Position numbers and translations under genes: made by a program
The notes under the pieces: generated by a model
What the model was told of the DNA's origin: nothing
Database searches by the model: none
The model's input: only the letters and a program-made list of their open reading frames with translations
Shown here: piece after piece, positions 1 through 61,471 of the stretch
How positions within the stretch are numbered: the first letter of the stretch is position 1
Layout of the letters: the number at the start of each line of letters is the position of its first letter
Source of the DNA: Candidatus Berkelbacteria bacterium
GTDB taxonomy: Bacteria > Patescibacteriota > UBA1384 > DTJR01
Reading direction: 5' to 3'
Length of the DNA: 61,471 nt
Assembly (NCBI GenBank): GCA_029865605.1
Contig: JAOUGE010000006.1
Span: 1-61,471, forward strand

Positions 1-627
1 TTGCTGGTTGACCCTGGTGGGGTCTTCATCCTTGGAGACCACCGCCGGACGATTGAGCGGCTGGTGCACCTTGGCGTGCCGCGCGAGCTGGCCGAGGGCT
101 ACTTCAAGCGCCCGGACTACGCGGAGTACGCCCGAGGGCATAGGAGCACGGCCGCCTACTTGGGCGTGCTGCGCGCCGAGTGGGGTGGGTTCTGTCCGGC
201 TGACGAGCAGCTGATCGCGGCCCACGGTGAGCACATGTACGCCGTAGACGTGGAGGTGCTTCGCCTGCTTGGGCGGGTGCGGGTGCCGGTTCTACTGGCA
301 ACGGCTACGAACCCGATCGAGTGGGCGCGGATGGAGTGCTTGCTCGGCCTTGGTTCGGCGTGGCTGACCACCCATCGCGTCTGGCGGTCGGACCATGTCG
401 GGTACCTCAAGGGCGACACGGGTGCCTTCCGCTACACCGTCACTCACTGGCTGCCAGCAGTCGGCTGGACGGTTGAGGCGGAGGGGGTCGCCTTCACGGA
501 TGACGTCCAGCGCAACATCGAGCAAGCTGTCAACGACGGTCTGCGGCCCACGCGCTGCCATCGGTACCAGGCAGGCGAGATCTGGGGCCTTGAGAACTGG
601 CTCCGTAACCTCGACCTAGTCGAGTAG
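1..627 (+). CDS. HAD-superfamily hydrolase-like protein, possibly 5'-truncated by the window edge
   Basis: 208-aa ORF. HAD-like motifs seen by eye: LLATATN (motif II-like), YLKGD (motif III Lys) and FTDDVQRNIEQAVNDGL (motif IV DD). High GC3. Confidence 0.45.
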   Translation: MLVDPGGVFILGDHRRTIERLVHLGVPRELAEGYFKRPDYAEYARGHRSTAAYLGVLRAEWGGFCPADEQLIAAHGEHMYAVDVEVLRLLGRVRVPVLLATATNPIEWARMECLLGLGSAWLTTHRVWRSDHVGYLKGDTGAFRYTVTHWLPAVGWTVEAEGVAFTDDVQRNIEQAVNDGLRPTRCHRYQAGEIWGLENWLRNLDLVE

Positions 628-662
628 ACTGGCCGGGGGCTAACATGAAGGAGGCGATAACG

Positions 663-682
663 GGGCCGGCGAACGCCGGCCC
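663..682 (+). terminator. GC hairpin after the island A gene
   Basis: GGGCCGGCG-AA-CGCCGGCCC, a 9-bp stem, followed by T-rich sequence. Confidence 0.45.
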
Positions 683-707
683 TTCCGTATTTATAATCTT
701 TCTTGGT

Positions 708-742
708 CTTTACCCTTTTCACTTTACCCTTTACCCTTTGCG
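708..742. repeat. Five phased heptads CTTTACC/CTTTTCA/CTTTACC/CTTTACC/CTTTGCG
   Basis: Direct reading. Period is exactly 7 nt. Intergenic, upstream of the sugar operon. Confidence 0.8.
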
Positions 743-776
743 ATATTTCTGCTACTTTATCTCCGAGAGGAGCGCT

Positions 777-1697
777 ATGGCTAAAAAGACAGTTGCTGTT
801 TTGGGTTGTACCGGCATGCTCGGCTCAATGGTTTTAGATGTTTTTTCTCGCGACAGGAGTTTCAAGATCATTGCCACAGGCCGAAATAAAAAAGAAATTT
901 TAAGATTCTCAAAAAAATATCCCAAAGTTGGATTTCTAGTTCTTGACGTCGAGACCGCTGACGAAAATACCCTTAAAAAAGCTCTCAAAGGCGCTAAGTG
1001 GGCGATTAACTGCATTGGCATAATCAAGCCCTATATTCACGATGATAATGCGATAGAAGTCGAGAGAGCGATTCGCGTCAATTCTTTGTATCCTCATCTT
1101 TTAGCCAAAGCAGCGACAAAATTGAAGGCCAAAGTCATCCAAATTGAAACCGACTGCTCCTTTTCCGGCAAGAAGGGAGATTACACCGAGGATGATGAGC
1201 ATGATCCGACCGATGTTTATGGCAAGACAAAAAGTTTGGGCGAAGCTAAATTCCCAAACGTCTACCATCTGCGCGATTCAATTATTGGGCCTGAAATCTC
1301 GGCTCACGTCTCGCTTCTGGACTGGTTTTTAACTCAACCTAAAGGGGCAAAAGTCAACGGCTTTGCCAATCACAAATGGAATGGTGTCACGACGCTGCAT
1401 TTTGCCCGGATTTGCCTTGGCATCATTAAAAATAATCTTAAAATCCCCAACTTTCAGCATATAATCGCAGCGGATAAGCCGTCTAAAGCTCAAATGCTAA
1501 ATTATTTTGCTAAGTATTTTGACCGCACCGATATTAAAATTACTCCGGTTAAGGCGCCGAAGGTGGTTGATCGGACATTGGCCACCAAAAACCCCAAAGA
1601 AAATGCGAGGACTTGGAAGGCAGCGGGGTATAAAAAACCGCCAATGGTCGGAGAAATGATAGGAGAGCTTGCTTTATATGTAGGAGGCGAGAGGTGA
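777..1697 (+). CDS. NAD(P)-dependent sugar-nucleotide reductase/epimerase (RmlD-like SDR)
   Basis: Start reset to the ATG at 777 (GAGAGGA SD). The upstream part of the tracked ORF runs through a terminator and the heptad tract. Has VLGCTGMLGS Rossmann motif and YGKTK catalytic YxxxK. Confidence 0.7.
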   Translation: MAKKTVAVLGCTGMLGSMVLDVFSRDRSFKIIATGRNKKEILRFSKKYPKVGFLVLDVETADENTLKKALKGAKWAINCIGIIKPYIHDDNAIEVERAIRVNSLYPHLLAKAATKLKAKVIQIETDCSFSGKKGDYTEDDEHDPTDVYGKTKSLGEAKFPNVYHLRDSIIGPEISAHVSLLDWFLTQPKGAKVNGFANHKWNGVTTLHFARICLGIIKNNLKIPNFQHIIAADKPSKAQMLNYFAKYFDRTDIKITPVKAPKVVDRTLATKNPKENARTWKAAGYKKPPMVGEMIGELALYVGGER

Positions 1698-2770
1698 AAG
1701 TCCTAACTATTCTTGGCACACGGCCAGAAATCATCAGACTTTGTCTGATTATTAAAAAGTTGGATAAGCTTTGTAATCAAATTCTGGTTCATACCGGTCA
1801 AAACTATGATGTTAATTTAAATGAGATCTTTTTGAAGCAACTCAAGGTCAGAAAGATGGACTATTATCTTGGTGCAACTGGAACGTTCAGCGAACAGATC
1901 GGAAAAATCCTGACCGAGCTTGAGAAAATTATCAAAAAAGAAAAACCGGACAGGTTTTTGGTTTTGGGAGATACCAATTCCTCAATGGGCGCGATTGTTG
2001 CCAAGCGACTGGGCGTCCCCGTCTATCATATGGAGGCAGGCAATCGCTGCTATGACGATAGAGTGCCTGAGGAGGTTAACCGCCGCATCATCGACCACTC
2101 AAGCGATGTTTTAATGCCCTACACTGAACGAAGCCGCCAAAATCTTTTGCGGGAAGGTATTCAAGGCGAGCGGATTTACGTTACCGGCAACCCGATTAAA
2201 GAAGTGCTCGATTATTTTGAAGCGGAAATCGACTCGAGCGAGATTGCTAAAAAACTCAAGGTTGAGAAGGGAAAATACTTTTTGGCTACGCTTCATCGCG
2301 AAGAAAACGTTGATGTTCCGGAGAGATTGAGAAAGTTTGTCAAAGCTTATAATGAGTTGACTAAAAAATATAGAATGCCCTTAATTTGGAGTGTTCATCC
2401 CCGAACCCGCAAAAGACTTTTGGCGGCGAAGATCAAGATGAACAAAACAGTCAGGCCTCTTGAGCCATTAGGGTTATTCGATTTCGTCAACCTTGAGAAA
2501 AACGCCTTTTGCGTTTTATCCGATTCCGGCACGGTCCAAGAAGAATGCGCAATTTTTAATGTCCCCAATGTCACGACTCGTGACGTAACGGAGCGGCCGG
2601 AAACGATTGAAGCGGGTTCAAACTACATTTCCGGCTGTGAGGTTGATTCGATTCTGCGGGGAGTGAAGGCCGTTATAGGCAAGAATTATGATTGGGCACC
2701 GCCGAGAGAGTATTTGGCTAAACTGGTTAGCGAAACAGTAATAAAGTTAATTTTGGGTTTCCGGAGATAA
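1694..2770 (+). CDS. wecB: UDP-N-acetylglucosamine 2-epimerase (non-hydrolysing)
   Basis: N-terminus MKVLTILGTRPEIIRL and HMEAGNR motif are typical of the family. The GTG start overlaps the previous stop by 4 nt. Confidence 0.85.
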   Translation: MKVLTILGTRPEIIRLCLIIKKLDKLCNQILVHTGQNYDVNLNEIFLKQLKVRKMDYYLGATGTFSEQIGKILTELEKIIKKEKPDRFLVLGDTNSSMGAIVAKRLGVPVYHMEAGNRCYDDRVPEEVNRRIIDHSSDVLMPYTERSRQNLLREGIQGERIYVTGNPIKEVLDYFEAEIDSSEIAKKLKVEKGKYFLATLHREENVDVPERLRKFVKAYNELTKKYRMPLIWSVHPRTRKRLLAAKIKMNKTVRPLEPLGLFDFVNLEKNAFCVLSDSGTVQEECAIFNVPNVTTRDVTERPETIEAGSNYISGCEVDSILRGVKAVIGKNYDWAPPREYLAKLVSETVIKLILGFRR

Positions 2771-2773
2771 ATA

Positions 2774-3724
2774 GTGTTTTATCCTAAAGTCTCCATCGTC
2801 ATTCCTGTTTATAATGGTGCGAACCATCTTCGAGAAGCGATTAATAGTGCCTTGGCCCAGACCTATGAGAATATTGAGGTGCTGGTTATCAATGACGGTT
2901 CAGATGATGATGGGTCCACTGAAGCGATTGCTAAATCTTATGGTGATAAGGTCTGCTATTTTTATAAAAAAAACGGCGGTGTAGCATCGGCATTGAACTT
3001 TGGGATTAAGAAAATGAGCGGCGAATATTTTTCTTGGCTGAGCCATGACGATCTATATAGACCAAACAAAATATTAATCCAGATTAAATATTTACAAGCT
3101 CATTCGGGAGACAGTTCGATAATACTGTTTTCCGATTTTACTTTAATAGACAGGGATAAGAAGATACTATCTAAAGCTAAAATAAAAGGCGTTACCTCAA
3201 AGAATCTTTACTACAGGCTTATTAGCACCAGCCCCATACACGGCTGTAGTTTACTAATTCCCAAGAGATGCTTTCCCTCAAAAAATCCTTTTAATATTAA
3301 GTTACGCGCCACTCAAGACTATGATCTTTGGTTCAGAATGTGCACGAATTACAGATTTATCCATCAACCAAAAGACTTAATTTTTTCTCGGCTTCATAAA
3401 GAGCAGGATACTCTTAAGAAGACAGCTATTGTAAGGTTGGAAAATATAAACCTAAACAATAAGTATCTTGGTCGTTTGAAAAAAGTATATTGCGAAGAGC
3501 CGATTGATAAATTAAGAGAAATTTATTTAGAATGTGCTTTCGGCTTGGTGGAAAAATATTTTTTTCCGTCAGCAAATATAGCATTTAAGTTATATGCTCA
3601 AACCAAACCCAGAATAACTGGGCGAGTTAAAAGTGCTATCCGATTTGATTATGCAAAATTATACCTCCTCGCCAGCGCCAGCATAGGGTACGTCGCACGA
3701 AAAATCCGTAAAACCATCAAGTAA
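2774..3724 (+). CDS. Glycosyltransferase family 2
   Basis: VSIVIPVYNGANHLREAINSALAQTY...VINDGSDD GT-A signature. Confidence 0.8.
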   Translation: MFYPKVSIVIPVYNGANHLREAINSALAQTYENIEVLVINDGSDDDGSTEAIAKSYGDKVCYFYKKNGGVASALNFGIKKMSGEYFSWLSHDDLYRPNKILIQIKYLQAHSGDSSIILFSDFTLIDRDKKILSKAKIKGVTSKNLYYRLISTSPIHGCSLLIPKRCFPSKNPFNIKLRATQDYDLWFRMCTNYRFIHQPKDLIFSRLHKEQDTLKKTAIVRLENINLNNKYLGRLKKVYCEEPIDKLREIYLECAFGLVEKYFFPSANIAFKLYAQTKPRITGRVKSAIRFDYAKLYLLASASIGYVARKIRKTIK

Positions 3725-4735
3725 ATGAAAGCAGTATTCTTCTACAGAAAACCCTACGATGATCATTACAGTATCGAAAATGTTTTTGACACGGTTATTA
3801 GGTCGCTTCCCAAAAATGTTCAGGCCCAAAAAGTAGTCCTGCCATTTATTAGCCGGGGTATTTTCCCCCGACTTTTTAATATTATTTTTGCCGCTTTTAA
3901 GCAAGGTGACATAAACCATATCACTGGCGATGTTCATTACATCGCTTTCTTTATGCGTAAGAAAAAAACTGTCCTTACAATACATGACTGCGGATTTCTT
4001 GTGCAGAACCATTCACCATTAGCAAAATGGATTATTAAATTATTCTGGTTTAGAATGCCTGTCTTGCGGTCTTCAGTTGTTATAGCTGATTCTGAAAAAA
4101 CTAAAAAAGATATCTTGGATATTACTAACTGCAGTCCTTCGAAAATCACCGTTATCCCTGTTCCGGTCGATGAAAGATTTAAGTATATACCTAGGAAATT
4201 TAATAAAAGGTCACCTACATTGCTTCAGATCGGTACCAAACCAAATAAAAACCTACCGCGAGTTATACGTGCGATCAAAAATATCCCCTGTGTTTTACAC
4301 ATTGTTAGTAGTCACAATAAGACATTGGTCACACGGCTTAAAAAATCTAAAATTTGCTACAAGATTTTCAGTAATCTTACGAATGAGGAAATTATTGACA
4401 AGTATGCTAATTGCGATGTTGTTATATTTACATCGCTATCAGAAGGGTTTGGAATGCCAACAATCGAAGCAAACGCCGTTGGCAGACCGGTGGTTACTAG
4501 TAATCTTTCCCCGATGAAAGAAGTGGCTGGATCGGCAGCGTGTCTTGTGGACCCTTACAATATTGATGAGATCAAAAAGGGAATATTAAAGATTATCAAC
4601 AATGCTAATTACCGGAATGAATTGGTTCGCAAGGGGCTTAAAAACGCTAAGCGTTTTGGGCCTAAAAAAATCGCAGGAACTTATTATTTGTTATATAAAA
4701 AAATGGAAAAGGCTAATAACGCTCGTACACAATAA
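3725..4735 (+). CDS. Glycosyltransferase family 4 (GT-B fold)
   Basis: C-terminal EGFGMPTIEANAVGRPVVTSN motif. Start abuts the previous stop. Confidence 0.75.
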   Translation: MKAVFFYRKPYDDHYSIENVFDTVIRSLPKNVQAQKVVLPFISRGIFPRLFNIIFAAFKQGDINHITGDVHYIAFFMRKKKTVLTIHDCGFLVQNHSPLAKWIIKLFWFRMPVLRSSVVIADSEKTKKDILDITNCSPSKITVIPVPVDERFKYIPRKFNKRSPTLLQIGTKPNKNLPRVIRAIKNIPCVLHIVSSHNKTLVTRLKKSKICYKIFSNLTNEEIIDKYANCDVVIFTSLSEGFGMPTIEANAVGRPVVTSNLSPMKEVAGSAACLVDPYNIDEIKKGILKIINNANYRNELVRKGLKNAKRFGPKKIAGTYYLLYKKMEKANNARTQ

Positions 4736-6635
4736 TATTTTCATTTTCCCAATACGGTTTAAAGCTAGAGAAATTTTTGCTTGACACAATCTCGCTCCTT
4801 ACCTTTTCGCGGTAGGTTTTTAGCGCTTCCTGCTTCCGATTAAATTCCTCAAAGTCACGGTCTGAAGCATAAGCCTCTTGAGATAAGACCGGGTCGATTT
4901 TAGGAAGTTTTTTTTCTAAGATAAGAAAGCATTTGCCAGCCGCGCAGCCTTTTTCGAACTTATCTGCGCTGAGGGGCTGAATGACCAAGTCTTCTGAAAG
5001 CAGAGAGAGCCGGTACTCGTCGCTAAAAATATAAATGCTTTGATGCGGGTAGCTTTTAATGATTTTATAAATAATCTCAAACGGCTCAGTATAGTAAGCT
5101 CGGTAGAAAGTGGGCGGAAAGGCAAAACTTGAAGCAACAGTAAGAAGCAGAGAGAGAGGTACTATTTTCAGGCCTATCCACTCTAATTTTCTATTTTGTA
5201 TTACCTCGTCAAAGATAAGGGTTGTTCCTAGCAGTGCCAATAGCATCAAATACCAGCCGCTGCGGCCAAGATAATTAGGCATTTCTAAGATCCCCGTTAT
5301 GGTAACTAATCCAAAGATAACGCTAAAAACAGAGGTAATTAAAAGAACTCTGTTCTTTTTCTTTACGGCAAGATAGCTGACGAATATTGATAAAAGGGTC
5401 CAAAGGTAAGCACCTGCCGATAGAAAATTATTTAAGGGACGGATGCCTTTCATGGTTATTGTCGCTTCGCCAGTTGTGAGCAATGGTGTCAGGTACCTAT
5501 GCAAGAAATCACTTCGCGATTCGTTATAAAAATGGTACTTTCTTAGGAGATTGTCTAGGTGCAGATTCATCTCTCGATACTTTTTGCTTATAATTAGTTC
5601 ATTATTTTCGTCATATGTAATCTCTGTGACTGGGAATCCTTCGCCGTGTTTTGATATTGTTGTTTGTAAATAAATATGGGCGAAAGCAATGAAGAAACCA
5701 AGTATAGCAATAGAGAGAAGCTTAAGTGCGTAAATGCGATAGGGTCTGCCGAATTTCTTTTTGAGAACTAGGGTTAGTAATAAAATGGCTATTAGGGCCG
5801 GTATATATTGCGCAAAAAGATATGGTACCGTCAGACCCAAGGCTACAATCGTAAGTAAATAAAATATTGCCGAGATCTTTCCTGAAAGCTCCTTGGGTTG
5901 TGCCAGAAGGTAAATCAAGAATGGAAGGAAAATAAAAGTCAAGGCCGAGGGGAAAAAGCCGATCGTCTGTAAAGTCAGTTGGTTGAGAATAGGCAAAATA
6001 AGAAGCAATAACAATAAATATTTGGAGATTTTATTATTAAAAATATCCTTGAATAATACGTAAATAGACAAAGTGATTAGAACTCCTAAAGTTGGTCCGG
6101 CAAAGCGATAGATTTCTGAGCCGGGCAAGAATAAAGTCAAAGGATATAGGAAAAGATGGAACCCTGGCGGATAAGGCGCGTAACTTAAACGACCAATGGT
6201 AGCTAGATCATGAAAAAGGTATCGGAAATGGGCATAGGCATCAATTGTTCCCGGGGCGATATTGGTTGCGGAATCGTAAAAACGCGAAAAAATCAGAGCG
6301 GCAGCGAAAGTCAAAAAAACAGCTCCGCCCAGAAAACTTACTCGAGGTAGCCGGGGGCGGAGTATTTTATACCGGTAAAGTTTTATCAGGCTGAAGAGAT
6401 TAATAGCTAAAATCACCGCGCTGTAGATTATGGGGTAGGCCTTGAGAGGACCAAATGAATAAAAAGGATAGGCAAAGATAATCTGGATTGAAATTGAGAG
6501 AGGAATACTATAATGCAGGGCTTTTTTATAATCTCTAAAAAGTGCCGCAAGCGGAAAAAATAAAGCGAAGGCACTGGCGAAAAGCACAGTAAAGATTATC
6601 AGAATCGAGATCAGGTCTGTTGATTCTAAGAGCAT
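4713..6635 (-). CDS. Polytopic membrane protein, GT-C/ArnT/PMT-like putative glycosyltransferase or polymerase
   Basis: 640 aa with more than 10 hydrophobic segments followed by a soluble C-terminal domain. Lies within the glycan locus. Confidence 0.5.
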   Translation of the reverse strand: MLLESTDLISILIIFTVLFASAFALFFPLAALFRDYKKALHYSIPLSISIQIIFAYPFYSFGPLKAYPIIYSAVILAINLFSLIKLYRYKILRPRLPRVSFLGGAVFLTFAAALIFSRFYDSATNIAPGTIDAYAHFRYLFHDLATIGRLSYAPYPPGFHLFLYPLTLFLPGSEIYRFAGPTLGVLITLSIYVLFKDIFNNKISKYLLLLLLILPILNQLTLQTIGFFPSALTFIFLPFLIYLLAQPKELSGKISAIFYLLTIVALGLTVPYLFAQYIPALIAILLLTLVLKKKFGRPYRIYALKLLSIAILGFFIAFAHIYLQTTISKHGEGFPVTEITYDENNELIISKKYREMNLHLDNLLRKYHFYNESRSDFLHRYLTPLLTTGEATITMKGIRPLNNFLSAGAYLWTLLSIFVSYLAVKKKNRVLLITSVFSVIFGLVTITGILEMPNYLGRSGWYLMLLALLGTTLIFDEVIQNRKLEWIGLKIVPLSLLLTVASSFAFPPTFYRAYYTEPFEIIYKIIKSYPHQSIYIFSDEYRLSLLSEDLVIQPLSADKFEKGCAAGKCFLILEKKLPKIDPVLSQEAYASDRDFEEFNRKQEALKTYREKVRSEIVSSKNFSSFKPYWENENIIVYERY

Positions 6636-7807
6636 GTTTTTTGGGTTAGTTTAAAATAGATTGCAGAAATTTTTGCGACTGTTTTTTTTAAGCTAAACTC
6701 AGCAATTGCTTTCTGACAATTTTTCTTTAAACTGCTTCTGTTTTTATAGGCCAGTTCTAGCTGTAGAGCGCTTCGTTTTTTATTCGAAGTATTTTTTATA
6801 ATCTGCGCACAGCCATATTTTTCTAGTACTTCAGCTATACCCACTTCTTTTGAAAGGCAAACTGGCAAACCATGGCTTATAGCTTCAAGGGTTGCCAGAG
6901 AAAAAGATTCGTAATGGGAAAAAAGGACGAAAATATCACTAATCCCAAAAAGCTCTTCCTTATTTTTCCCCTCGACAAGGCCGGTGAAGATTACTTTGTT
7001 GCCGACTCCGAGTGAGCCAATCTGCCGTTCGAGCTTTTTAAGTTGCCCGCTCTCGTCGGGACCGGCAATGATTAGCTTATAGTGCGGATCTTTTTTTGCA
7101 AGTTTGGCAAAAGCGGCAATTAAATGTTCTAAGCCCTTGATAAAACTAAGCCGCCCGAGAAATAAAAATACTTTGTCTGACTGGTTGAGGCCATACTCTC
7201 GCCGTTTTGGCTTTATGGGTTTACGCTTTGGTGGTTCGATTGGATTCAGGGCGACTTCGATTTTGTCTTGAAGGGATGGTATAAAACCAGCTAACCTGTC
7301 TCTTTCAAGAGGTGAGACGACGAGGATTTTTGCCGCGTTTTTCAGAAGTTTCTTGCCATAGAGCAAATTAAAAACCCTCTTGATAAGGCTTTTTTTAAAA
7401 AGCGGGATCGGCATAGGCATTTCGTGAAGATGAATAATATAAGGAATCTTGTATTTACGGCAGTATTTAGCGCAGATGATATTTTGGTAGGTAAAGAAGG
7501 AGTGCAGGTGGACAAGATCGAATTTTTTGAGGTTGTTCCGGATGTATTGTTTAAAACCGCGGGGGAGATATAGATTAAAATCTTTGGCCAGCCAAGGGCT
7601 CAAATTCCTAAATCTGACGACCTTTACTCCCTTGATGGTTTCGGCGTTTTTTGCAACTCTTGAGTGGCGATCGTATGCATCAGTGGTGGCTACGCTAACC
7701 TGGAAACCTCTTTTAACAAGAAGCTCGGAAATATCGGAGCAGACTTTGACCGGACCGCCAAACCCGAATGCGGGCTTGTAAAAGGGAATAACCTGAAGTA
7801 TTTTCAT
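6626..7807 (-). CDS. Glycosyltransferase family 4
   Basis: Start reset to MKILQVIPFYKPAFGFGGP. The 57-aa extension in the ORF track crosses the divergent promoter region. GT-B motifs present. Confidence 0.75.
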   Translation of the reverse strand: MKILQVIPFYKPAFGFGGPVKVCSDISELLVKRGFQVSVATTDAYDRHSRVAKNAETIKGVKVVRFRNLSPWLAKDFNLYLPRGFKQYIRNNLKKFDLVHLHSFFTYQNIICAKYCRKYKIPYIIHLHEMPMPIPLFKKSLIKRVFNLLYGKKLLKNAAKILVVSPLERDRLAGFIPSLQDKIEVALNPIEPPKRKPIKPKRREYGLNQSDKVFLFLGRLSFIKGLEHLIAAFAKLAKKDPHYKLIIAGPDESGQLKKLERQIGSLGVGNKVIFTGLVEGKNKEELFGISDIFVLFSHYESFSLATLEAISHGLPVCLSKEVGIAEVLEKYGCAQIIKNTSNKKRSALQLELAYKNRSSLKKNCQKAIAEFSLKKTVAKISAIYFKLTQKTCS

Positions 7808-7823
7808 AGGTGTTATATTACAG

Positions 7824-7851
7824 GGTAAAGGGGAAAGGGTAAAGAGGAAAG
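7824..7851. repeat. Four phased heptads GGTAAAG/GGGAAAG/GGTAAAG/AGGAAAG
   Basis: Direct reading. Lies between divergent GT4 genes, ending 3 nt before the ATG at 7855. Confidence 0.8.
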
Positions 7852-7854
7852 AAA

Positions 7855-9057
7855 ATGAACATCCTCGTTGTTCATGAAACCGAATATTTAGCAAAGGATA
7901 AAATGGTTTTTGAGTACCAAATAATTCCGGAGATCTGGGCAAACAAAGGCCATCAGGTTTTCGTTCTCGATTATCCAACGCACTGGAGAAAAAAGCATTT
8001 TTTTGATTTTGGCTATGCGAGGTCGCAAATAATCAGAAATATTAGAAGATCAAGCCAGAAAAAGGGCATAACCTTAATCCGGCCGGCAATCGTTAAGGTT
8101 CCCGGCCTCGCCCGGATCGTTGCGGTCGTTTCTTATTTTTTTCTTATTCCTAAGATAATCAGAAAGTACAAAATCGAACGGATATTTCTTTATTCGGTGC
8201 CGACCAATGGTCTGCAAACCATTTTTTGGGCAAGAAGATTCAAGGTCCCTGTGCATTTTCGGCTTTTGGATGTTTTGCATCGGCTTGTCCCAAACAAGTT
8301 TTTATCATCGCCGACCTATCTTCTAGAAAAAATCGTTTATCCTCGGGTAAGCGAGCTGACGGCGATTACTCCGCGATTAACCAAGTACGCGATCTCAATG
8401 GGAGCCAACAAAAGAACGGCTTCTTATTTGCCTTCGGCCTCGGACAGCGAGCTTTTCTATCCCCAGAGAAAGGACCCTAAACTTTTACGGAAGTTCTTAA
8501 TAAAAAGGGGCGAGCTCACCCTTCTTTTCGCCGGTACGCTCTATGGTTTTTCCGGTCTGGATAGGATAATTGAGTTTTGGGGCAAGCACAAAGATGAGTT
8601 TTTAAATCTTAAACTTATCGTCTGTGGCGACGGTAGCCAGAAGAAACTGCTCGAAAAGCTAATCGAGAAGTATGCCCTCGGCGATCAGATTTTTCTAACC
8701 GGTTTTATAAACTACCTCAAGTTGCCTAAATATATAAATCTCGCCGATATCTGCATCAACCCTTTTGAGATAAATGAAATTACCAAGATTATTTTCCCGG
8801 GTAAGATTTATCAATATATGGCTTGCGGCAAGCCGACTATTGCCACCCGCCTCAAAGGAGTGCTTGATATTTTCCCTGATCTGGGCGGCAAAAACGGCAT
8901 CTATTATTTTAGTCTTAGCAGACCAAGAGAGTTTTTTGAGCTAGCCCACAAAATCGGCAGACGTGAGATCAAAGATCCCAACCCTCAGCTTAACGAGATT
9001 GCAGGAATAATTGAGAAGAGACTATTACAGTTAAAAGTGAAAAGTGAAAAGTGGTAG
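7855..9057 (+). CDS. Glycosyltransferase family 4
   Basis: 400 aa with GT-B C-terminal domain features (GFINYL...CINPFE...MACGKPTIATR). The C-terminal codons themselves form an AGTGAAA heptad tract. Confidence 0.7.
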   Translation: MNILVVHETEYLAKDKMVFEYQIIPEIWANKGHQVFVLDYPTHWRKKHFFDFGYARSQIIRNIRRSSQKKGITLIRPAIVKVPGLARIVAVVSYFFLIPKIIRKYKIERIFLYSVPTNGLQTIFWARRFKVPVHFRLLDVLHRLVPNKFLSSPTYLLEKIVYPRVSELTAITPRLTKYAISMGANKRTASYLPSASDSELFYPQRKDPKLLRKFLIKRGELTLLFAGTLYGFSGLDRIIEFWGKHKDEFLNLKLIVCGDGSQKKLLEKLIEKYALGDQIFLTGFINYLKLPKYINLADICINPFEINEITKIIFPGKIYQYMACGKPTIATRLKGVLDIFPDLGGKNGIYYFSLSRPREFFELAHKIGRREIKDPNPQLNEIAGIIEKRLLQLKVKSEKW

Positions 9058-9058
9058 G

Positions 9059-9071
9059 CCAGCGAAGCTGG
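9059..9071. terminator. CCAGC-GAA-GCTGG mini-hairpin between convergent genes
   Basis: 5-bp stem with a GAA triloop, embedded in a short GC-rich patch. Confidence 0.35.
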
Positions 9072-9109
9072 GGGTGGCGGGGCCAAAGTTTATAAATACT
9101 TTTTGGAGA

Positions 9110-9475
9110 TTATTTCTTTACCCCTTTAACTTTACCCTTTACTCCAGCGAGATCTTTAAGGGCAATTTCCCTTGATAGCTGTTCAAGCGCTTTTTCAACC
9201 CTGTGGGCTTTGGCATAAATTCGATAGTTGATGAAAAGAAGAAAGGCTAAAGCCATCCCGAAGACTGTCCCGAGTCCGGTCCGCTGTCCGCCAAGGAGGG
9301 AAATTAGCTTGTCAATTAGGCTGGGAAAGTAGGCAACTATTAAGATAGCTATCCAAATACCGACCCAGAAAACCGTCATAGTTAAGCCCTCTCTTTTTGC
9401 TTTTAAGTCCAAGTAGAGTCGCGAAGCGACCAGGACCGCTAGAATGGTGGCGAAGGTTTTAGCGATTATTTGCAT
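9110..9475 (-). CDS. DUF2304-like small membrane protein
   Basis: 121 aa with 4 TM segments, directly downstream of a GtrB-like GT2 (a commonly seen pairing). The C-terminal GVKGKVKGVKK is encoded by a heptad tract at 9116-9143. Confidence 0.6.
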   Translation of the reverse strand: MQIIAKTFATILAVLVASRLYLDLKAKREGLTMTVFWVGIWIAILIVAYFPSLIDKLISLLGGQRTGLGTVFGMALAFLLFINYRIYAKAHRVEKALEQLSREIALKDLAGVKGKVKGVKK

Positions 9476-10159
9476 TTATCCTCTCAGTCTGTGCGAGATA
9501 AGTTTGGATACAATATATAATCCATTTAATATTGATTGCCCTTTTTTTTTGGAATATTTGCTGTAGATTACTCTGATCGGGATCTCTTGGACTCGGGCGT
9601 GAAAACGGGCTGCCTCTATAATGGTCTCTGAACAGATCTCATATCCCATCGCGCTAAGTTTGATCTTTTTTAAAAAACCGCGCGAGAAGGCTCTAAAGCC
9701 GGACTGGGAATCGCTGACTAAGTATCCGGAAAGAATGTAGGTCACAAGGTTTAAAAAAATATTGCCGAATTTTTTGATGGCTGGCATGCCCCGCGAGCGG
9801 ATTAGTCTTGTGCCGATAACCAGATCCGCTTCTTTCTTTAGAACGGGTTCGATGACTTTTCTAATATCTTTTGGGTCGTGCTGGCCATCGCCGTCAAGAG
9901 TGACGGCTATATCCGCCCCGATTTTTTTTGCCGCCTCAAGGCCGGTCTTAGTAGCCGAGCCGTAGCCGAGATTGACAACGTGATTGATCAGCTTGGCCTT
10001 TGTTTTTTTTATTTCTCCGATTGTGCCATCCGCAGAACCGTCGTTAACGGCGATGGCCGAGATTTTGTGAATCCCGCGAATTTTGTGCGGCAGGGCATTA
10101 ATCACCCTCCCAATTACCTTTTCTTCATTATAAGCCGAGATAATAATAGCGAGATGCAT
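9476..10159 (-). CDS. Polyprenyl-phosphate glycosyltransferase (GT2, GtrB/DPM1-like)
   Basis: IIISAYNEEKVIG...VNDGSADGT...LDGDGQHDP motifs. Confidence 0.8.
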   Translation of the reverse strand: MHLAIIISAYNEEKVIGRVINALPHKIRGIHKISAIAVNDGSADGTIGEIKKTKAKLINHVVNLGYGSATKTGLEAAKKIGADIAVTLDGDGQHDPKDIRKVIEPVLKKEADLVIGTRLIRSRGMPAIKKFGNIFLNLVTYILSGYLVSDSQSGFRAFSRGFLKKIKLSAMGYEICSETIIEAARFHARVQEIPIRVIYSKYSKKKGQSILNGLYIVSKLISHRLRG

Positions 10160-10166
10160 GATATTA

Positions 10167-10201
10167 AGTTAAAAGTTAAAAGGGTAAAGTTGAAAGTTAT
10201 T
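10167..10201. repeat. Five phased heptads AAGTTAA/AAGTTAA/AAGGGTA/AAGTTGA/AAGTTAT
   Basis: Direct reading. Spans the junction between the galE-like stop and the GT2 start. Confidence 0.8.
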
Positions 10202-11129
10202 TATTTGATCTGTTTCTGTACCACTCAACCGTTCGCTTGACTCCCTCTTCGAATTCAACTTCGGGTTTCCAACCAAGGTCTTGATAGGCCTTCTGGTAAG
10301 ATAGGGAGCTGGCTTTTTGCTCGCCCTCCTTGGCCTCAACATGTTTAACTTCGCTTTGAGAATCCGTAGCTGCCTGGACGATTTCAGCCAGTTTGTTGAC
10401 CGATGTTTCAACACCGGTGCCGATATTGTAGGTGCCCGAGCCGTCAAATTCAAGAGCAGCTAAATTAACCGCGACTACATCGCCGACATAAACATAGTCG
10501 CGGGTTTGCTCGCCGTCTCCCCAAACCTCGATTGGCTCTTCTTTAAGCATTTTAGGCGTAAAAATCGAGATTACTCCTGCCTCGCCGTGGGGGTTCTGGC
10601 GGGGCCCGTAAACATTGGCGTACCTTAAGCAAATCGTCTTTAGCGAAGGGTTTCGACCTTTGAAGTACTCGATAAAACGTTCGGCAGAGAGCTTATCCAT
10701 GCCATAGGGGCTGATTGGCCTTTCTTCAGCTGTCTCCGGCGTCGGCCGCTCGACATCATCGCCGTAAATCGCCCCGCCGGTTGAAGAATAAATGAACTTT
10801 TTAACTTCGTATTCTTCGGCCAAAGTCAGCAGATTGACCGTGCCAATGACGTTTACTTTAATATCTTTGAGCGGATCTTCGACGCTGTGGCGGACGTTGA
10901 TTTGAGCGGCAAGGTGAAAGATAGCCTCCGGAGAGAATTTTTCAAAGATCTCTTCGAGAATTTCGCGGGAAGTGATATCGCCCTCATAAAACTTGGCCTT
11001 TTGATTAATGTTTTCTTTGAGACCGGTTGAAAGGTTGTCGACAATTGCGACCTCGTGATCCTTTTCAATTAGAGCATCAACAATATTTGAACCAATAAAC
11101 CCCGCCCCCCCAGTGACTAATATTTTCAT
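10197..11129 (-). CDS. galE: UDP-glucose 4-epimerase-like NAD-dependent epimerase
   Basis: MKILVTGGAGFIGSN Rossmann motif and YGMDK (YxxxK). Start reset to the ATG at 11129, which has a GAGGGT SD. Confidence 0.8.
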   Translation of the reverse strand: MKILVTGGAGFIGSNIVDALIEKDHEVAIVDNLSTGLKENINQKAKFYEGDITSREILEEIFEKFSPEAIFHLAAQINVRHSVEDPLKDIKVNVIGTVNLLTLAEEYEVKKFIYSSTGGAIYGDDVERPTPETAEERPISPYGMDKLSAERFIEYFKGRNPSLKTICLRYANVYGPRQNPHGEAGVISIFTPKMLKEEPIEVWGDGEQTRDYVYVGDVVAVNLAALEFDGSGTYNIGTGVETSVNKLAEIVQAATDSQSEVKHVEAKEGEQKASSLSYQKAYQDLGWKPEVEFEEGVKRTVEWYRNRSNK

Positions 11130-11195
11130 AATACCCTCGCTCTTATTTTGCATTCTTATTTAACCACCGAGAAGCTATTAGGTAAAGACCATTCC

Positions 11196-11224
11196 TTGAC
11201 TCAACGGGTTGAAAATGCTATTTT
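11196..11224 (+). promoter_or_regulatory. Sigma70-like promoter TTGACT-17-TATTTT upstream of island B
   Basis: Hexamers and spacing read directly. The TCAAC-GGG-TTGA inverted repeat overlaps the -35. Confidence 0.4.
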
Positions 11225-11301
11225 CAAACGAGCTCTTTGCTGTATTGTAGCAGAGATCGTACCTTACATCGCGATAACGCTACCCAAGGGAGGGTAACCA
11301 G

Positions 11302-12615
11302 ATGGGAAGAAAACGTCCCCTTGACACGGGCGGTCTCAAGCACCTGCTTCATCTTGATCCGGCCGCGCTGGCTGGCAGGTTTCGTAACAACCCCGATCAG
11401 CTCTGTGAAGCGTTGGTTCTCTGCGATAGGGTCAAGGGAAGGGGCTCGGGTGGGGCGGCAGACAAACTGGCCCGGGCCATCAACTGTCTCGATCAAACAG
11501 CGATGAGGCGGTTCCTCGCAGAGCTTGTGAGGAATACCTCGCATCTGGCAGAGATGGGTGTGACGGGATTGGCCCTTGTCGGGGTCGTGCTTGGGGGGGT
11601 GGAGGATGATGAGCTAGCTCAGCAGATCGCAAAGCTAGCGATCTCCTCTGGATCAAGCTCTCTCACCAGGCTGGTTGATATGGGCCAGAGATCGTCGGGC
11701 AGGCACAGGACGGACATTCTGGCTGCAGTTACGGGCTATGTTTTGCCCTGCCTGCGCCAGGGCCTTATGCCTCTTGCTGTCTCTGACGAAGGAGGACGGG
11801 GGAGGCTGAAGGTGAGCCGCATAGATGACCCAAAAGGCGTGATCGAGCTGAGGGGGCTAGACTGGAAACTGCCCGGTGCTACTGCGAATGACGTGAAGTG
11901 GCTCTGTGCGGTCGTTGATGCCGCCCTCTCTGCTTCGAAGATGCCGGAGGAGGGGCTGGGGATTGTCCGAGCAGTTAGTGTGCAAGCAGACGAAGTTGTG
12001 GCTGGGATTCGCCTGCTCTGGCAGGAGATCAGTGAGGCTGTCGGAAGCGGGAGGGGGAGGTCTCTCAAACGCTGGGTTCCGCCCGATGGTCTGATGGAGG
12101 TTAGATTCGAGCTTGCTGGGTGCACGTGCTACCAGCTCGGCTACCACCTTGCTCGCCTTTACCCAAGGGCGGAGCAGTTCCCGCTGATTGACCTTGCGTT
12201 TGAGTTCTTGCACTTCGGTCTCAAGCGGAAGGTCACGGCATCACTGGGGGAGAATGGGCTGCTCGACCTACTGGAGGGGTTCGGACTGGGCAGCAACCAG
12301 TGGGCACTTCTGGCGCTCCTGAACCAGGCGCTTGTCCAGGAGCTTCACCGTCTCGCTTTCTCCCGGGGGTACTGTGACAACGGTAGGAAGGCCAAAGGTA
12401 GCGAGGCGAACGGCGACGGCGTGGCTGTTTTGCCTCACTTGGTTGACCTACGGCGCTGTGGCCGCATGCCGAGCATAGCGGCGCTTGAGCGTGCAAGGCA
12501 GTGTGGCTTCGCACCGCCGCCTGGTTACACCTTCGCGATGTCGCCAGCCCTAAAGTGTCACTCGACCCATCCCAATGTTCGGCCAAGGGTGGTCGAGCTG
12601 ACGCTTGGCGTGTGA
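11302..12615 (+). CDS. Hypothetical protein (437 aa, ORFan by eye)
   Basis: Longest ORF in the island. GGGAGGG SD lies 7 nt upstream of the ATG. I recognised no motif. Confidence 0.55.
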   Translation: MGRKRPLDTGGLKHLLHLDPAALAGRFRNNPDQLCEALVLCDRVKGRGSGGAADKLARAINCLDQTAMRRFLAELVRNTSHLAEMGVTGLALVGVVLGGVEDDELAQQIAKLAISSGSSSLTRLVDMGQRSSGRHRTDILAAVTGYVLPCLRQGLMPLAVSDEGGRGRLKVSRIDDPKGVIELRGLDWKLPGATANDVKWLCAVVDAALSASKMPEEGLGIVRAVSVQADEVVAGIRLLWQEISEAVGSGRGRSLKRWVPPDGLMEVRFELAGCTCYQLGYHLARLYPRAEQFPLIDLAFEFLHFGLKRKVTASLGENGLLDLLEGFGLGSNQWALLALLNQALVQELHRLAFSRGYCDNGRKAKGSEANGDGVAVLPHLVDLRRCGRMPSIAALERARQCGFAPPPGYTFAMSPALKCHSTHPNVRPRVVELTLGV

Positions 12616-12620
12616 TTCCT

Positions 12621-12659
12621 GGGGCGCCCGCCTCCGCACATGCGGAGTCGAGGCGCCCC
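12621..12659 (+). repeat. Nested GC hairpin GGGGCGCC[..CTCCGC-ACAT-GCGGAG..]GGCGCCCC
   Basis: Direct reading. Starts 6 nt after the island B stop. Confidence 0.7.
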
Positions 12660-12683
12660 GAAAGGACAAAAAACACTGAAAAA

Positions 12684-12705
12684 ATCCGCAACGGCGGATT
12701 TTTTG
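12684..12705 (+). terminator. Intrinsic terminator ATCCGC-AACG-GCGGAT + T6
   Basis: Stem plus U-run, preceded by an A-run (could act bidirectionally). Confidence 0.7.
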
Positions 12706-12771
12706 GTAGCTGGTATTCAGTATCAAGTATCTAGTATATATACATGATACATACTACTGGATACTGACTAC
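12705..12771. repeat. AT-rich imperfect palindrome rich in GTAT/ATAC words
   Basis: TCAGTATC at 12717-24 pairs with GATACTGA at 12760-67. Inner AGTAT/ATACT and GTAT/ATAC pairs are centred on TATATATA. Confidence 0.55.
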
Positions 12772-12778
12772 TTAATTT

Positions 12779-13333
12779 TTAGAGTCTGAAAATCCGAATC
12801 AGCTTATCGGAGAGCATTTCACCTTTCTCGAACTGCTCGGGTAAAAATCTTAAAAGAAAACCTCTTAAATCAGTTACATTTTGCTTGCCCAGAGGGATAA
12901 CAATTGGTGTTCTGAGCCGATGAACAGGCTCGAGATAGAGAATAATCCTTGTCCCATGGCGGGCGACCCAGAAAGACTTCAGTTCTAAATAAGGAATGTA
13001 CTCGTTGCGGGCAAGAATTCCGCCTTCATCTATGGCAAATTCCTCACCTTTTGGTTTCTCATGAGCAATTTGAAAAGTAACAATCACTGCAAGAATGATT
13101 ATGATGACCGGGAAATAATTTTGAGTATAGATAAGGATTAACGAAAAAACGATCGCCAGGGCCCCGACGCCAAAAGACCAGTAGGGGCTTTTCTCGAAAG
13201 TGTAGTAATCCGGTGCCTGCCAGCGGATAACTTTAGCCGCGCCCAAGAATTCCTTCGGCTTTTGGACCTTCGTAGCCTGTTTCTTCTCGGGTTCCTTCTT
13301 AGTTCCCTTCTTTGCTTTCTTCGTCTTTGCCAT
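12779..13333 (-). CDS. Hypothetical membrane protein with Lys-rich N-terminus
   Basis: 184 aa: a KKxK-rich N-terminus, two TM segments, then a soluble C-terminal domain. Confidence 0.6.
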   Translation of the reverse strand: MAKTKKAKKGTKKEPEKKQATKVQKPKEFLGAAKVIRWQAPDYYTFEKSPYWSFGVGALAIVFSLILIYTQNYFPVIIIILAVIVTFQIAHEKPKGEEFAIDEGGILARNEYIPYLELKSFWVARHGTRIILYLEPVHRLRTPIVIPLGKQNVTDLRGFLLRFLPEQFEKGEMLSDKLIRIFRL

Positions 13334-13346
13334 TTTCTTTAAGACA

Positions 13347-13355
13347 ATTATACCA
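13347..13355 (-). promoter_or_regulatory. Extended -10 TGGTATAAT
   Basis: Exact 9-mer on the minus strand, 14 nt upstream of the ATG at 13333. Implies a very short leader. Confidence 0.5.
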
Positions 13356-13468
13356 TTTTATCAGCGAAGTAGTATTTGAGGGTAGACACTAGAAGCTGGA
13401 AGAGCCTAGCCTCTATTCCTCTAGCTTCTAGCATCAATAGTTGTCTAAAAGGGATGTTGGGACGAGGA

Positions 13469-13963
13469 TCACCATTTATCGAGATGAATTTTTTCTTTTT
13501 GAAACTCGCTCTCTTGATGCGGCGGGAGTTTTTGGGCCGGATGGCCGAGAGGGATAATATTGATAATCATAAAATTATCCGGAATATTCAAGATTTCTTT
13601 GATTTTCTCGGCTCGCTCTCCGTTGACATTTTTCCAAACTGCTCCCAAGCCAAGCGCTTCTACTTGGAGGAAAATGAAGGCCGAGGCAATGGATAAGTCT
13701 TGGATCGGCAGAGTTGTTTTAACTTCGTCAATTACCGGAATTATTAAAGCCGGCGCTTTGGCCAGAAAAGGCTGTTCGAAGCCCTCAAAGATTTTGTCTT
13801 TGATTTTTTGATCGCGGACTATGACGAACTCCCAGGCGCGGGTATTTCGCTCTGTCGGAGCAAATTGAGCCGCTTTAACGATTTCTTCTAAATCCTCGTC
13901 TGAAACCGGCTCGTCCGTAAACTGCCTGATGCTTCTTCGGCTTGCAATCTCTTTAATGATCAT
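13469..13963 (-). CDS. Nitroreductase family protein
   Basis: RRSIRQFTDEPVSDEDLEEIVKAAQFAPT is a typical family N-terminus. Confidence 0.8.
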   Translation of the reverse strand: MIIKEIASRRSIRQFTDEPVSDEDLEEIVKAAQFAPTERNTRAWEFVIVRDQKIKDKIFEGFEQPFLAKAPALIIPVIDEVKTTLPIQDLSIASAFIFLQVEALGLGAVWKNVNGERAEKIKEILNIPDNFMIINIIPLGHPAQKLPPHQESEFQKEKIHLDKW

Positions 13964-14048
13964 TTTTATCTTGCTTTGTATTCTATCACGTTAGAAGTCT
14001 TTTTTGGGTGAGTGGATTCTTCAGATTTAGGTCCTCTCTTGATACTTT

Positions 14049-14540
14049 TCACATCAAAATAAGCGGCAGGATTCCACCGATGAGAATTATTGCCAAGATG
14101 ACAAATACTTTTATTAGTTCTTCTTTAAGGGAGTCTCCGCAATGGAATACATTGATCGCGTAGTAAATTAGAATCAGGGTAAACACCAGCGAAAAATAGA
14201 TTACGGAAAGCGTTTTTGAAAAGGTCGCGGCTATTAGCCCAGTAACGTTTAAGATGAAGTTATTGCCCAAAACCGTTGTTATCCAACCGAATCGGTCAAA
14301 AAGTCTGATTTTGCTTCTGAAGCCCACCTTAGCGTAGGCTAGGCCCGAAATAAAAAGGAGGGGAATAGCCAGCACCAGTTGGGCGATGATGTAAATATTG
14401 AACTTTTCCGGCCCGAGCGTCCAAATCAGGGTCAATATGAGAAAGAGACTTCCCATCATCGCCCCGTTAATTGTGACTCTGGAAATGCTCTTTTCCGGAT
14501 TCTTGGTTGGTTGATGTAGGGGAATGCCTCTTGCGTTCAT
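14049..14540 (-). CDS. Hypothetical polytopic membrane protein
   Basis: 163 aa with 4-5 hydrophobic segments. Confidence 0.55.
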   Translation of the reverse strand: MNARGIPLHQPTKNPEKSISRVTINGAMMGSLFLILTLIWTLGPEKFNIYIIAQLVLAIPLLFISGLAYAKVGFRSKIRLFDRFGWITTVLGNNFILNVTGLIAATFSKTLSVIYFSLVFTLILIYYAINVFHCGDSLKEELIKVFVILAIILIGGILPLILM

Positions 14541-14579
14541 TTATATATTTCTAGTTTTCCTATTCACTTTGGCTTCCAG

Positions 14580-14666
14580 CGGAGAGGGTGGGATTCGAAC
14601 CCACGGGGGGATTGCTCCCCCAACACATTAGCAGTGTGCTCGATTAAACCACTCTCGCACCTCTCC
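14580..14666 (-). tRNA. tRNA-Ser (anticodon GCU), class II with long variable arm
   Basis: Manual fold gives acceptor GGAGAGG/CCTCTCC, anticodon loop CTGCTAA, variable arm GGGGGAGCAATCCCCCC and T-arm GTGGG-TTCGAAT-CCCAC. No encoded CCA. Confidence 0.85.
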
Positions 14667-14696
14667 GCCAGAAGCCAAAATCTTCAAGTTAATGAG

Positions 14697-14814
14697 CTGG
14701 TGGGATTTTTACCCCGCTTCGCGGGGCGAACCCGTTTCGAGTTCCACCCCCGAAACCCTCTGCGAGCTCAACAAATTAGCAGTGTGCTGCATTCGACCGC
14801 TCTGCCACCTCTCC
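14697..14814 (-). pseudogene. Disrupted second tRNA-Ser(GCU)
   Basis: The 5' 46 nt (14769-14814) fold as acceptor, D-arm and anticodon arm with a CTGCTAA loop, including compensatory D-stem changes. No matching 3' acceptor strand exists. The T-loop halves TTCG and AATCCCAC are separated by CCCCGCGAAGCGGGGTAAA. Confidence 0.6.
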
Positions 14815-14883
14815 AAATCAAATAGATTTTATCAGATTGGGGAAGGGAACTCAATTGCTAAGACTTGTCTGGCCTTCTTGAAA

Positions 14884-14912
14884 TTGACTCTCGGTTGGTA
14901 ATTTGCTTCAAT
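14884..14912 (+). promoter_or_regulatory. Candidate promoter TTGACT-17-TTCAAT upstream of island C
   Basis: Hexamers read directly. The TTGACTC..GGTTG context resembles the island B promoter. Confidence 0.3.
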
Positions 14913-14932
14913 TTTAGCACGATCGATGATAA

Positions 14933-14987
14933 CCCCCGCGGGGGCCGCTCCGCTTTAGCGGAGCCAAATCCTCCGCGCTGGCGGGGG
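14933..14987 (+). repeat. Three consecutive GC hairpins in the island C leader
   Basis: CCCCCGCGGGGG, then GCTCCGC-TTTA-GCGGAGC, then CCTCCGC-GCTG-GCGGGGG. Confidence 0.7.
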
Positions 14988-15014
14988 TATCCGAAGCACG
15001 TTGAGGTGATTGCG

Positions 15015-16424
15015 ATGTCTGCTGTCAGTCTGGGTCCGCGGCCGAGGATCGCTCCCGTTCAGGGGCGGCTGTTTCCGAGCAGTCTCATCGTGGCTGTCTT
15101 CGGTGTTGGCCGCGATATGTTGAGCATCTACCGGTACACGGCCAGCGGTGTTGAGAAGACCGACATCTCTATCCCGTGGACGCAAGCGGAATCCCAAGAC
15201 GGTGTTGCGCTCCAATGCTGGGACGCCGAGTGGCTCGAGGGGATGATGCATAACCTGGTTGACGAGGCCGGTGAGGAAGGACTCCTTGGCCTCGCCGCGC
15301 CAGGGGCAGACCTCTACGTTGAGGGCTGCCCGATTCTCCACTATCGGACGCTCATGAAGAGGATTCCCGACCTGGTCGCGCGGGCGACCGAAATCGTTCC
15401 CGCCGAACATCTCTATGTGGATCTGGGCGGGGCAGCAGTTCAGCCGTTCAATGCCCTCTACCAGTGTGTTGCCTACCGCGATCTGCTCGGGTGTAACCCG
15501 GCAGAAGACGGAAGGACAGTCTGTACACTGGTCGATCGGCTGACTGAGTGGGCCTGCCGGACCGGCGAGGTCCGCGCCGAGCTGCAGATGGCTCAGAGCC
15601 AAGGGCTCCTCCAGCCTTGCCAAGAAGAGGTCTACCAGGCCCTCGGGCTGGCCGCTTTCTACGGCCGGCTCTCCGATAGCAACTTCTTCGGAGCGGATGA
15701 TCTGGTCCGAGCGCCAAATGGCGCCTGGGTGATGCCGGCGACTCACGACTCCGTCTGGGCTCGCCTGATCGGATACCTGATGGCGCCATGGGTTCTCTGG
15801 ACCGGCGGCTGGATCGGCTGGGCTCGCCTGATCGGTGAGGACGAGCAGGTCCTCCCCGTTTCTTCGTTTCTCGGGGCGGGGATCGCCTTCGAAGGTGTCG
15901 GGAACGGAGTTGCCTCTGTCGTTGGCAACGTCGGGATGCACGGGGCTGTCTACTCAGCGCTCCGGGCGCATCTTGGCTGGAGCTTCGACCAGATGTCGCC
16001 CGCCGCCCAGCGGCACCTGCCGTGGGACGGCGAGCGGCTCGATGTCGAGGCAGTCAAGCCCGAGGAAGGGGCGCTTCACGCTTTCGTTTCGGGCTTGGTT
16101 AGCAAGCTCGGCAGGGAGCGAGCCTGCGCTGCCGTTGTCGCTTCCTCTGCCTTGGACTGCGCGGAAGCTCTTCAGCGCGCCTCGTCGGCTCTGGAAGTTG
16201 CCTGTCCTTCGGAACTTGCCGTGGTCGGCGGCTGGTACCACAACCGGGCCTTTGGCGAGGCTCTCGGTGACTGTGGCTTTAAGGTTGACTACCCGGCCTT
16301 CGGCGGCAGCGCTACCGAAGACGGGGTGGCCGCGGAGGCGCTTCGTCGCTGGTCGATTCAGGAGGGTGCCTCTGGACTGACCTTCAAGCAGGCCCATCAG
16401 GCGATCGCCGAGATGAGGGGGTAG
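15015..16424 (+). CDS. ASKHA-fold protein, FGGY/rhamnulokinase-like, probably catalytically degenerate
   Basis: Start set at the ATG with a GAGGTGA SD. VAVFGVGRDML compares with the kinase motif vAvDlGasSGR, PATHDSVWA with the rhamnulokinase ATHDTASA, and VVGGWYHNRAFGEAL with the C-terminal GGG..N motif. Confidence 0.5.
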   Translation: MSAVSLGPRPRIAPVQGRLFPSSLIVAVFGVGRDMLSIYRYTASGVEKTDISIPWTQAESQDGVALQCWDAEWLEGMMHNLVDEAGEEGLLGLAAPGADLYVEGCPILHYRTLMKRIPDLVARATEIVPAEHLYVDLGGAAVQPFNALYQCVAYRDLLGCNPAEDGRTVCTLVDRLTEWACRTGEVRAELQMAQSQGLLQPCQEEVYQALGLAAFYGRLSDSNFFGADDLVRAPNGAWVMPATHDSVWARLIGYLMAPWVLWTGGWIGWARLIGEDEQVLPVSSFLGAGIAFEGVGNGVASVVGNVGMHGAVYSALRAHLGWSFDQMSPAAQRHLPWDGERLDVEAVKPEEGALHAFVSGLVSKLGRERACAAVVASSALDCAEALQRASSALEVACPSELAVVGGWYHNRAFGEALGDCGFKVDYPAFGGSATEDGVAAEALRRWSIQEGASGLTFKQAHQAIAEMRG

Positions 16425-16461
16425 CTGGGTCCTCTCTTCCAGGCCACAAAGTGGCCTTACC

Positions 16462-16495
16462 GGCCCCGACTCCGCTAGAAGCGGATGTCGGGGCC
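16462..16495 (+). repeat. 15-bp GC hairpin GGCCCCGACTCCGCT-AGA-AGCGGATGTCGGGGCC
   Basis: Direct reading, one bulged T. Preceded by the AGGCCAC-AAA-GTGGCCT hairpin at 16441-16457. Confidence 0.7.
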
Positions 16496-16532
16496 GTGTC
16501 GTATCTTTCATTTCGCGTGGTAAAATTCTCTT

Positions 16533-17690
16533 GTGAAGCAAAACATTTTAAAATTTTTAACGATTTTCTTTTTTGCTCTGGCGGTTTATTCGTTTTTCGC
16601 TCCCGGAAGCTATCAACCCCGCCACTATTTCGTGCCTTTGGCTAGCTCTATCTTACACGGCCGGCTTGATATCGCTCCCAACGGTGACACCTTAAACGAA
16701 CTTGTCTGCCGCTCTAATAAATGTTTTGTCGTCTATCCCCCGGCGCCGGCGCTGGCGGCGATCCTCTTCGTTTTGATTTTCGGGGCGGGCATTAATCAGG
16801 TTATTCCTTCAGTCGTTTACGCCGCTTTGGCAGTGGCCATATTTTATTTTTTGACTAGGGAATTTTTCAAACAAAGGTGGATTCAGATTTCACTGACTCT
16901 GCTTTTCGGTTTCGGGACGAATTTCTTTTACACTTCGCTTTCCGGTTCGGCTTGGTATTTTTCCCATATTATGGTTGTTCTCTTTTCTGTTTTGGCTCTA
17001 TTTTTCGCTGTCCGAAAAAAGCCCGTTTTAGCCGGCTTGATGTTGGTTGGTGCCTTTTGGTCGCGCCTGCCGGCGATTTTCCTTTTTCCGGCCCTTTTGT
17101 ATCTAGTTTTACGAGAAAGAAAGCGGGGGGAGCGCCTCAAGCCGTTTCTTAAATTATTATTGCCAGTTGTTGGCGGGATAGTAATAATCGCTCTTTATAA
17201 TTATTATCGTTTCGGCAGTTTTCTGCAGTCCGGTTATTCGCTCATACCTGGAGTGCTGGAAGAAGTTTGGTATGAGAGAGGAATATTTGACTTGACTTAT
17301 ATTCCACGCAATCTTGAGGTGATTTTTGCGAGTATGCCAAAGTTCTTGAGCTCCTTTCCATATCTTAATTTTTCAAATTTTGGGACGGCAATGTGGGTGG
17401 TTACGCCCGCACTCCTGCTTCTTATCGTTACCAAACTCAAAGATAAGTTGGCGATAGTTTTTCTTATGAGCGCTCTTTTGATAGCCATACCGAGTCTTCT
17501 TCATGGCGCGCCGGGTTTTTCCCAGTTCGGCTACCGTTTTTCGCTTGATTATATAGTTCTTCTTATAGTTGCTCTTGGGTTTGTTTTTCGACGCCTTGGC
17601 CCGAAAATCAGCTTGCCTCTCGTTGGGCTTTCGGTCGCAATTAATTTCTGGGCAGTCCTATTGTTTTACCTCGGGCGCTTTGGCACTTGA
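16533..17690 (+). CDS. Polytopic membrane protein, GT-C (ArnT/PMT_2-like) putative glycosyltransferase
   Basis: 385 aa with about 10 TM segments. GTG start. Confidence 0.55.
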   Translation: MKQNILKFLTIFFFALAVYSFFAPGSYQPRHYFVPLASSILHGRLDIAPNGDTLNELVCRSNKCFVVYPPAPALAAILFVLIFGAGINQVIPSVVYAALAVAIFYFLTREFFKQRWIQISLTLLFGFGTNFFYTSLSGSAWYFSHIMVVLFSVLALFFAVRKKPVLAGLMLVGAFWSRLPAIFLFPALLYLVLRERKRGERLKPFLKLLLPVVGGIVIIALYNYYRFGSFLQSGYSLIPGVLEEVWYERGIFDLTYIPRNLEVIFASMPKFLSSFPYLNFSNFGTAMWVVTPALLLLIVTKLKDKLAIVFLMSALLIAIPSLLHGAPGFSQFGYRFSLDYIVLLIVALGFVFRRLGPKISLPLVGLSVAINFWAVLLFYLGRFGT

Positions 17691-17762
17691 CAGGTTCCAA
17701 TTTATTAGTTGGCGATGATCATAGTTGGTTTCCTTGCTATTTTTATGGTTGGGATTCAATTG

Positions 17763-17771
17763 TGGTATAAT
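17763..17771 (+). promoter_or_regulatory. Extended -10 TGGTATAAT with no obvious downstream gene
   Basis: Exact 9-mer, identical to those at 18021 and 13347 (minus strand). Confidence 0.4.
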
Positions 17772-18020
17772 ATAGGCGTGCTCAGAATTTTTGCCGACAA
17801 TCAGTAGCTCCTGTGCCCGAGTTTGCCCGATAGGTGCCTCTCCCGTATCGTAGTCGGGATGACGCAAGGAGGGCAGGCAAGCCAGGGTAGAGCAGGACAG
17901 ACCCGGCGAATCTCATCTATATAAGGAGGGCCTTTTGGTTTTTGTGTTTATGTATATTTTGAAGGTCAAGTGTTTGTGTTAAATAAAATAAATATTCAAA
18001 TTGTTTTTAAAGGGTCTAAT

Positions 18021-18029
18021 TGGTATAAT
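18021..18029 (+). promoter_or_regulatory. Extended -10 TGGTATAAT for the tRNA-Arg/ilvA transcription unit
   Basis: Exact 9-mer, 12 nt upstream of the tRNA 5' end. Confidence 0.55.
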
Positions 18030-18041
18030 TACGGTAGTTAA

Positions 18042-18117
18042 GCCCTCGTAGTTCAGCGGATAGAACGTCGGCTTCCGGAGCCGAAGGTCAGGGGTTCAAA
18101 TCCTCTCGAGGGCGCCA
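18042..18117 (+). tRNA. tRNA-Arg (anticodon CCG), CCA encoded
   Basis: Acceptor GCCCTCG/CGAGGGC, anticodon loop TTCCGGA, T-loop TTCAAAT. Confidence 0.85.
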
Positions 18118-18216
18118 GAATCGAAGATTATTTGGTGACCGGAGGATTTGAAGGCCGGACCCCGCCATGGCGGGGGAGGCGGGGTCGCGGAAATTTTTAG
18201 CAGAAAATTATCTGTG

Positions 18217-18240
18217 ACCAAATCCTCTCGAGGGCGCCAG
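18217..18240 (+). repeat. Direct repeat of the last 24 nt of the tRNA-Arg(CCG) region (CAAATCCTCTCGAGGGCGCCAGAA)
   Basis: Exact copy of 18097-18120, beginning inside the T-loop. Confidence 0.85.
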
Positions 18241-18268
18241 AAATTTTGCATTTTAGCGGAGAGGGTAT

Positions 18269-18343
18269 GCCCGCGTAGTTCAACGGATAGAATATAGGCT
18301 TGCGGAGCCTAGGATATAGGTTCGACTCCTATCGCGGGTACCA
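18269..18343 (+). tRNA. tRNA-Arg (anticodon GCG), CCA encoded
   Basis: Acceptor GCCCGCG/CGCGGGT (G1-U72), anticodon loop TTGCGGA, T-loop TTCGACT. Confidence 0.8.
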
Positions 18344-18348
18344 GAACT

Positions 18349-19575
18349 ATGAAGCAGAATTTTAATATTTCTCTTCTAGATATTAAGAAGGCGGCCGAGA
18401 AACTTCGGCCGATTTTGAGGCCGACAAAGCTCATTTATTCTGATTATTTCTCCGAGATGGCCGGGGCGCAGGTTTATCTTAAACCGGAAAACCTGCAAGT
18501 CACCGGCGCTTATAAGATTCGCGGGGCCTACAATAAAATCAGCCAGCTTACGGAGAAGGAAAAAGCGGGAGGGTTAATTGCTGCTTCGGCTGGCAATCAC
18601 GCTCAAGGGGTAGCTTACGCCGCAAGGAAAGCGAAAGTTCCAGCGACGATTGTTATGCCTGCCTCGACTCCTCTTATTAAGGTCGACGCGACCAAAAAAC
18701 TGGGAGCGAGGGTCGTTTTGGACGGTGACTGCTACGATGATGCCTGTAATGCGGCTAGAAAGATTGAGAAGAAGGAAAAATTAACCTTTATCCACCCGTT
18801 TAACGACTGGGATGTTATTGCTGGGCAGGGAACGATTGGACTGGAGATTATGGAGGAATTGCCCGATGCGGACTATCTTTTGGTTCCAATTGGCGGCGGA
18901 GGGTTGATTTCCGGGATTGCCATTGCCGCTAACGCGATTAATCCAAAGGTTAAAGTTGTTGGGGTTGAGCCATTTGGGGCTGATGCGATGTACCGCTCGG
19001 TCAAGGCGCGAAAGCTGGTTACCCTGAAGTCAGTTTCGACTATCGCCGATGGCGTGGCGGTTAAAAAGGTCAGCGAAACCACCCTTAAAATCGTTTCGAA
19101 ATTAGTTGACGGGATTGTCAGAGTAACCGACACCGAAATAATGGAAGCGTTTCTGGTTCTGTTGGAGCGGCAAAAATTGATTGCCGAGCCGGCGGGAGCG
19201 ATTGCTTGCGCTGCTTTATTTGATTCGAAATTGAACCTGAAAGGCAAGAAGGTGGTCGCTCTCATTTCTGGCGGAAATATTGACGTTTTAACCATTTCCG
19301 CTCTTGTTTCTCGGGGTTTGATTCACCTAGGAAGAGTTTTTGAGTTCTCGGTTGATCTAGTTGACCGGCCTGGTGAGCTGGTGCATGTAGCGAAGATTTT
19401 AGCCGAGAACAAAGCTAATGTAATTAAAATTGTCCACAACCAGTTTGAATCGGTTGAGAGGATAAAGTCGGTTCGTCTGACGATTACAGTTGAAACAAAC
19501 GGGTTTGAGCATATTAAAAAGATTAAAGATGCTTTAAAGGCGGGAGGATATAGTGTTGAAAATCATAAAAACTAA
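18349..19575 (+). CDS. ilvA: Threonine ammonia-lyase (threonine dehydratase) with C-terminal ACT-like domain
   Basis: [24 protein letters not shown]-lysine motif, [10 protein letters not shown], and GGGGLISG glycine loop. Confidence 0.85.
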
Positions 19576-19743
19576 GGGGTCTGCACGTGAATATGCTTTT
19601 GATGGTGAGAAGCGGCAGGTTCGTAGCGAAAATTTGCAAAAGCGACGATGCTTATCAAGTACGAAGATAAGGAGAGGAGCTTTGGCGGATTTGCAGCAGA
19701 AGATGCCGCTTCGTAACCAAAATGGTATTCGCGTGCAGACCCC
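19576..19743. repeat. 168-nt element closed by a 19-bp inverted repeat (MITE-like element or structured leader)
   Basis: 19576-19594 pairs with 19725-19743 (17 Watson-Crick plus 2 G-U pairs). An inner 9-bp helix pairs 19609-17 with 19704-12. Confidence 0.7.
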
Positions 19744-20101
19744 AAAAGCTCCGGAGGCAATCGGGCCTTATTCACAAGCCGTGATTTCCGGAGAGTTTAT
19801 TTTTTGCTCGGGGCAGATTGGACTCGATCCGAAAACGGGGAAATTGGTTGAAGGCGGTATTATTGCGCAGGCAGAGCGGGCGATTTTAAATCTAAAGGCA
19901 GTTCTTGAAGAAGCGGGGAGTTCTCTCAAAAACGTGGTTAAAACGACCGTTTATCTAAAAAACATCACTGATTTTCATCTGATGAACGAAATTTACGCTA
20001 ATCATTTTCTCTCTAAACCCGCGCGCGCGACGGTTGAGGTCTCGGCTCTGCCCAAAAACGCGCTGGTTGAGATTGAGTGCATCGCAAGCTCTAAAAATTA
20101 G
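19682..20101 (+). CDS. ridA: RidA/YjgF-family reactive intermediate deaminase
   Basis: [14 protein letters not shown]...GQIGLDP family motifs. The start is uncertain: TTG at 19682 follows an AAGGAGAGGAG SD, and ATG at 19703 is an alternative. The tracked ORF start at 19553 overlaps ilvA and is unlikely. Confidence 0.75.
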
Positions 20102-20104
20102 CGG

Positions 20105-20719
20105 CTACTTATTTTCAATCGTAACTGATTCCATCACGTCGCTGGGGACGATTTTGCGGGTGACGTCGAGCCCTTTGGTTACTTGGCCGAATAGGTTGTA
20201 GTCTTTAGACAAAGTCGGTTGAGCTCCGAGACAGATAAAAAATTGCGAGCCGTTGGTGTTTGGCCCGGAATTGGCCATTGCCACGGCGCCGTCGGTATAT
20301 TCTCCTTGAACGGCTTCGTCTTCGAATTCGTATCCGGGCCCGCCCGCTCCCGTCCCTTGCGGATCGCCTCCCTGAATAACGAATCCGGGGACGACGCGGT
20401 GGAAGGTTAAGCCGTTAAAAAATCCGGCTTCGGTCAGATAGACAAAGTTGCTGACCGTCTTGGGCGCCTTTTCGGAGTAGAGTTCAAATTCAATGACGCC
20501 TTTTTTGGTCTTAATGACCGCTTTTTTGTTTTTGATTTTTTCGTTCGGTAAGATCCCGGGGAAACTGTATTTCCCTTCACTTGGTACACTTTGAGGCGAA
20601 ACCTGGGCCGTTTCATCAGTCATATTTTCTCCATTCTCCGGCGCGGTTGCTTTCTCGGCACAACCGCTAAGAATTATTGACAAAAACATCGCGGCGCAAA
20701 CAATCAGTATTTTTTTCAT
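20105..20719 (-). CDS. Cyclophilin-type peptidyl-prolyl isomerase, probable lipoprotein
   Basis: FHRVVPGFVIQGGDP and SGPNTNGSQFFI motifs. The N-terminal signal ends in LSGC. Confidence 0.85.
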   Translation of the reverse strand: MKKILIVCAAMFLSIILSGCAEKATAPENGENMTDETAQVSPQSVPSEGKYSFPGILPNEKIKNKKAVIKTKKGVIEFELYSEKAPKTVSNFVYLTEAGFFNGLTFHRVVPGFVIQGGDPQGTGAGGPGYEFEDEAVQGEYTDGAVAMANSGPNTNGSQFFICLGAQPTLSKDYNLFGQVTKGLDVTRKIVPSDVMESVTIENK

Positions 20720-20816
20720 TTTGGATCCTAGTATCCAGAATTTACACCAAAAACAACACCAATTTCAAGCATTTGTGCTTAAATCCTGGAGACTAGAACC
20801 TGGAGAGTGGGGCCTC

Positions 20817-21161
20817 TTAAATATTGATTTTCTCGCCGAACTTGCCGATTACCGGGAGTTCTTTTTCCTGTCCGCCGACTGCGTTGACTATTCCCATAAT
20901 GAAGAGGATCAAAACAAGGATCCAACCGATTGTCCCGACTACCCAACCGATAACTGGTATAGCAATAATAACAGAAATGATTATGTCGAAGATTAGAAGA
21001 ACAATCCCCTGTTTTATATGAAATTTAACAAACGGGTCGTTCTTGGCATCGGTCAAAAGGGGAATGAGAACCAAGATACCAAGATAACACAATACTGCCA
21101 TTCCGACGTTTTTACCACCGCCTGATGGCTTGGGGGCTTCATCTGCCATATATCCCTCCAC
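20817..21161 (-). CDS. DUF4870-like small membrane protein
   Basis: LCYLGILVLIPLL..K.DPFVKFHIKQG motif. Confidence 0.55.
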   Translation of the reverse strand: MEGYMADEAPKPSGGGKNVGMAVLCYLGILVLIPLLTDAKNDPFVKFHIKQGIVLLIFDIIISVIIAIPVIGWVVGTIGWILVLILFIMGIVNAVGGQEKELPVIGKFGEKINI

Positions 21162-21267
21162 GTTATTTATTAATTTACTTTACCAATATTAATTATCTAC
21201 TATTTTTTACAACTTGCAAGCGCAAGCTTTTACTCTGTTGGAAGGGGTTATTATGGCTTGAGCGCTT

Positions 21268-21603
21268 TTATTTGTTGAGTAGATAAAAGACTAAACTTAA
21301 TATTATCGTCAGTGCTAATATAGCGGTCAGGGTAAGCCTCTCCCTTTTCGCTTTTTCGGAAAGCTGTGAGAAAGATATCTTTTCTTCTTCCCAGCGATCC
21401 TTATTTTGAAGGCCAATGACGAAGAAAACGATTCCAAATAACGAAAGGAGATAATTCTCCATCGGGATTCCTGCCACTATCCAGATCAAGCCTACTGAAA
21501 AAAGAGAGTAGTAACCTATCCCGTAGGCCTTATTTCGAAATACAAAAATAAAGGCTACAAGCAGGGCGATTATTATTGCTAGGATAATGGCTGACCAAAT
21601 CAT
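21268..21603 (-). CDS. Hypothetical membrane protein
   Basis: 111 aa with 4 hydrophobic segments. Confidence 0.45.
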   Translation of the reverse strand: MIWSAIILAIIIALLVAFIFVFRNKAYGIGYYSLFSVGLIWIVAGIPMENYLLSLFGIVFFVIGLQNKDRWEEEKISFSQLSEKAKRERLTLTAILALTIILSLVFYLLNK

Positions 21604-21696
21604 AATTATTTGTTTTATACCATATCTTTCTTATTTTGTCACTGGCGGAGCGTCGAGAGGGCGGAACTCGAGACTAATTATTTCCTCGTCCCAGAG

Positions 21697-21783
21697 CGGA
21701 GGGTACAGGATTCGAACCTGTGAAAGTCTTTCGACTCAACTGGTTTTCAAGACCAGCGCCATAAACCACTCGGCCAACCCTCC
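21697..21783 (-). tRNA. tRNA-Ser (anticodon UGA), class II
   Basis: Acceptor GGAGGGT/ACCCTCC, anticodon loop CTTGAAA, long variable arm, T-arm CAGG-TTCGAAT-CCTG. Confidence 0.85.
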
Positions 21784-21862
21784 ACTCTGGGGCCTATCGA
21801 GCTTTGCTCGATAACTGTTTGGCGGCTTCGCCTTTAGGTCCCCGCCGGAGGCGGGGCTGCAA

Positions 21863-21900
21863 CAAGACCAGCGCCATAAACCACTCGGCCAGCCCTCTGC
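21863..21900 (-). pseudogene. Orphan 5' half of a tRNA-Ser(UGA)
   Basis: GCAGAGGGCTGGCCGAGTGGTTTATGGCGCTGGTCTTG. Twenty-nine nt are identical to the intact gene. The acceptor strand differs, and homology stops within the anticodon. Confidence 0.7.
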
Positions 21901-21938
21901 TTCATGTAATTTTAGCTTTTTTCCTCTTGAATTTCAAG

Positions 21939-21972
21939 ATATAATCTTGATTTGTTAACCCGTTAGTACTAG
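21939..21972 (+). repeat. 34-nt direct repeat copy R1 (ATATAATCTTGATTTGTTAACCCGTTAGTACTAG)
   Basis: 30/34 identical to 23774-23807. Confidence 0.8.
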
Positions 21973-22011
21973 CCAAGATATTTTTCTTTTTGTGAAAGAT
22001 TAAAAGAATAG

Positions 22012-22824
22012 CTAGGAAACGGCAATATCCCGCTTAGAGAACCAAATCGCCGCGACAATGGTCAGAACTATAATCACCCCGCCGAAAACAATATATGACC
22101 AATTATCAATAGTGTTCTCGATCAGAGATTTGTTGGCATCGAAATAATAGAAGAAAGAGAAATACTGTAAGTCTTTAAGATTTCCTTTTAGAGAAGCAAT
22201 AATTTTCAAGACATACATCACAATCAAAATTCCAACAGGAATAAAGTAAGCTTTCCCTTTTGAATTAAAAATAACCGAAAAGAAAAAGGCAATGCTCATT
22301 ATTGACCAAGCGAAGAGCATGGCGACTATAAAGGTAGTCAGATAGTGCGAGGCTTGATAATCAATATTATACGCCGCGGCCAAAGGTATGGCGGCAAAAA
22401 CCGAGACGGCGGTAAAAAAAGCGATAATCGCCAGTCCAGCCAGATATTTGGCAAGAAATATTTTTATTCTCGAGATAGGAAGCTCCAGAAGCGTTTCAAT
22501 CGTGCCTGCTTCTATCTCTCCAGCGATTGAGGCTCCGCCAATCGATACTGTAAGAGCAATCACCAGAATCGGCCAGATAAAATTAAACTGCTCCATCGCC
22601 AAAAAATTCTCAATCGTGGAAAAGATGGAGCCGGTATCTTGAATACCAAAGGCATCCATGAATTCTTTGGGATAATACTCCATCATTTGATTAAATTGCT
22701 CCCTTTTGTCGGCAAAAGAGGGGAACAAACCAACATACATCCACAAAAAAACAATAGTTCCTATACAATAAATCAGGAGCATAGTCCTGCGGTCTTTAAT
22801 TGTCCTTAGAAAGATTGCTTTCAT
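22012..22824 (-). CDS. ABC-2 type transporter permease
   Basis: 270 aa with 6 TM segments. Overlaps the upstream ATPase gene by 4 nt. Confidence 0.7.
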   Translation of the reverse strand: MKAIFLRTIKDRRTMLLIYCIGTIVFLWMYVGLFPSFADKREQFNQMMEYYPKEFMDAFGIQDTGSIFSTIENFLAMEQFNFIWPILVIALTVSIGGASIAGEIEAGTIETLLELPISRIKIFLAKYLAGLAIIAFFTAVSVFAAIPLAAAYNIDYQASHYLTTFIVAMLFAWSIMSIAFFFSVIFNSKGKAYFIPVGILIVMYVLKIIASLKGNLKDLQYFSFFYYFDANKSLIENTIDNWSYIVFGGVIIVLTIVAAIWFSKRDIAVS

Positions 22825-23690
22825 TTGTAAAATTCAAAAAATATATCTTCTAAACTCGCGCGGCGGATTTCTAAATCCTCTAATTTATGCTGGTTTAGTA
22901 TTTTTATCACCGGATTAATGTCTTCTTTGACTACAAGCTCAACACGGTTTTTATATTCGTTTTTTATTTCCACCCCATCTGCCTTGAAAACTGAAGTGTT
23001 AAACTCTTTATCAAAGGTTGCTATCAGATTGTACATCCTTTTCCTTTTAAGGTCGGCTATGCGCTCGGTGGCGACTAATTTTCCCTCTTTAATAATCGCG
23101 ACCTTGGAACAAACTTTTTCAACCTCTGAAAGATTATGCGAAGACATAAAAACAGTCTTGCCTTTACTTCGGATCTTATCGAGTGTCTGATAAATTCTTT
23201 CTTGCAAAATTGGGTCGAGCCCAGCGGTCGGCTCGTCCATAATCAAAATATCAGGATCAGACATCATAGACAAAACAAGTGATAATTTTTGCTTGTTGCC
23301 GGTTGACAGCTGCCAGACCTTGCGCGATAAATCAAGCTCCAAATCTTTCGCCAATTCATCAGCGCGGTGTGAATTGCCCTTAATCGCTTTAATAAAATCG
23401 ACATGGTCCTTACCGGTCCAACCCTTATACAATCTGCTTTCAGGCGAAAGATAGCCAATATGTTTCTTTAGTTTAACTGAATCTTCTTCAGCATTCTTGC
23501 CTAATAACTTGATTTCACCCTCGGTTGGCCGCAGAAAATCCATCATCAATCTGATAGTAGTGGTTTTGCCAGCACCATTGGGGCCCAAAAAGCCAAAAAT
23601 TTCGCCTTTCTCGACCTCAAAACTGATGCCATCAACCGCTTTGACTTTGCCGAAATGCTTTTTTAGATTTTTAACTTCAATTGCGTTCAT
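22821..23690 (-). CDS. ABC transporter ATP-binding protein
   Basis: Walker A GPNGAGKTT, signature LSTGNKQKL, Walker B ILIMDEP. Confidence 0.85.
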   Translation of the reverse strand: MNAIEVKNLKKHFGKVKAVDGISFEVEKGEIFGFLGPNGAGKTTTIRLMMDFLRPTEGEIKLLGKNAEEDSVKLKKHIGYLSPESRLYKGWTGKDHVDFIKAIKGNSHRADELAKDLELDLSRKVWQLSTGNKQKLSLVLSMMSDPDILIMDEPTAGLDPILQERIYQTLDKIRSKGKTVFMSSHNLSEVEKVCSKVAIIKEGKLVATERIADLKRKRMYNLIATFDKEFNTSVFKADGVEIKNEYKNRVELVVKEDINPVIKILNQHKLEDLEIRRASLEDIFFEFYK

Positions 23691-23749
23691 GTTTTTTATT
23701 GTACTATACTACTGATTATTAAAAATATAAACCCGTTCTATTATTTATT

Positions 23750-23780
23750 TTAGGATAGAGCTAATGATTCTGTATATAAT
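23750..23780 (+). promoter_or_regulatory. Candidate promoter TTAGGA-17-TATATAAT upstream of island D
   Basis: Hexamers read directly. The -10 lies inside repeat copy R2. Confidence 0.35.
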
Positions 23781-23807
23781 CTTGCTTTTTTAACCCGTTG
23801 GTGCTAG
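23774..23807 (+). repeat. 34-nt direct repeat copy R2
   Basis: ATATAATCTTGCTTTTTTAACCCGTTGGTGCTAG. Confidence 0.8.
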
Positions 23808-23853
23808 TTTTGTACCAGTTCGTTGACAACATCACTTACGGAGGTGAGGCGCC

Positions 23854-24117
23854 GTGATCTGTCTTGGGGTGATGGGGGCACTTGTGCTGTTTGTCCTCGC
23901 TGCGATGTTACTCGTCAAGGCCTGCGGGCTGCCTGTGCACCTCTCGCTCGAGGCCCTCCTCGAAACGGTGTTCCCGTGGGCGCTACTCATTCTCGCGATC
24001 GTTGTCTCGATCGTGGTAATCGTGCTCTACGGTCCAATCTGGTGGGCGCAGGGGTGGGCAAGAGAAAGGGGCGATGCGCTCCGGTTTCGGCTAGCTGCCA
24101 GGAGGGTCAAGGCATGA
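23854..24117 (+). CDS. Small membrane protein (87 aa, 2 TM)
   Basis: GTG start after a GGAGGTGAGG SD. Hydrophobic segments present. The stop overlaps the next ATG (ATGA). Confidence 0.45.
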   Translation: MICLGVMGALVLFVLAAMLLVKACGLPVHLSLEALLETVFPWALLILAIVVSIVVIVLYGPIWWAQGWARERGDALRFRLAARRVKA

Positions 24118-24293
24118 AGGCGGCTCTGGTGGTTTTGGTCATCATCGCTGTTGTCGTAATCCTAGCCCCCGCTGTCTGGGGGCTGATTGAGACGGATGTC
24201 GAAGATGACTCTGTCTCGATCGACCGAGGGACACCGCCGCAGACTGGCTATGAGGAGTGTCGGTCTGTGGGCTGTGAGCTGTGTTGCCCGTGA
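24114..24293 (+). CDS. Small single-pass membrane peptide with Cys-rich C-terminus (59 aa)
   Basis: GGAGGG SD lies 7 nt upstream. Sequence is MKAALVVLVIIAVVVILAPAVWG...ECRSVGCELCCP. Confidence 0.4.
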   Translation: MKAALVVLVIIAVVVILAPAVWGLIETDVEDDSVSIDRGTPPQTGYEECRSVGCELCCP

Positions 24294-24307
24294 AGGGAGG
24301 GAGCGTC

Positions 24308-24475
24308 ATGAACGAAGCAACAAATGCACTTGGTCTGCTGATAGCGCTTATCGTCTTTGACGCTCTGGTCGGTGTCGGACTCATTATCCTCGGAGCCGTC
24401 TGGCTCTACTCGCTGCAAAGGGAGGAACGAGCATGTCATGGATCTGGTGGACGGCGGCGGCCGTCGTCGTCGTGA
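24308..24475 (+). CDS. Small single-pass membrane peptide (55 aa)
   Basis: AAGGGAGGGAG SD. TM segment LGLLIALIVFDALVGVGLIILGAVWL. Confidence 0.35.
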   Translation: MNEATNALGLLIALIVFDALVGVGLIILGAVWLYSLQREERACHGSGGRRRPSSS

Positions 24476-24561
24476 CCGTCTTGATAGTTGTCGGAGCAGC
24501 CCGGAACGCGGGCTGGGCCGAGCGCCAGGCCGAAAGGCCGGATTGGGTGAGGGAGGAGTGA
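24433..24561 (+). CDS. Small single-pass membrane peptide (42 aa)
   Basis: GGGAGG SD lies 7 nt upstream. Sequence is MSWIWWTAAAVVVVTVLIVVGAAR... It is below the ORF-track length cutoff, so I translated it by hand. Confidence 0.3.
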   Translation: MSWIWWTAAAVVVVTVLIVVGAARNAGWAERQAERPDWVREE

Positions 24562-24578
24562 GCGTATGACGCTGTTCA

Positions 24579-24621
24579 GGGGCCGACCCAAGCTCCGCTT
24601 GAAGCGGAGTGCGGGCGGCCC
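24579..24621 (+). repeat. Nested GC hairpin GGGGCCGACCC[..GCTCCGC-TTGAA-GCGGAG..]GGGCGGCCC
   Basis: Direct reading. Same apex stem as 12621-12659 and 14947-14964. Confidence 0.65.
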
Positions 24622-24638
24622 TTTGTCGTTTCAAAAAA

Positions 24639-24660
24639 CCGCCCTTGGGGCGGTCTTTTC
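24639..24660 (+). terminator. Intrinsic terminator CCGCCC-TTG-GGGCGG + TCTTTTC
   Basis: A-run, stem and T-run. Probably bidirectional with the convergent TPR gene. Confidence 0.65.
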
Positions 24661-24694
24661 TTTATTATCTTTTACTTTTTAGCTTTTAGCTAAA

Positions 24695-25327
24695 TTATCC
24701 CCCGATTTCCGATTCAAACCCGAACTGTTTGGCTTTGGCGAATTCCTGCTTGGCAGCCTCGGGGTTTTTGAGCTCGGCGTAAACTAAAGATTGGAGATAA
24801 TGGCATCGTCCGCAGGTAGGGTCGATGGCAAGGGCTTTTTCAAAACTAATTCTGGCTTCTCCAAACCTGTCGGTTGAGAGGTAGATTTGGCCGAGATTGA
24901 CATAGCCGTCGCGCCATTTTGAGTCGCGCTCGACGGCAATTTCCGCTGCGGCAATGGCGCGGTCGCCATCGCCCTGCTTTAAGTACTCTTGGCTTAACAG
25001 CACGTATGAATAGGCATCGGTTCCCTTACTTGCAACCTCGGTTTTAATTGATTCGAGCCGTTGGCGATATTCTTCTTCTCTGGCAAGCTGATTCTGCCTT
25101 TGTTTTTCGACGACCACCTCATAGGTTTTTTTGATGCCAACGTAAGCCGCAATTATGATAACGAAAGCCAGCGCAATCCCGCCGATTGTTTTCCAGGGCA
25201 GCTTTATTCTCTTAAAGAAAGAAAAATCAATAGATATTGGAAACTCTCGCTCGATCCTTCTTCTGGCTTGGCCAATCTCTGCCTTGAGCTGGGGGGAGAG
25301 TTTGTATGATTTAATCTTATCGCTCAT
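24695..25327 (-). CDS. Membrane-anchored TPR-repeat protein
   Basis: One TM segment, a coiled region, then TPR-like repeats (LLSQEYLKQGDGDRAIAAAEIAVE..., LGQIYLSTDRFGEARISFEKALAIDP). Confidence 0.7.
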   Translation of the reverse strand: MSDKIKSYKLSPQLKAEIGQARRRIEREFPISIDFSFFKRIKLPWKTIGGIALAFVIIIAAYVGIKKTYEVVVEKQRQNQLAREEEYRQRLESIKTEVASKGTDAYSYVLLSQEYLKQGDGDRAIAAAEIAVERDSKWRDGYVNLGQIYLSTDRFGEARISFEKALAIDPTCGRCHYLQSLVYAELKNPEAAKQEFAKAKQFGFESEIGG

Positions 25328-25376
25328 CTAATCCTCAGGTTTGTGTCAGCATTACGTTTGTTGGTGGGCTGATACT

Positions 25377-25439
25377 TGAATTATGAAGTATGAATTATGA
25401 ATAATGGACCATAATTCTTAATTCACTATTCATTATTCA
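25377..25439. repeat. 31-nt-arm AT-rich imperfect palindrome
   Basis: TGAATTATGAAGTATGAATTATGAATAATGG against the reverse complement of CCATAATTCTTAATTCACTATTCATTATTCA. About 24/31 positions match, and the right arm overlaps the valS stop. Confidence 0.6.
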
Positions 25440-27931
25440 ACTCCCGGCCATTTGGCGGAAATTAATGTATTCGAGTCACGCATATTTGTTGGGATCTTTT
25501 GCCAAATTGTTTCAGTGACAAAAGGAATAAAGGGATGAAGCATCTTGAGAGACGCCGTTAAAATGGTCAAAAGCTTAGTTTGAACTGCCCTCTTGTCCTT
25601 CTCGTTGTTGCTATTCAACCTGTCTTTTGACTGCTCTATTATTATATCAGCAAATTCGTGCCAGATGTAATTGTATAGGAGTTCCCCGGCGCGGGAGAAT
25701 TGAAAGCTATCAAGGTGTTTGGTGACCTTCTCGATTACCTCATCAAGCCGCTCCAGATCCTTCTTGTCTTCGTCTAAAAGATTATTAATTTTACCTTTCG
25801 GATTTTCAAGGTTAGTCAAGACAAATCTTGAAATATTCCATATTTTGTTGGAGAAATTGCGGTATCCCTTGATTTTACTCTCTCCGACGGCAAGATCATT
25901 GCCGGCGGTTGCGCCAACAACAAGCGACATCCTGACTGCATCTGTGCCATATTTTTCGGTGACCTCGAGGGGATCCAAAACATTACCGAGTGACTTTGAC
26001 ATTTTGCGGTTATGCTCGTCGCGGACCAGCCCATGTAAATAGACGGTTTCAAACGGCGGCTTGTCGGTTAATTCCAGCCCCATCATAATCATCTTTGCTA
26101 CCCAGAAGAACAAAATATCATATCCGGTCTCTAAAACTGTTGTTGGATAAAAATACTCATAGTCAGTAGGTTTACCGTCTGTAGCCTTGGCAGAGGACGG
26201 CCAGCCGAGGGTTGAAAACGGCCAAAGAGCGGAGGAAAACCACGTGTCGAGTACATCTTCGTCCCTAGATAATTCAGTATTCCCACAGGTAGGACATTTT
26301 TCGGGCTTCTCATTAGAGATGATGATCTCCCCGCATCGCCTGCTTAATTTCTCTGCAGGAATAAATTCATAGTGGTAAATATACGCCGGTGAGTCATTTA
26401 CTATTTCTTTTTCGGGGTTATGGCGCTTGAAAGCGGCGATCAGTTCTTCGCGCTTTGCGTATGTAGCATAGTGCCCCTTGTCCTCAAGTGGGAGATCTTT
26501 TACTACTGTTTTTATGACCTCTTTCATAACCCCATGGCCTAATACTCTCCTTGTGCCGCTGTGTTCGAAAACAACTCTATCCCCGGATTGGAAACCGTGA
26601 TCTCTTAGGCGATAAGTCTTGATTTTCCCTTTGAAGAGTTGGGCTGCAACGCTCTCGGCGAACCCCATCCTCTTTGTTTTTGGTTCGCCGCAATACCAAA
26701 CCGGTATTCGATGTCCCCACCAGAGCTGACGGGAGATGCACCAGTCGCGAATGTTGTCGAGCCAGTGAAAATAAACCTTTTCAAATCTTTTCGGCAGAAT
26801 CTTTATCTTGCCAGATTTGACTGCTTCCTTTGCTTTCTCGGTGAGCGGCTTCATTTTGACGAACCATTGTTTTGAGGGGATTGGTTCAATCACCCCGCTG
26901 CAACGGTAGCAAACGCCGATATTGTGCTCGTAACTTTCGTCAATTTTTTCAATTAGTCCCATTTTCTTCATATCTTCGACGACCGCCTCACGAGTTTCTT
27001 TGGTTGTCATACCGGCATATTTACCTGTGTTTTCCATCATTTTGCCATTTTCGTCTATGACTTGCTTTAGTGGAACACCGTGTCTTTGAGCGATTTCAAA
27101 ATCAACTAATGAATGGGCGGGTGTCACTTTGACTGCGCCGGTGCCGAATTTCGGGTCAACGGCATTGTCGGCAACGACAACAATCTCAAACTCGCCTAGC
27201 ACCCCCGGGATTTTGTACTTTTTCCCAACCATATCTTTGTATTTTTTGTCGGAAGGGTGGACGGCAACGGCTGTGTCGCCGAGCTTTGTTTCGGGACGGG
27301 CGGTTGCCAGAGTAAATGGCCCGTATTTTATATGATAAAACTTGCCTTTTTCTTTTTTATATTCGACTTCGTCGTCTGAAATGGCGCTGTGGCAGTGCGG
27401 GCACCAGTTGACGGTGCGAAGCCCTTGATAAATAAGTCCTTTGTCATAGAGACGTTTGAAGGCCTCATCGACGGCTTCTGACAGACCTTTGTCTAAAGTA
27501 AATCGTTCGTGGGTCCAATCACAGGAGGCTCCTAGGGCACGAGTCTGACGGATGATCTCGCCACCATACTTTTTTTTCCACTCCCAAACCCGCTCGACAA
27601 ATTTTTCTCTTCCCAAATCGCGCTTTGATTCGCCTTCTTTTTTGAGTTCTTTTTCGACGACATTTTGGGTGGCAATGCCGGCATGGTCTGTCCCCGGTAG
27701 CCAAAGCGTCGGCTCGCCTTTCATTCTGTGATAACGGGTTAAGATGTCCTCAAGCGTGACAACCATCGCGTGGCCAATATGGAGCTTCCCCGTCACGTTG
27801 GGCGGCGGCATCATTATCACGAAAGGTTTCTTGCCCCTTTCAATCTTTGGCGTGAACGCGCCGGAAGACTCCCAGAGTTTGTAAATCTCCGTTTCGTGCG
27901 CTTTTGGGTCGTAAGCTTTGGGGAGTTCCAT
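25433..27931 (-). CDS. valS: Valine--tRNA ligase with about 115-aa insertion
   Basis: PPPNVTGKLHIGHAM (HIGH), KMSKSLGN (KMSKS), WCISRQLWWGHRIP, DVLDTWFSS. Confidence 0.9.
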   Translation of the reverse strand: MELPKAYDPKAHETEIYKLWESSGAFTPKIERGKKPFVIMMPPPNVTGKLHIGHAMVVTLEDILTRYHRMKGEPTLWLPGTDHAGIATQNVVEKELKKEGESKRDLGREKFVERVWEWKKKYGGEIIRQTRALGASCDWTHERFTLDKGLSEAVDEAFKRLYDKGLIYQGLRTVNWCPHCHSAISDDEVEYKKEKGKFYHIKYGPFTLATARPETKLGDTAVAVHPSDKKYKDMVGKKYKIPGVLGEFEIVVVADNAVDPKFGTGAVKVTPAHSLVDFEIAQRHGVPLKQVIDENGKMMENTGKYAGMTTKETREAVVEDMKKMGLIEKIDESYEHNIGVCYRCSGVIEPIPSKQWFVKMKPLTEKAKEAVKSGKIKILPKRFEKVYFHWLDNIRDWCISRQLWWGHRIPVWYCGEPKTKRMGFAESVAAQLFKGKIKTYRLRDHGFQSGDRVVFEHSGTRRVLGHGVMKEVIKTVVKDLPLEDKGHYATYAKREELIAAFKRHNPEKEIVNDSPAYIYHYEFIPAEKLSRRCGEIIISNEKPEKCPTCGNTELSRDEDVLDTWFSSALWPFSTLGWPSSAKATDGKPTDYEYFYPTTVLETGYDILFFWVAKMIMMGLELTDKPPFETVYLHGLVRDEHNRKMSKSLGNVLDPLEVTEKYGTDAVRMSLVVGATAGNDLAVGESKIKGYRNFSNKIWNISRFVLTNLENPKGKINNLLDEDKKDLERLDEVIEKVTKHLDSFQFSRAGELLYNYIWHEFADIIIEQSKDRLNSNNEKDKRAVQTKLLTILTASLKMLHPFIPFVTETIWQKIPTNMRDSNTLISAKWPGVE

Positions 27932-27932
27932 T

Positions 27933-28916
27933 TTATCCCAGTCCGATTTTAGATTTGACCTCGATTAAGGTTTTCTTGGCAATGGGCTCGAGCTTTTTTG
28001 CTCCGGCATTGAGAATTTCGCGCAGTTTTTCCGGCTCACTCATCAATTCGTTGTACTTTTTCTGGATTGGGGTGAGAAATCTAACAACTGCCTCGGCGAG
28101 GTCTGATTTAAATTCGGAGTAATTTTTGCCTTCAAATTCCTGCTCCAATTCGGCAATTGATTTGCCAGAAATGCCGGAGAAGATGGTTAAAAGATTGGAA
28201 ATGGCTGGCTTATCGGATGCGGCTTTGATTTCGCTCCCAGAGTCCGTGACCGCCCTTTTGATTTTATCGCGGATAACATCCGGTTCATCAGTCAAAGCGA
28301 TGTAATTAAAAGCCGTTGAGGCCGATTTAGCCATTTTTTTCTTCGGATCGTCGAGCCCCATAATCCGCGCTGTTTCTTTTTTGATTAACGGATTCGGAAC
28401 GGTAAAAACCTGGCCGTATTTATTGTTTATTCTTTCGGCAATATCGCGGGTAATCTCAATATGCTGCTTTTGGTCCTCGCCAACCGGCACATCAGTCGTC
28501 CGGTATAAAAGAATATCGGCGGCCATTAAAACCGGATAATCAAAAAGCCCTGCCGAGACGCTTTTGCGATTTTCACCTGCTTTTTCTTTGAATTGGGCCA
28601 TCCGTTCCAGTTCACCCATATAGGTGTGGCAGTTTAAAATCCAGCTTAACTCGGCTACTTCGGGGCGGTGAGATTGGACAAAAATCGTGCTTTTTTCCGG
28701 GTCAACTCCGCAGGCAAGATAGATTGCCGCGACCGAGAGAATGTTCTTTTTAAGCGCCTCGGGGTCTTGCGGCACGGTGATGGTATGAAGATCGACAATA
28801 CAATAAATACATTCGGCGTCTTGGTTTTGGAGCTCAACAAATTGCTTGATTGCGCCCAAATAATTGCCGATGTGAACCACTCCCGACGGCTGAATGCCGG
28901 AAAATATTCTTTTCAT
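27933..28916 (-). CDS. trpS: Tryptophan--tRNA ligase
   Basis: SGIQPSGVVHIGNYLGAI and KMAKS motifs. 327 aa. Confidence 0.9.
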   Translation of the reverse strand: MKRIFSGIQPSGVVHIGNYLGAIKQFVELQNQDAECIYCIVDLHTITVPQDPEALKKNILSVAAIYLACGVDPEKSTIFVQSHRPEVAELSWILNCHTYMGELERMAQFKEKAGENRKSVSAGLFDYPVLMAADILLYRTTDVPVGEDQKQHIEITRDIAERINNKYGQVFTVPNPLIKKETARIMGLDDPKKKMAKSASTAFNYIALTDEPDVIRDKIKRAVTDSGSEIKAASDKPAISNLLTIFSGISGKSIAELEQEFEGKNYSEFKSDLAEAVVRFLTPIQKKYNELMSEPEKLREILNAGAKKLEPIAKKTLIEVKSKIGLG

Positions 28917-29214
28917 AGTTTGAAAATATCAGATAGGAAGTAAGTTTTCAAATAAATGCATCTGTGATAAAGACGTTGGACGGTAAGCAGCGGGTCCTGT
29001 CCGGCAACATTTTCTCTTGGCCCGCGTCGGCCGACCTAGCGAGTCGGCCGCGCTTAGCCTCGGCTTCGCTCTTCCCGACAGAACTGTCGGAAAGCCGTGC
29101 CCGTTCGGGCCCCATAGATTATTCGCGGGTTCCACCCCCGCGAAGCGATAAAAGATGCCAACCACCCGCAGAATTTATAAAGTTTTGATGCATTAGTCGT
29201 TTTAGAAAGCGGGA

Positions 29215-29234
29215 GGGGCGCCCGTAGGCGCCCC
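29215..29234 (-). terminator. GC hairpin GGGGCGCC-(4 nt)-GGCGCCCC
   Basis: 8-bp stem identical in sequence to the outer stem at 12621-12659. Followed on the minus strand by TCCCGCTTTCT. Confidence 0.5.
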
Positions 29235-29277
29235 ATGTGTTTTTAGGCCTGCCTCCCTTCAGGCCGGAAGTGGTAGA

Positions 29278-29673
29278 TCAGTAGGTGTCGTAATCATCGT
29301 CCCCTGAGCGAACGAAATAGGTGATGAGCCCTGCGATAAAGGCGATGACACCACCGACGAGGCCGTCCCACCAGCGGAATGGGACGGAGATGCCGATCCC
29401 GTAGCCGAAGATGGCTACAATCGCGAGGATCACTTCGGGCCATATGACCCACTGTTCGGGCCGTTCGTCGAGGGCGGCGAAGATGACGCCGGCGGCGATG
29501 CCGACAGCGATCGCTCCGGCGATGCCGAAGGAGAGCCAGTTAGGCGCTCCCAGGTAGAAGAGGACAGCGGCGATGATTGCGACGATCGCCGCGACGATCA
29601 GGGCGGTCAGCCAGCCGGGCCATTCCCAGCTGGTTTCCCTTACGCGCGACTGCGGCTCGGTTTGCGGCTGCAT
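29278..29673 (-). CDS. Hypothetical membrane protein (131 aa, 4 TM, acidic C-terminal tail)
   Basis: GAGGGAAGGA SD. Gly/Ala/Ile-rich TM segments. Confidence 0.5.
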   Translation of the reverse strand: MQPQTEPQSRVRETSWEWPGWLTALIVAAIVAIIAAVLFYLGAPNWLSFGIAGAIAVGIAAGVIFAALDERPEQWVIWPEVILAIVAIFGYGIGISVPFRWWDGLVGGVIAFIAGLITYFVRSGDDDYDTY

Positions 29674-29688
29674 AGCGGTTTCCTTCCC

Positions 29689-30075
29689 TCATGCGAAGTG
29701 TGGACAGCTAGCTCGGGACTGGGCGGATGAGTATATGACCATCGCCCAGGAAACGGCGAAGCAGATGAAGTAGATGACTCCGGCTCGCCAGCCGCTTGCG
29801 AAACCGAGAAGCACGGCTGGTATGAGCCAGCCGGCAAGGGCGGCGATGCAGCCGGCGTTGTCGTTGCCGAATGACTGCGTGATATAGCAGCTCCACAGAA
29901 TCAGCTTGTACAAGGTTGCGAACAGCAAGCCGAGTGACAGGCCAAGTCCGGACGCGATCGATGCCCATTCGGGCAGTCGATCGCGAAGAGCTAAACCAAG
30001 GATGAAGGCTAGCCAGGCGAGTAAGGCTAGCACCCACCAGTATGACATCCTGCTTTCTGGTGCGACAGACTTCAT
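29689..30075 (-). CDS. Hypothetical membrane protein (128 aa, 4 TM)
   Basis: GAGGGG SD lies 9 nt upstream. An alternative start is at 30048. Confidence 0.5.
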   Translation of the reverse strand: MKSVAPESRMSYWWVLALLAWLAFILGLALRDRLPEWASIASGLGLSLGLLFATLYKLILWSCYITQSFGNDNAGCIAALAGWLIPAVLLGFASGWRAGVIYFICFAVSWAMVIYSSAQSRASCPHFA

Positions 30076-30160
30076 CGGTGACTTCCCCTCGGCTTTTGCC
30101 GGTAGTTAGCTCATTACAGCTCGGGCTACTGCCCTCCTCTCACGATGTCGATGAACGCTG

Positions 30161-30182
30161 TCTCGAGAGATTATCTCGAGAG
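30161..30182. promoter_or_regulatory. Twin palindromes TCTCGAGA(G)-N4-TCTCGAGA(G), operator-like
   Basis: Two copies of a self-complementary 8-mer, 13 bp centre to centre. On the minus strand they bracket TAATCT, upstream of the island E ORFs. Confidence 0.4.
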
Positions 30183-30252
30183 GTCGAGCGAATAGTAGCA
30201 GATTTTGCACTTCGAGGGAAGACATTTTAAGATTATTTGCTACTATCGTTTC

Positions 30253-30885
30253 ATGGGTTACCGACAAGAATATTTAAGGCGGGCTAAACTTGCGGCAAAA
30301 GTGCTGCGTTTCGCGCCGTTTGTTAGAATGGCGGGATTGAACGGCTCTCTGGTTCGAGGCGACGAAAAAAAGGCTTCCGACATCGATTTTTTGATAATCG
30401 CCAAAGCCGGCCGGCTCTACACAGCGAGATTTTTTGCGGCAGCTTTGGTTCATCTCACCAGCTATCGCCGCTACGGCGATAAAGTCGCCGGCCGGATTTG
30501 CCTCAATTGTTATTTAAATGATAAGAATCCTAATATTTCGCCCCAAAACAAAAAAAGTAACCAAAAGGTTGCTAATGCTTATAAATATCTAGTTCCGCTG
30601 GTTGATGACGGAGAGGCGGCGGACCATTTTTTTAAAGCTAGTAAATGGTTTGCGAGACATAGGGTTTCGGGCGAAAAATACGCCAGAAAATTGCGCGAAA
30701 AAACATTTATTGATTACCCATTATCACCTGCATATTTATTTGATTGGTTCTTTGAGTCTACAGTCGGGGAAATTATTGAAAAATTATTGATGAGGTACCA
30801 GCAAAAAAAGATTCTAGCCAGTCGGGACGGTAATGATGAGCTTGTGGCAACGAAAGATGAAATTCGGCTGCACCCGAAAAAATAG
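30253..30885 (+). CDS. Nucleotidyltransferase-domain protein
   Basis: GSLVRGDEKKASDIDFLII (GS...DxD) minimal NTase motif. Start reset to the ATG at 30253. Confidence 0.6.
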   Translation: MGYRQEYLRRAKLAAKVLRFAPFVRMAGLNGSLVRGDEKKASDIDFLIIAKAGRLYTARFFAAALVHLTSYRRYGDKVAGRICLNCYLNDKNPNISPQNKKSNQKVANAYKYLVPLVDDGEAADHFFKASKWFARHRVSGEKYARKLREKTFIDYPLSPAYLFDWFFESTVGEIIEKLLMRYQQKKILASRDGNDELVATKDEIRLHPKK

Positions 30886-30954
30886 GCGCTTGATATTTGT
30901 TCTCTTTTGAGTTAGCAATGAGATATAGCGATCTTCGAGAAAGGGTGAGGCCGG

Positions 30955-31326
30955 ATGTCTGAGGGCGAGAAGCCGATCATAGCCTTCGTCTGTGAAGGCT
31001 CGCCGCCTCGGCTTGGCGAAGTCGAGGTGCACCATTTCGTCATCTGTGGAGAGGGGGTAGCGCCGGCAACGGACAACTCATACGGCACCAGTCTTGAGGA
31101 CTTGGCCAAGCATCCCGACTTCTTCGGCATCCTTGCCGATCCTGTCGGGATGAGCGAAGCACAGGTGCGGTTGCTTGCCGCTGGCCCGAGCTTTGCCATC
31201 TGGACCCACGAGAGAGACTGTCCAAGGGTGCGGCTATGCCTCGGATTCAATCCCGACACACCCGTGCTCGAGCCGGCCGACAGTCTGGCTAAGATCCTGG
31301 CTACCCTGACGGCTATGGGCCAATGA
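30955..31326 (+). CDS. Hypothetical protein (123 aa)
   Basis: GGTGAGG SD lies 5 nt upstream. No motif recognised. Confidence 0.5.
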   Translation: MSEGEKPIIAFVCEGSPPRLGEVEVHHFVICGEGVAPATDNSYGTSLEDLAKHPDFFGILADPVGMSEAQVRLLAAGPSFAIWTHERDCPRVRLCLGFNPDTPVLEPADSLAKILATLTAMGQ

Positions 31327-31350
31327 AGGGAGCGGAATGGTCGCTCAAGT

Positions 31351-31378
31351 GGGGCGGGAGGAAGTTATATCCCGCCCC
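31351..31378 (+). terminator. GC hairpin GGGGCGGGA-N10-TCCCGCCCC
   Basis: 9-bp stem followed by TTCGTCAT. Confidence 0.5.
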
Positions 31379-31399
31379 TTCGTCATATGTAAAGCACGC

Positions 31400-31428
31400 T
31401 TGACAAATTTTCGGCTTTTTTGTACATT
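31400..31428 (+). promoter_or_regulatory. groESL promoter TTGACA-17-TACATT
   Basis: Consensus -35 with exact 17-nt spacing. Confidence 0.6.
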
Positions 31429-31431
31429 AAT

Positions 31432-31477
31432 ATTCCGGCGACGGATTGGATCCCCCTTCCATATCTCTCGCCGGAAT
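31432..31477. promoter_or_regulatory. Perfect 10-bp inverted repeat ATTCCGGCGA-N26-TCGCCGGAAT in the groES leader
   Basis: Direct reading. Does not match CIRCE (TTAGCACTC-N9-GAGTGCTAA). Confidence 0.55.
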
Positions 31478-31510
31478 AGGTAACTAGTTCATAAATTTTG
31501 GGAGGAAACA

Positions 31511-31801
31511 ATGGCATTAAAACTCAAACCGCTGGCCGACAGAGTCATTTTGAAGCCCTTGGAGGCTGAGGAAAAAACAAAATCGGGGATTATTTTGCCT
31601 GATTCGGCTCGGGAAAAACCGCAAGAGGCGGAAGTAGTTGCGGTGGGGCCGGGAAAAGTTAAGGACGGAAAGCGTATTGAGATGACTGTTAAGGTCGGCG
31701 ACAAAGTTATTTATCCAAAATATTCCGGCGACGACATCAAGGTTGACGACAAGGAATACACGATTGTCGAAGAGGAGAAGATTCTGGCGATTGTTGAATA
31801 A
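31511..31801 (+). CDS. groES: Co-chaperonin GroES
   Basis: 96 aa, LKPLADRVILKPLEAEEKTKSGIILPDSA. GGAGGA SD. Confidence 0.95.
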   Translation: MALKLKPLADRVILKPLEAEEKTKSGIILPDSAREKPQEAEVVAVGPGKVKDGKRIEMTVKVGDKVIYPKYSGDDIKVDDKEYTIVEEEKILAIVE

Positions 31802-31829
31802 TTAGTCAATTGTACAATTGTAAAATTAA

Positions 31830-33491
<1,662 letters not shown>

Positions 33492-33541
33492 CGCAAAGCG
33501 TTAATAAAGTAAAAGTCAAAAAGTAAAACGGGGGAATGAAA

Positions 33542-33564
33542 ATCGGGCCATTAGGCCCGATTTT
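33542..33564 (+). terminator. groEL intrinsic terminator ATCGGGCC-ATTA-GGCCCGAT + TTT
   Basis: 8-bp stem flanked by an A-run and a T-run. Confidence 0.7.
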
Positions 33565-33594
33565 CGTATGTTTATAAATGTTTCGGTTTTAAGA

Positions 33595-34262
33595 TGGAAC
33601 GAGCCGTGGGGAGCGAGAGCTCAACCCACGGCTCGGGATAGTATCGTGAGGGACGGCTTCGGGGGTTGAGCCCGAGATTCCGTCCCTCCGAAGGCGGCGC
33701 TGGAAGGCGAAGCGCCGGAGGATGGCAGGCGACGCTGAGCGTAAACTCACTGAGGAGAACCGGAGTGAGGCCCCCAGAGCCCGCAGCGTTGGCTTACCCA
33801 GCGCCGCCCTCCCTTGTGCACCACATCGGAGTGGGCACAGGGATAAAGCAGTACGGAGGATGGATGTGTACGGCAGCTCGACCAGGCAGGCGCTGGCGGG
33901 GGTGGGAGGGTATGATGAATCCCCGACATGCGCCTTCTAGTCCGGTGAATCTGTGTGCCCGCAGTTCACGCAGGGCTTGCCGACCGTGGTCGGCACCTCG
34001 CAGCGCGGGCAGGTGTTGTCGTTGGTTGAGGACTGGTCTTGCGGGCAGCAACCCGGCTTGTTGCAGAGGAAGAGTGAACCATCGGCCGGCACGGGCTCGC
34101 GGACAGGTGTTACTCTGTCCGGGCCGATCCCGGCTATCATCTCGCCGGTGCAGCCGATAGCTCCACCCACGATCTTGTGGGCGATGTTCGGTTCGCGGTC
34201 GAGAACAACCCTGGTCGGGGGTTCGAGTGTTGCTGCCATCGAGTTGCCTCCGTTTCTTCTTC
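33595..34262. other. GC-rich island G
   Basis: Composition shift. One minus-strand ORF plus about 340 nt of GC-rich non-coding sequence. Confidence 0.7.
33937..34239 (-). CDS. Cys-rich hypothetical protein with C-terminal zinc-ribbon-like CPRC...CVNC motif (100 aa)
   Basis: GGAGG SD lies 7 nt upstream of the ATG. Competing ORFs in other frames lack an SD and are Arg/Pro-rich. Confidence 0.45.
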   Translation of the reverse strand: MAATLEPPTRVVLDREPNIAHKIVGGAIGCTGEMIAGIGPDRVTPVREPVPADGSLFLCNKPGCCPQDQSSTNDNTCPRCEVPTTVGKPCVNCGHTDSPD

Positions 34263-34309
34263 AAATTCCGCCCGAGAGAAAAGCTTACGCGTCACCCTCG
34301 AGTCAGAAT

Positions 34310-34339
34310 AATTTACCACAAAAAGAAGGTTCTTGTCAA
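34310..34339 (-). promoter_or_regulatory. Promoter TTGACA-18-TAAATT (TGG-extended) for the island G gene
   Basis: Read on the minus strand. The -35 is embedded in the inverted repeat AGAAGGTT-N6-AACCTTCT (34324-34345). Confidence 0.45.
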
Positions 34340-34376
34340 CCTTCTTCTGAAGACTGAGGCCTAGAGCCTAGGGACT

Positions 34377-34607
34377 TTACTTGGGTATTTTCTGAATGAG
34401 TTCTAAGGTTGTTTTGCCGACCTGTTTTAGCGCCGGCCAGGCGGCGGGTAAAAGGAGAATGAAGACTACAACCCAGAGCAGGTTTTTACGCATAAAATTA
34501 ACCAGCGCTATAACCAGAAAAACCAGAATAATAATTGCTAGTGGCAACCTGTAAACAGCCGGAATGGTTTCTAAGCCCTTATTGTAAAGTTCTATTATCG
34601 TTTGCAT
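34377..34607 (-). CDS. Small membrane protein (76 aa, 2 TM)
   Basis: Hydrophobic segments. Lies downstream of xer on the same strand. Confidence 0.45.
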   Translation of the reverse strand: MQTIIELYNKGLETIPAVYRLPLAIIILVFLVIALVNFMRKNLLWVVVFILLLPAAWPALKQVGKTTLELIQKIPK

Positions 34608-34700
34608 AGATTAAGTAATATCTAACAAGTAGTATCTCATAGGCTTTTACGAAGTAAAAGGGGTGGTGTGGCCGAATATAAGTGATAAATCAAAAATTTA

Positions 34701-35723
34701 TTATTTTTTGCTTATATTATTACTTGTTATATTTTCTTTATTACTTTCAGGTTCGCGGTGATGGTATTTCTTGTGGATTTCACGCAGATGCTTGTCCGTG
34801 ACATGAGTATAAACCTGGGTTGTGGTAACCGAGCTGTGGCCCAAAAGCGATTGGACAGAGCGCAGATCGGCACCGGCGCGCAAAATGTCGGTGGCGAACG
34901 AATGCCTCAACACGTGGGGCGTAACCTGCTTGACGATACCCGCTTTTTTGGCCGAGTCTTGGACTATTCTCTGCACTTGCCTCGCGGTCAGTCGGGCTCG
35001 CTTTGCTGTCATCTCCCCCTTGGTTTGTTCGGTATCGGGTTTTTCTCCTTCGTTTTTAGTTTGGCCACGCCATCCCTCCGCCTTCGGCGGGCCTACAAGT
35101 TTTACATTTTTAATTTTCACAAACGCTGCTTCATCCTCGTCGAATCTCGTTTTGAAATACCTATCCAGCCACTCCGCCGCCGAATCAGATAGAAAAACGA
35201 CTCTTGCCTTGCCGCCCTTGCCGAGAACCGAAAATTCACCTCTCTCAAGATTGATTTGGTCTCGTTTGAGAGCAACTAATTCCGACACTCTTATCCCAGT
35301 TGAGAACAGAATTTCAAGCATTGCCCGATCGCGGATTTCCTTATCATCTTTGCCAGAATTAACTTCGAGCAATCTTTTTACCTCCTCCTCCTCCAAGAAT
35401 TTTATTTCTCTATCCGGTGTATCGGCCAGTTCGATTTTTTCCGGCACAAGCGAGTCAACATCCATTTTTGAGAGGTATTTTAGAAAACTGCGCAGGGCGA
35501 TCATATAATAATTGAGGGTTTTAACGCCTAAGCCCCGTCGGTGCAGTTCGAGACGCCATTTTTTTATCAGTTCAAGGTCGATTTTTGAAACGTTATTTAC
35601 ACCGGAACTTTCGGCAAATTCGGCGAACTTAGTTAAATAGGACTCATAATTTCTAATCGTAAGCTGGCTGTGGCCCCGCTCGAGTTCAATATATTCTAGA
35701 AATTCGCGGATTTGCTTGTCCAT
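34701..35723 (-). CDS. Tyrosine recombinase, XerC/XerD-like
   Basis: N-terminal SAM-like domain (EFLEYIELERGHSQLTIRNYESYL) and C-terminal RHSFATDIL...LLGHSSVTTTQVYTHV with catalytic Tyr. Contains an extra charged loop of about 30 aa. Confidence 0.85.
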   Translation of the reverse strand: MDKQIREFLEYIELERGHSQLTIRNYESYLTKFAEFAESSGVNNVSKIDLELIKKWRLELHRRGLGVKTLNYYMIALRSFLKYLSKMDVDSLVPEKIELADTPDREIKFLEEEEVKRLLEVNSGKDDKEIRDRAMLEILFSTGIRVSELVALKRDQINLERGEFSVLGKGGKARVVFLSDSAAEWLDRYFKTRFDEDEAAFVKIKNVKLVGPPKAEGWRGQTKNEGEKPDTEQTKGEMTAKRARLTARQVQRIVQDSAKKAGIVKQVTPHVLRHSFATDILRAGADLRSVQSLLGHSSVTTTQVYTHVTDKHLREIHKKYHHREPESNKENITSNNISKK

Positions 35724-35774
35724 ATCAATATTTTACGACATAAAACAAAAACATGAAAGAATTTTTAGCCGTTG

Positions 35775-37019
35775 CTACTCGTATCTTAGTACATCAAGCG
35801 GGTTGACCCTGGCTGCTCTCTTAGCGGGATAAAGACCGGTGATTAACCCTAAAAGAATTGAGAATAAAAAGATGCCGATCAAAAAGAGAGGGGAGAAATA
35901 AAAGACCTGAACGGGATCTCCGCCGGCTCTTTTAGCAAAAAAATTCAAAATCTGATTGGCAACGGTTCCAAAAGCGATCCCTACAACCATACCGATAGTG
36001 CCGCCGATGACCCCCAGAACGATTGCCTCTGCCAAAAAGAGATTATTAATATCTTTTTTCTTCATGCCCAGAATTTTCATCAGGGCAATTTCTTTGATTC
36101 TTTCTAAGAGCGAGATAGTCAGAGTGTTGAACATTCCCAGAGCGGCAACGACAAGAGCAACAACACCAAAGCTGGCAAGAATGACTTTGAAGACATTGAA
36201 GATTTGCACGATTTGGGCAACTGTATCGCCGACATACTGGGTTTTATAACCCATATTTTCAATCACTTTTCTTGTGGTGGCGGCTTCGGAGCGGCGGGTT
36301 AGCTCGACTTTAAGCTGAGAATAGTCGGTTATCCCGAGTGCGGTGATGTTTTTGTAGTGGGTATAGATTTTAACAGCGGTTTCGTCTTTTATAACTCCGA
36401 TAATCTTAAACTGCTGGTCTTCGATGGTTTTGTCTTCTCCTGTGCCGGAGTAAGCTTTGGGAATGATAATATCAGTGACAAGAGTTTTATTAATGTATCG
36501 AGATGGGTCATCGCCTCCCATAAATTTGGTATAGGCACTGTTGACGACTGCCTCGGGAAGCTCGATGGGGGATTCGATGAGATCGGCGCCCGCGGTCGAA
36601 TAAGTTGCTTGCGGCTCGCCGTAGAACTCGCCCCATTTTATTTTAAGCCCGCTCCATTCAAGATATTTGGCCGATGCGCCAAAAACTGTTGCGTCAATCT
36701 GGGCGTTTGTCTTTTTGGCTCTCGCGCCGACCGAGATTGCCGGCTCGACGCTTTTGACTGACTGGATAGCATCAATTTCAGCGGTTGAATTGTCATTGAG
36801 TTTTACGACCTGGGAACTCCCCGTGCCGACATCTAGTAGCTGGAAGGCGTTTCCGCTAGTTACCTCGCGGGTAATCAGCCGCTCCAAGCCGAAGGCGAAG
36901 GCGACGAGAAAGACGATGGCCGAGATGCCGATTATAATACCGGTTAAGGTAAGAACCGTCCTTAGACGCCTCGTCATCAGGTTCTTATAGGCAAGTTTTA
37001 CGATAAATCTTCTATCCAC
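35775..37019 (-). CDS. ABC transporter permease, FtsX/MacB-type
   Basis: One N-terminal TM segment, a large extracytoplasmic domain, then 3 C-terminal TM segments (FtsX pattern). Confidence 0.8.
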   Translation of the reverse strand: MDRRFIVKLAYKNLMTRRLRTVLTLTGIIIGISAIVFLVAFAFGLERLITREVTSGNAFQLLDVGTGSSQVVKLNDNSTAEIDAIQSVKSVEPAISVGARAKKTNAQIDATVFGASAKYLEWSGLKIKWGEFYGEPQATYSTAGADLIESPIELPEAVVNSAYTKFMGGDDPSRYINKTLVTDIIIPKAYSGTGEDKTIEDQQFKIIGVIKDETAVKIYTHYKNITALGITDYSQLKVELTRRSEAATTRKVIENMGYKTQYVGDTVAQIVQIFNVFKVILASFGVVALVVAALGMFNTLTISLLERIKEIALMKILGMKKKDINNLFLAEAIVLGVIGGTIGMVVGIAFGTVANQILNFFAKRAGGDPVQVFYFSPLFLIGIFLFSILLGLITGLYPAKRAARVNPLDVLRYE

Positions 37020-37788
37020 TCTTAGTGTCCTTTACGATTAAGCCGTCTCTCATTTCAATCGCTCTTGTTCCTAGTGTCCAATAAGCCTGGTTGTGGGTGA
37101 CCAAGATGATCGTTCTTTTATATTCTTTGTTCAGCATATCAAAAATAGCCATTATCTCATCGGACGTTTTGGTGTCGAGGTTTCCAGTCGGCTCATCAGC
37201 AAGAAGAATCCACGGGTTGGTAACCAGAGCGCGGGCCAGAGCCACTCTTTGCTGCTCCCCTCCAGATAGTTGAGTCGGGATCTGCCTTGATAGATCCAGT
37301 ATACCGAGCTCTCTCATTACCCTTTTGGCGCGTATTTTTGAGTGTTTTTCTTTCTCTCCCTGAATAATTAGAGGTAGAGCGACATTCTCCAAGACGTTTA
37401 GCGACTTGACCCAGTGTGAAAGCTGATGGATTATGCCCATTTTCTTGGAGCGGAAAATTCCTCTTTGGTCGTCGTCAAGGTTGAAAATATCGGTGTCGCG
37501 TATTTCAATTTCTCCAGAAGAGGGAGTGTCGATGCCGGCGATAGTATTAATCAGGGTCGTTTTGCCGCAGCCGGAGGGACCGTAGATGACGCAAAAGTCG
37601 GTTGCTCTGATAGTAAGATCAATTTCTTGGAGAGCCTTGATGAGATTACTCCCGACTTTGTAATTTTTCTTCAAGTCGGAAACATCAATAACCACATCGT
37701 GGTGATTTGTCGGCGAATCTTTTGACATTATTGGTTTATCTGTTTTTTGTTCGTTGGCTATTTTTTTCATATTTTTAAATTCCATCAA
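37012..37788 (-). CDS. ABC transporter ATP-binding protein (MacB/LolD-like)
   Basis: Walker [10 protein letters not shown], signature [15 protein letters not shown], Walker [13 protein letters not shown]. Confidence 0.85.
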
Positions 37789-37790
37789 AT

Positions 37791-40700
37791 CTAGAATAAC
37801 CCTATCATCCAGCCGAACAGTTTTGTTAGAGTGTTGAGCATTATGGTCAAAACCGACATTGACGGCTCGCCCGGGACGGCGACGAAAGATTTTGAAGTGG
37901 TCAGGTTATAAGCTTTGTCTTTGACCAGAATTCTCAAGGTGTAAGGCGTGGATGGTTTAAGATCTGATATTACTACAACGTGATTTTGGCTAAGGGCAGT
38001 GTTTTCTGTTGTTTTGTAAGGGAATTCATCAGCGCCTAATCCCTCTCCGTATTCAACTTGGTTGGTGGTCGGCTCATCAGTTTTGAAGGAAACAACAATT
38101 CGGGCTTTATCTACTGTTCCCTCGCCGACATTTGACGACTCGATGGTAATATCTGATATTTCCGGCGCACGGGCGTCAAGATCAGTAAAGAGAGTGTGGG
38201 TGTCTGATCTGGCCTGATTTCCAAACTGGTCGCGGCCGAAGGTATAGAAAGTATACTCGGTGTTGTCTTTGAGCTCGGTCAAGGTTGCCTTGTGGTCTTG
38301 AGTCATCGCTGATTTTGACTGCTCCAAGATTGGCAGGCCGTCTTTGGGTCTGTACTCGATTGAAGTTGAAATCGGTACATTCGACTTCCAGACGATAACA
38401 ATTGCCGGATACGGCCCGGAGGTGTCTTTGTAGTATGAGATTCCATAGATTCTAGGTTCGGGTAATGTTTCAAAGACATAATCATCAGAGGAAAATTCAT
38501 TGCTGTCGGTGTCGGTGCCGTAGATTTTGAAGTGATAGACGGTCGAGTGGGTTAGGTTATCGAGAGTGACGGAGTGCTTTGTTGTTTTAGAGCTTGCTGC
38601 CTCTTCGAGAGTTGAGCCGTAGGAAACGCTTGTTCCATATCTCAAGCTGGTAGTTGCCGGGTTTGAAGTTTCATAGCTTATATCAGCCGTGGTTAACTTC
38701 ACGTTTGAAACGGAAACATTTGAGACGGCCGGCGCGGGGGTGGTCGTGAAAGAATAGACGCCGGAGTAGGCCAGTGTCAGCGAATATTCCCTGTTTTCGT
38801 CGTAAGAGAGGACTTGGTAGTAGTAGGTAGTTGAGCTTGAAAGACCGGATAGGCCGACTGAATGCTCGATGACAGTTTCTATTTGCCCTTTATTGTCGGT
38901 TGAACTGGCAAGGTCACTTTCATTGGTGGAATATCTGACAAAGGAATTTGAGGCGCGGGAAGTTACCCAGTTTACGGTCGCGGTGGTAGCCTGGGCTGAA
39001 ACTGACGGCATTCCGACTAAGACTGGCGGCGAGGTGTAGTTGCCGGTTGGCTGTTTGGAGACCACGGAAGAGGGAGTGGAGGCATTGCCGGCGTTGTCAA
39101 CCGACTTTATTCGATAGTAATAGGTAGTTGAGCTTGAAAGGCCGCTGTCAAGGTAAACTGTGTTGGCGGTTGTGCCGGCGACCTGAAAGTTGATCCCATT
39201 AGTTGAACGCTCAACCTGATAATGGTCAAAGCTGGCTGGGTCCTGGCCTGCCCCAGCTGTCCACTTGATTGTCAGTTCCCAGATTGAGGCGGCGCGGTTT
39301 GAAGTGTCGGAGATGGTCACGCCTGTCGGAGTCGGAGGGGCGGTAGTGGAGCAGGTGAAGTTGACCGTGGCAACGTTGGCCTCGTCAAAGGCGTAATTAC
39401 CGGCCTCGTCACGGGCTACGAGATAGAAAGTATTGTTGCCCTGCGTCGTTGCGTAAGCCCCCGCAGTGAGCGTAGTCGAACTGGAACCGGTCCAGGTGAC
39501 ATTGGACATCGAAGGCCAAGCGTTAACTGACCAGCCGTAGTTGACGATGTTGGTCGGGTGAGAGGGGGCGTTCCAAGTGAAGGTAAAGGAATTAGTCGAG
39601 GAAGACGGCGGGTCAGCAATCAGTGAAGTCGGCTTAGCTGGCGCCGAGGTCGTGTAGTAATAGCTGGTTTGAACATCAGCCGAGAAGTTACCGGCGGTAT
39701 CAACCGATCTGACCAAAAAGGCATTGGTCCCTTCTTGGTAGGCAGTAATTCCCGTAACCGTCCTCTCGACTTGGGTGGCTGACCAGTCATCCACGCCATT
39801 GCCTCTCTTGTATTGATAGCCGGCAATTCCGGATTGTTCGGGACTCGGGTCAGTTGCCGCCGGCCAGGAGAAAGAGAAACTGTTTATGCCCGTATAGCCG
39901 GAAGGCGAGGCGGCGATAAATGACGGGGGTTCGGGGTTAACCGAATCAAACTTATAGGTGAAATATGTTTGGGCGGCGGAGAGGTTAAGAGCGTTGTCTT
40001 TAGTGCGCAATCTAAAGTAATAAGTGTCGGAAGTGGAGAGAGCGCTAGCGGTATAAGAGACACCGGTTTGGAAAGTGCCGGCAGTTAAAGGATCAGCGGT
40101 GTCATCCGTGCCGAAATAGACCCAGTAGCCGGCTACGCCGCTTTGGCTGTCTGTCGCTCCATCCCACTCAAAGTAGGGTGTGGGGTAGTTGTAGAAATTG
40201 TCGGTGGTGATAGGCGTTCCCTTACCGGAATCAGAGTAGCCGTTGAATGTTGTGGGATTTGTGGGCGGGGTATTGTCAGTTATCCAGCCAGTGTTGCCCG
40301 TGCCAGATGAGTTAGCCGTAAGATAGAAGGTAGCTCCGCCGGTGGCGTTGGAGCGGTTCATTGAGACATAGTCGCAAACGACCATTCCCGAGGCCTTTAA
40401 TAGGGTCCATTGCGTTACGCCGTCATCGGAGTCAATCGTCACCAAATTCCCCGCTGTGCCGTTCAAGAAGTTCGTTCCCGTCATCGTATAAGTGGTATCT
40501 TTGGTGAATTTGACCGTCTTTGTTCCAGCCGAAGCCATCGTCATATTGGCGAAGGTGAAGGCATTAAAGAAAGTTAAAACATTTGTCGCTGAGGGTGAAA
40601 TAGTAATGTTATTATAGATCTGTCCGCCTCCATAAAAGCTCGAGGTAGCACTGTCGGTTTTCGTCAAAGCAATGGTTGAAGTGCCACAATCTAATGTCAA

Positions 40701-43700
40701 ACTATCTGTTCTGACATACCAGAGATACGAACTGCTGACACCAGTTATTGTCCAAGTGCCAGATCCCATTGTAATCGCCCTGGTAGTTGTGACATTGCTA
40801 GATAAACCAGCCGTTGATACATTGTAATTATTCGCATTGAAAGTTCCGTTCTTGACAGTTAGCATATAAGTAACAGATAGAGCATCCTGCAAAGTCAATG
40901 TCCCCGTTGGCATTTCCACATATAGATTTGTGTAAAAATTATTTCCAGCGGTCGTCAAGGTATAAGATCCTCTGCCCTGAAAATATATTGGATAATAATA
41001 TCCACCGACAGTAAATGTCATCCCTGATATTAATGTAAATGAGCCGTAAGAATAATATGCGGACAATGTATTCAATGCCCAAGTCGGCTTCGTCCCAGTA
41101 TAACCCGCCCCCGTCCAGTCAATAGATTTTCCGAGCCGCGGCATATCGGCGGTAACGGTAACGCCGGAGTTGTAGCCACCAGCAACGGCCATACTGACAT
41201 TATCTTGGGGCAATGGAACGCGGGAAGTCCAGTTTCCAGCATCAGACCAGTTACCGCCCGTGGCGTCATTCCAGGTTTGGGCAACAGGGGTAGTCATTGT
41301 AAGAGTTCCCCCGCCAGAGATAGAGTTTCCTCCGCAATCACCGATTGAATTAGCTCCGCCATTGGTTAAGTCCAAATCACTGCCTCCATTGGCAAAGGTA
41401 ATATCCATAAAATCAACATTATTGGTTGTAACTGTGGCTCCTGTAGTGGTGATGGTTCGAGCCGTGCCGAGAGTGTCTGATTTAACCAAAAGACGATTTA
41501 TTGCCGAGTTGCCTGCTAGAGAGAGGGTTCCAGTGACCGCAAAATTTGTCGAAAAGCTAAAACCATCTGTTTTTACCGCCGTGCCTGTGCGAGTGAGGTT
41601 AGCAAAGGTGGATCCATTGGCGTACAAATTCGGGCTTCCGGAGCCGGTAAAATTAACATTATTAAATGTTTTTCCGCCATCATACATCAAGGTAGAGCCG
41701 GCGGTATTACCGGTAAAATTGATAGTTGAGGTGCCGGCGTTGAGAGTTAGATTGGTTGAGTTTGAAGTCGTCCAAGTACCTGTTCCTGTGCCGGTGAGAT
41801 TTATGGTTGAGTTACCCAAACTTATTGTTCTGACATTAGAATTTGAAGAGGCAAAGATAACCCAGCTGTGAGTTAATGACCCCGCCCCGCCATCGGTGAT
41901 AAGCGTTCCAGAGGAGTGGGTAAATTGACCGCTGATGGTGAGTCCATCCCCCAAAGTTACCGTTCCCACGCTGGTTGCCACGTTCCAAAGCGTATTTCCC
42001 GCCGAAATTAAAGTTCCGGTGGCGTTAATATATAAACCAGAGCTAGCGTTGGCTGTCACCTTCCCTGCAACAAAGGTGACGCCTCCCGAAACAGTCAGGG
42101 TGTTGTTCGTGCCGAGAGTGAGGATATTAGTATAGCCGGCCATAGTCAAGGTTTTGGCCACACAGCCGGTGGTGTCAACCGTAACATTGCCAGAACCCGA
42201 CAGAGCGAAAACATCATCAGATGAAGTTGGAGCAGATCCCTCATTCCAAGCCCCGGCCGCTGTCCAGTTTCCGCCGGCGGCAGAGACAGTTCTGATATTG
42301 CCAGAGCCGGATGCTGACCAGCCGGAGTTGCCGTTGATGTTTGGATCAGGGTATGGAGTGGAGTTAGCGGTAGAATACCATGTTGCTCCGCCGGTGACTG
42401 CCATTCTGCTTTTGGCCACATAATCCACGACGACAGCGCCAGATGGTTTAGTCATGGTAAAGGGAGTAGCCCCATCATCAGAGTCAATCGTTATCAAGTT
42501 GCCAGAGGTGCCGTTCAAGAAGCTTGAGCCCGTCATGGTGTAGGTCGTGGATTTGGTGAATTTGACCGTCTTCGTCCCAGCCGAAGCCATTGTCATATTG
42601 GCGAAGGTGAAGGCGCCGGAGAAGGTCGTTATTCCTGAACCAGGGGAGATGGTGATATTGTTGTAGGTAGCTGTTCCCCCAGAAAAGGGTGAGGCTGTTG
42701 CCCCTGTGCCTGCTATCCAAATGGTTGAAGTTGATGTGTTGACTGTTCCTGTTGCATTCCATCCCCCCGTTGTCATCTTCCAAGTGCTATTAGAACCCAT
42801 GTTGAGGGTTGTCGCACTACCACTAGACCAACTATAAACAGTCACATTATATCCGTTAGCATTAAAGGTTCCGGCAGAATGAGATGTCGAAGCATTAGAA
42901 GAGAAATTGTCTAACAGAGTTAAGGTTCCATTGACCATACTAAAGGTCGTATTGCTGTTAAAAGCATTCCCTGCGCTGGTCAGCGTATATGAACCTCTGC
43001 CTCGGAAAGTAAGGTATTGATTATAAACTAAAGTCATCCCTGTCGTGCTAGAAATTAAAGTTAAAGAGCCATAAATAGTATTACCTGTGGCTAGAGTCAC
43101 CGCCCACGTCGGCTTAGTCGGCGCAGTATAAGTTGCTCCAACCCAGCTAATACTCTTTCCCAATCTTGGCATATCGGCTGTGACGGTTTGGCCGGAAGAG
43201 AAGTTGACTCCGTTGAAGCTGACGTCATCTTGCGGCAAAGGCACCCTGCCTGACCAAGCGTTCGCCGACCAGTTGCCTCCTGATGACCCGGACCAGGTTT
43301 GGGTGGCGGGGGTCGTCATCACCAAATTCCCTGTTCCCAAAGTTCTACTGTTTCCTCCACAATCACCGATGGAATTAAGTCCGCCATTGGTTAGGTCTGT
43401 ATTACCGACTTTGTTATCGGCAAAGGTAATATCTTGAAAATCAACATTGTTTGTCCCTGTATAAGTTGCTCCAGTGATGATAATGGTGGAAGGTGTGCCA
43501 AGAGTAATTGATTGAACTAATAAACGATTAGTTGCTGAATTACCAGCCAGAGAAAGTATGCCAGTAACGGTGAAATTTGTATTAATTGTAAAACCATCTG
43601 TTTTTACCGCTGTGCCCGTGCGAGTGAGAGTGGCAAAGGTAGAGGTAACAGCGTTCAAAACTGGCGTTCCGGAACCTGTGAAATTAACAATATTGAATAT

Positions 43701-46505
43701 TTTCCCAATTCCACCACCGTTAGCCACAATCATACTAGAAGCACCTGTGATGTTTATGGTAGAGGTGTCAGCGTTAAGGGTTAGGTTGGTTGTGTTTTGC
43801 ATAGCCCAACTAGTGCCAGAAGTAGCAGAAACATTTATAGTTGAATTACCTAAAGTTAAAGTTCTTGCAACAGTATAGTTAGAATATAATATACTCCAAT
43901 TATGAGTTAGTGAACCTGCCCCGCCGTCTGTTATCAGGGTCCCACCTCCTGAAAGAGTAACCTGATTACTAAAATTGCTATTATCCCCCAGAGTTACAGA
44001 ACCACCACTAGAAATAGTAAGGTTATAGAGCGTATTTCCTGCCGAGATTAAAGTCCCGGTAGCATTGATTGCCAAAGTTGAGCCGGAGTTAGCCGTCACC
44101 CTGCCTGTTGCCAAAGTGACGTTTCCCGAAACGGTCAGCGTATTACTGGCTCCGAAAGTGAGGGTGTTGGTGTAACCGGTAAGGTCTAAGGTTTTAGCCA
44201 CGCAACTCACGGTGTCAACCGTCACATTGCCGCTGACAGCATCCAAAAAGACATTATCAGTGGCTGTCGGTGCGACCCCGTTAAACCAGGTCGCCCCAGC
44301 GCTCCAGTTGCCGCCAGCAGCTACGGCGGTCTTAACAAAATTCCAACCGCTATTCCCGGATACATTAGTGCTGCGTTTTGCGTTCCAACCCGCTCCGCCG
44401 GTTGCTGTTGAATCCTGCAAGGAAACATAATCGATTGTTGCTATCCCGGATGATTTAGAGAGGGTAAAGGGACTGCCCGGTGTATATGAATTAATGGTAA
44501 TCAGATTGCCCGACGTTCCAGTAGCTGAAAAAGTGCCATTGATGGTTTGGATTGATCCCGCGGTAAAGCTGACGGTCTGGTCTATATTAGCCAGAGTAAA
44601 ATTGTTAAAAGTGTTGTCGCCTGAAATAGGATTGAAACTAAAAGATCCCGTATTAAGTGAAACATTATAATAGGTGAGTCCGCCACCAGTGAACTTGCGA
44701 GTTCCATTATAAGTTGAAAGTGTAAGATTGGATGTTTCGGCATCAAAAGTTAGGCCCGTGGTTGTGGCTATGTCCCAACCGCCATAGCCAATCATATTCC
44801 AAGTCCCGGAGCCCATCAAAATTGATCTGGTATCAGAGTAAGAGCTATATACGCCAGCGTTGCCCCCTACCGTTACGTTGTGATCATTGGCATCAAAAGT
44901 TCCATATCTAATATAGAGAGAGGAGGAAGAGGACAAGGTAAGATCATCCTGCAAAGTTAAAGTTCCGCCCACCATGTGAATGTACATGTACGCACCAGCC
45001 CCGAGCAAAGTTTTTCCTGCGCTGGTCAGTGCATAAGAACTTCTTCCCTGAAAATAGATATCATTGCTATTGCTATATGTCATTCCCGAAATAAGCGTTA
45101 CTGAACCAAAAGTGTAATATGTGGTTGAGGTTAGCGCCCATGTCGGCGTATTAGTGGCTCCCGTCCAATCTACTGTCCCTATGCGCGGCATATCAGTCGT
45201 TACTGTTTGACTGGCAGAGCTAAAAGAATTAGCGTCAAATCTAGCAGTGTCTTGCGGTAGAGGGGCTCGGCCGGTTCCGGCGCCGCCTCCGCTTGCGTTA
45301 GCCCAGTGGTTTGCGGCATCGGACCAATCACCGCCATTGCCGACCCAGTAGTTGGTCTGGGCGGAAGTAGGAGTAATGCCAGAATTGCCGCCGGCGTCAC
45401 CTATGGAAACTCCGGTAAACGGCGAGGCCGCTCCGGCGCCAGCGATATCTTGAAAATCAACATTATCTATATCCACTGCCGCGGCGGTGAAGGTGCGGGT
45501 AGCTCCAAATGTGCCTGATTTGACGAGAAGGCGGTTGGCAGCGCTGTTGCCAGTTAGGGTAAGAGTGCCGGTGATAGTTTGGCCGACGTTATGTAAAGTA
45601 AGAACGTTATTTTTTGTGGCCGTTCCTGTACGGGTGAAATTGGTATAAGTACCTGACCCTATCATAAGTATGTCCTCGCCTGACAGAACAACTGAATAGT
45701 AGGTTTTGCTACCCGGATTAAATGCATTGTATGTAACTGTTACGGTAGATGTCCCGCAATTAAGAACCCAAGATGCAACTTGATTATTATTCCACCTACC
45801 GACAGTTATGCTCGATGCCCCCAAGGTCAAGATTGCACTGGCTGAATTGGTGGGGGTAAAGGTCCCGAAACTGATTGTCTGGCCGTTAGTATTTAACTCC
45901 CCGGCTTTCAAATACAGCGTAGTTGATGTCGCGGTGTATCCGTCCTGAAGCACCCACTCCCCACCGGTTCCGTCGAAGGTTACATTACCGGGAGTATGCC
46001 CTCCCCAAGTGATATTCCAACCCGCACCCCCGTTGTTAGAAGTAGAAATAAAGGAGATGGCAGAGGTGGTGGCAGAACCCTTGGTATAGGTCCAGCTTCC
46101 GGAGAAATTGAGTGCTCCGCTTTCAGCGTCGCCGATAGAGAGAGTGATATCGGCATTGTGAGTGAGGGTTCTGGCTGCATCGTAAGCGGAAGCATCGACT
46201 GAGCCGGCTACGGCGGCGGCGTCAATGGTCACATCGCCGGAGTTGGCGTCAAAAACCACGTCATCATTGGCGGTTGGAGCAGTGGTGTCTGCCGCTCCAC
46301 CCGAGGTCGTTGACCATGTGGCATCCGCCGACCAGTTGCCGCCAGCCGTTCTAGCGTATTTGGTGATGCCAAGGGCGCGGGCAGGTTGGCGGGAGATGAA
46401 GAAAAGGGTTGCTCCAATCCCGGCGAGAACCAGGAGGGCAGCAAGTATAAGGGTCAACGGCCTGCGTCTAGTTTTTGTTCCGGACTGTTGTTTTATGGTT
46501 TTCAT
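37791..46505 (-). CDS. Giant surface protein (2904 aa) with three ~677-aa modules and an FN3-like stalk
   Basis: Uninterrupted ORF. Has an N-terminal signal anchor and a C-terminal hydrophobic tail. Thr/Gly/Ser/Asn-rich modules repeat GGNWS and MPRLGKS motifs. Y.Y.V.A.D.AGN.S motifs are typical of FN3 domains. Confidence 0.8.
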   Translation of the reverse strand: MKTIKQQSGTKTRRRPLTLILAALLVLAGIGATLFFISRQPARALGITKYARTAGGNWSADATWSTTSGGAADTTAPTANDDVVFDANSGDVTIDAAAVAGSVDASAYDAARTLTHNADITLSIGDAESGALNFSGSWTYTKGSATTSAISFISTSNNGGAGWNITWGGHTPGNVTFDGTGGEWVLQDGYTATSTTLYLKAGELNTNGQTISFGTFTPTNSASAILTLGASSITVGRWNNNQVASWVLNCGTSTVTVTYNAFNPGSKTYYSVVLSGEDILMIGSGTYTNFTRTGTATKNNVLTLHNVGQTITGTLTLTGNSAANRLLVKSGTFGATRTFTAAAVDIDNVDFQDIAGAGAASPFTGVSIGDAGGNSGITPTSAQTNYWVGNGGDWSDAANHWANASGGGAGTGRAPLPQDTARFDANSFSSASQTVTTDMPRIGTVDWTGATNTPTWALTSTTYYTFGSVTLISGMTYSNSNDIYFQGRSSYALTSAGKTLLGAGAYMYIHMVGGTLTLQDDLTLSSSSSLYIRYGTFDANDHNVTVGGNAGVYSSYSDTRSILMGSGTWNMIGYGGWDIATTTGLTFDAETSNLTLSTYNGTRKFTGGGLTYYNVSLNTGSFSFNPISGDNTFNNFTLANIDQTVSFTAGSIQTINGTFSATGTSGNLITINSYTPGSPFTLSKSSGIATIDYVSLQDSTATGGAGWNAKRSTNVSGNSGWNFVKTAVAAGGNWSAGATWFNGVAPTATDNVFLDAVSGNVTVDTVSCVAKTLDLTGYTNTLTFGASNTLTVSGNVTLATGRVTANSGSTLAINATGTLISAGNTLYNLTISSGGSVTLGDNSNFSNQVTLSGGGTLITDGGAGSLTHNWSILYSNYTVARTLTLGNSTINVSATSGTSWAMQNTTNLTLNADTSTINITGASSMIVANGGGIGKIFNIVNFTGSGTPVLNAVTSTFATLTRTGTAVKTDGFTINTNFTVTGILSLAGNSATNRLLVQSITLGTPSTIIITGATYTGTNNVDFQDITFADNKVGNTDLTNGGLNSIGDCGGNSRTLGTGNLVMTTPATQTWSGSSGGNWSANAWSGRVPLPQDDVSFNGVNFSSGQTVTADMPRLGKSISWVGATYTAPTKPTWAVTLATGNTIYGSLTLISSTTGMTLVYNQYLTFRGRGSYTLTSAGNAFNSNTTFSMVNGTLTLLDNFSSNASTSHSAGTFNANGYNVTVYSWSSGSATTLNMGSNSTWKMTTGGWNATGTVNTSTSTIWIAGTGATASPFSGGTATYNNITISPGSGITTFSGAFTFANMTMASAGTKTVKFTKSTTYTMTGSSFLNGTSGNLITIDSDDGATPFTMTKPSGAVVVDYVAKSRMAVTGGATWYSTANSTPYPDPNINGNSGWSASGSGNIRTVSAAGGNWTAAGAWNEGSAPTSSDDVFALSGSGNVTVDTTGCVAKTLTMAGYTNILTLGTNNTLTVSGGVTFVAGKVTANASSGLYINATGTLISAGNTLWNVATSVGTVTLGDGLTISGQFTHSSGTLITDGGAGSLTHSWVIFASSNSNVRTISLGNSTINLTGTGTGTWTTSNSTNLTLNAGTSTINFTGNTAGSTLMYDGGKTFNNVNFTGSGSPNLYANGSTFANLTRTGTAVKTDGFSFSTNFAVTGTLSLAGNSAINRLLVKSDTLGTARTITTTGATVTTNNVDFMDITFANGGSDLDLTNGGANSIGDCGGNSISGGGTLTMTTPVAQTWNDATGGNWSDAGNWTSRVPLPQDNVSMAVAGGYNSGVTVTADMPRLGKSIDWTGAGYTGTKPTWALNTLSAYYSYGSFTLISGMTFTVGGYYYPIYFQGRGSYTLTTAGNNFYTNLYVEMPTGTLTLQDALSVTYMLTVKNGTFNANNYNVSTAGLSSNVTTTRAITMGSGTWTITGVSSSYLWYVRTDSLTLDCGTSTIALTKTDSATSSFYGGGQIYNNITISPSATNVLTFFNAFTFANMTMASAGTKTVKFTKDTTYTMTGTNFLNGTAGNLVTIDSDDGVTQWTLLKASGMVVCDYVSMNRSNATGGATFYLTANSSGTGNTGWITDNTPPTNPTTFNGYSDSGKGTPITTDNFYNYPTPYFEWDGATDSQSGVAGYWVYFGTDDTADPLTAGTFQTGVSYTASALSTSDTYYFRLRTKDNALNLSAAQTYFTYKFDSVNPEPPSFIAASPSGYTGINSFSFSWPAATDPSPEQSGIAGYQYKRGNGVDDWSATQVERTVTGITAYQEGTNAFLVRSVDTAGNFSADVQTSYYYTTSAPAKPTSLIADPPSSSTNSFTFTWNAPSHPTNIVNYGWSVNAWPSMSNVTWTGSSSTTLTAGAYATTQGNNTFYLVARDEAGNYAFDEANVATVNFTCSTTAPPTPTGVTISDTSNRAASIWELTIKWTAGAGQDPASFDHYQVERSTNGINFQVAGTTANTVYLDSGLSSSTTYYYRIKSVDNAGNASTPSSVVSKQPTGNYTSPPVLVGMPSVSAQATTATVNWVTSRASNSFVRYSTNESDLASSTDNKGQIETVIEHSVGLSGLSSSTTYYYQVLSYDENREYSLTLAYSGVYSFTTTPAPAVSNVSVSNVKLTTADISYETSNPATTSLRYGTSVSYGSTLEEAASSKTTKHSVTLDNLTHSTVYHFKIYGTDTDSNEFSSDDYVFETLPEPRIYGISYYKDTSGPYPAIVIVWKSNVPISTSIEYRPKDGLPILEQSKSAMTQDHKATLTELKDNTEYTFYTFGRDQFGNQARSDTHTLFTDLDARAPEISDITIESSNVGEGTVDKARIVVSFKTDEPTTNQVEYGEGLGADEFPYKTTENTALSQNHVVVISDLKPSTPYTLRILVKDKAYNLTTSKSFVAVPGEPSMSVLTIMLNTLTKLFGWMIGLF
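40325..46355 (-). repeat. Three tandem intragenic modules of about 2031 nt
   Basis: GGNW(S/T) motifs fall at about aa 54, 731 and 1408. Some stretches are near-identical at the nucleotide level, for example 40503-40562 versus 42553-42612 and about 41560-41620 versus about 43600-43660. Confidence 0.75.
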
Positions 46506-46515
46506 CTTGGTTGAT

Positions 46516-49500
46516 TTACATCATCCACCCAAACACACTTCTTAAGGCGCGCAGGATGATGTTAAGAATACTTTCAGTCGCTTGGCCGGTGGCGAAGACA
46601 TATTCGGAAGAGGTGGAGGTATTGCCGCTTTTGTCCAAAGCATTGACTCTGAAGTGATAAGTTTGCATCGGGTCAAGTTCGCTGATTATTTTAACGTGCG
46701 AGGTTTTGAGGATATCTTCTTTGGATGTCTGCCGGGTGTATCCTCCCCCTAGGCCCTCGCCGTATTCAACATAGGCTTGAGCCGGCTCATCGGTTGTGAA
46801 GGAAACGATAATTTGAGCTTTGCCCGACAATAGCCCGACGGTTGAAACCTCATATTCTATTTTCTCAACCTTTGGCGGTCGGGTGTCAAAAGGAGTTTCG
46901 TAGTTTAATTTGTCTGATGTGGCGACATTGCCGAACTGGTCTTTACCCTGGGCATAGATGGTGTATTTGGCATTGTCCAAAAGATCGGCGATTTCTACGT
47001 CATGGGTTTTCTCTAACTTTGATTTGACGATCTCCTGCTCGACAGCGCCCGCTGCTTGATATTTGACAACCGTTGAGGTCTCAACATTTGTTTCAAAGGT
47101 GACTTTTGCGCTCTGGGTCGCTCTGTCTTCAAGGCGTGTAAGTTTGAAGCTGATGATTTTTGGTATCGGCAGAGTTTCAAAAGAGTAGTCGTCGGATGAA
47201 AGCTCATTCCCGTCAATGTCGGTCGCCGTGATCTCGAAATGATAGTTAGTTGAATGCTCAAGAGCGCTTAGCTTGGTGGAATGCTGGGTTGAGGAGATGC
47301 CGGAGATGTCCTCGATGTCTTTGCCGTAAGAGGATGTTTTGCCGTAATGGAGCGTTGAGGTGGCAATGGTAGTCGTTTCCCATTTGATATCGGCCGAAGT
47401 TAAGGTGATGTTTGCAACTTCGACTTTTGAGATGGAGGGCGCGTCAGGAGTGATAAAGGTGTGGGTAGTTGAATAGGCGCTCTCAAGGGCATAGTCGCGG
47501 TATAGGTCGAATGATTGGGTTTTATAGTAGTATTTCGCATTGGCCTTGAGGCCGGTCAGAGTTACCTTGTGGGATATAACCCACTCCTCCTGCCCTTTTA
47601 ATTCGCTCAAATCGTTTTCATCGGTTGAATATCTGATAAATGAGGTTGAAGTTCTTTCTGTTAGCCAAGATATTTCGGCCTCATGGGGTCGGGTTATGAC
47701 GGTTGGAGCGGTGAGCAGGGGGGGCGGGGAAGTATATTTGCCCGAGGGTTTGAGCGAAACAATGGTTGAAGCAGCAGAAGTGGAACCGGCATTGTCAACC
47801 GCTTTTACGCGGTAGTAGTAGGTAATAGCATCGCTTAAGTCGGTATTAATAAAGGAAGCGTTGGCAGTAGTGGCAAGAGTGCTGTAATCGGTCCCGTTGG
47901 TTGAACGCTCGATTAGATAGTGGTCGAAACTTGAAGGATCCTGACCGACACCAGCAAGCCAGTTTAGAGAAATTGAAAATCTTTGCAAGACTTTATCGGA
48001 GGAGTCATAGATTGAAACTGAAGTGGGAATAGGCGGTGCGGCGGTGTTGCAGGTAAATGTGTCGCTGGCATAGTATTCGGGCAGGAAGGAGCCGATGCCA
48101 GCTTCGTTGCGCGATGTTACATAAACCGTGTTTTCGCCCTGCTGGGTAGCATAGCTGTCGGGCCCGATTGAAACATGGGCGTCAGTTGAGGCGATATAGG
48201 TGGTGTTAAGGGCGGTTGGTGGCTCGTTAAAGGAAAAGTAGTAGCCAATAATCGGGCTTTCACCGGGATCTTGAGAGGGCTTGTCCCAAGAAATGGTGAA
48301 AGAGTTGGTGTCAGATGACAGGGGTGCAACATCAAGATTAACGGGCTTTGGCGGCGCCTCGCCCGACCAGTAGTAGGTGACTTGGGTGTAAGTTGTCGAA
48401 ATATTGTCGGCGGTATCAACTGTCCTGACATAGAAAGTATTGGCCCCCTCCTGATAGGCGGTGATGTCATTGGCGGCTCTATCATCAGGGCCGGCGGTAT
48501 CAGTCCAGGACCCATCGGTTGAGCGCTTGTATTGATAGTAGGCGATGCCTGATGCTCCGCCACCGCCACCAACTGGATCGGTGCCGGCTGGCCAGGTGAA
48601 GTCAAAACTATTGGTAGTGGTATAGCCGGCCGGATTGGCGGTGATGTAATCCGGTCTTGTGGGCGGGGTCGTATCAAGGGAGAAAGTGAAGAGTGTTGCG
48701 GCGGCAGGTGTGTTGTTTGAGTTGTCTTTGGTTTTGGCCCGTAGGTAGTAGGTCTTGCCGTCATCGGCCGAAGATAAGGTCGTCCCGGTCGCCCAAGTTT
48801 GGGTATCTCCCCCCGCTCCGACATGGGCTTGATAGGTTGAGGGATCGGCTCCGGAATCGGTGCCAAGATAGAGATAGTAGCCGGCAACGCCAGATTCGGT
48901 GTCTGTCGCGCCCGAGAAGGAGGTAGAAACCGCGCCGATATCATTTGTCCAGGTGCCGGTTGTCTGGGCCACGCCGCCGATAGTTAACCCTGTGGTTGTG
49001 GGGTTGGTGGGTGGGTCAACATCTTCGAGATAATAAATAGTATAGTCGGCTAAAACAGGCGTTGATTGCCCGTCGGTAGTAGTTAAGAATGAGCGAACTT
49101 GAAGATATTTATTTGCCCCTAGAGTAATTGCGGGCATTGAACCGTTAGGAACGTTGTAGGTGCCGGTTGCGATTGCTGTTCCTAGTGAGCCCCACGCCGT
49201 CCAGTCGCCGTCATTTGGTCCGCCAACTGCCGAGGAGCGGATTTGATAACTGATTGAGGTGTTGGCGGGAATGGTCACATTAGAGCTAAAGCCATTTGGC
49301 GACCCCCAGCCGCCGTTCCACAAGGTATTGATAATCCCCGACCCGCCGCCCGTTCCGGTGGGTGAAGCATAACTCGCGGTCTTAGCCTCACTCGCTAAAG
49401 AGAAAAATGTCGACGGGCTGTTTTGATTGGCGTATTCAGTCGCTATCCACTCGGGAGTGCGGACAGTAGTGGCCGATGTCACCTCATCAACCAGGCCTGT

Positions 49501-52500
49501 GAAATATGAACCGCCGTCATGTCTGCCAATTTGCGCAGTAGTTGATGTATAAAGTGAACTATCTACATCTGAACTAGCAGTTATATCCTCACCGTTGAGA
49601 TAGAGCTTGCCGCCGACGCCAGAGGTATAGGTCAAGCTAACTCTAGACCATGAATTAACCGAGATAGGCTTAGAGCCATTCCCGAAAATATTTTTCCAAG
49701 TTCCTGAACCATTTCTGTATTGGGAGTATAATCTGTTTGTAGTAGCTTCTTTTCGAAAATAAATACTGTATGGCGAAGTCCCAAAAATTACTTCTCCGTT
49801 CGTCGTACTAGGATTTATCCAAGCACTTATTGTTATCGGGGGTTGAAAGTTACCAAATGATGCAAAATTTACATACCCACTTCCACTTGCGGCCAACGAC
49901 ATGGCGCTGTTTACTTTTCCGGTCTGACCGAATGAAACAGTCCCGCTGGTTGCTCCATCATTATTATTAGAGGTAGCATCATAAACAGTTCCGCTCGCCT
50001 CATTAAGGTGCCATACTCCTTTATAGTTTGCTTCCCAAACGTTGGCTTGATCCTGCTGGCTAGCCACCCCCGCGTTGCCGTAATACATATACAAAACCGT
50101 GTCGGTAGAGGTTGATAGGTTGGTTTTAACCCAAGCGTCGAGTTCTCGGGTGCCAGAGGAAGTAGTGAACTTTTCTATCTCGTGAGATAATTTGGTCGTC
50201 CCGTTAGATGTTGTGAATAGAATATCATCTGCGTCACTCTGGGCGTTGTCAAAAACCGCGTTTGCTCCGTCGGTGATTTTAACCAGCATCGGGAAGTCGG
50301 TTAGATCAGATGCGACTTTGGTGTGATCAACGGTTATCTTCTGGCGATAGCTCCATGTTCCGCCCGCTCCCGCATACCAAGCCCCATCCGCCGTGATCGG
50401 ATAATTCTTTCCCTCGGCGGCGCCAATGTAGTTAAACGTATCCGTCTGATTCTTATACTCCGCCGCAATCCAAGGAGCGGAGCGGGCATTTGATGAAATT
50501 TTGAATTCATCGAGCTTGCCGTCGAAAGCTTCACTTGACCGGCCGATGGTTGCAGGATAACCAGCTAGATTTGGGGTTGTGGTAGGGATTGTCCCACTAT
50601 ATGATAGAGCGATTGCTGAGCCGTTTACATAAACCTTAAGTCGTGTAGCGTTATCAACTTGGGTACCGTCATATACCATACTAATGTGGAACCAACTACC
50701 AGCACTTATAGTCGTTGAGTAATCCCAATAGCCAAAAGCAGACGAACCGTTATAAATAAAAAATCCAAAACTTCCCGTTGCCCTTGGAGAAATCTGAATT
50801 AAATTACTTCCGTCAAGCTGTTTTAGAAGGATATTGTCATTTTGATCCAATACATCCTGATTCATCCAGAAAGATGTAGTAAAAGCCGAGGCGGAATTGA
50901 GCTGTGTCACATCACCAATATTTGCATTTGAATCTGTGCCGTTAAACTCTATTGCGTTTCCGATTTTACCCGTAGCCGAATAAGTGAGATTTGTCTCTGC
51001 AGTTGAGTTGTAGCTTCCCTTGGAGTCCGAAAGGTGGCCCGAAGGCTGATTCATATGGTAATTAGCGACAGTATTTGAGTCCCAGACACCTCTCTGATGC
51101 GAATAATCAGACGTTGTGCCATTACCATAATACATATATATATAGTCCGCAGAGGAAGAAAGATTGATTTGGGGAACTTTGACCCAAGCGATGGAATCAC
51201 CAGCCGGGGCTTTGGTTTCCCATTCAAACGATAATGGGGTGGTGTCGTCGGCGTCAACAAAAATGACGTCATCCATATCGGCTTGGATAAGTGTTGACCA
51301 AGCCAAAGATGAGTTGTTGGCTTTAACGACAACGGGGAAATTGACCAGATTTTCCGCTTGGTCTGCATTATTAAAAGTAATCTTGCGGCGGTACGAATAA
51401 TTATCTGAATTTTGCGGAGCACCAAAGGTGGTGAATTGGTCTGATTCAGAAAGATAACTTGCTTTGATCCAATCAGCACTGCGGGGACTTGAGGATAATT
51501 GCACTTCGTCTATTTTTCCATCAAAAGGGTTAGTTCCTCCACCAATAAATGCATCAAATGTCGCTAAATTTGGTCCAATTGCAGGTATTGTGCCGACATA
51601 TGACATTGTCTGGTTATCACCATTAATATATAATTTTAATCTCCCAGGATTGTCAGCTTGGGAGCCATCATAAACCACTGTTACGCGAGCCCAGGTTCCG
51701 GCTGTATAAACAGTTGAATAATCAAATTCGCCTCTAGACGCCGCACCGGCGGTTACAACTGGCGTTAAATTCCCAGTGCTTGTTGTCCATAGACGAAGAA
51801 TTGCACTGGTACCATTATATTTCTGAAAAATGTTATCACTTACATCTATGACATCCTGATTCATCCAACAGCTGAAAGTGAAGGCACTTGCCGAATTAAG
51901 CTCTATAATATCTGAAAGATTGGCAACTGAATCAGTACCATTTAACTCTATGGCATTGCCTATTTCACCGGTAACGGAATAAGTTAAATTTGTCTCTGCA
52001 GTTGAAGTATAATTTGTTGTCGAATCAGTCAGATGTCCGCTTGCATCCGCTAAAGAATATCTTGAAATATAATCATTTGACCAAACGCCAGCTGGATTTG
52101 TCTGATCAGCTGCGGTGGCAGAACCATAATACATATAAACATAATCAGATGAAGATGAAGCATCTATTTGGGGCACCTGCACAAAAGAAATAGACTCACC
52201 TGAAGAATCTTTTTCTTCCCATTCAAAATCAAGAAGTGTTGAATTGTCTGAATCAACAAAAATAACATCATCAAGATCAGCTTGAACCAGAGATGCCCAG
52301 TTGAGCTCATCATTGGTCGCCTTGACCATCACTGGGAAATTAGTCAGGTTTTCCGCTTGGGCCGAGTTGTCAAAAGTAATCGTTCTTCTGTATGTAAATC
52401 CGTCTAATGTTCCTTCGTCCCCGACCGAGGTGAAATTATTATCGCCTTGATTTTTATATTCAGCGGCGATCCAAGGGGCAGAACGGATGACATTGGAAAT

Positions 52501-53754
52501 GCGAATTTCGTCAAGCTGACCCTGGTAAAAATAATTTGTATGGCTCCAGTTGCTACCAATAAGTGCATTAAAAGCCGCGTTGCTAGTTTTGGGTGCGACA
52601 GGGGCGGTGATTTCTGTTGTTGAGATTAATGAACCATCTTTGTAAAAAATCGGGTCATCATCAACCGTGGAATAGACATAAGTGGTTGTTAAAAAGCTCC
52701 ACTGGTTCTGAGTAATGGTACCGCTTGGAGAATAATAATAGGCGCCGCTTGTCCAGCCAGTATAATAGCGGAGTTGCGAACTGTAGGTAGAAAAGTCTAT
52801 ACCCCCCTTATTAATTATGCCTCGCCAATCACTTCCTACGGGATTATTTGTCGGTCTTGCCCAGGCCTGATAAGTCATTGGAGTCACATTATCAATTGAG
52901 TCATGGCTTCCAGCATCAAAATAGGCAGATGAGCCGTCAAAGCCAATTGCCCCGCCAATTTTACTAGTGTCGTTATAAGTGAGAGTTCCATTTGCAACTC
53001 CAGTATTATTGCCCGTTGAATCAGTTATATTCCCACTGGCTTGATTCATATGCCAAACAGCGGCATATCCATTTGTCCACACATTCACCGCGTCAGATTG
53101 GTCAGTGGCAGAGGGGTTGCCGTAATCAATATAGATATAGTCAGTGTTGGAGGAGGCGTCTATTTGAGGGATTTTGACCCAGGCGATGGACTCACCAGTG
53201 GGGTCTTTTTTCTCCCACTCCCATTTGAGAGCTGTTCCGTCAGCTTCTTTAAAGATAACGTCATCCATATCCGCCTGGATTTTGCCAGACCAGGAGAGAG
53301 AGGCATTATCAAGTTTGAGCATGACTGGGAAATCAGTCAGGTTTTCCGCTTGGGCTGAATTGTCAAAACTAATCTTGCGACGATAAGAATAGGCGCTATC
53401 ATAGAAAGTCGGAGCGGAGGAGTTATACCAGCTCCCGCTCCTTCCGGTCAATTTGATCTCATCAGAGGTCGTGGTAACACCTGTATTTGTCCCCAGATCC
53501 CAGTCCGCGGAGGATGATTTAGCAATGCTGGTCTGGCTTGAAGCCAGAAGGGAAGTCATAAAATAGGAAATCAGAACAAGAAAGACCAATGAAATGTAAA
53601 AAGCAAAAGAGAACCGCCGCTTTTCTTTGTCAATTCCAAGGGCAACTACTGCCGCTAACAGGTTTGTTGCTCCTGATTTTAGACCACTAGAAACCCTTCG
53701 GAGTACTCTTAGACCACCACCCAAAAACGCTTTGGGCAAATCCCTCCTATTCAT
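46516..53754 (-). CDS. Giant surface protein (2412 aa) with four DUF2341-plus-LamG-like modules and an FN3-like stalk
   Basis: Has an N-terminal TM anchor and a C-terminal hydrophobic tail. The motif Y(S/T)YRRKITFDNSAQAENLT.FPV occurs four times, at about aa 121, 453, 786 and 1135. The stalk is paralogous to that of the neighbouring giant gene. Confidence 0.8.
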   Translation of the reverse strand: MNRRDLPKAFLGGGLRVLRRVSSGLKSGATNLLAAVVALGIDKEKRRFSFAFYISLVFLVLISYFMTSLLASSQTSIAKSSSADWDLGTNTGVTTTSDEIKLTGRSGSWYNSSAPTFYDSAYSYRRKISFDNSAQAENLTDFPVMLKLDNASLSWSGKIQADMDDVIFKEADGTALKWEWEKKDPTGESIAWVKIPQIDASSNTDYIYIDYGNPSATDQSDAVNVWTNGYAAVWHMNQASGNITDSTGNNTGVANGTLTYNDTSKIGGAIGFDGSSAYFDAGSHDSIDNVTPMTYQAWARPTNNPVGSDWRGIINKGGIDFSTYSSQLRYYTGWTSGAYYYSPSGTITQNQWSFLTTTYVYSTVDDDPIFYKDGSLISTTEITAPVAPKTSNAAFNALIGSNWSHTNYFYQGQLDEIRISNVIRSAPWIAAEYKNQGDNNFTSVGDEGTLDGFTYRRTITFDNSAQAENLTNFPVMVKATNDELNWASLVQADLDDVIFVDSDNSTLLDFEWEEKDSSGESISFVQVPQIDASSSSDYVYMYYGSATAADQTNPAGVWSNDYISRYSLADASGHLTDSTTNYTSTAETNLTYSVTGEIGNAIELNGTDSVANLSDIIELNSASAFTFSCWMNQDVIDVSDNIFQKYNGTSAILRLWTTSTGNLTPVVTAGAASRGEFDYSTVYTAGTWARVTVVYDGSQADNPGRLKLYINGDNQTMSYVGTIPAIGPNLATFDAFIGGGTNPFDGKIDEVQLSSSPRSADWIKASYLSESDQFTTFGAPQNSDNYSYRRKITFNNADQAENLVNFPVVVKANNSSLAWSTLIQADMDDVIFVDADDTTPLSFEWETKAPAGDSIAWVKVPQINLSSSADYIYMYYGNGTTSDYSHQRGVWDSNTVANYHMNQPSGHLSDSKGSYNSTAETNLTYSATGKIGNAIEFNGTDSNANIGDVTQLNSASAFTTSFWMNQDVLDQNDNILLKQLDGSNLIQISPRATGSFGFFIYNGSSAFGYWDYSTTISAGSWFHISMVYDGTQVDNATRLKVYVNGSAIALSYSGTIPTTTPNLAGYPATIGRSSEAFDGKLDEFKISSNARSAPWIAAEYKNQTDTFNYIGAAEGKNYPITADGAWYAGAGGTWSYRQKITVDHTKVASDLTDFPMLVKITDGANAVFDNAQSDADDILFTTSNGTTKLSHEIEKFTTSSGTRELDAWVKTNLSTSTDTVLYMYYGNAGVASQQDQANVWEANYKGVWHLNEASGTVYDATSNNNDGATSGTVSFGQTGKVNSAMSLAASGSGYVNFASFGNFQPPITISAWINPSTTNGEVIFGTSPYSIYFRKEATTNRLYSQYRNGSGTWKNIFGNGSKPISVNSWSRVSLTYTSGVGGKLYLNGEDITASSDVDSSLYTSTTAQIGRHDGGSYFTGLVDEVTSATTVRTPEWIATEYANQNSPSTFFSLASEAKTASYASPTGTGGGSGIINTLWNGGWGSPNGFSSNVTIPANTSISYQIRSSAVGGPNDGDWTAWGSLGTAIATGTYNVPNGSMPAITLGANKYLQVRSFLTTTDGQSTPVLADYTIYYLEDVDPPTNPTTTGLTIGGVAQTTGTWTNDIGAVSTSFSGATDTESGVAGYYLYLGTDSGADPSTYQAHVGAGGDTQTWATGTTLSSADDGKTYYLRAKTKDNSNNTPAAATLFTFSLDTTPPTRPDYITANPAGYTTTNSFDFTWPAGTDPVGGGGGASGIAYYQYKRSTDGSWTDTAGPDDRAANDITAYQEGANTFYVRTVDTADNISTTYTQVTYYWSGEAPPKPVNLDVAPLSSDTNSFTISWDKPSQDPGESPIIGYYFSFNEPPTALNTTYIASTDAHVSIGPDSYATQQGENTVYVTSRNEAGIGSFLPEYYASDTFTCNTAAPPIPTSVSIYDSSDKVLQRFSISLNWLAGVGQDPSSFDHYLIERSTNGTDYSTLATTANASFINTDLSDAITYYYRVKAVDNAGSTSAASTIVSLKPSGKYTSPPPLLTAPTVITRPHEAEISWLTERTSTSFIRYSTDENDLSELKGQEEWVISHKVTLTGLKANAKYYYKTQSFDLYRDYALESAYSTTHTFITPDAPSISKVEVANITLTSADIKWETTTIATSTLHYGKTSSYGKDIEDISGISSTQHSTKLSALEHSTNYHFEITATDIDGNELSSDDYSFETLPIPKIISFKLTRLEDRATQSAKVTFETNVETSTVVKYQAAGAVEQEIVKSKLEKTHDVEIADLLDNAKYTIYAQGKDQFGNVATSDKLNYETPFDTRPPKVEKIEYEVSTVGLLSGKAQIIVSFTTDEPAQAYVEYGEGLGGGYTRQTSKEDILKTSHVKIISELDPMQTYHFRVNALDKSGNTSTSSEYVFATGQATESILNIILRALRSVFGWMM
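49344..53400 (-). repeat. Four tandem intragenic modules of about 1 kb
   Basis: Recurrent nucleotide blocks such as GGTTTTCCGCTTGGGC near 53340, 52340 and 51350. Confidence 0.7.
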
Positions 53755-53762
53755 ACATTTTT

Positions 53763-53792
53763 AGTATAACAAAAAAAATTAATGTAAGTCAA
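53763..53792 (-). promoter_or_regulatory. Promoter TTGACT-18-TATACT for the giant-gene operon
   Basis: Read on the minus strand. The -10 ends 8 nt before the ATG, implying a leaderless or near-leaderless mRNA. Confidence 0.45.
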
Positions 53793-53827
53793 AAGTGCAA
53801 GTCAGGAGGGAAATCCCTTTCGATTTT

Positions 53828-54436
53828 TTACTTCAGTAGCCTCGCTACTAAATATCCGACGCCAAACGGGCCTTCATAGGACAAAATTACCGGTTCTATT
53901 CTGGTCTTTAATGCTTTCAGGATACCTAAAATGAAACAGAATGAGCGCAACCCGCAGTCTCCGGCTTCAGGATATTTTGCCTCGAGATTAAATAACGCCT
54001 CGAAGCTCTCTTTTTTCAGATTTTCAATCAATTCTTGGTCAAATTTCGGTCCCTGCTCGTGAAATCCATATGGCCCACCCTCTTTTAAACGATGTGATAG
54101 ATCACCGGAGGCGATTAAGATATATTTTTTGTTGGCGTCGAGAGATTTTGCCTGATTTTGGCCAATTTTGAAATATTCTTTGGGCGGCTCAAAGCCGGTC
54201 AGGATTTTATTGACTTTACCATTGAAACCGGGCGCTGCAAATTGAAGAGGCACATTAAAGCCCCAATCTTCGTGCGGGGAGCTGATAATTATTTCGTCAA
54301 ATTTCTTATTCTTTAGCTCCTCGCCGATTTTCTCCATTGCCTTGATCGTATTTTTAGCTCTTTGTCGGTCTTGGGCAGTGCCAATCTTGGGCAAGAGAAT
54401 CGGAGCATGGGGCATTATCGCGGCGTAGATTATCAT
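53828..54436 (-). CDS. LigB/Memo-like (class III extradiol dioxygenase fold) protein
   Basis: MPHAPILLP and ASGDLSHRL motifs. Overlaps the upstream radical SAM gene by 4 nt. Confidence 0.55.
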   Translation of the reverse strand: MIIYAAIMPHAPILLPKIGTAQDRQRAKNTIKAMEKIGEELKNKKFDEIIISSPHEDWGFNVPLQFAAPGFNGKVNKILTGFEPPKEYFKIGQNQAKSLDANKKYILIASGDLSHRLKEGGPYGFHEQGPKFDQELIENLKKESFEALFNLEAKYPEAGDCGLRSFCFILGILKALKTRIEPVILSYEGPFGVGYLVARLLK

Positions 54437-55476
54437 TTGAAGATCCCGTAAATTTTTGTCTTACATTTTGGGCAAGCGCCTCTAAAACCGGTGCTTAAAT
54501 TATGAGTCCCGTTTCTTTCAATAATTACCTTCTTGCATTTTGGACAGACCGTCTGGAAACACATTCGGCCCCGAAGGGGCCCCTTCGGGGCGATATTGCC
54601 GCAGTATACATAATGAAGGCCAACTTTTTTGCCGATTTCATAGGCCTTGAATAATTCCTCGGCTCGGGTCGCTTCGACATCGGTCATTTTGTAGGTTGGG
54701 AAAAAGGCGCTGATGTGCCAAGGGATATCGGGCGAGACGGATTTGATAAATTTGGCTAAGTCAGTTATTTCCTTTTTGGAATTGTTTTTGCCCGGCACCA
54801 GAAGGGTAGTGATTTCAAGATGTTTTTTTGCCCCAAAAATGCGCTTAATTGATTCTTTTACTGGCTTGATGCGGGATTTGCAGACCCTACGGTAATAATC
54901 GTCGGAGAAAGATTTAAGGTCAATATTGAAAGCGTCGGTATAAGGTTTGATATAGTCAAAACATTCTTCGGTAAAATAGCCGTTTGAGACATAGACGCCA
55001 AAAAGCTTTTGTTTACGGGCTAGCTTCATAACGTCGATGGCGTATTCGGAGAATATGGTTGGCTCGTTGTAAGTGAAGGCAATTGAGCGGATTTTATTTA
55101 CAAGGCAATAATTGACGATTTCCTTAGGTGGGAGCTCATAACCGAGTTTTTCAACATCAACTCCGTCTTTTTTGCTAGCTTGGGAAATATCGAAGTTTTG
55201 GCAGAAGTCGCATCCAAAATTGCAGCCGACTGTTCCGATTGAAAAAATCTCCGTGCCGGGGAGGAAATGATAAAGAGGTTTCTTCTCAATCGGGTCAATA
55301 TTGGCTGAGATGACGCGTCCGTGAACGAGGAGATTAAGTTTACCGGCGACGTTTTTGCGGACGCCGCAGATGCCGGTTTTGTTCGGCGCGATTTTACAGC
55401 GATGGTTGCAGGCGGTGCATTCAACTAGGCCTTTGGGGAGTTTTTTGAAGAGAACCGCAGTTTTCGTTTTTGCCAT
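54433..55476 (-). CDS. AmmeMemoRadiSam-system radical SAM enzyme-like protein
   Basis: N-terminal CTACNHRCKI...GICGVR cluster and CNFGCDFCQN radical SAM motif. Has a C-terminal CPKC...CPKC zinc-ribbon extension. Confidence 0.75.
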   Translation of the reverse strand: MAKTKTAVLFKKLPKGLVECTACNHRCKIAPNKTGICGVRKNVAGKLNLLVHGRVISANIDPIEKKPLYHFLPGTEIFSIGTVGCNFGCDFCQNFDISQASKKDGVDVEKLGYELPPKEIVNYCLVNKIRSIAFTYNEPTIFSEYAIDVMKLARKQKLFGVYVSNGYFTEECFDYIKPYTDAFNIDLKSFSDDYYRRVCKSRIKPVKESIKRIFGAKKHLEITTLLVPGKNNSKKEITDLAKFIKSVSPDIPWHISAFFPTYKMTDVEATRAEELFKAYEIGKKVGLHYVYCGNIAPKGPLRGRMCFQTVCPKCKKVIIERNGTHNLSTGFRGACPKCKTKIYGIFK

Positions 55477-55477
55477 T

Positions 55478-56101
55478 TTAGCTTTTACTTTCTATCAGTG
55501 GAACAAAAACGAAGCCGGGGTATTCTCTGCTTGACAGTTTGCCCTGTTTGTCTTTTGTGATTTTGTAAATCGAAGTGCTGATTGGGATTACCAAAGCGCC
55601 TCCGTTTTTGAGCTGTTTAATTAACTCTTGGGGCAGATTTTTGGCGGAAGCGGAGACGAGGATTTTATTAAATGGAGCTTCTTTGGCTAAGCCGACAGTT
55701 TTTGCCGCCGGCAGGATTTGGGCGTTAGAAAACGGGTATTTTTTCAGATTTTCTTGCCCGAATTCGGCTAGTTCGGGGATTTTTTCGATTCCTATGACTT
55801 GGCCCTTTTGGCCTACGATTTGGGCCAAGAGAGCTGTTGTCCAGCCCGAGCCGCTGCCGACATCCAGGATCTTATTGCCGGTTTTTGGCTGTAAAAGCTC
55901 CAACATAAAGGCGACCGTTGTTGGTTGGGAAATAGTCTGGTTAAAGCCGATTGGAAGAGGATAATCGGCGTAGGCTTCGTTTTTAAAGTCATCTTTTATA
56001 AAATCGACTCGGTCGATTTTTTGAAAAGCATCAGCGATTAGTTTTGTCCGCAGTACACCAGCGCGCTTTAGATGCTTGATTAGTTCGTCGTTATCTCTCA
56101 T
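55478..56101 (-). CDS. pcm: Protein-L-isoaspartate O-methyltransferase
   Basis: ISQPTTVAFMLELL and ILDVGSGSGWTTALLA SAM-binding motif. Confidence 0.85.
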   Translation of the reverse strand: MRDNDELIKHLKRAGVLRTKLIADAFQKIDRVDFIKDDFKNEAYADYPLPIGFNQTISQPTTVAFMLELLQPKTGNKILDVGSGSGWTTALLAQIVGQKGQVIGIEKIPELAEFGQENLKKYPFSNAQILPAAKTVGLAKEAPFNKILVSASAKNLPQELIKQLKNGGALVIPISTSIYKITKDKQGKLSSREYPGFVFVPLIESKS

Positions 56102-56363
56102 GAAAGATTACCCCCTCGCTTTTAAGCAAAGACAGTTTTTGTGTCTTTCCTCTATTATACTCTCCGGGCTTGCCGTCGGAGCGAATGACTCTGTGGCAAG
56201 GAATTTTGGGATTATAGTTTTGGGCTAGGGTGTTACCGGCGGCGCGGTAGGCAAGGGGCCGGCCGGCAAGACGGGCAACTTCTTTATAGCTAAGAGTTTT
56301 TCCTTTTGGGATTTTAGAGGTGATTTTGAGGACTTTTTGGGAAAAGGGCGGGAGCTTTTTCAT
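56091..56363 (-). CDS. ogt: Methylated-DNA--protein-cysteine methyltransferase (DNA-binding/active-site domain only)
   Basis: IPCHRVIRSDG active site. Start reset to MKKLPPF at 56363, because the 61-aa extension in the ORF track runs into island H. Confidence 0.75.
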   Translation of the reverse strand: MKKLPPFSQKVLKITSKIPKGKTLSYKEVARLAGRPLAYRAAGNTLAQNYNPKIPCHRVIRSDGKPGEYNRGKTQKLSLLKSEGVIFHER

Positions 56364-56374
56364 TTTGGATGAGG

Positions 56375-56402
56375 GGGGTGCGGCGATACACCGCCGCACC
56401 CC
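56375..56402 (-). terminator. 11-bp GC hairpin GGGGTGCGGCG-N6-CGCCGCACCCC
   Basis: Direct reading. No U-run. Ends 12 nt upstream of the ogt ATG. Confidence 0.4.
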
Positions 56403-56406
56403 GGAA

Positions 56407-56742
56407 TCACTGGCCGATCTGGCCGAGGATAGCTTCGATTGTCTCTCCGCAGGCGTGGGTGGCCCCGTTAAGGCGAACGAAGCCGCGGTCGGCCCGTTCG
56501 GCAATGACCAGGCAGTCGGGGAGTTGCCTCGCGCACTCTGCTGCAAGTTGCTCGGCCTCCTCTGGGGGGAAACCGATCAGCACCAGCAGGGAACACCCCT
56601 CTTTACGCGCACGGTTTACACGCTCGTCTGGGGCTAGCCAGCGGGCATCGTGTCCCCTATCTTGGAGCGTCTGGACTATCCTAGACGCTCGCTCAAATCG
56701 GCCGTCTTTGATGTCTGGGATGAGAACGAGCGCCTTTGGCAT
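56407..56742 (-). CDS. Hypothetical protein (111 aa)
   Basis: GGAGAAGGAGGTGAG SD. Alternating beta-alpha pattern (KALVLIPD..., LLVLIGFP...) suggests a flavodoxin/receiver-like fold. That fold call is speculative. Confidence 0.5.
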   Translation of the reverse strand: MPKALVLIPDIKDGRFERASRIVQTLQDRGHDARWLAPDERVNRARKEGCSLLVLIGFPPEEAEQLAAECARQLPDCLVIAERADRGFVRLNGATHACGETIEAILGQIGQ

Positions 56743-56787
56743 GCTCTCACCTCCTTCTCCCAGACGCAGTGGTTTACTGACGGTTAA

Positions 56788-56816
56788 AATGTAAACCTAA
56801 ATAGCTCTTTCGTCAA
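56788..56816 (-). promoter_or_regulatory. Promoter TTGACG-17-TACATT
   Basis: Read on the minus strand in the AT-rich flank of island H. Same -10 as the groES promoter. Confidence 0.5.
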
Positions 56817-56907
56817 GATTCCCCCCTCTTGAATTAGCTTTTTGGTTTATTTAAAATAGTATTAGACGCAAATTTAGAGCTGGATTTCGTAAGCTATAAG
56901 AGAGGGG

Positions 56908-57180
56908 GTGATGGGAGTGGATACAAAGAAGACTCCTTTGGCAGTCGCGGTTTTTGTCGAAATCGCCTACCTTATTTTATTGGCCTTTACCGCGATTATT
57001 CCGGAGACCGTTAGAAAAGTTGTCCAAACTTGGAAGCCGGGGACGTATCTAGGGCCGATCTGGTCAGAGGAAATGCTTAGTGCAACGAACATCATTGTCG
57101 GCATAGTCAGCTTATTCATAGTCGCTTATCTTGCAACTTTGGTTTTTGTAGTTGTTTATCAGGCAATTGCCAAGAAATAA
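56908..57180 (+). CDS. Small membrane protein (about 90 aa, 2 TM)
   Basis: GAGGGGG SD. Exact start (GTG 56908, ATG 56911 or GTG 56917) is uncertain. Confidence 0.45.
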   Translation: MMGVDTKKTPLAVAVFVEIAYLILLAFTAIIPETVRKVVQTWKPGTYLGPIWSEEMLSATNIIVGIVSLFIVAYLATLVFVVVYQAIAKK

Positions 57181-57374
57181 GATTGAGTCAACAAACACCG
57201 CTTGGGTGGTGTTCGTTTTGGTGTTGGTTTCCCCTGGCTGGACCAGTTCAGAACTATGGATTAGGTGGAAGTATTTAGATGTCCCGAGGTTGTTTTAATA
57301 CAAACAAAACAATTGTTAACTAACCTTAACACTCCACAGAATTAATTTACAAGAGAAATCGGGTTGCTTTTTGA

Positions 57375-57707
57375 TTACCTGGGCTTTCCTAAATCAGCAA
57401 TGGTTTTAATTGCTACCACTAAACCAGAAGCTGCAATGAAAGTAAGGAAGTTGGCAAAAACTGTCCCTGTCCAATCAGCTAAGCTGACACCTAGGACAGA
57501 CAACGCTTGCAAACTACCAACGCCAATTACTATCAAAGCAATTACAGCAATAAGGTAGGATTGCTGTTCTTCCTTTGCCACATTTAGAAACCCGACAATT
57601 AATCCCAAAATCAACAAAACTACCGCCAAATTAGCGATAGCAAAAAAGCCGGCTAAAATTGCTAAAATTACACCGGCAATAAACGCCCACTTTCCTACAT
57701 TAACCAT
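57375..57707 (-). CDS. Hypothetical membrane protein (110 aa, 4 TM)
   Basis: Continuous hydrophobic segments. Confidence 0.5.
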   Translation of the reverse strand: MVNVGKWAFIAGVILAILAGFFAIANLAVVLLILGLIVGFLNVAKEEQQSYLIAVIALIVIGVGSLQALSVLGVSLADWTGTVFANFLTFIAASGLVVAIKTIADLGKPR

Positions 57708-57833
57708 TTGCCCCCCTTAAATTTCTCTATTTTGAATCGACTCTAAATATAGTTTATAAAAAAGGGGGAAGTTGTCAAGGTTTGAAAAAATCGTCAAGAA
57801 TAATTCTGAGGCTGGGATTTGCTCTCATACTTT

Positions 57834-57907
57834 TGGCTCCCGGGCTTGGATTCGAACCAAGATTAGCTGATCCAGAGTCAGCTGTCCTGCCGTTAGACGA
57901 CCCGGGA
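57834..57907 (-). tRNA. tRNA-Gln (anticodon CUG), CCA encoded
   Basis: Acceptor TCCCGGG/CCCGGGA, anticodon loop CTCTGGA, T-arm TTGG-TTCGAAT-CCAA. Confidence 0.85.
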
Positions 57908-58058
57908 ATGTTCCGGTGGATAGACATCATCTCGTGTCCTGTCCGCCCAAATGAGATTTGGGCGAGATCTCGCCCGATCGTGAACGATATAGGCGGATCA
58001 CTAAACGACCTCCGAATAACGGGTACAGAATAGCATAAATCGCTATTTTAGGCAACGG

Positions 58059-58067
58059 TGATATAAT
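58059..58067 (+). promoter_or_regulatory. Extended -10 TGATATAAT
   Basis: Lies 15 nt upstream of the ATG at 58082. Confidence 0.5.
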
Positions 58068-58081
58068 TTTAGTTGAGGGGT

Positions 58082-59179
58082 ATGGATTATCTTAAAATAG
58101 TCAAAACATCTTGGCAAATTGTAAAAAAGTACCGTTTTATCTGGTGGCTGGGGCTTTTGGCAATGTTTGTGGAAGGAGGGTCAGCGGGGGTCATTAGTTG
58201 GAATCCGGCTAACTCATTGACCTATATCATAAATGGGAACAATCAGAGCGGCTATGAGCAGCAAATCCAAGATTATTTTGATGAGCCGACCCCTGCCGAT
58301 GAGGAGGCGTTGCCGGAGGAAGGAGATATGACGCCGGTTGAGCAGGCAGCGGCAGTAGCTTGGAATGAGGGAAGGGTTTTGGGCGATGAGGTATCGGCAG
58401 TTGATGACGAAGGAGAACCAGAAGAAGATAGTAATGATTCGGATTTGGCCTATGGGTTGGTCGCCGTAGGACTGACAGTTGGCCTTTTATTGTTAGCGCT
58501 TGGCTTGGTTTTATATTATGTTGGGAGCTCGGCCAGAGCAGGAATTATTCTTTCAGTTGACGAGCTGGAGGAGGGAGGCAAGGGACTCGGGTTTAAAGAG
58601 GCCTTTCATCGCGGCAGGGGTTTTGCCTGGCGGCTGGTCGGGTTAAAGTTTCTTATTATACTGATTAATATTGTTATTTTGGCCCTGTTGTCTTTGCCGG
58701 CGATTTTAGTGCTTGCTCTTAACCAGTCAGTTGTTTCCATTGTCATTGCCGTTCTTTACGGGGTGACGGCGATTGTGATTTGGGTTATAGCGGCGATTTA
58801 TTTAAATCTTGCCGAAACTCTGGCAGCCAGGGCATTGGTTTTGAAAAATGGGAAGATTTTAGATGTGTTTGAGCAGGCAAGAGGACTTATAAAATCTCGT
58901 TTTGTTCAGGTTATTTTGAGTTATCTCGTCAGTTACTTGGTGATGTTGATAGTTGGTATGATTATATTTTTGGCGATCCTCCTGTTCATTGCGATTTTTG
59001 GACTGATGGGTTTCTTGGTTTTTCTTCTTTCTCAATTTTGTGCGGTTATTTACGCCGTTATGGCAATAACGGTTTTGGCACTTGCTTCACTGGTAGTGTC
59101 AGCCGGCCTAACCGGCTTTATCGCAACCTATTGGACTTTAGTGTATCGAGAACTGAAAGCGGTCAAAAAACCAGCTTAA
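58082..59179 (+). CDS. Hypothetical polytopic membrane protein with acidic extracytoplasmic loop
   Basis: Start reset to the ATG at 58082 (GAGGGG SD). About 6 TM segments. Confidence 0.55.
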   Translation: MDYLKIVKTSWQIVKKYRFIWWLGLLAMFVEGGSAGVISWNPANSLTYIINGNNQSGYEQQIQDYFDEPTPADEEALPEEGDMTPVEQAAAVAWNEGRVLGDEVSAVDDEGEPEEDSNDSDLAYGLVAVGLTVGLLLLALGLVLYYVGSSARAGIILSVDELEEGGKGLGFKEAFHRGRGFAWRLVGLKFLIILINIVILALLSLPAILVLALNQSVVSIVIAVLYGVTAIVIWVIAAIYLNLAETLAARALVLKNGKILDVFEQARGLIKSRFVQVILSYLVSYLVMLIVGMIIFLAILLFIAIFGLMGFLVFLLSQFCAVIYAVMAITVLALASLVVSAGLTGFIATYWTLVYRELKAVKKPA

Positions 59180-60606
59180 AGAGCTTTTTTTATTCGGTTG
59201 ATTGACTCTTCTTTTTTGAGAGTAACGAGCAACTCAACTGGGGAGGGGGATTTTTCAGCACCGGACAGAGCGACTCTGACCGGCCAGAAAACGTCACCAT
59301 TTGAGAGATTTTGTTCTTTGACTGTTTCTTCGAGCGCCTTTTGCAGGTTGTCCTGCTTCCAGCTGGGATCGCTGATTTTTTCAAGTTTTTCAGCTGCTGC
59401 TTTCAGTCCCTTTTGGGTTGCTTCGGGTGTTGATTTTTTGAAAACCAGCAATTCTTTGGGGTATTTGGGTGTCTGGCGGAGTGCTTTAATATATTCGGCC
59501 ATTTCTTTTAGCGTTTTGAAACCACCCCTTTCTAATAACTTGCCTTCAGGGATTGATAAATCTGGGATATCAAAGTCTTTTATAAGCTCTTGTAGTTGTT
59601 TAGGAGTTTTGCACTTGAGATAAAACTCATTAAAGTGGTTAAGCTTCCCTATATCAAAAACCGCTGGGGATTTATTAACGTACTCAATCTTAAATAGTTT
59701 CTCGAGCATCATGAGACTTGTTCCGCCTATCGCAATTTGCGATGGTGAAACAAATAACTCCTTATCATCTTTTGGGTTCCACCCGAGAAGGATCATAAAA
59801 TTAATTAGCGCGTCTGGCAGGTAACCCATCTTCTTGTATTCTAAAATTCCCGTCGCGCCGTCGCGTTTTGAAAGCTTGCCTTTGTTGGGCCCTAAAATCA
59901 CCGGCAAGTGGGCAAATTCTGGCGGTTCCCAGCCAAAAGCGCGGTGCAAGAAAACATGCTTGGGGGTCGAGGGTAGCCACTCTTCGGCGCGGATAACATG
60001 GCTAATTTTCATTTCATGATCGTCCACTACAGCAGCCAAATGATAGGTTGGGAAGCCGTCTGACTTGAGAATGACCGAATCATCGAGGGTCGATGTGTTG
60101 ACCGAAATCTTCCCCCGAACGAGGTCATTAAATTCGATCGTTTTGTTCTCCGGCAGCTTCATTCGAATTACCGTGCCCTCTGGCAATTCGTCGAGGCGGG
60201 TTGCAGCCAATGTGAAGGTTTTTTTGCGGCAATGGCTGTCATATCCAGGCGGTTTTCCGAGCGCTTTTTGGCACGCTCTTACTTCTTTCAGTCTTTCTTC
60301 GGAGCAAGTGCAGATATAAGCCATATCCTTTTCAACAAGTTCGAAAGCGGCTTTATGATAAATTTCAAGCCTTTGGGATTGGATCATCGGCTTATTGATG
60401 TTTTCGGGTATGATTTCGAGCCAGCGCAAGGCCTCTTTGACAATGTTGATCGAGGCTTGATTGAGGCGTTTTTGGTCGGTGTCTTCGATTCGAAGTAAAA
60501 ACCTGCCCTTATTTTTTTTGGCAAAAAGGTAGCCAAAAAGGGCGGTCCTGATATTTCCAATATGGGGATCGCCGGTGGGAGAGGGAGCAAAACGGGTTAT
60601 TACCAT
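59176..60606 (-). CDS. gltX: Glutamate--tRNA ligase
   Basis: RFAPSPTGDPHIGNIRTAL (HIGH) and KLSKRDG (KMSKS). Confidence 0.9.
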   Translation of the reverse strand: MVITRFAPSPTGDPHIGNIRTALFGYLFAKKNKGRFLLRIEDTDQKRLNQASINIVKEALRWLEIIPENINKPMIQSQRLEIYHKAAFELVEKDMAYICTCSEERLKEVRACQKALGKPPGYDSHCRKKTFTLAATRLDELPEGTVIRMKLPENKTIEFNDLVRGKISVNTSTLDDSVILKSDGFPTYHLAAVVDDHEMKISHVIRAEEWLPSTPKHVFLHRAFGWEPPEFAHLPVILGPNKGKLSKRDGATGILEYKKMGYLPDALINFMILLGWNPKDDKELFVSPSQIAIGGTSLMMLEKLFKIEYVNKSPAVFDIGKLNHFNEFYLKCKTPKQLQELIKDFDIPDLSIPEGKLLERGGFKTLKEMAEYIKALRQTPKYPKELLVFKKSTPEATQKGLKAAAEKLEKISDPSWKQDNLQKALEETVKEQNLSNGDVFWPVRVALSGAEKSPSPVELLVTLKKEESINRIKKAL

Positions 60607-60609
60607 ATT

Positions 60610-60966
60610 TTATTCTTCTACTGCACTCTCAAAGTGTCGAATTGCGGGTGGCTCTTTTGAGGTATCAACAGAGATGATGTCAATTCTAATCACGCTTTTA
60701 GGATATTCTATCTGGAGTAGCTTTGCAAGCTGGAGAAGTTTTCGGCGCTTGAAATAATTAACCATTTCATATCCCTCACCAAGTTCCCGGCCGGATTTTG
60801 TTTTGACTTCAACGATAATAATGTCTTTCTTTTGCCGAGCCAAGATATCTATTTCGCCAATTTTGGTTTTGAAATTACGAGCGATAATCTTGTAGCCGTT
60901 TTTCTTAAAGTGCTTGGCGGCCAGCTCCTCGCCGTAACTGCCGGTTGATTTTCGTTCAAATGTCAT
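60610..60966 (-). CDS. yraN: YraN-family (UPF0102) endonuclease-like protein
   Basis: GEIDILARQKKDIIIVEVKT motif. 118 aa. Confidence 0.8.
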   Translation of the reverse strand: MTFERKSTGSYGEELAAKHFKKNGYKIIARNFKTKIGEIDILARQKKDIIIVEVKTKSGRELGEGYEMVNYFKRRKLLQLAKLLQIEYPKSVIRIDIISVDTSKEPPAIRHFESAVEE

Positions 60967-61039
60967 TTTGCCTCATTTCCATTGATTATTATACTGATAG
61001 TGCTAACATTTTGCTTAATCCTGCCTCGAGGCAAAGGAA

Positions 61040-61471
61040 AAGTTTCGCGGTGGGTGATCTTTGACGTATCCTAAGGGAGGGACAGCCGTGTCCGATGGAG
61101 CAGTGCTTGCCGCCGCCTACATCGTAGCAGGGTCTGTAGCTGGGTTTATGTGGCATTTGCTTGCCACAGATAACCCCAATCTTCCCCCTGAGTTCAGTTT
61201 CCGTCTCTGGTTCCCGAGGCCGGCGATCCCGTTCTTTGTTCTGATCGGGGTCGTTTGGCCGTTGAGCTTCTCTATCATGTTTGTCTGGTGTGTCGGGTGG
61301 TTCTTGGTTGTGGGGACAGTCGTTGCCGTACGGGAGGGTCTGTCTGCACCGTCGTGCGAGACTGACTATAGGAGGCCAGCGGCGTGGCCGTTTGGTCTCT
61401 GAAAGGAGCTGTTGCTACTATCCGCTGCAACTCTCCTCTCTTCTAGAGGAGGCTCCGAAAGGGGGAAGAAC
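61040..61471. other. GC-rich island I (runs off the window end)
   Basis: Composition shift near 61040. Confidence 0.65.
61088..61402 (+). CDS. Hypothetical membrane protein (about 104 aa, 3 TM)
   Basis: GTG start 6 nt after a GGGAGGG SD. Hydrophobic segments present. Confidence 0.4.
   Translation: MSDGAVLAAAYIVAGSVAGFMWHLLATDNPNLPPEFSFRLWFPRPAIPFFVLIGVVWPLSFSIMFVWCVGWFLVVGTVVAVREGLSAPSCETDYRRPAAWPFGL

Follow-up and report, generated by a model that had tools for sequence, protein, structure and literature searches.

Introduction

Phage morons reportedly comprise one or more genes with their own promoter and terminator, have a deviant composition, lie between genes of conserved order, and often encode products that are small, membrane-associated or of unassigned function. 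Acquired genomic islands and islets, the subject of Lawrence-Ochman amelioration, are ORFan-rich and sharply bordered, with deviant G+C, codon usage and dinucleotides, while integron cassettes and CALINs are short ORFan cassettes with an imperfect inverted repeat at the end. In streamlined bacteria, the SAR11 HVRs and the Prochlorococcus islands are flexible, hypervariable islands at conserved positions between core genes, with divergent or variable content and a likely role in the envelope or in interactions. A eukaryotic example of GC-biased gene conversion (gBGC), mouse Fxy at the pseudoautosomal boundary, is G+C-rich and fast-evolving and combines a sharp local G+C rise at all codon positions with faster protein evolution.

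Nine GC-rich blocks (islands) in a contig of a Candidatus Berkelbacteria bacterium (JAOUGE010000006.1, assembly GCA_029865605.1; forward strand, 61,471 nt, hereafter the window) share these features with the systems above and also depart from each of them; they are best read as chromosomal cassettes of accessory genes that are restricted to a lineage of Patescibacteria (CPR). Unlike morons, which are sporadic, the islands occupy the same site in all relatives seen; they are set between housekeeping operons of a cellular chromosome, have no phage genes in the vicinity and no PHROG or phage matches, and are G+C-richer than their host. In contrast to acquired islands, they are not sporadic, have no donor homologues and no integrase except Xer, and showed no att repeats at block 3, the only block searched; moreover, acquired DNA is usually AT-richer whereas the blocks are G+C-richer, and their composition has not converged on that of the host despite synonymous saturation in the flanks. 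Compared with integrons and CALINs, the blocks form no array but are scattered, mostly with promoters of their own, and their hairpins are intrinsic terminators with drifting sequence. The SAR11 and Prochlorococcus islands measure tens of kb and are genome-like or AT-richer, whereas the blocks measure 0.4-1.6 kb, are G+C-rich, and mostly keep their gene families instead of swapping them. The Fxy mechanism is eukaryotic and meiotic, whereas block borders track transcription units and substitutions gave no sign of an AT-to-GC bias.

Results

Extent and Composition of the Blocks

Borders were called with a two-state HMM on G+C, and the nine high-GC segments amount to 7.5 kb, or 12% of the window. 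A first-pass annotation of the window had placed them within 30 nt of these borders except at the left of blocks 2 and 9, where it was off by 54 and 35 nt, and its hand counts (37/60 G+C at 15001-15060 and 24/60 at 3001-3060) were exact. GC profiling upheld all nine blocks and a strong compositional difference: with all sequence pooled, islands have a G+C of 0.625 and the backbone one of 0.450, and 200-nt windows average 0.625 inside islands (sd 0.031, n=30) and 0.451 outside (sd 0.058, n=261), with only 1.1% of those outside reaching 0.58 or more. Averaged over 16 junctions, G+C falls step-like from 0.66 to 0.38 inside 50 nt, with no gradient past that step. All three codon positions are shifted, with GC1 0.52-0.72, GC2 0.43-0.54 and GC3 0.63-0.82 in island ORFs, against 0.40-0.62, 0.29-0.40 and 0.35-0.55 in backbone genes once two giant genes with high GC2 are excluded. 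Dinucleotide delta* is 0.19 between islands and backbone and 0.04 between backbone chunks, and eight of the nine islands are nearer to other islands than to the backbone. Weaker high-GC patches were also called within groEL and the two giant genes; those in the giant genes were rejected as islands, being GC2-driven and not island-like. The features are as follows.

Island 1, 1..687, + strand: HMM segment, G+C 0.667
b1 ORF, 1-627, + strand: 208 aa, HAD/YihX-like hydrolase
Island 1 G+C hairpin, 661-681
Island 2 unit, 11196..12704, + strand: GC-rich segment 11314-12660
Island 2 promoter-like site, 11196-11224, + strand
b2 ORF, 11302-12615, + strand: 437 aa, SD GGGAGGG
Island 2 nested hairpin, 12619-12660
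Island 2 second terminator with T-tract, 12679-12704
Island 3 unit, 14883..16501, + strand: GC-rich segment 14933-16501
Island 3 relaxed promoter, near 14883-14911
Island 3 structured 5' leader, 14932-14988
b3 ORF, 15015-16424, + strand: 469 aa, SD GAGGTGAT
Island 3 hairpins, 16441-16457 and 16459-16498
Island 4, 23839..24653, + strand: HMM segment
Island 4 strict promoter match, 23641-23669
b4 ORF, 23854-24117, + strand: 87 aa, 2 TM
Island 4, 3' of b4: three short ORF-phase segments of 59, 55 and 42 aa (public gene calls)
Island 4 hairpin, 24578-24622
Island 5, 28978..30144, - strand: HMM segment
b5b, 29689-30075, - strand: 128 aa, ~4 TM
b5a, 29278-29673, - strand: 131 aa, ~4 TM
Island 5 terminator hairpin, 29206-29240
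Island 5 G+C-rich non-coding hairpins, within 28978-29205
Island 6, 30943..31378, + strand: HMM segment 30943-31361 plus hairpin
b6 ORF, 30955-31326, + strand: 123 aa
Island 6 terminator hairpin, 31350-31378: directly upstream of the groES promoter (31400-31428)
Island 7, 33600..34339, - strand: HMM segment 33600-34252 plus promoter
Island 7 promoter, 34310-34339, - strand
b7 ORF, 33937-34239, - strand: 100 aa, Cys-rich, zinc-ribbon-like, SD ACGGAGG
Island 7 G+C-rich non-coding multi-hairpin part, 33600-33936: ~340 nt, flat frame plot
Island 7 terminator, 33600-33635
Island 8, 56373..56816, - strand: HMM segment 56373-56772 plus promoter
Island 8 promoter, 56788-56816, - strand
b8 ORF, 56407-56742, - strand: 111 aa, SD AAGGAGGTGA
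Island 8 terminator hairpin, 56375-56402: abuts the ogt start
Island 9, 61075..61471, + strand: HMM segment, truncated by the window end
Island 9 start, + strand: SD GGGAGGG and GTG at 61088
Island 9 mechanical ORF, 61061-61402, + strand: 113 aa, ~3 TM

The contig begins at the b1 start codon, and the NCBI call of b3 is shorter (435 aa, start 15117).

Transcription Units and Their Products

The moron-like layout proposed in the first-pass annotation proved sound, as the blocks are discrete transcription units of deviant composition with SD, ORF(s), terminator and often promoter. A GGAGG-type SD site precedes every island ORF, each block holds 1-4 ORFs, and strong G+C-rich hairpins lie 3' of the stop codons in eight blocks, the ninth being truncated by the window end. 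The hairpins keep their structure across relatives, where they carry T-tracts, while their sequence drifts. Promoters had been proposed for at least six blocks, a figure that holds with relaxed patterns only; the strict pattern TTGACN-16..18-TAnnnT, with 10 matches across the entire window, lies upstream of b2, b4, b7 and b8 (four of eight testable blocks). The housekeeping neighbors named earlier (trpS, valS, groES/EL, ogt, pcm and tRNAs) were identified between and around the blocks, as was gluRS.

Island ORFs are real genes under purifying selection, since the eight island genes with orthologues all have a dN/dS of 0.12-0.52; they evolve faster than neighboring core genes. As had been suggested, the products are mostly ORFans or small membrane proteins. 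The HAD/YihX-like assignment of b1 (GC1/2/3 of 0.72/0.45/0.82) was confirmed, with PF00702 matched by seven of nine homologues of ~200 aa and a PDB hit to 4dcc at 7e-19. The FGGY-like label of b3, by contrast, found no sequence match in Pfam, NCBIfam or PDB. The AF2 model of b2 (pLDDT 85, pTM 0.79) combines an alpha-solenoid with an alpha/beta domain, and a search with it against PDB returned no fold match; on this confident model, the b2 product is predicted to have a novel fold. The frame plot of island 4 passes through four coding phases in succession. Overall, sequences and models predict a HAD-type phosphatase, a novel-fold solenoid plus alpha/beta protein, a zinc-ribbon protein and small multi-pass membrane proteins.

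Relatives, Synteny and Age

Counterparts of eight of the nine blocks, all of ~60-65% G+C, were found in related Patescibacteria contigs, which are short and cover one or two loci apiece; the same core genes flank seven of these eight, and no counterpart of block 4 was recovered among these contigs. In L091, the b1 homologue (38-41% identity) belongs to a polysaccharide-synthesis cluster similar to the one here and itself falls within an island of GC 0.60 on a 0.40 backbone. Positional orthologues of b2 (71% aa identity in L088, 30-33% in L089, 28% in L095; GC 0.58-0.61) have the same epimerase on one side and the same 184-aa gene on the other. A search of 5.8 billion proteins returned for b3 only the orthologues in L082 and L086 (72-73%), both GC-rich with AT-rich flanks; differences at codon positions 1, 2 and 3 are 18, 15 and 42%, dN/dS is 0.21-0.24, and the left flank in L082 aligns to the window at 85% over 55 nt. 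The L093 counterpart of island 5 is GC-rich and adjoins the same NTP-transferase gene, identity being 36% for its b5a orthologue and 60% for the flanking gene; content varies at this locus, with two ORFs here and four in L093 (131, 61, 151 and 127 aa).

In L085, b6 and b7 lie either side of groES-groEL, b6 at the same site with 91% identity (dN/dS 0.15, dS 0.34; groES 0.08) and b7 with 64% aa identity. Island 7 has folding z-scores of -8.3 and -5.7, and its non-coding part in L085 is unalignable yet equally structured (z -6.1). Comparison of near-identical strains reveals a divergent recombination tract that takes in island 7 and codons 361-540 of groEL, whose GC3 is raised to 0.62 in that part. 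Orthologues of b8 occupy the same locus in L087 (96%) and L092 (61%, GC 0.63); b9 has a 60% identical orthologue in L092, which adjoins UPF0102/gluRS in a GC 0.63 segment (4160-5096), and the b8-b9 region is syntenic in both contigs (tRNA-Gln, gluRS, UPF0102).

Island dS ranks relatives in the same order as flank divergence and climbs with it, from 0.13 through 0.34-0.84 and 1.05-1.44 to more in the deepest pairs, where flanks are saturated. From the 60-77% identity of flanking proteins, we estimate that the clade would be roughly of genus to family level. Among the deep orthologues, at 28-41% identity, related cassettes could have replaced the original ones, in place of strict vertical descent.

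Searches for Artefact, Donor or Vector

The first-pass annotation had raised three possible sources: an assembly artefact, repeated capture from a GC-rich partner, and decayed integrative elements. Chimeric assembly or binning, with reads of a GC-rich organism joined to a CPR backbone, would be in keeping with contig ends inside islands, but the two stretches of the ENA MEGAHIT contig that were compared, covering blocks 2-7, match the window at 100%, Logan contig L084 from another run is 100% identical through both block-2 junctions, and ten contigs of diverged relatives, built by other assemblers from other samples, repeat the AT/GC/AT junctions at the same loci. The samples in which relatives show these junctions number at least ten. 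Chimeric assembly is thus refuted for practical purposes, and its probability is negligible.

Recent capture is contradicted by the recurrence of the same GC-rich ORFs at lineage-conserved sites, with best hits in relatives and not in foreign taxa. An exhaustive HMMER search found homologues in this clade's relatives only, apart from the broad HAD family, and no donor homologues. Bar the HAD family, island genes had no hits in phages, plasmids, viral contigs, PHROGs, PADLOC, NCBIfam or Pfam. Decayed integrative elements also fit poorly: no mobile-element genes were found besides an Xer-type recombinase, which scores best as XerC/D (131 bits as integron-integrase, the cut-off being 265), block 3, the sole block searched, lacked att-like direct repeats, and the integron R''...R' consensus occurs at one island only. 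An ancient foreign origin of the cassettes is plausible.

Discussion

A plain account would have one or a few ancient transfers from a donor of ~70% G+C, decaying neutrally ever since with no special force. The alien-looking composition and dinucleotide signature common to most islands and the step-like borders, as insertions would give, agree with it, as do polarised recent substitutions in b3 and b8, 32 GC-to-AT against 16 AT-to-GC; the implied current equilibrium of ~0.47 resembles ongoing decay, although counts are few and parsimony is biased in that direction. Even bacteria that are stably GC-rich show an AT bias in their recent changes. However, from a starting GC3 of ~0.93 and a backbone equilibrium of ~0.48, a GC3 still at ~0.72 permits at most ~0.4 substitutions per synonymous site per lineage, a pairwise dS of ~0.8, whereas island dS is 0.80-0.88 in the closest informative pair and 1.05-2.9 in deeper ones. 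Simple amelioration of one ancient transfer fits poorly because flanking genes in the deeper pairs are fully saturated at synonymous sites (pS 0.68-0.93) yet island GC3 is 0.62-0.85 in every lineage, against 0.35-0.55 in the backbone. Moreover, both GC1 and GC3 of the islands take the values that the Muto-Osawa regressions (reportedly as used by Lawrence and Ochman) predict at a genomic G+C of ~60-62%, and there is therefore no third-position lag, while non-coding island DNA that is unalignable between relatives still has 0.63-0.68 G+C. We regard neutral decay as unlikely; dS close to saturation is imprecise, and slow amelioration after transfer out of a very GC-rich donor is accordingly no more than disfavored.

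Composition that appears fresh could instead reflect hotspot loci that keep exchanging their cassettes for new ones out of a G+C-rich reservoir, be it an unseen plasmid or phage, a host, or G+C-richer relatives. The differing ORF number at b5, the recombination tract at groEL and island 7, and the position of the window ends and one ENA contig end within islands, as expected of population-variable DNA, point this way. Yet no reservoir was found among viral contigs, phages and plasmids, the b2 relatives with readable flanks (L088, L089 and L095; L090 and L096 are too short) all lie in the same CPR context, b3 has no relatives among the 5.8 billion proteins beyond its two orthologues, and an island dS that follows flank divergence is not expected of independent captures, leaving continuing replacement distinctly unlikely. 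Allelic exchange at recombination hotspots could also drive AT-to-GC fixation and faster protein evolution through gBGC, and islands that outpace their flanks, the same tract with its raised groEL GC3, and G+C that is elevated at each codon position and outside the coding parts alike are compatible with it. This explanation is nevertheless very improbable: borders match the SD or leader at one end and the terminator at the other, G+C does not tail off into the flanking genes, recent substitutions lack an AT-to-GC excess, and the GC3 shift of 0.25-0.35 far exceeds bacterial gBGC shifts, which are reportedly far smaller.

Real, old, syntenic and clade-restricted cassettes, neither recent imports nor artefact, are in our judgment a fairly probable explanation of the blocks. 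Each cassette is a small autonomous unit wedged between core operons, in which a strong SD precedes 1-4 ORFs and a hairpin acts as intrinsic terminator; at least four have a promoter of their own. The cassettes are probably old, present already in the common ancestor of a clade of roughly genus to family level and passed down vertically at fixed loci, where they co-diverge with their flanks. They may have entered once, foreign and moron-like, from a source of ~60% G+C.

Their G+C would then have been held at ~0.60-0.65 by a constraint on the whole cassette, non-coding DNA included, and bounded by transcript ends. Non-coding island DNA is as G+C-rich as coding and strongly structured, and island segments fold better than shuffles (mean z -1.9 against -0.1, p=0.007). 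The antisense strand has nearly equal excess structure (mean z -1.2); the excess may belong to the DNA itself, or coding DNA that is GC-rich may simply fold this well as a rule. The most plausible constraint would be selection for G+C-rich, hairpin-rich, stable transcripts or DNA, and not leftover donor composition, a specific mechanism that we put forward tentatively. The products are predicted to serve, probably, clade-specific envelope or host-interaction roles. Taken together, these islands have stayed GC-rich for longer than expected of imported DNA.

Composition, Borders, and Assembly of the G+C-Rich Blocks

The window has an overall G+C content of 47.1%, and a two-state HMM separates it into an AT-richer backbone and nine high-GC segments (blocks, or islands, 1 to 9, with proteins b1 to b9, of which b5a and b5b both belong to block 5). 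This confirms the nine GC-rich blocks in an AT-rich backbone described in the first-pass annotation, whose borders mostly lie within 30 nt of ours and whose two hand counts of G+C are exact.

High-GC segments of the window under the two-state HMM
Block 1: 1-687
Block 2: 11314-12660
Block 3: 14933-16501
Block 4: 23839-24653
Block 5: 28978-30144
Block 6: 30943-31361
Block 7: 33600-34252
Block 8: 56373-56772
Block 9: 61075 to the end of the window

Together the nine blocks span 7,454 nt (12% of the window) at 62.5% G+C, compared with 45.0% elsewhere, and only 1.1% of 200-nt backbone windows have a G+C of at least 0.58. Averaged over 16 junctions, 50 nt suffice for G+C to drop from 0.66 to 0.38, and the DNA outside shows no gradient. 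GC3 is 0.63-0.82 in the islands against 0.35-0.55 in the backbone, with every codon position shifted, and the G+C-normalised dinucleotide signature differs by a delta* of 0.19 between islands and backbone, compared with 0.04 among backbone pieces; by the same signature, eight of the nine islands are nearer to other islands than to the backbone. Weaker "high" patches in two giant genes stem from second-codon-position G+C and are distinct from the islands.

An assembly artefact, one of the origins initially suggested, is not supported. The ENA MEGAHIT contig ERZ27296335 (55,448 nt) matches the window at 100% identity in the compared stretches 1302-22615 and 21848-43491, a Logan contig (run SRR7132115) is 100% identical over 7644-14606, both block-2 junctions included, and the AT/GC/AT structure recurs in diverged relatives from other samples and assemblers. 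Both window ends (1 and 61471) lie inside G+C-rich islands and the independent ENA contig begins 8 nt before window position 1, which suggests that assemblies break in G+C-rich blocks, via coverage bias or strain variation.

Genomic Setting

The backbone is a bacterial chromosome with a polysaccharide/glycosyltransferase cluster, trpS, valS, groES-groEL, a Xer recombinase, ABC transporters, two giant genes, a radical-SAM/pcm/ogt operon, gluRS and five tRNAs. The islands are flanked by trpS, valS, groES/EL, ogt-pcm, gluRS, tRNAs and glycosyltransferases. The window GroEL has a best identity of 66-68% among GTDB representative genomes, and many of its best matches, top-ranked included, are Patescibacteria MAGs (Komeilibacteria, Falkowbacteria, Buchananbacteria and Kerfeldbacteria among them). 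The giant genes lie in tandem (37791-46505, 2,904 aa; 46516-53754, 2,412 aa) and probably encode surface proteins; both contain fn3 and Pur_ac_phosph_N domains, and the second also Laminin_G_3 and DUF2341. Their second-position G+C is unusually high (0.48-0.55) and their GC3 patchy (0.23-0.70).

The sole recombinase found in the search for integrases and transposases is Xer-type (34701-35723), scoring 248 bits on XerC/XerD models and 131 on the integron-integrase model (cut-off 265), and a search at block 3 for att-like repeats pairing the island with its neighbour tRNA-Ser gave none. Decayed integrative elements, a further origin proposed at first, are accordingly unsupported. Nor are the blocks integron cassettes: there is no IntI, the blocks are dispersed rather than arrayed, and in a regex scan the attC consensus pair RYYYAAC...GTTRRRY matched nine times window-wide and in one island only (33619-33671). 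Unlike attC sites, the island hairpins vary in sequence and behave as terminators.

Ahead of each of two tRNA-Ser genes lies a degenerate tandem copy of the gene itself, and G+C-rich hairpins come after each copy.

tRNA-Ser genes and their degenerate copies
14579-14666, minus strand: tRNA-Ser
14694-14814: degenerate copy 1, 5' half 83% and T-arm 76% identical
21696-21783, minus strand: tRNA-Ser
21863-21897: degenerate copy 2, 35 nt, 97% identical

Neither copy is found by ARAGORN or by Rfam at gathering thresholds; the first has no tRNA match at E<=1 and is conserved in L082, a contig from a related Patescibacterium. Island 3 has no matching repeat at its other end, so the copy is no att scar of that island. 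Adjoining island 3 is an AT-rich 385-aa gene (16533-17690) that weakly matches the LA_3751/LA_3752 family of putative glycosyltransferases; it is missing in L082 and in L086, another such contig, where the sequence skips from the island end to window position 17789.

Anatomy of a Block

A GGAGG-type SD precedes each island ORF, and a strong G+C-rich hairpin directly follows the stop codon in eight of the nine blocks, block 9 running off the window. These hairpins occur at matching places in relatives, where their stem sequences differ, drifting with compensatory changes; since the island-end hairpins of two relatives (L089 and L095) carry clean T-tracts, they are predicted to be intrinsic terminators. 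A strict sigma-70-like pattern (TTGACN-16..18-TAnnnT) stands upstream of blocks 2, 4, 7 and 8 and has 10 matches window-wide, four of them at blocks and others upstream of groES and the giant-gene operon, among further places. With these predicted sites, the blocks would be autonomous units that carry terminators, and often promoters, of their own. The architecture first described (SD sites, ORFs, terminator hairpins, some promoters) is therefore largely right; of the sigma70-like promoters claimed for at least six blocks, strict sites stand at four of eight, and further blocks have relaxed sites only.

Block 3 begins with a structured 5' leader (14932-14988) in which pairing is kept by compensatory changes in two relatives: the inner stem CTCCGC/GCGGAG becomes CTCTGC/GCAGAG in L082 and another paired sequence in L086. 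This leader may be a cis-regulatory RNA. Islands 5 and 7 hold G+C-rich DNA without codon periodicity, including, in island 7, a non-coding multi-hairpin array of ~340 nt (33590-33945) that extends from the b7 stop codon to the terminator (z -8.3 sense, -5.7 antisense). Its counterpart in a near-identical strain (L085, 2835-3225) is unalignable and equally structured (z -6.1), and the ~340-nt sequence may be either a structured RNA or an array of palindromes. Neither the b3 leader nor the non-coding stretches of the islands matched Rfam at permissive thresholds.

An inner stem-loop, TCCGC-N4-5-GCGGA, matches five times in the window against 0.46 expected, four times at island ends.

TCCGC-N4-5-GCGGA sites, nested in differing outer stems
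12633-12646
14949-14962
16471-16485
24594-24608

Relatives do not conserve this motif, their stems having drifted, and it was therefore rejected as a mobile-element or uptake signal and treated as terminator-module similarity only.

Products of the Island ORFs

Judged by sequence comparison, the island ORFs are genes, with dN/dS of 0.12-0.52 for all eight that have orthologues and with b3 differences of 18%, 15% and 42% at codon positions 1, 2 and 3. The b1 family matches PF00702 in seven of nine members, and its profile matches PDB 4dcc at 7e-19 and YihX at 3e-15. The motif IV DD (D167, D168) is invariant in the alignment; the window b1, which alone falls below the Pfam threshold, has an Asp at position 4 aligned with the motif I Asp of its homologues. 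The family is thus HAD/YihX-like, bearing out an early suggestion of a HAD-like island protein. The FGGY-like protein suggested alongside it (b3) fared otherwise, with no Pfam or NCBIfam match, chance-level results only in a PDB profile search, and an unusable AF2 model (pLDDT 37). The AlphaFold model of b2, built from only eight sequences (pLDDT 85, pTM 0.79), predicts an N-terminal alpha-solenoid and a C-terminal alpha/beta domain, and a fold search against PDB gave no significant match. By inspection of their sequences, b4, b5a, b5b and b9 are probably small multi-pass membrane proteins and b7 a Cys-rich, zinc-ribbon-like protein.

Searches of the island proteins against Pfam, NCBIfam, PHROGs, PADLOC, GenBank phages, PLSDB plasmids and IMG/VR gave zero matches, and tblastn against 50,697 phage records found none. 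A public 172-aa gene call inside island 7 of L085 (2841-3359) is an Arg/Pro/Ser-rich out-of-frame ORF, probably a spurious artefact of G+C-rich DNA. The window islands too have several long antisense or out-of-frame ORFs, e.g., 14955-15941 on the minus strand.

Conserved Position in Related Patescibacteria

Look-ups of exact proteins, together with an exhaustive HMMER search and a single scan of metagenomes, recovered relatives as short contigs. Seven blocks recur on a relative contig that extends to the same neighbour genes; for block 4 no relative was found.

Counterparts of the blocks in contigs from related Patescibacteria
Block 1: L091 (part of a 185-kb contig); 1.65-kb island, G+C 0.60 on a 0.40 backbone
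Block 2: L088 (71% aa), L089 (30-33%), L095 (28%); between orthologues of the same epimerase and 184-aa gene
Block 3: L082, L086; orthologues 72-73% identical, G+C 0.61-0.70, flanks ~0.35-0.5; L082 left flank aligns to the window
Block 5: L093; adjoins the same NTP-transferase gene, four G+C-rich ORFs vs two in the window
Blocks 6 and 7: L085; either side of groES-groEL
Blocks 8 and 9: L087 (96%), L092 (60-61%); in a region aligning with the window tRNA-Gln, gluRS and UPF0102 genes

The block-2 counterparts have a G+C of 0.58-0.61 with flanks of roughly 0.3-0.5, and the L091 island, itself set in a similar polysaccharide-synthesis cluster, encodes the HAD-like protein together with a 312-aa partner. 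The island proteins have their best, and nearly their only, homologues in the positional counterparts on contigs of related Patescibacteria; although the HAD family is a broad one, the closest member to b1 is its positional counterpart too. We found zero matches to island proteins in 80 GroEL neighbourhoods of other genomes, and neither a patchy distribution nor a distant donor lineage supplying the best homologues. Repeated recent capture from a GC-rich source, as first proposed, is thus unsupported.

Most of 35 control GroEL neighbourhoods are without such islets, and a few have one to three weaker raised-GC segments. The clearest control is a Falkowbacteria contig (JACRNW010000001) with three islets near groEL at G+C 0.64-0.66 on a backbone of 0.43.

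Islets of the Falkowbacteria control contig, one encoding a 374-aa protein with collagen-like GPQ repeats
15270-15606
18904-20136
20326-20978

These islets belong to different families and may represent the same phenomenon; the pattern may therefore extend within ABY1-like Patescibacteria.

Divergence and Inheritance

Proteins of the islands mostly show lower conservation than the flanking ones.

Divergence of islands and flanks between the window and its relatives
L085: identity b7 0.64, b6 0.91, flanks 0.95-0.98; dS island 0.34-0.84, flank 0.08-0.47
L087: dS island 0.13, flank 0.10
L088: dS island 1.44, flank 1.8 to saturated
L089: identity b2 0.30, flanks 0.64-0.70
L091: identity b1 0.41, flanks 0.46-0.62
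L092: identity b8, b9 ~0.60, flanks 0.68-0.77, DUF7544 gene flank only 0.39; dS island 1.05-1.19, flank 1.5 to saturated
L093: identity b5a 0.36, flank 0.60

Island dS grows with flank divergence and the relatives rank identically for islands and flanks, which argues for co-divergence, i.e., vertical inheritance. GC3 of the islands is 0.62-0.85 in each lineage, compared with 0.35-0.55 for the backbone, and in the deeper pairs the flank synonymous sites are saturated (pS 0.68-0.93). Moreover, where non-coding island DNA has diverged beyond alignment, its G+C is still 0.63-0.68 and it is equally hairpin-rich. Overall, the blocks constitute accessory cassettes that are old, syntenic and clade-restricted and that have, unexpectedly, stayed rich in G+C.

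Comparison with Known Systems

The islands resemble phage morons in that their composition deviates from that of their neighbours and they have predicted terminators, and often promoters, of their own, but they lie between housekeeping genes, with no phage genes or PHROG matches, and are present at the same position in close relatives, where a moron found in one genome is missing. Similarly, they share deviant G+C, codon usage and genome signature with recent HGT islands but have no mobility hallmarks, patchy distribution or donor homologues. Conserved position and elevated divergence recall the flexible islands of streamlined marine bacteria, from which the islands here differ in size and composition. 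Genomic islands and HGT have been reported in Patescibacteria (PMC12455944); in our literature search, small syntenic cassettes that stay G+C-rich were nowhere described. The islands belong to a known kind, compositionally deviant accessory islets.

What May Keep the Islands G+C-Rich

Plain amelioration, in which third positions decay neutrally towards the backbone with no force acting, fits poorly. In a back-of-envelope two-state model with GC3 decaying neutrally from ~0.93 to a backbone value of ~0.48, a GC3 of ~0.72 permits ~0.4 substitutions per synonymous site per lineage, or a pairwise dS of ~0.8; the shallowest informative pair is at this limit (0.80-0.88) and five deeper pairs lie above it, biased composition making their dS estimates conservative. 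On the Muto-Osawa regressions, as reported by Lawrence and Ochman in 1997, GC1 as well as GC3 of the islands matches a genome of ~60-62% G+C, so there is no third-position lag, and the G+C retained by the unalignable non-coding DNA also speaks against decay. Recent changes polarised in b3 and b8 favour amelioration over a maintaining force, with 32 GC-to-AT against 16 AT-to-GC, although these are small counts, and parsimony with a distant outgroup is biased towards GC-to-AT. Recent changes are reportedly AT-biased even in stably G+C-rich bacteria, a result ascribed to Hershberg and Petrov and to Hildebrand and colleagues, both in 2010. The same counts run against biased gene conversion (gBGC) at recombination hotspots, which predicts an AT-to-GC bias and G+C gradients, neither of which is seen, the border profile being a step. 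A clear recombination tract does, however, link island 7 to the 3' end of groEL, where GC3 is raised: groEL (31848-33491) has mosaic identity to its L085 counterpart (1009-2652), with codons 121-360 almost identical, a second divergent patch in the first 60 codons, and 83 synonymous and 29 non-synonymous differences in codons 361-540, which are a recombination tract running on into island 7. Divergence of island 6 exceeds that of its flanks, and other recombination tracts occur away from islands.

Selection at the codon or protein level is insufficient because the non-coding island parts are also G+C-rich, and a G+C-rich reservoir feeding the islands was found neither in the exhaustive protein search nor among viral contigs, phages or plasmids. 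What remains is a cassette-wide, transcript-bounded constraint on G+C or structure. The islands fold better than dinucleotide shuffles (mean z -1.9 vs -0.1 for the backbone, p=0.007), but the antisense strand is nearly as strong (-1.2), and folding may simply accompany G+C-rich coding DNA. With the predictions of gBGC unseen, codon selection insufficient and no reservoir found, we therefore tentatively infer that selection on cassette G+C or structure ranks first among the mechanisms. More tentatively still, and with doubt outweighing belief, this small genome could have two stable G+C set-points, ~44% for most genes and ~62% for a dozen-odd transcript-sized cassettes, held for longer than synonymous sites need to saturate by a force that tracks cassette borders, non-coding hairpin arrays included. 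A wilder variant would have the cassettes tuned for expression or survival outside the CPR cell's own cytoplasm, e.g., in a G+C-rich host.

Implications

Compositionally deviant DNA is routinely taken as recent horizontal transfer and expected to fade to host composition. The islands described here are old, syntenic, clade-restricted and G+C-richer than their host, an unusual direction, and they have not faded despite silent-site saturation in their neighbours. Real CPR genes may be misclassified or cut out by composition-based island finders and MAG decontamination tools. Should the contrast be actively maintained, the islands would be a tractable system for asking what keeps bacterial DNA G+C-rich, and if there are truly two set-points they would form a within-cell natural experiment on DNA or RNA selection, biased conversion and mutation, the same replication and repair machinery serving both classes. 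Metagenomic population data from the same samples could give substitution spectra for the two compartments of one genome. Finally, the fast-evolving island proteins, mostly membrane proteins or of unknown fold, may mediate the symbiotic lifestyle of the clade.
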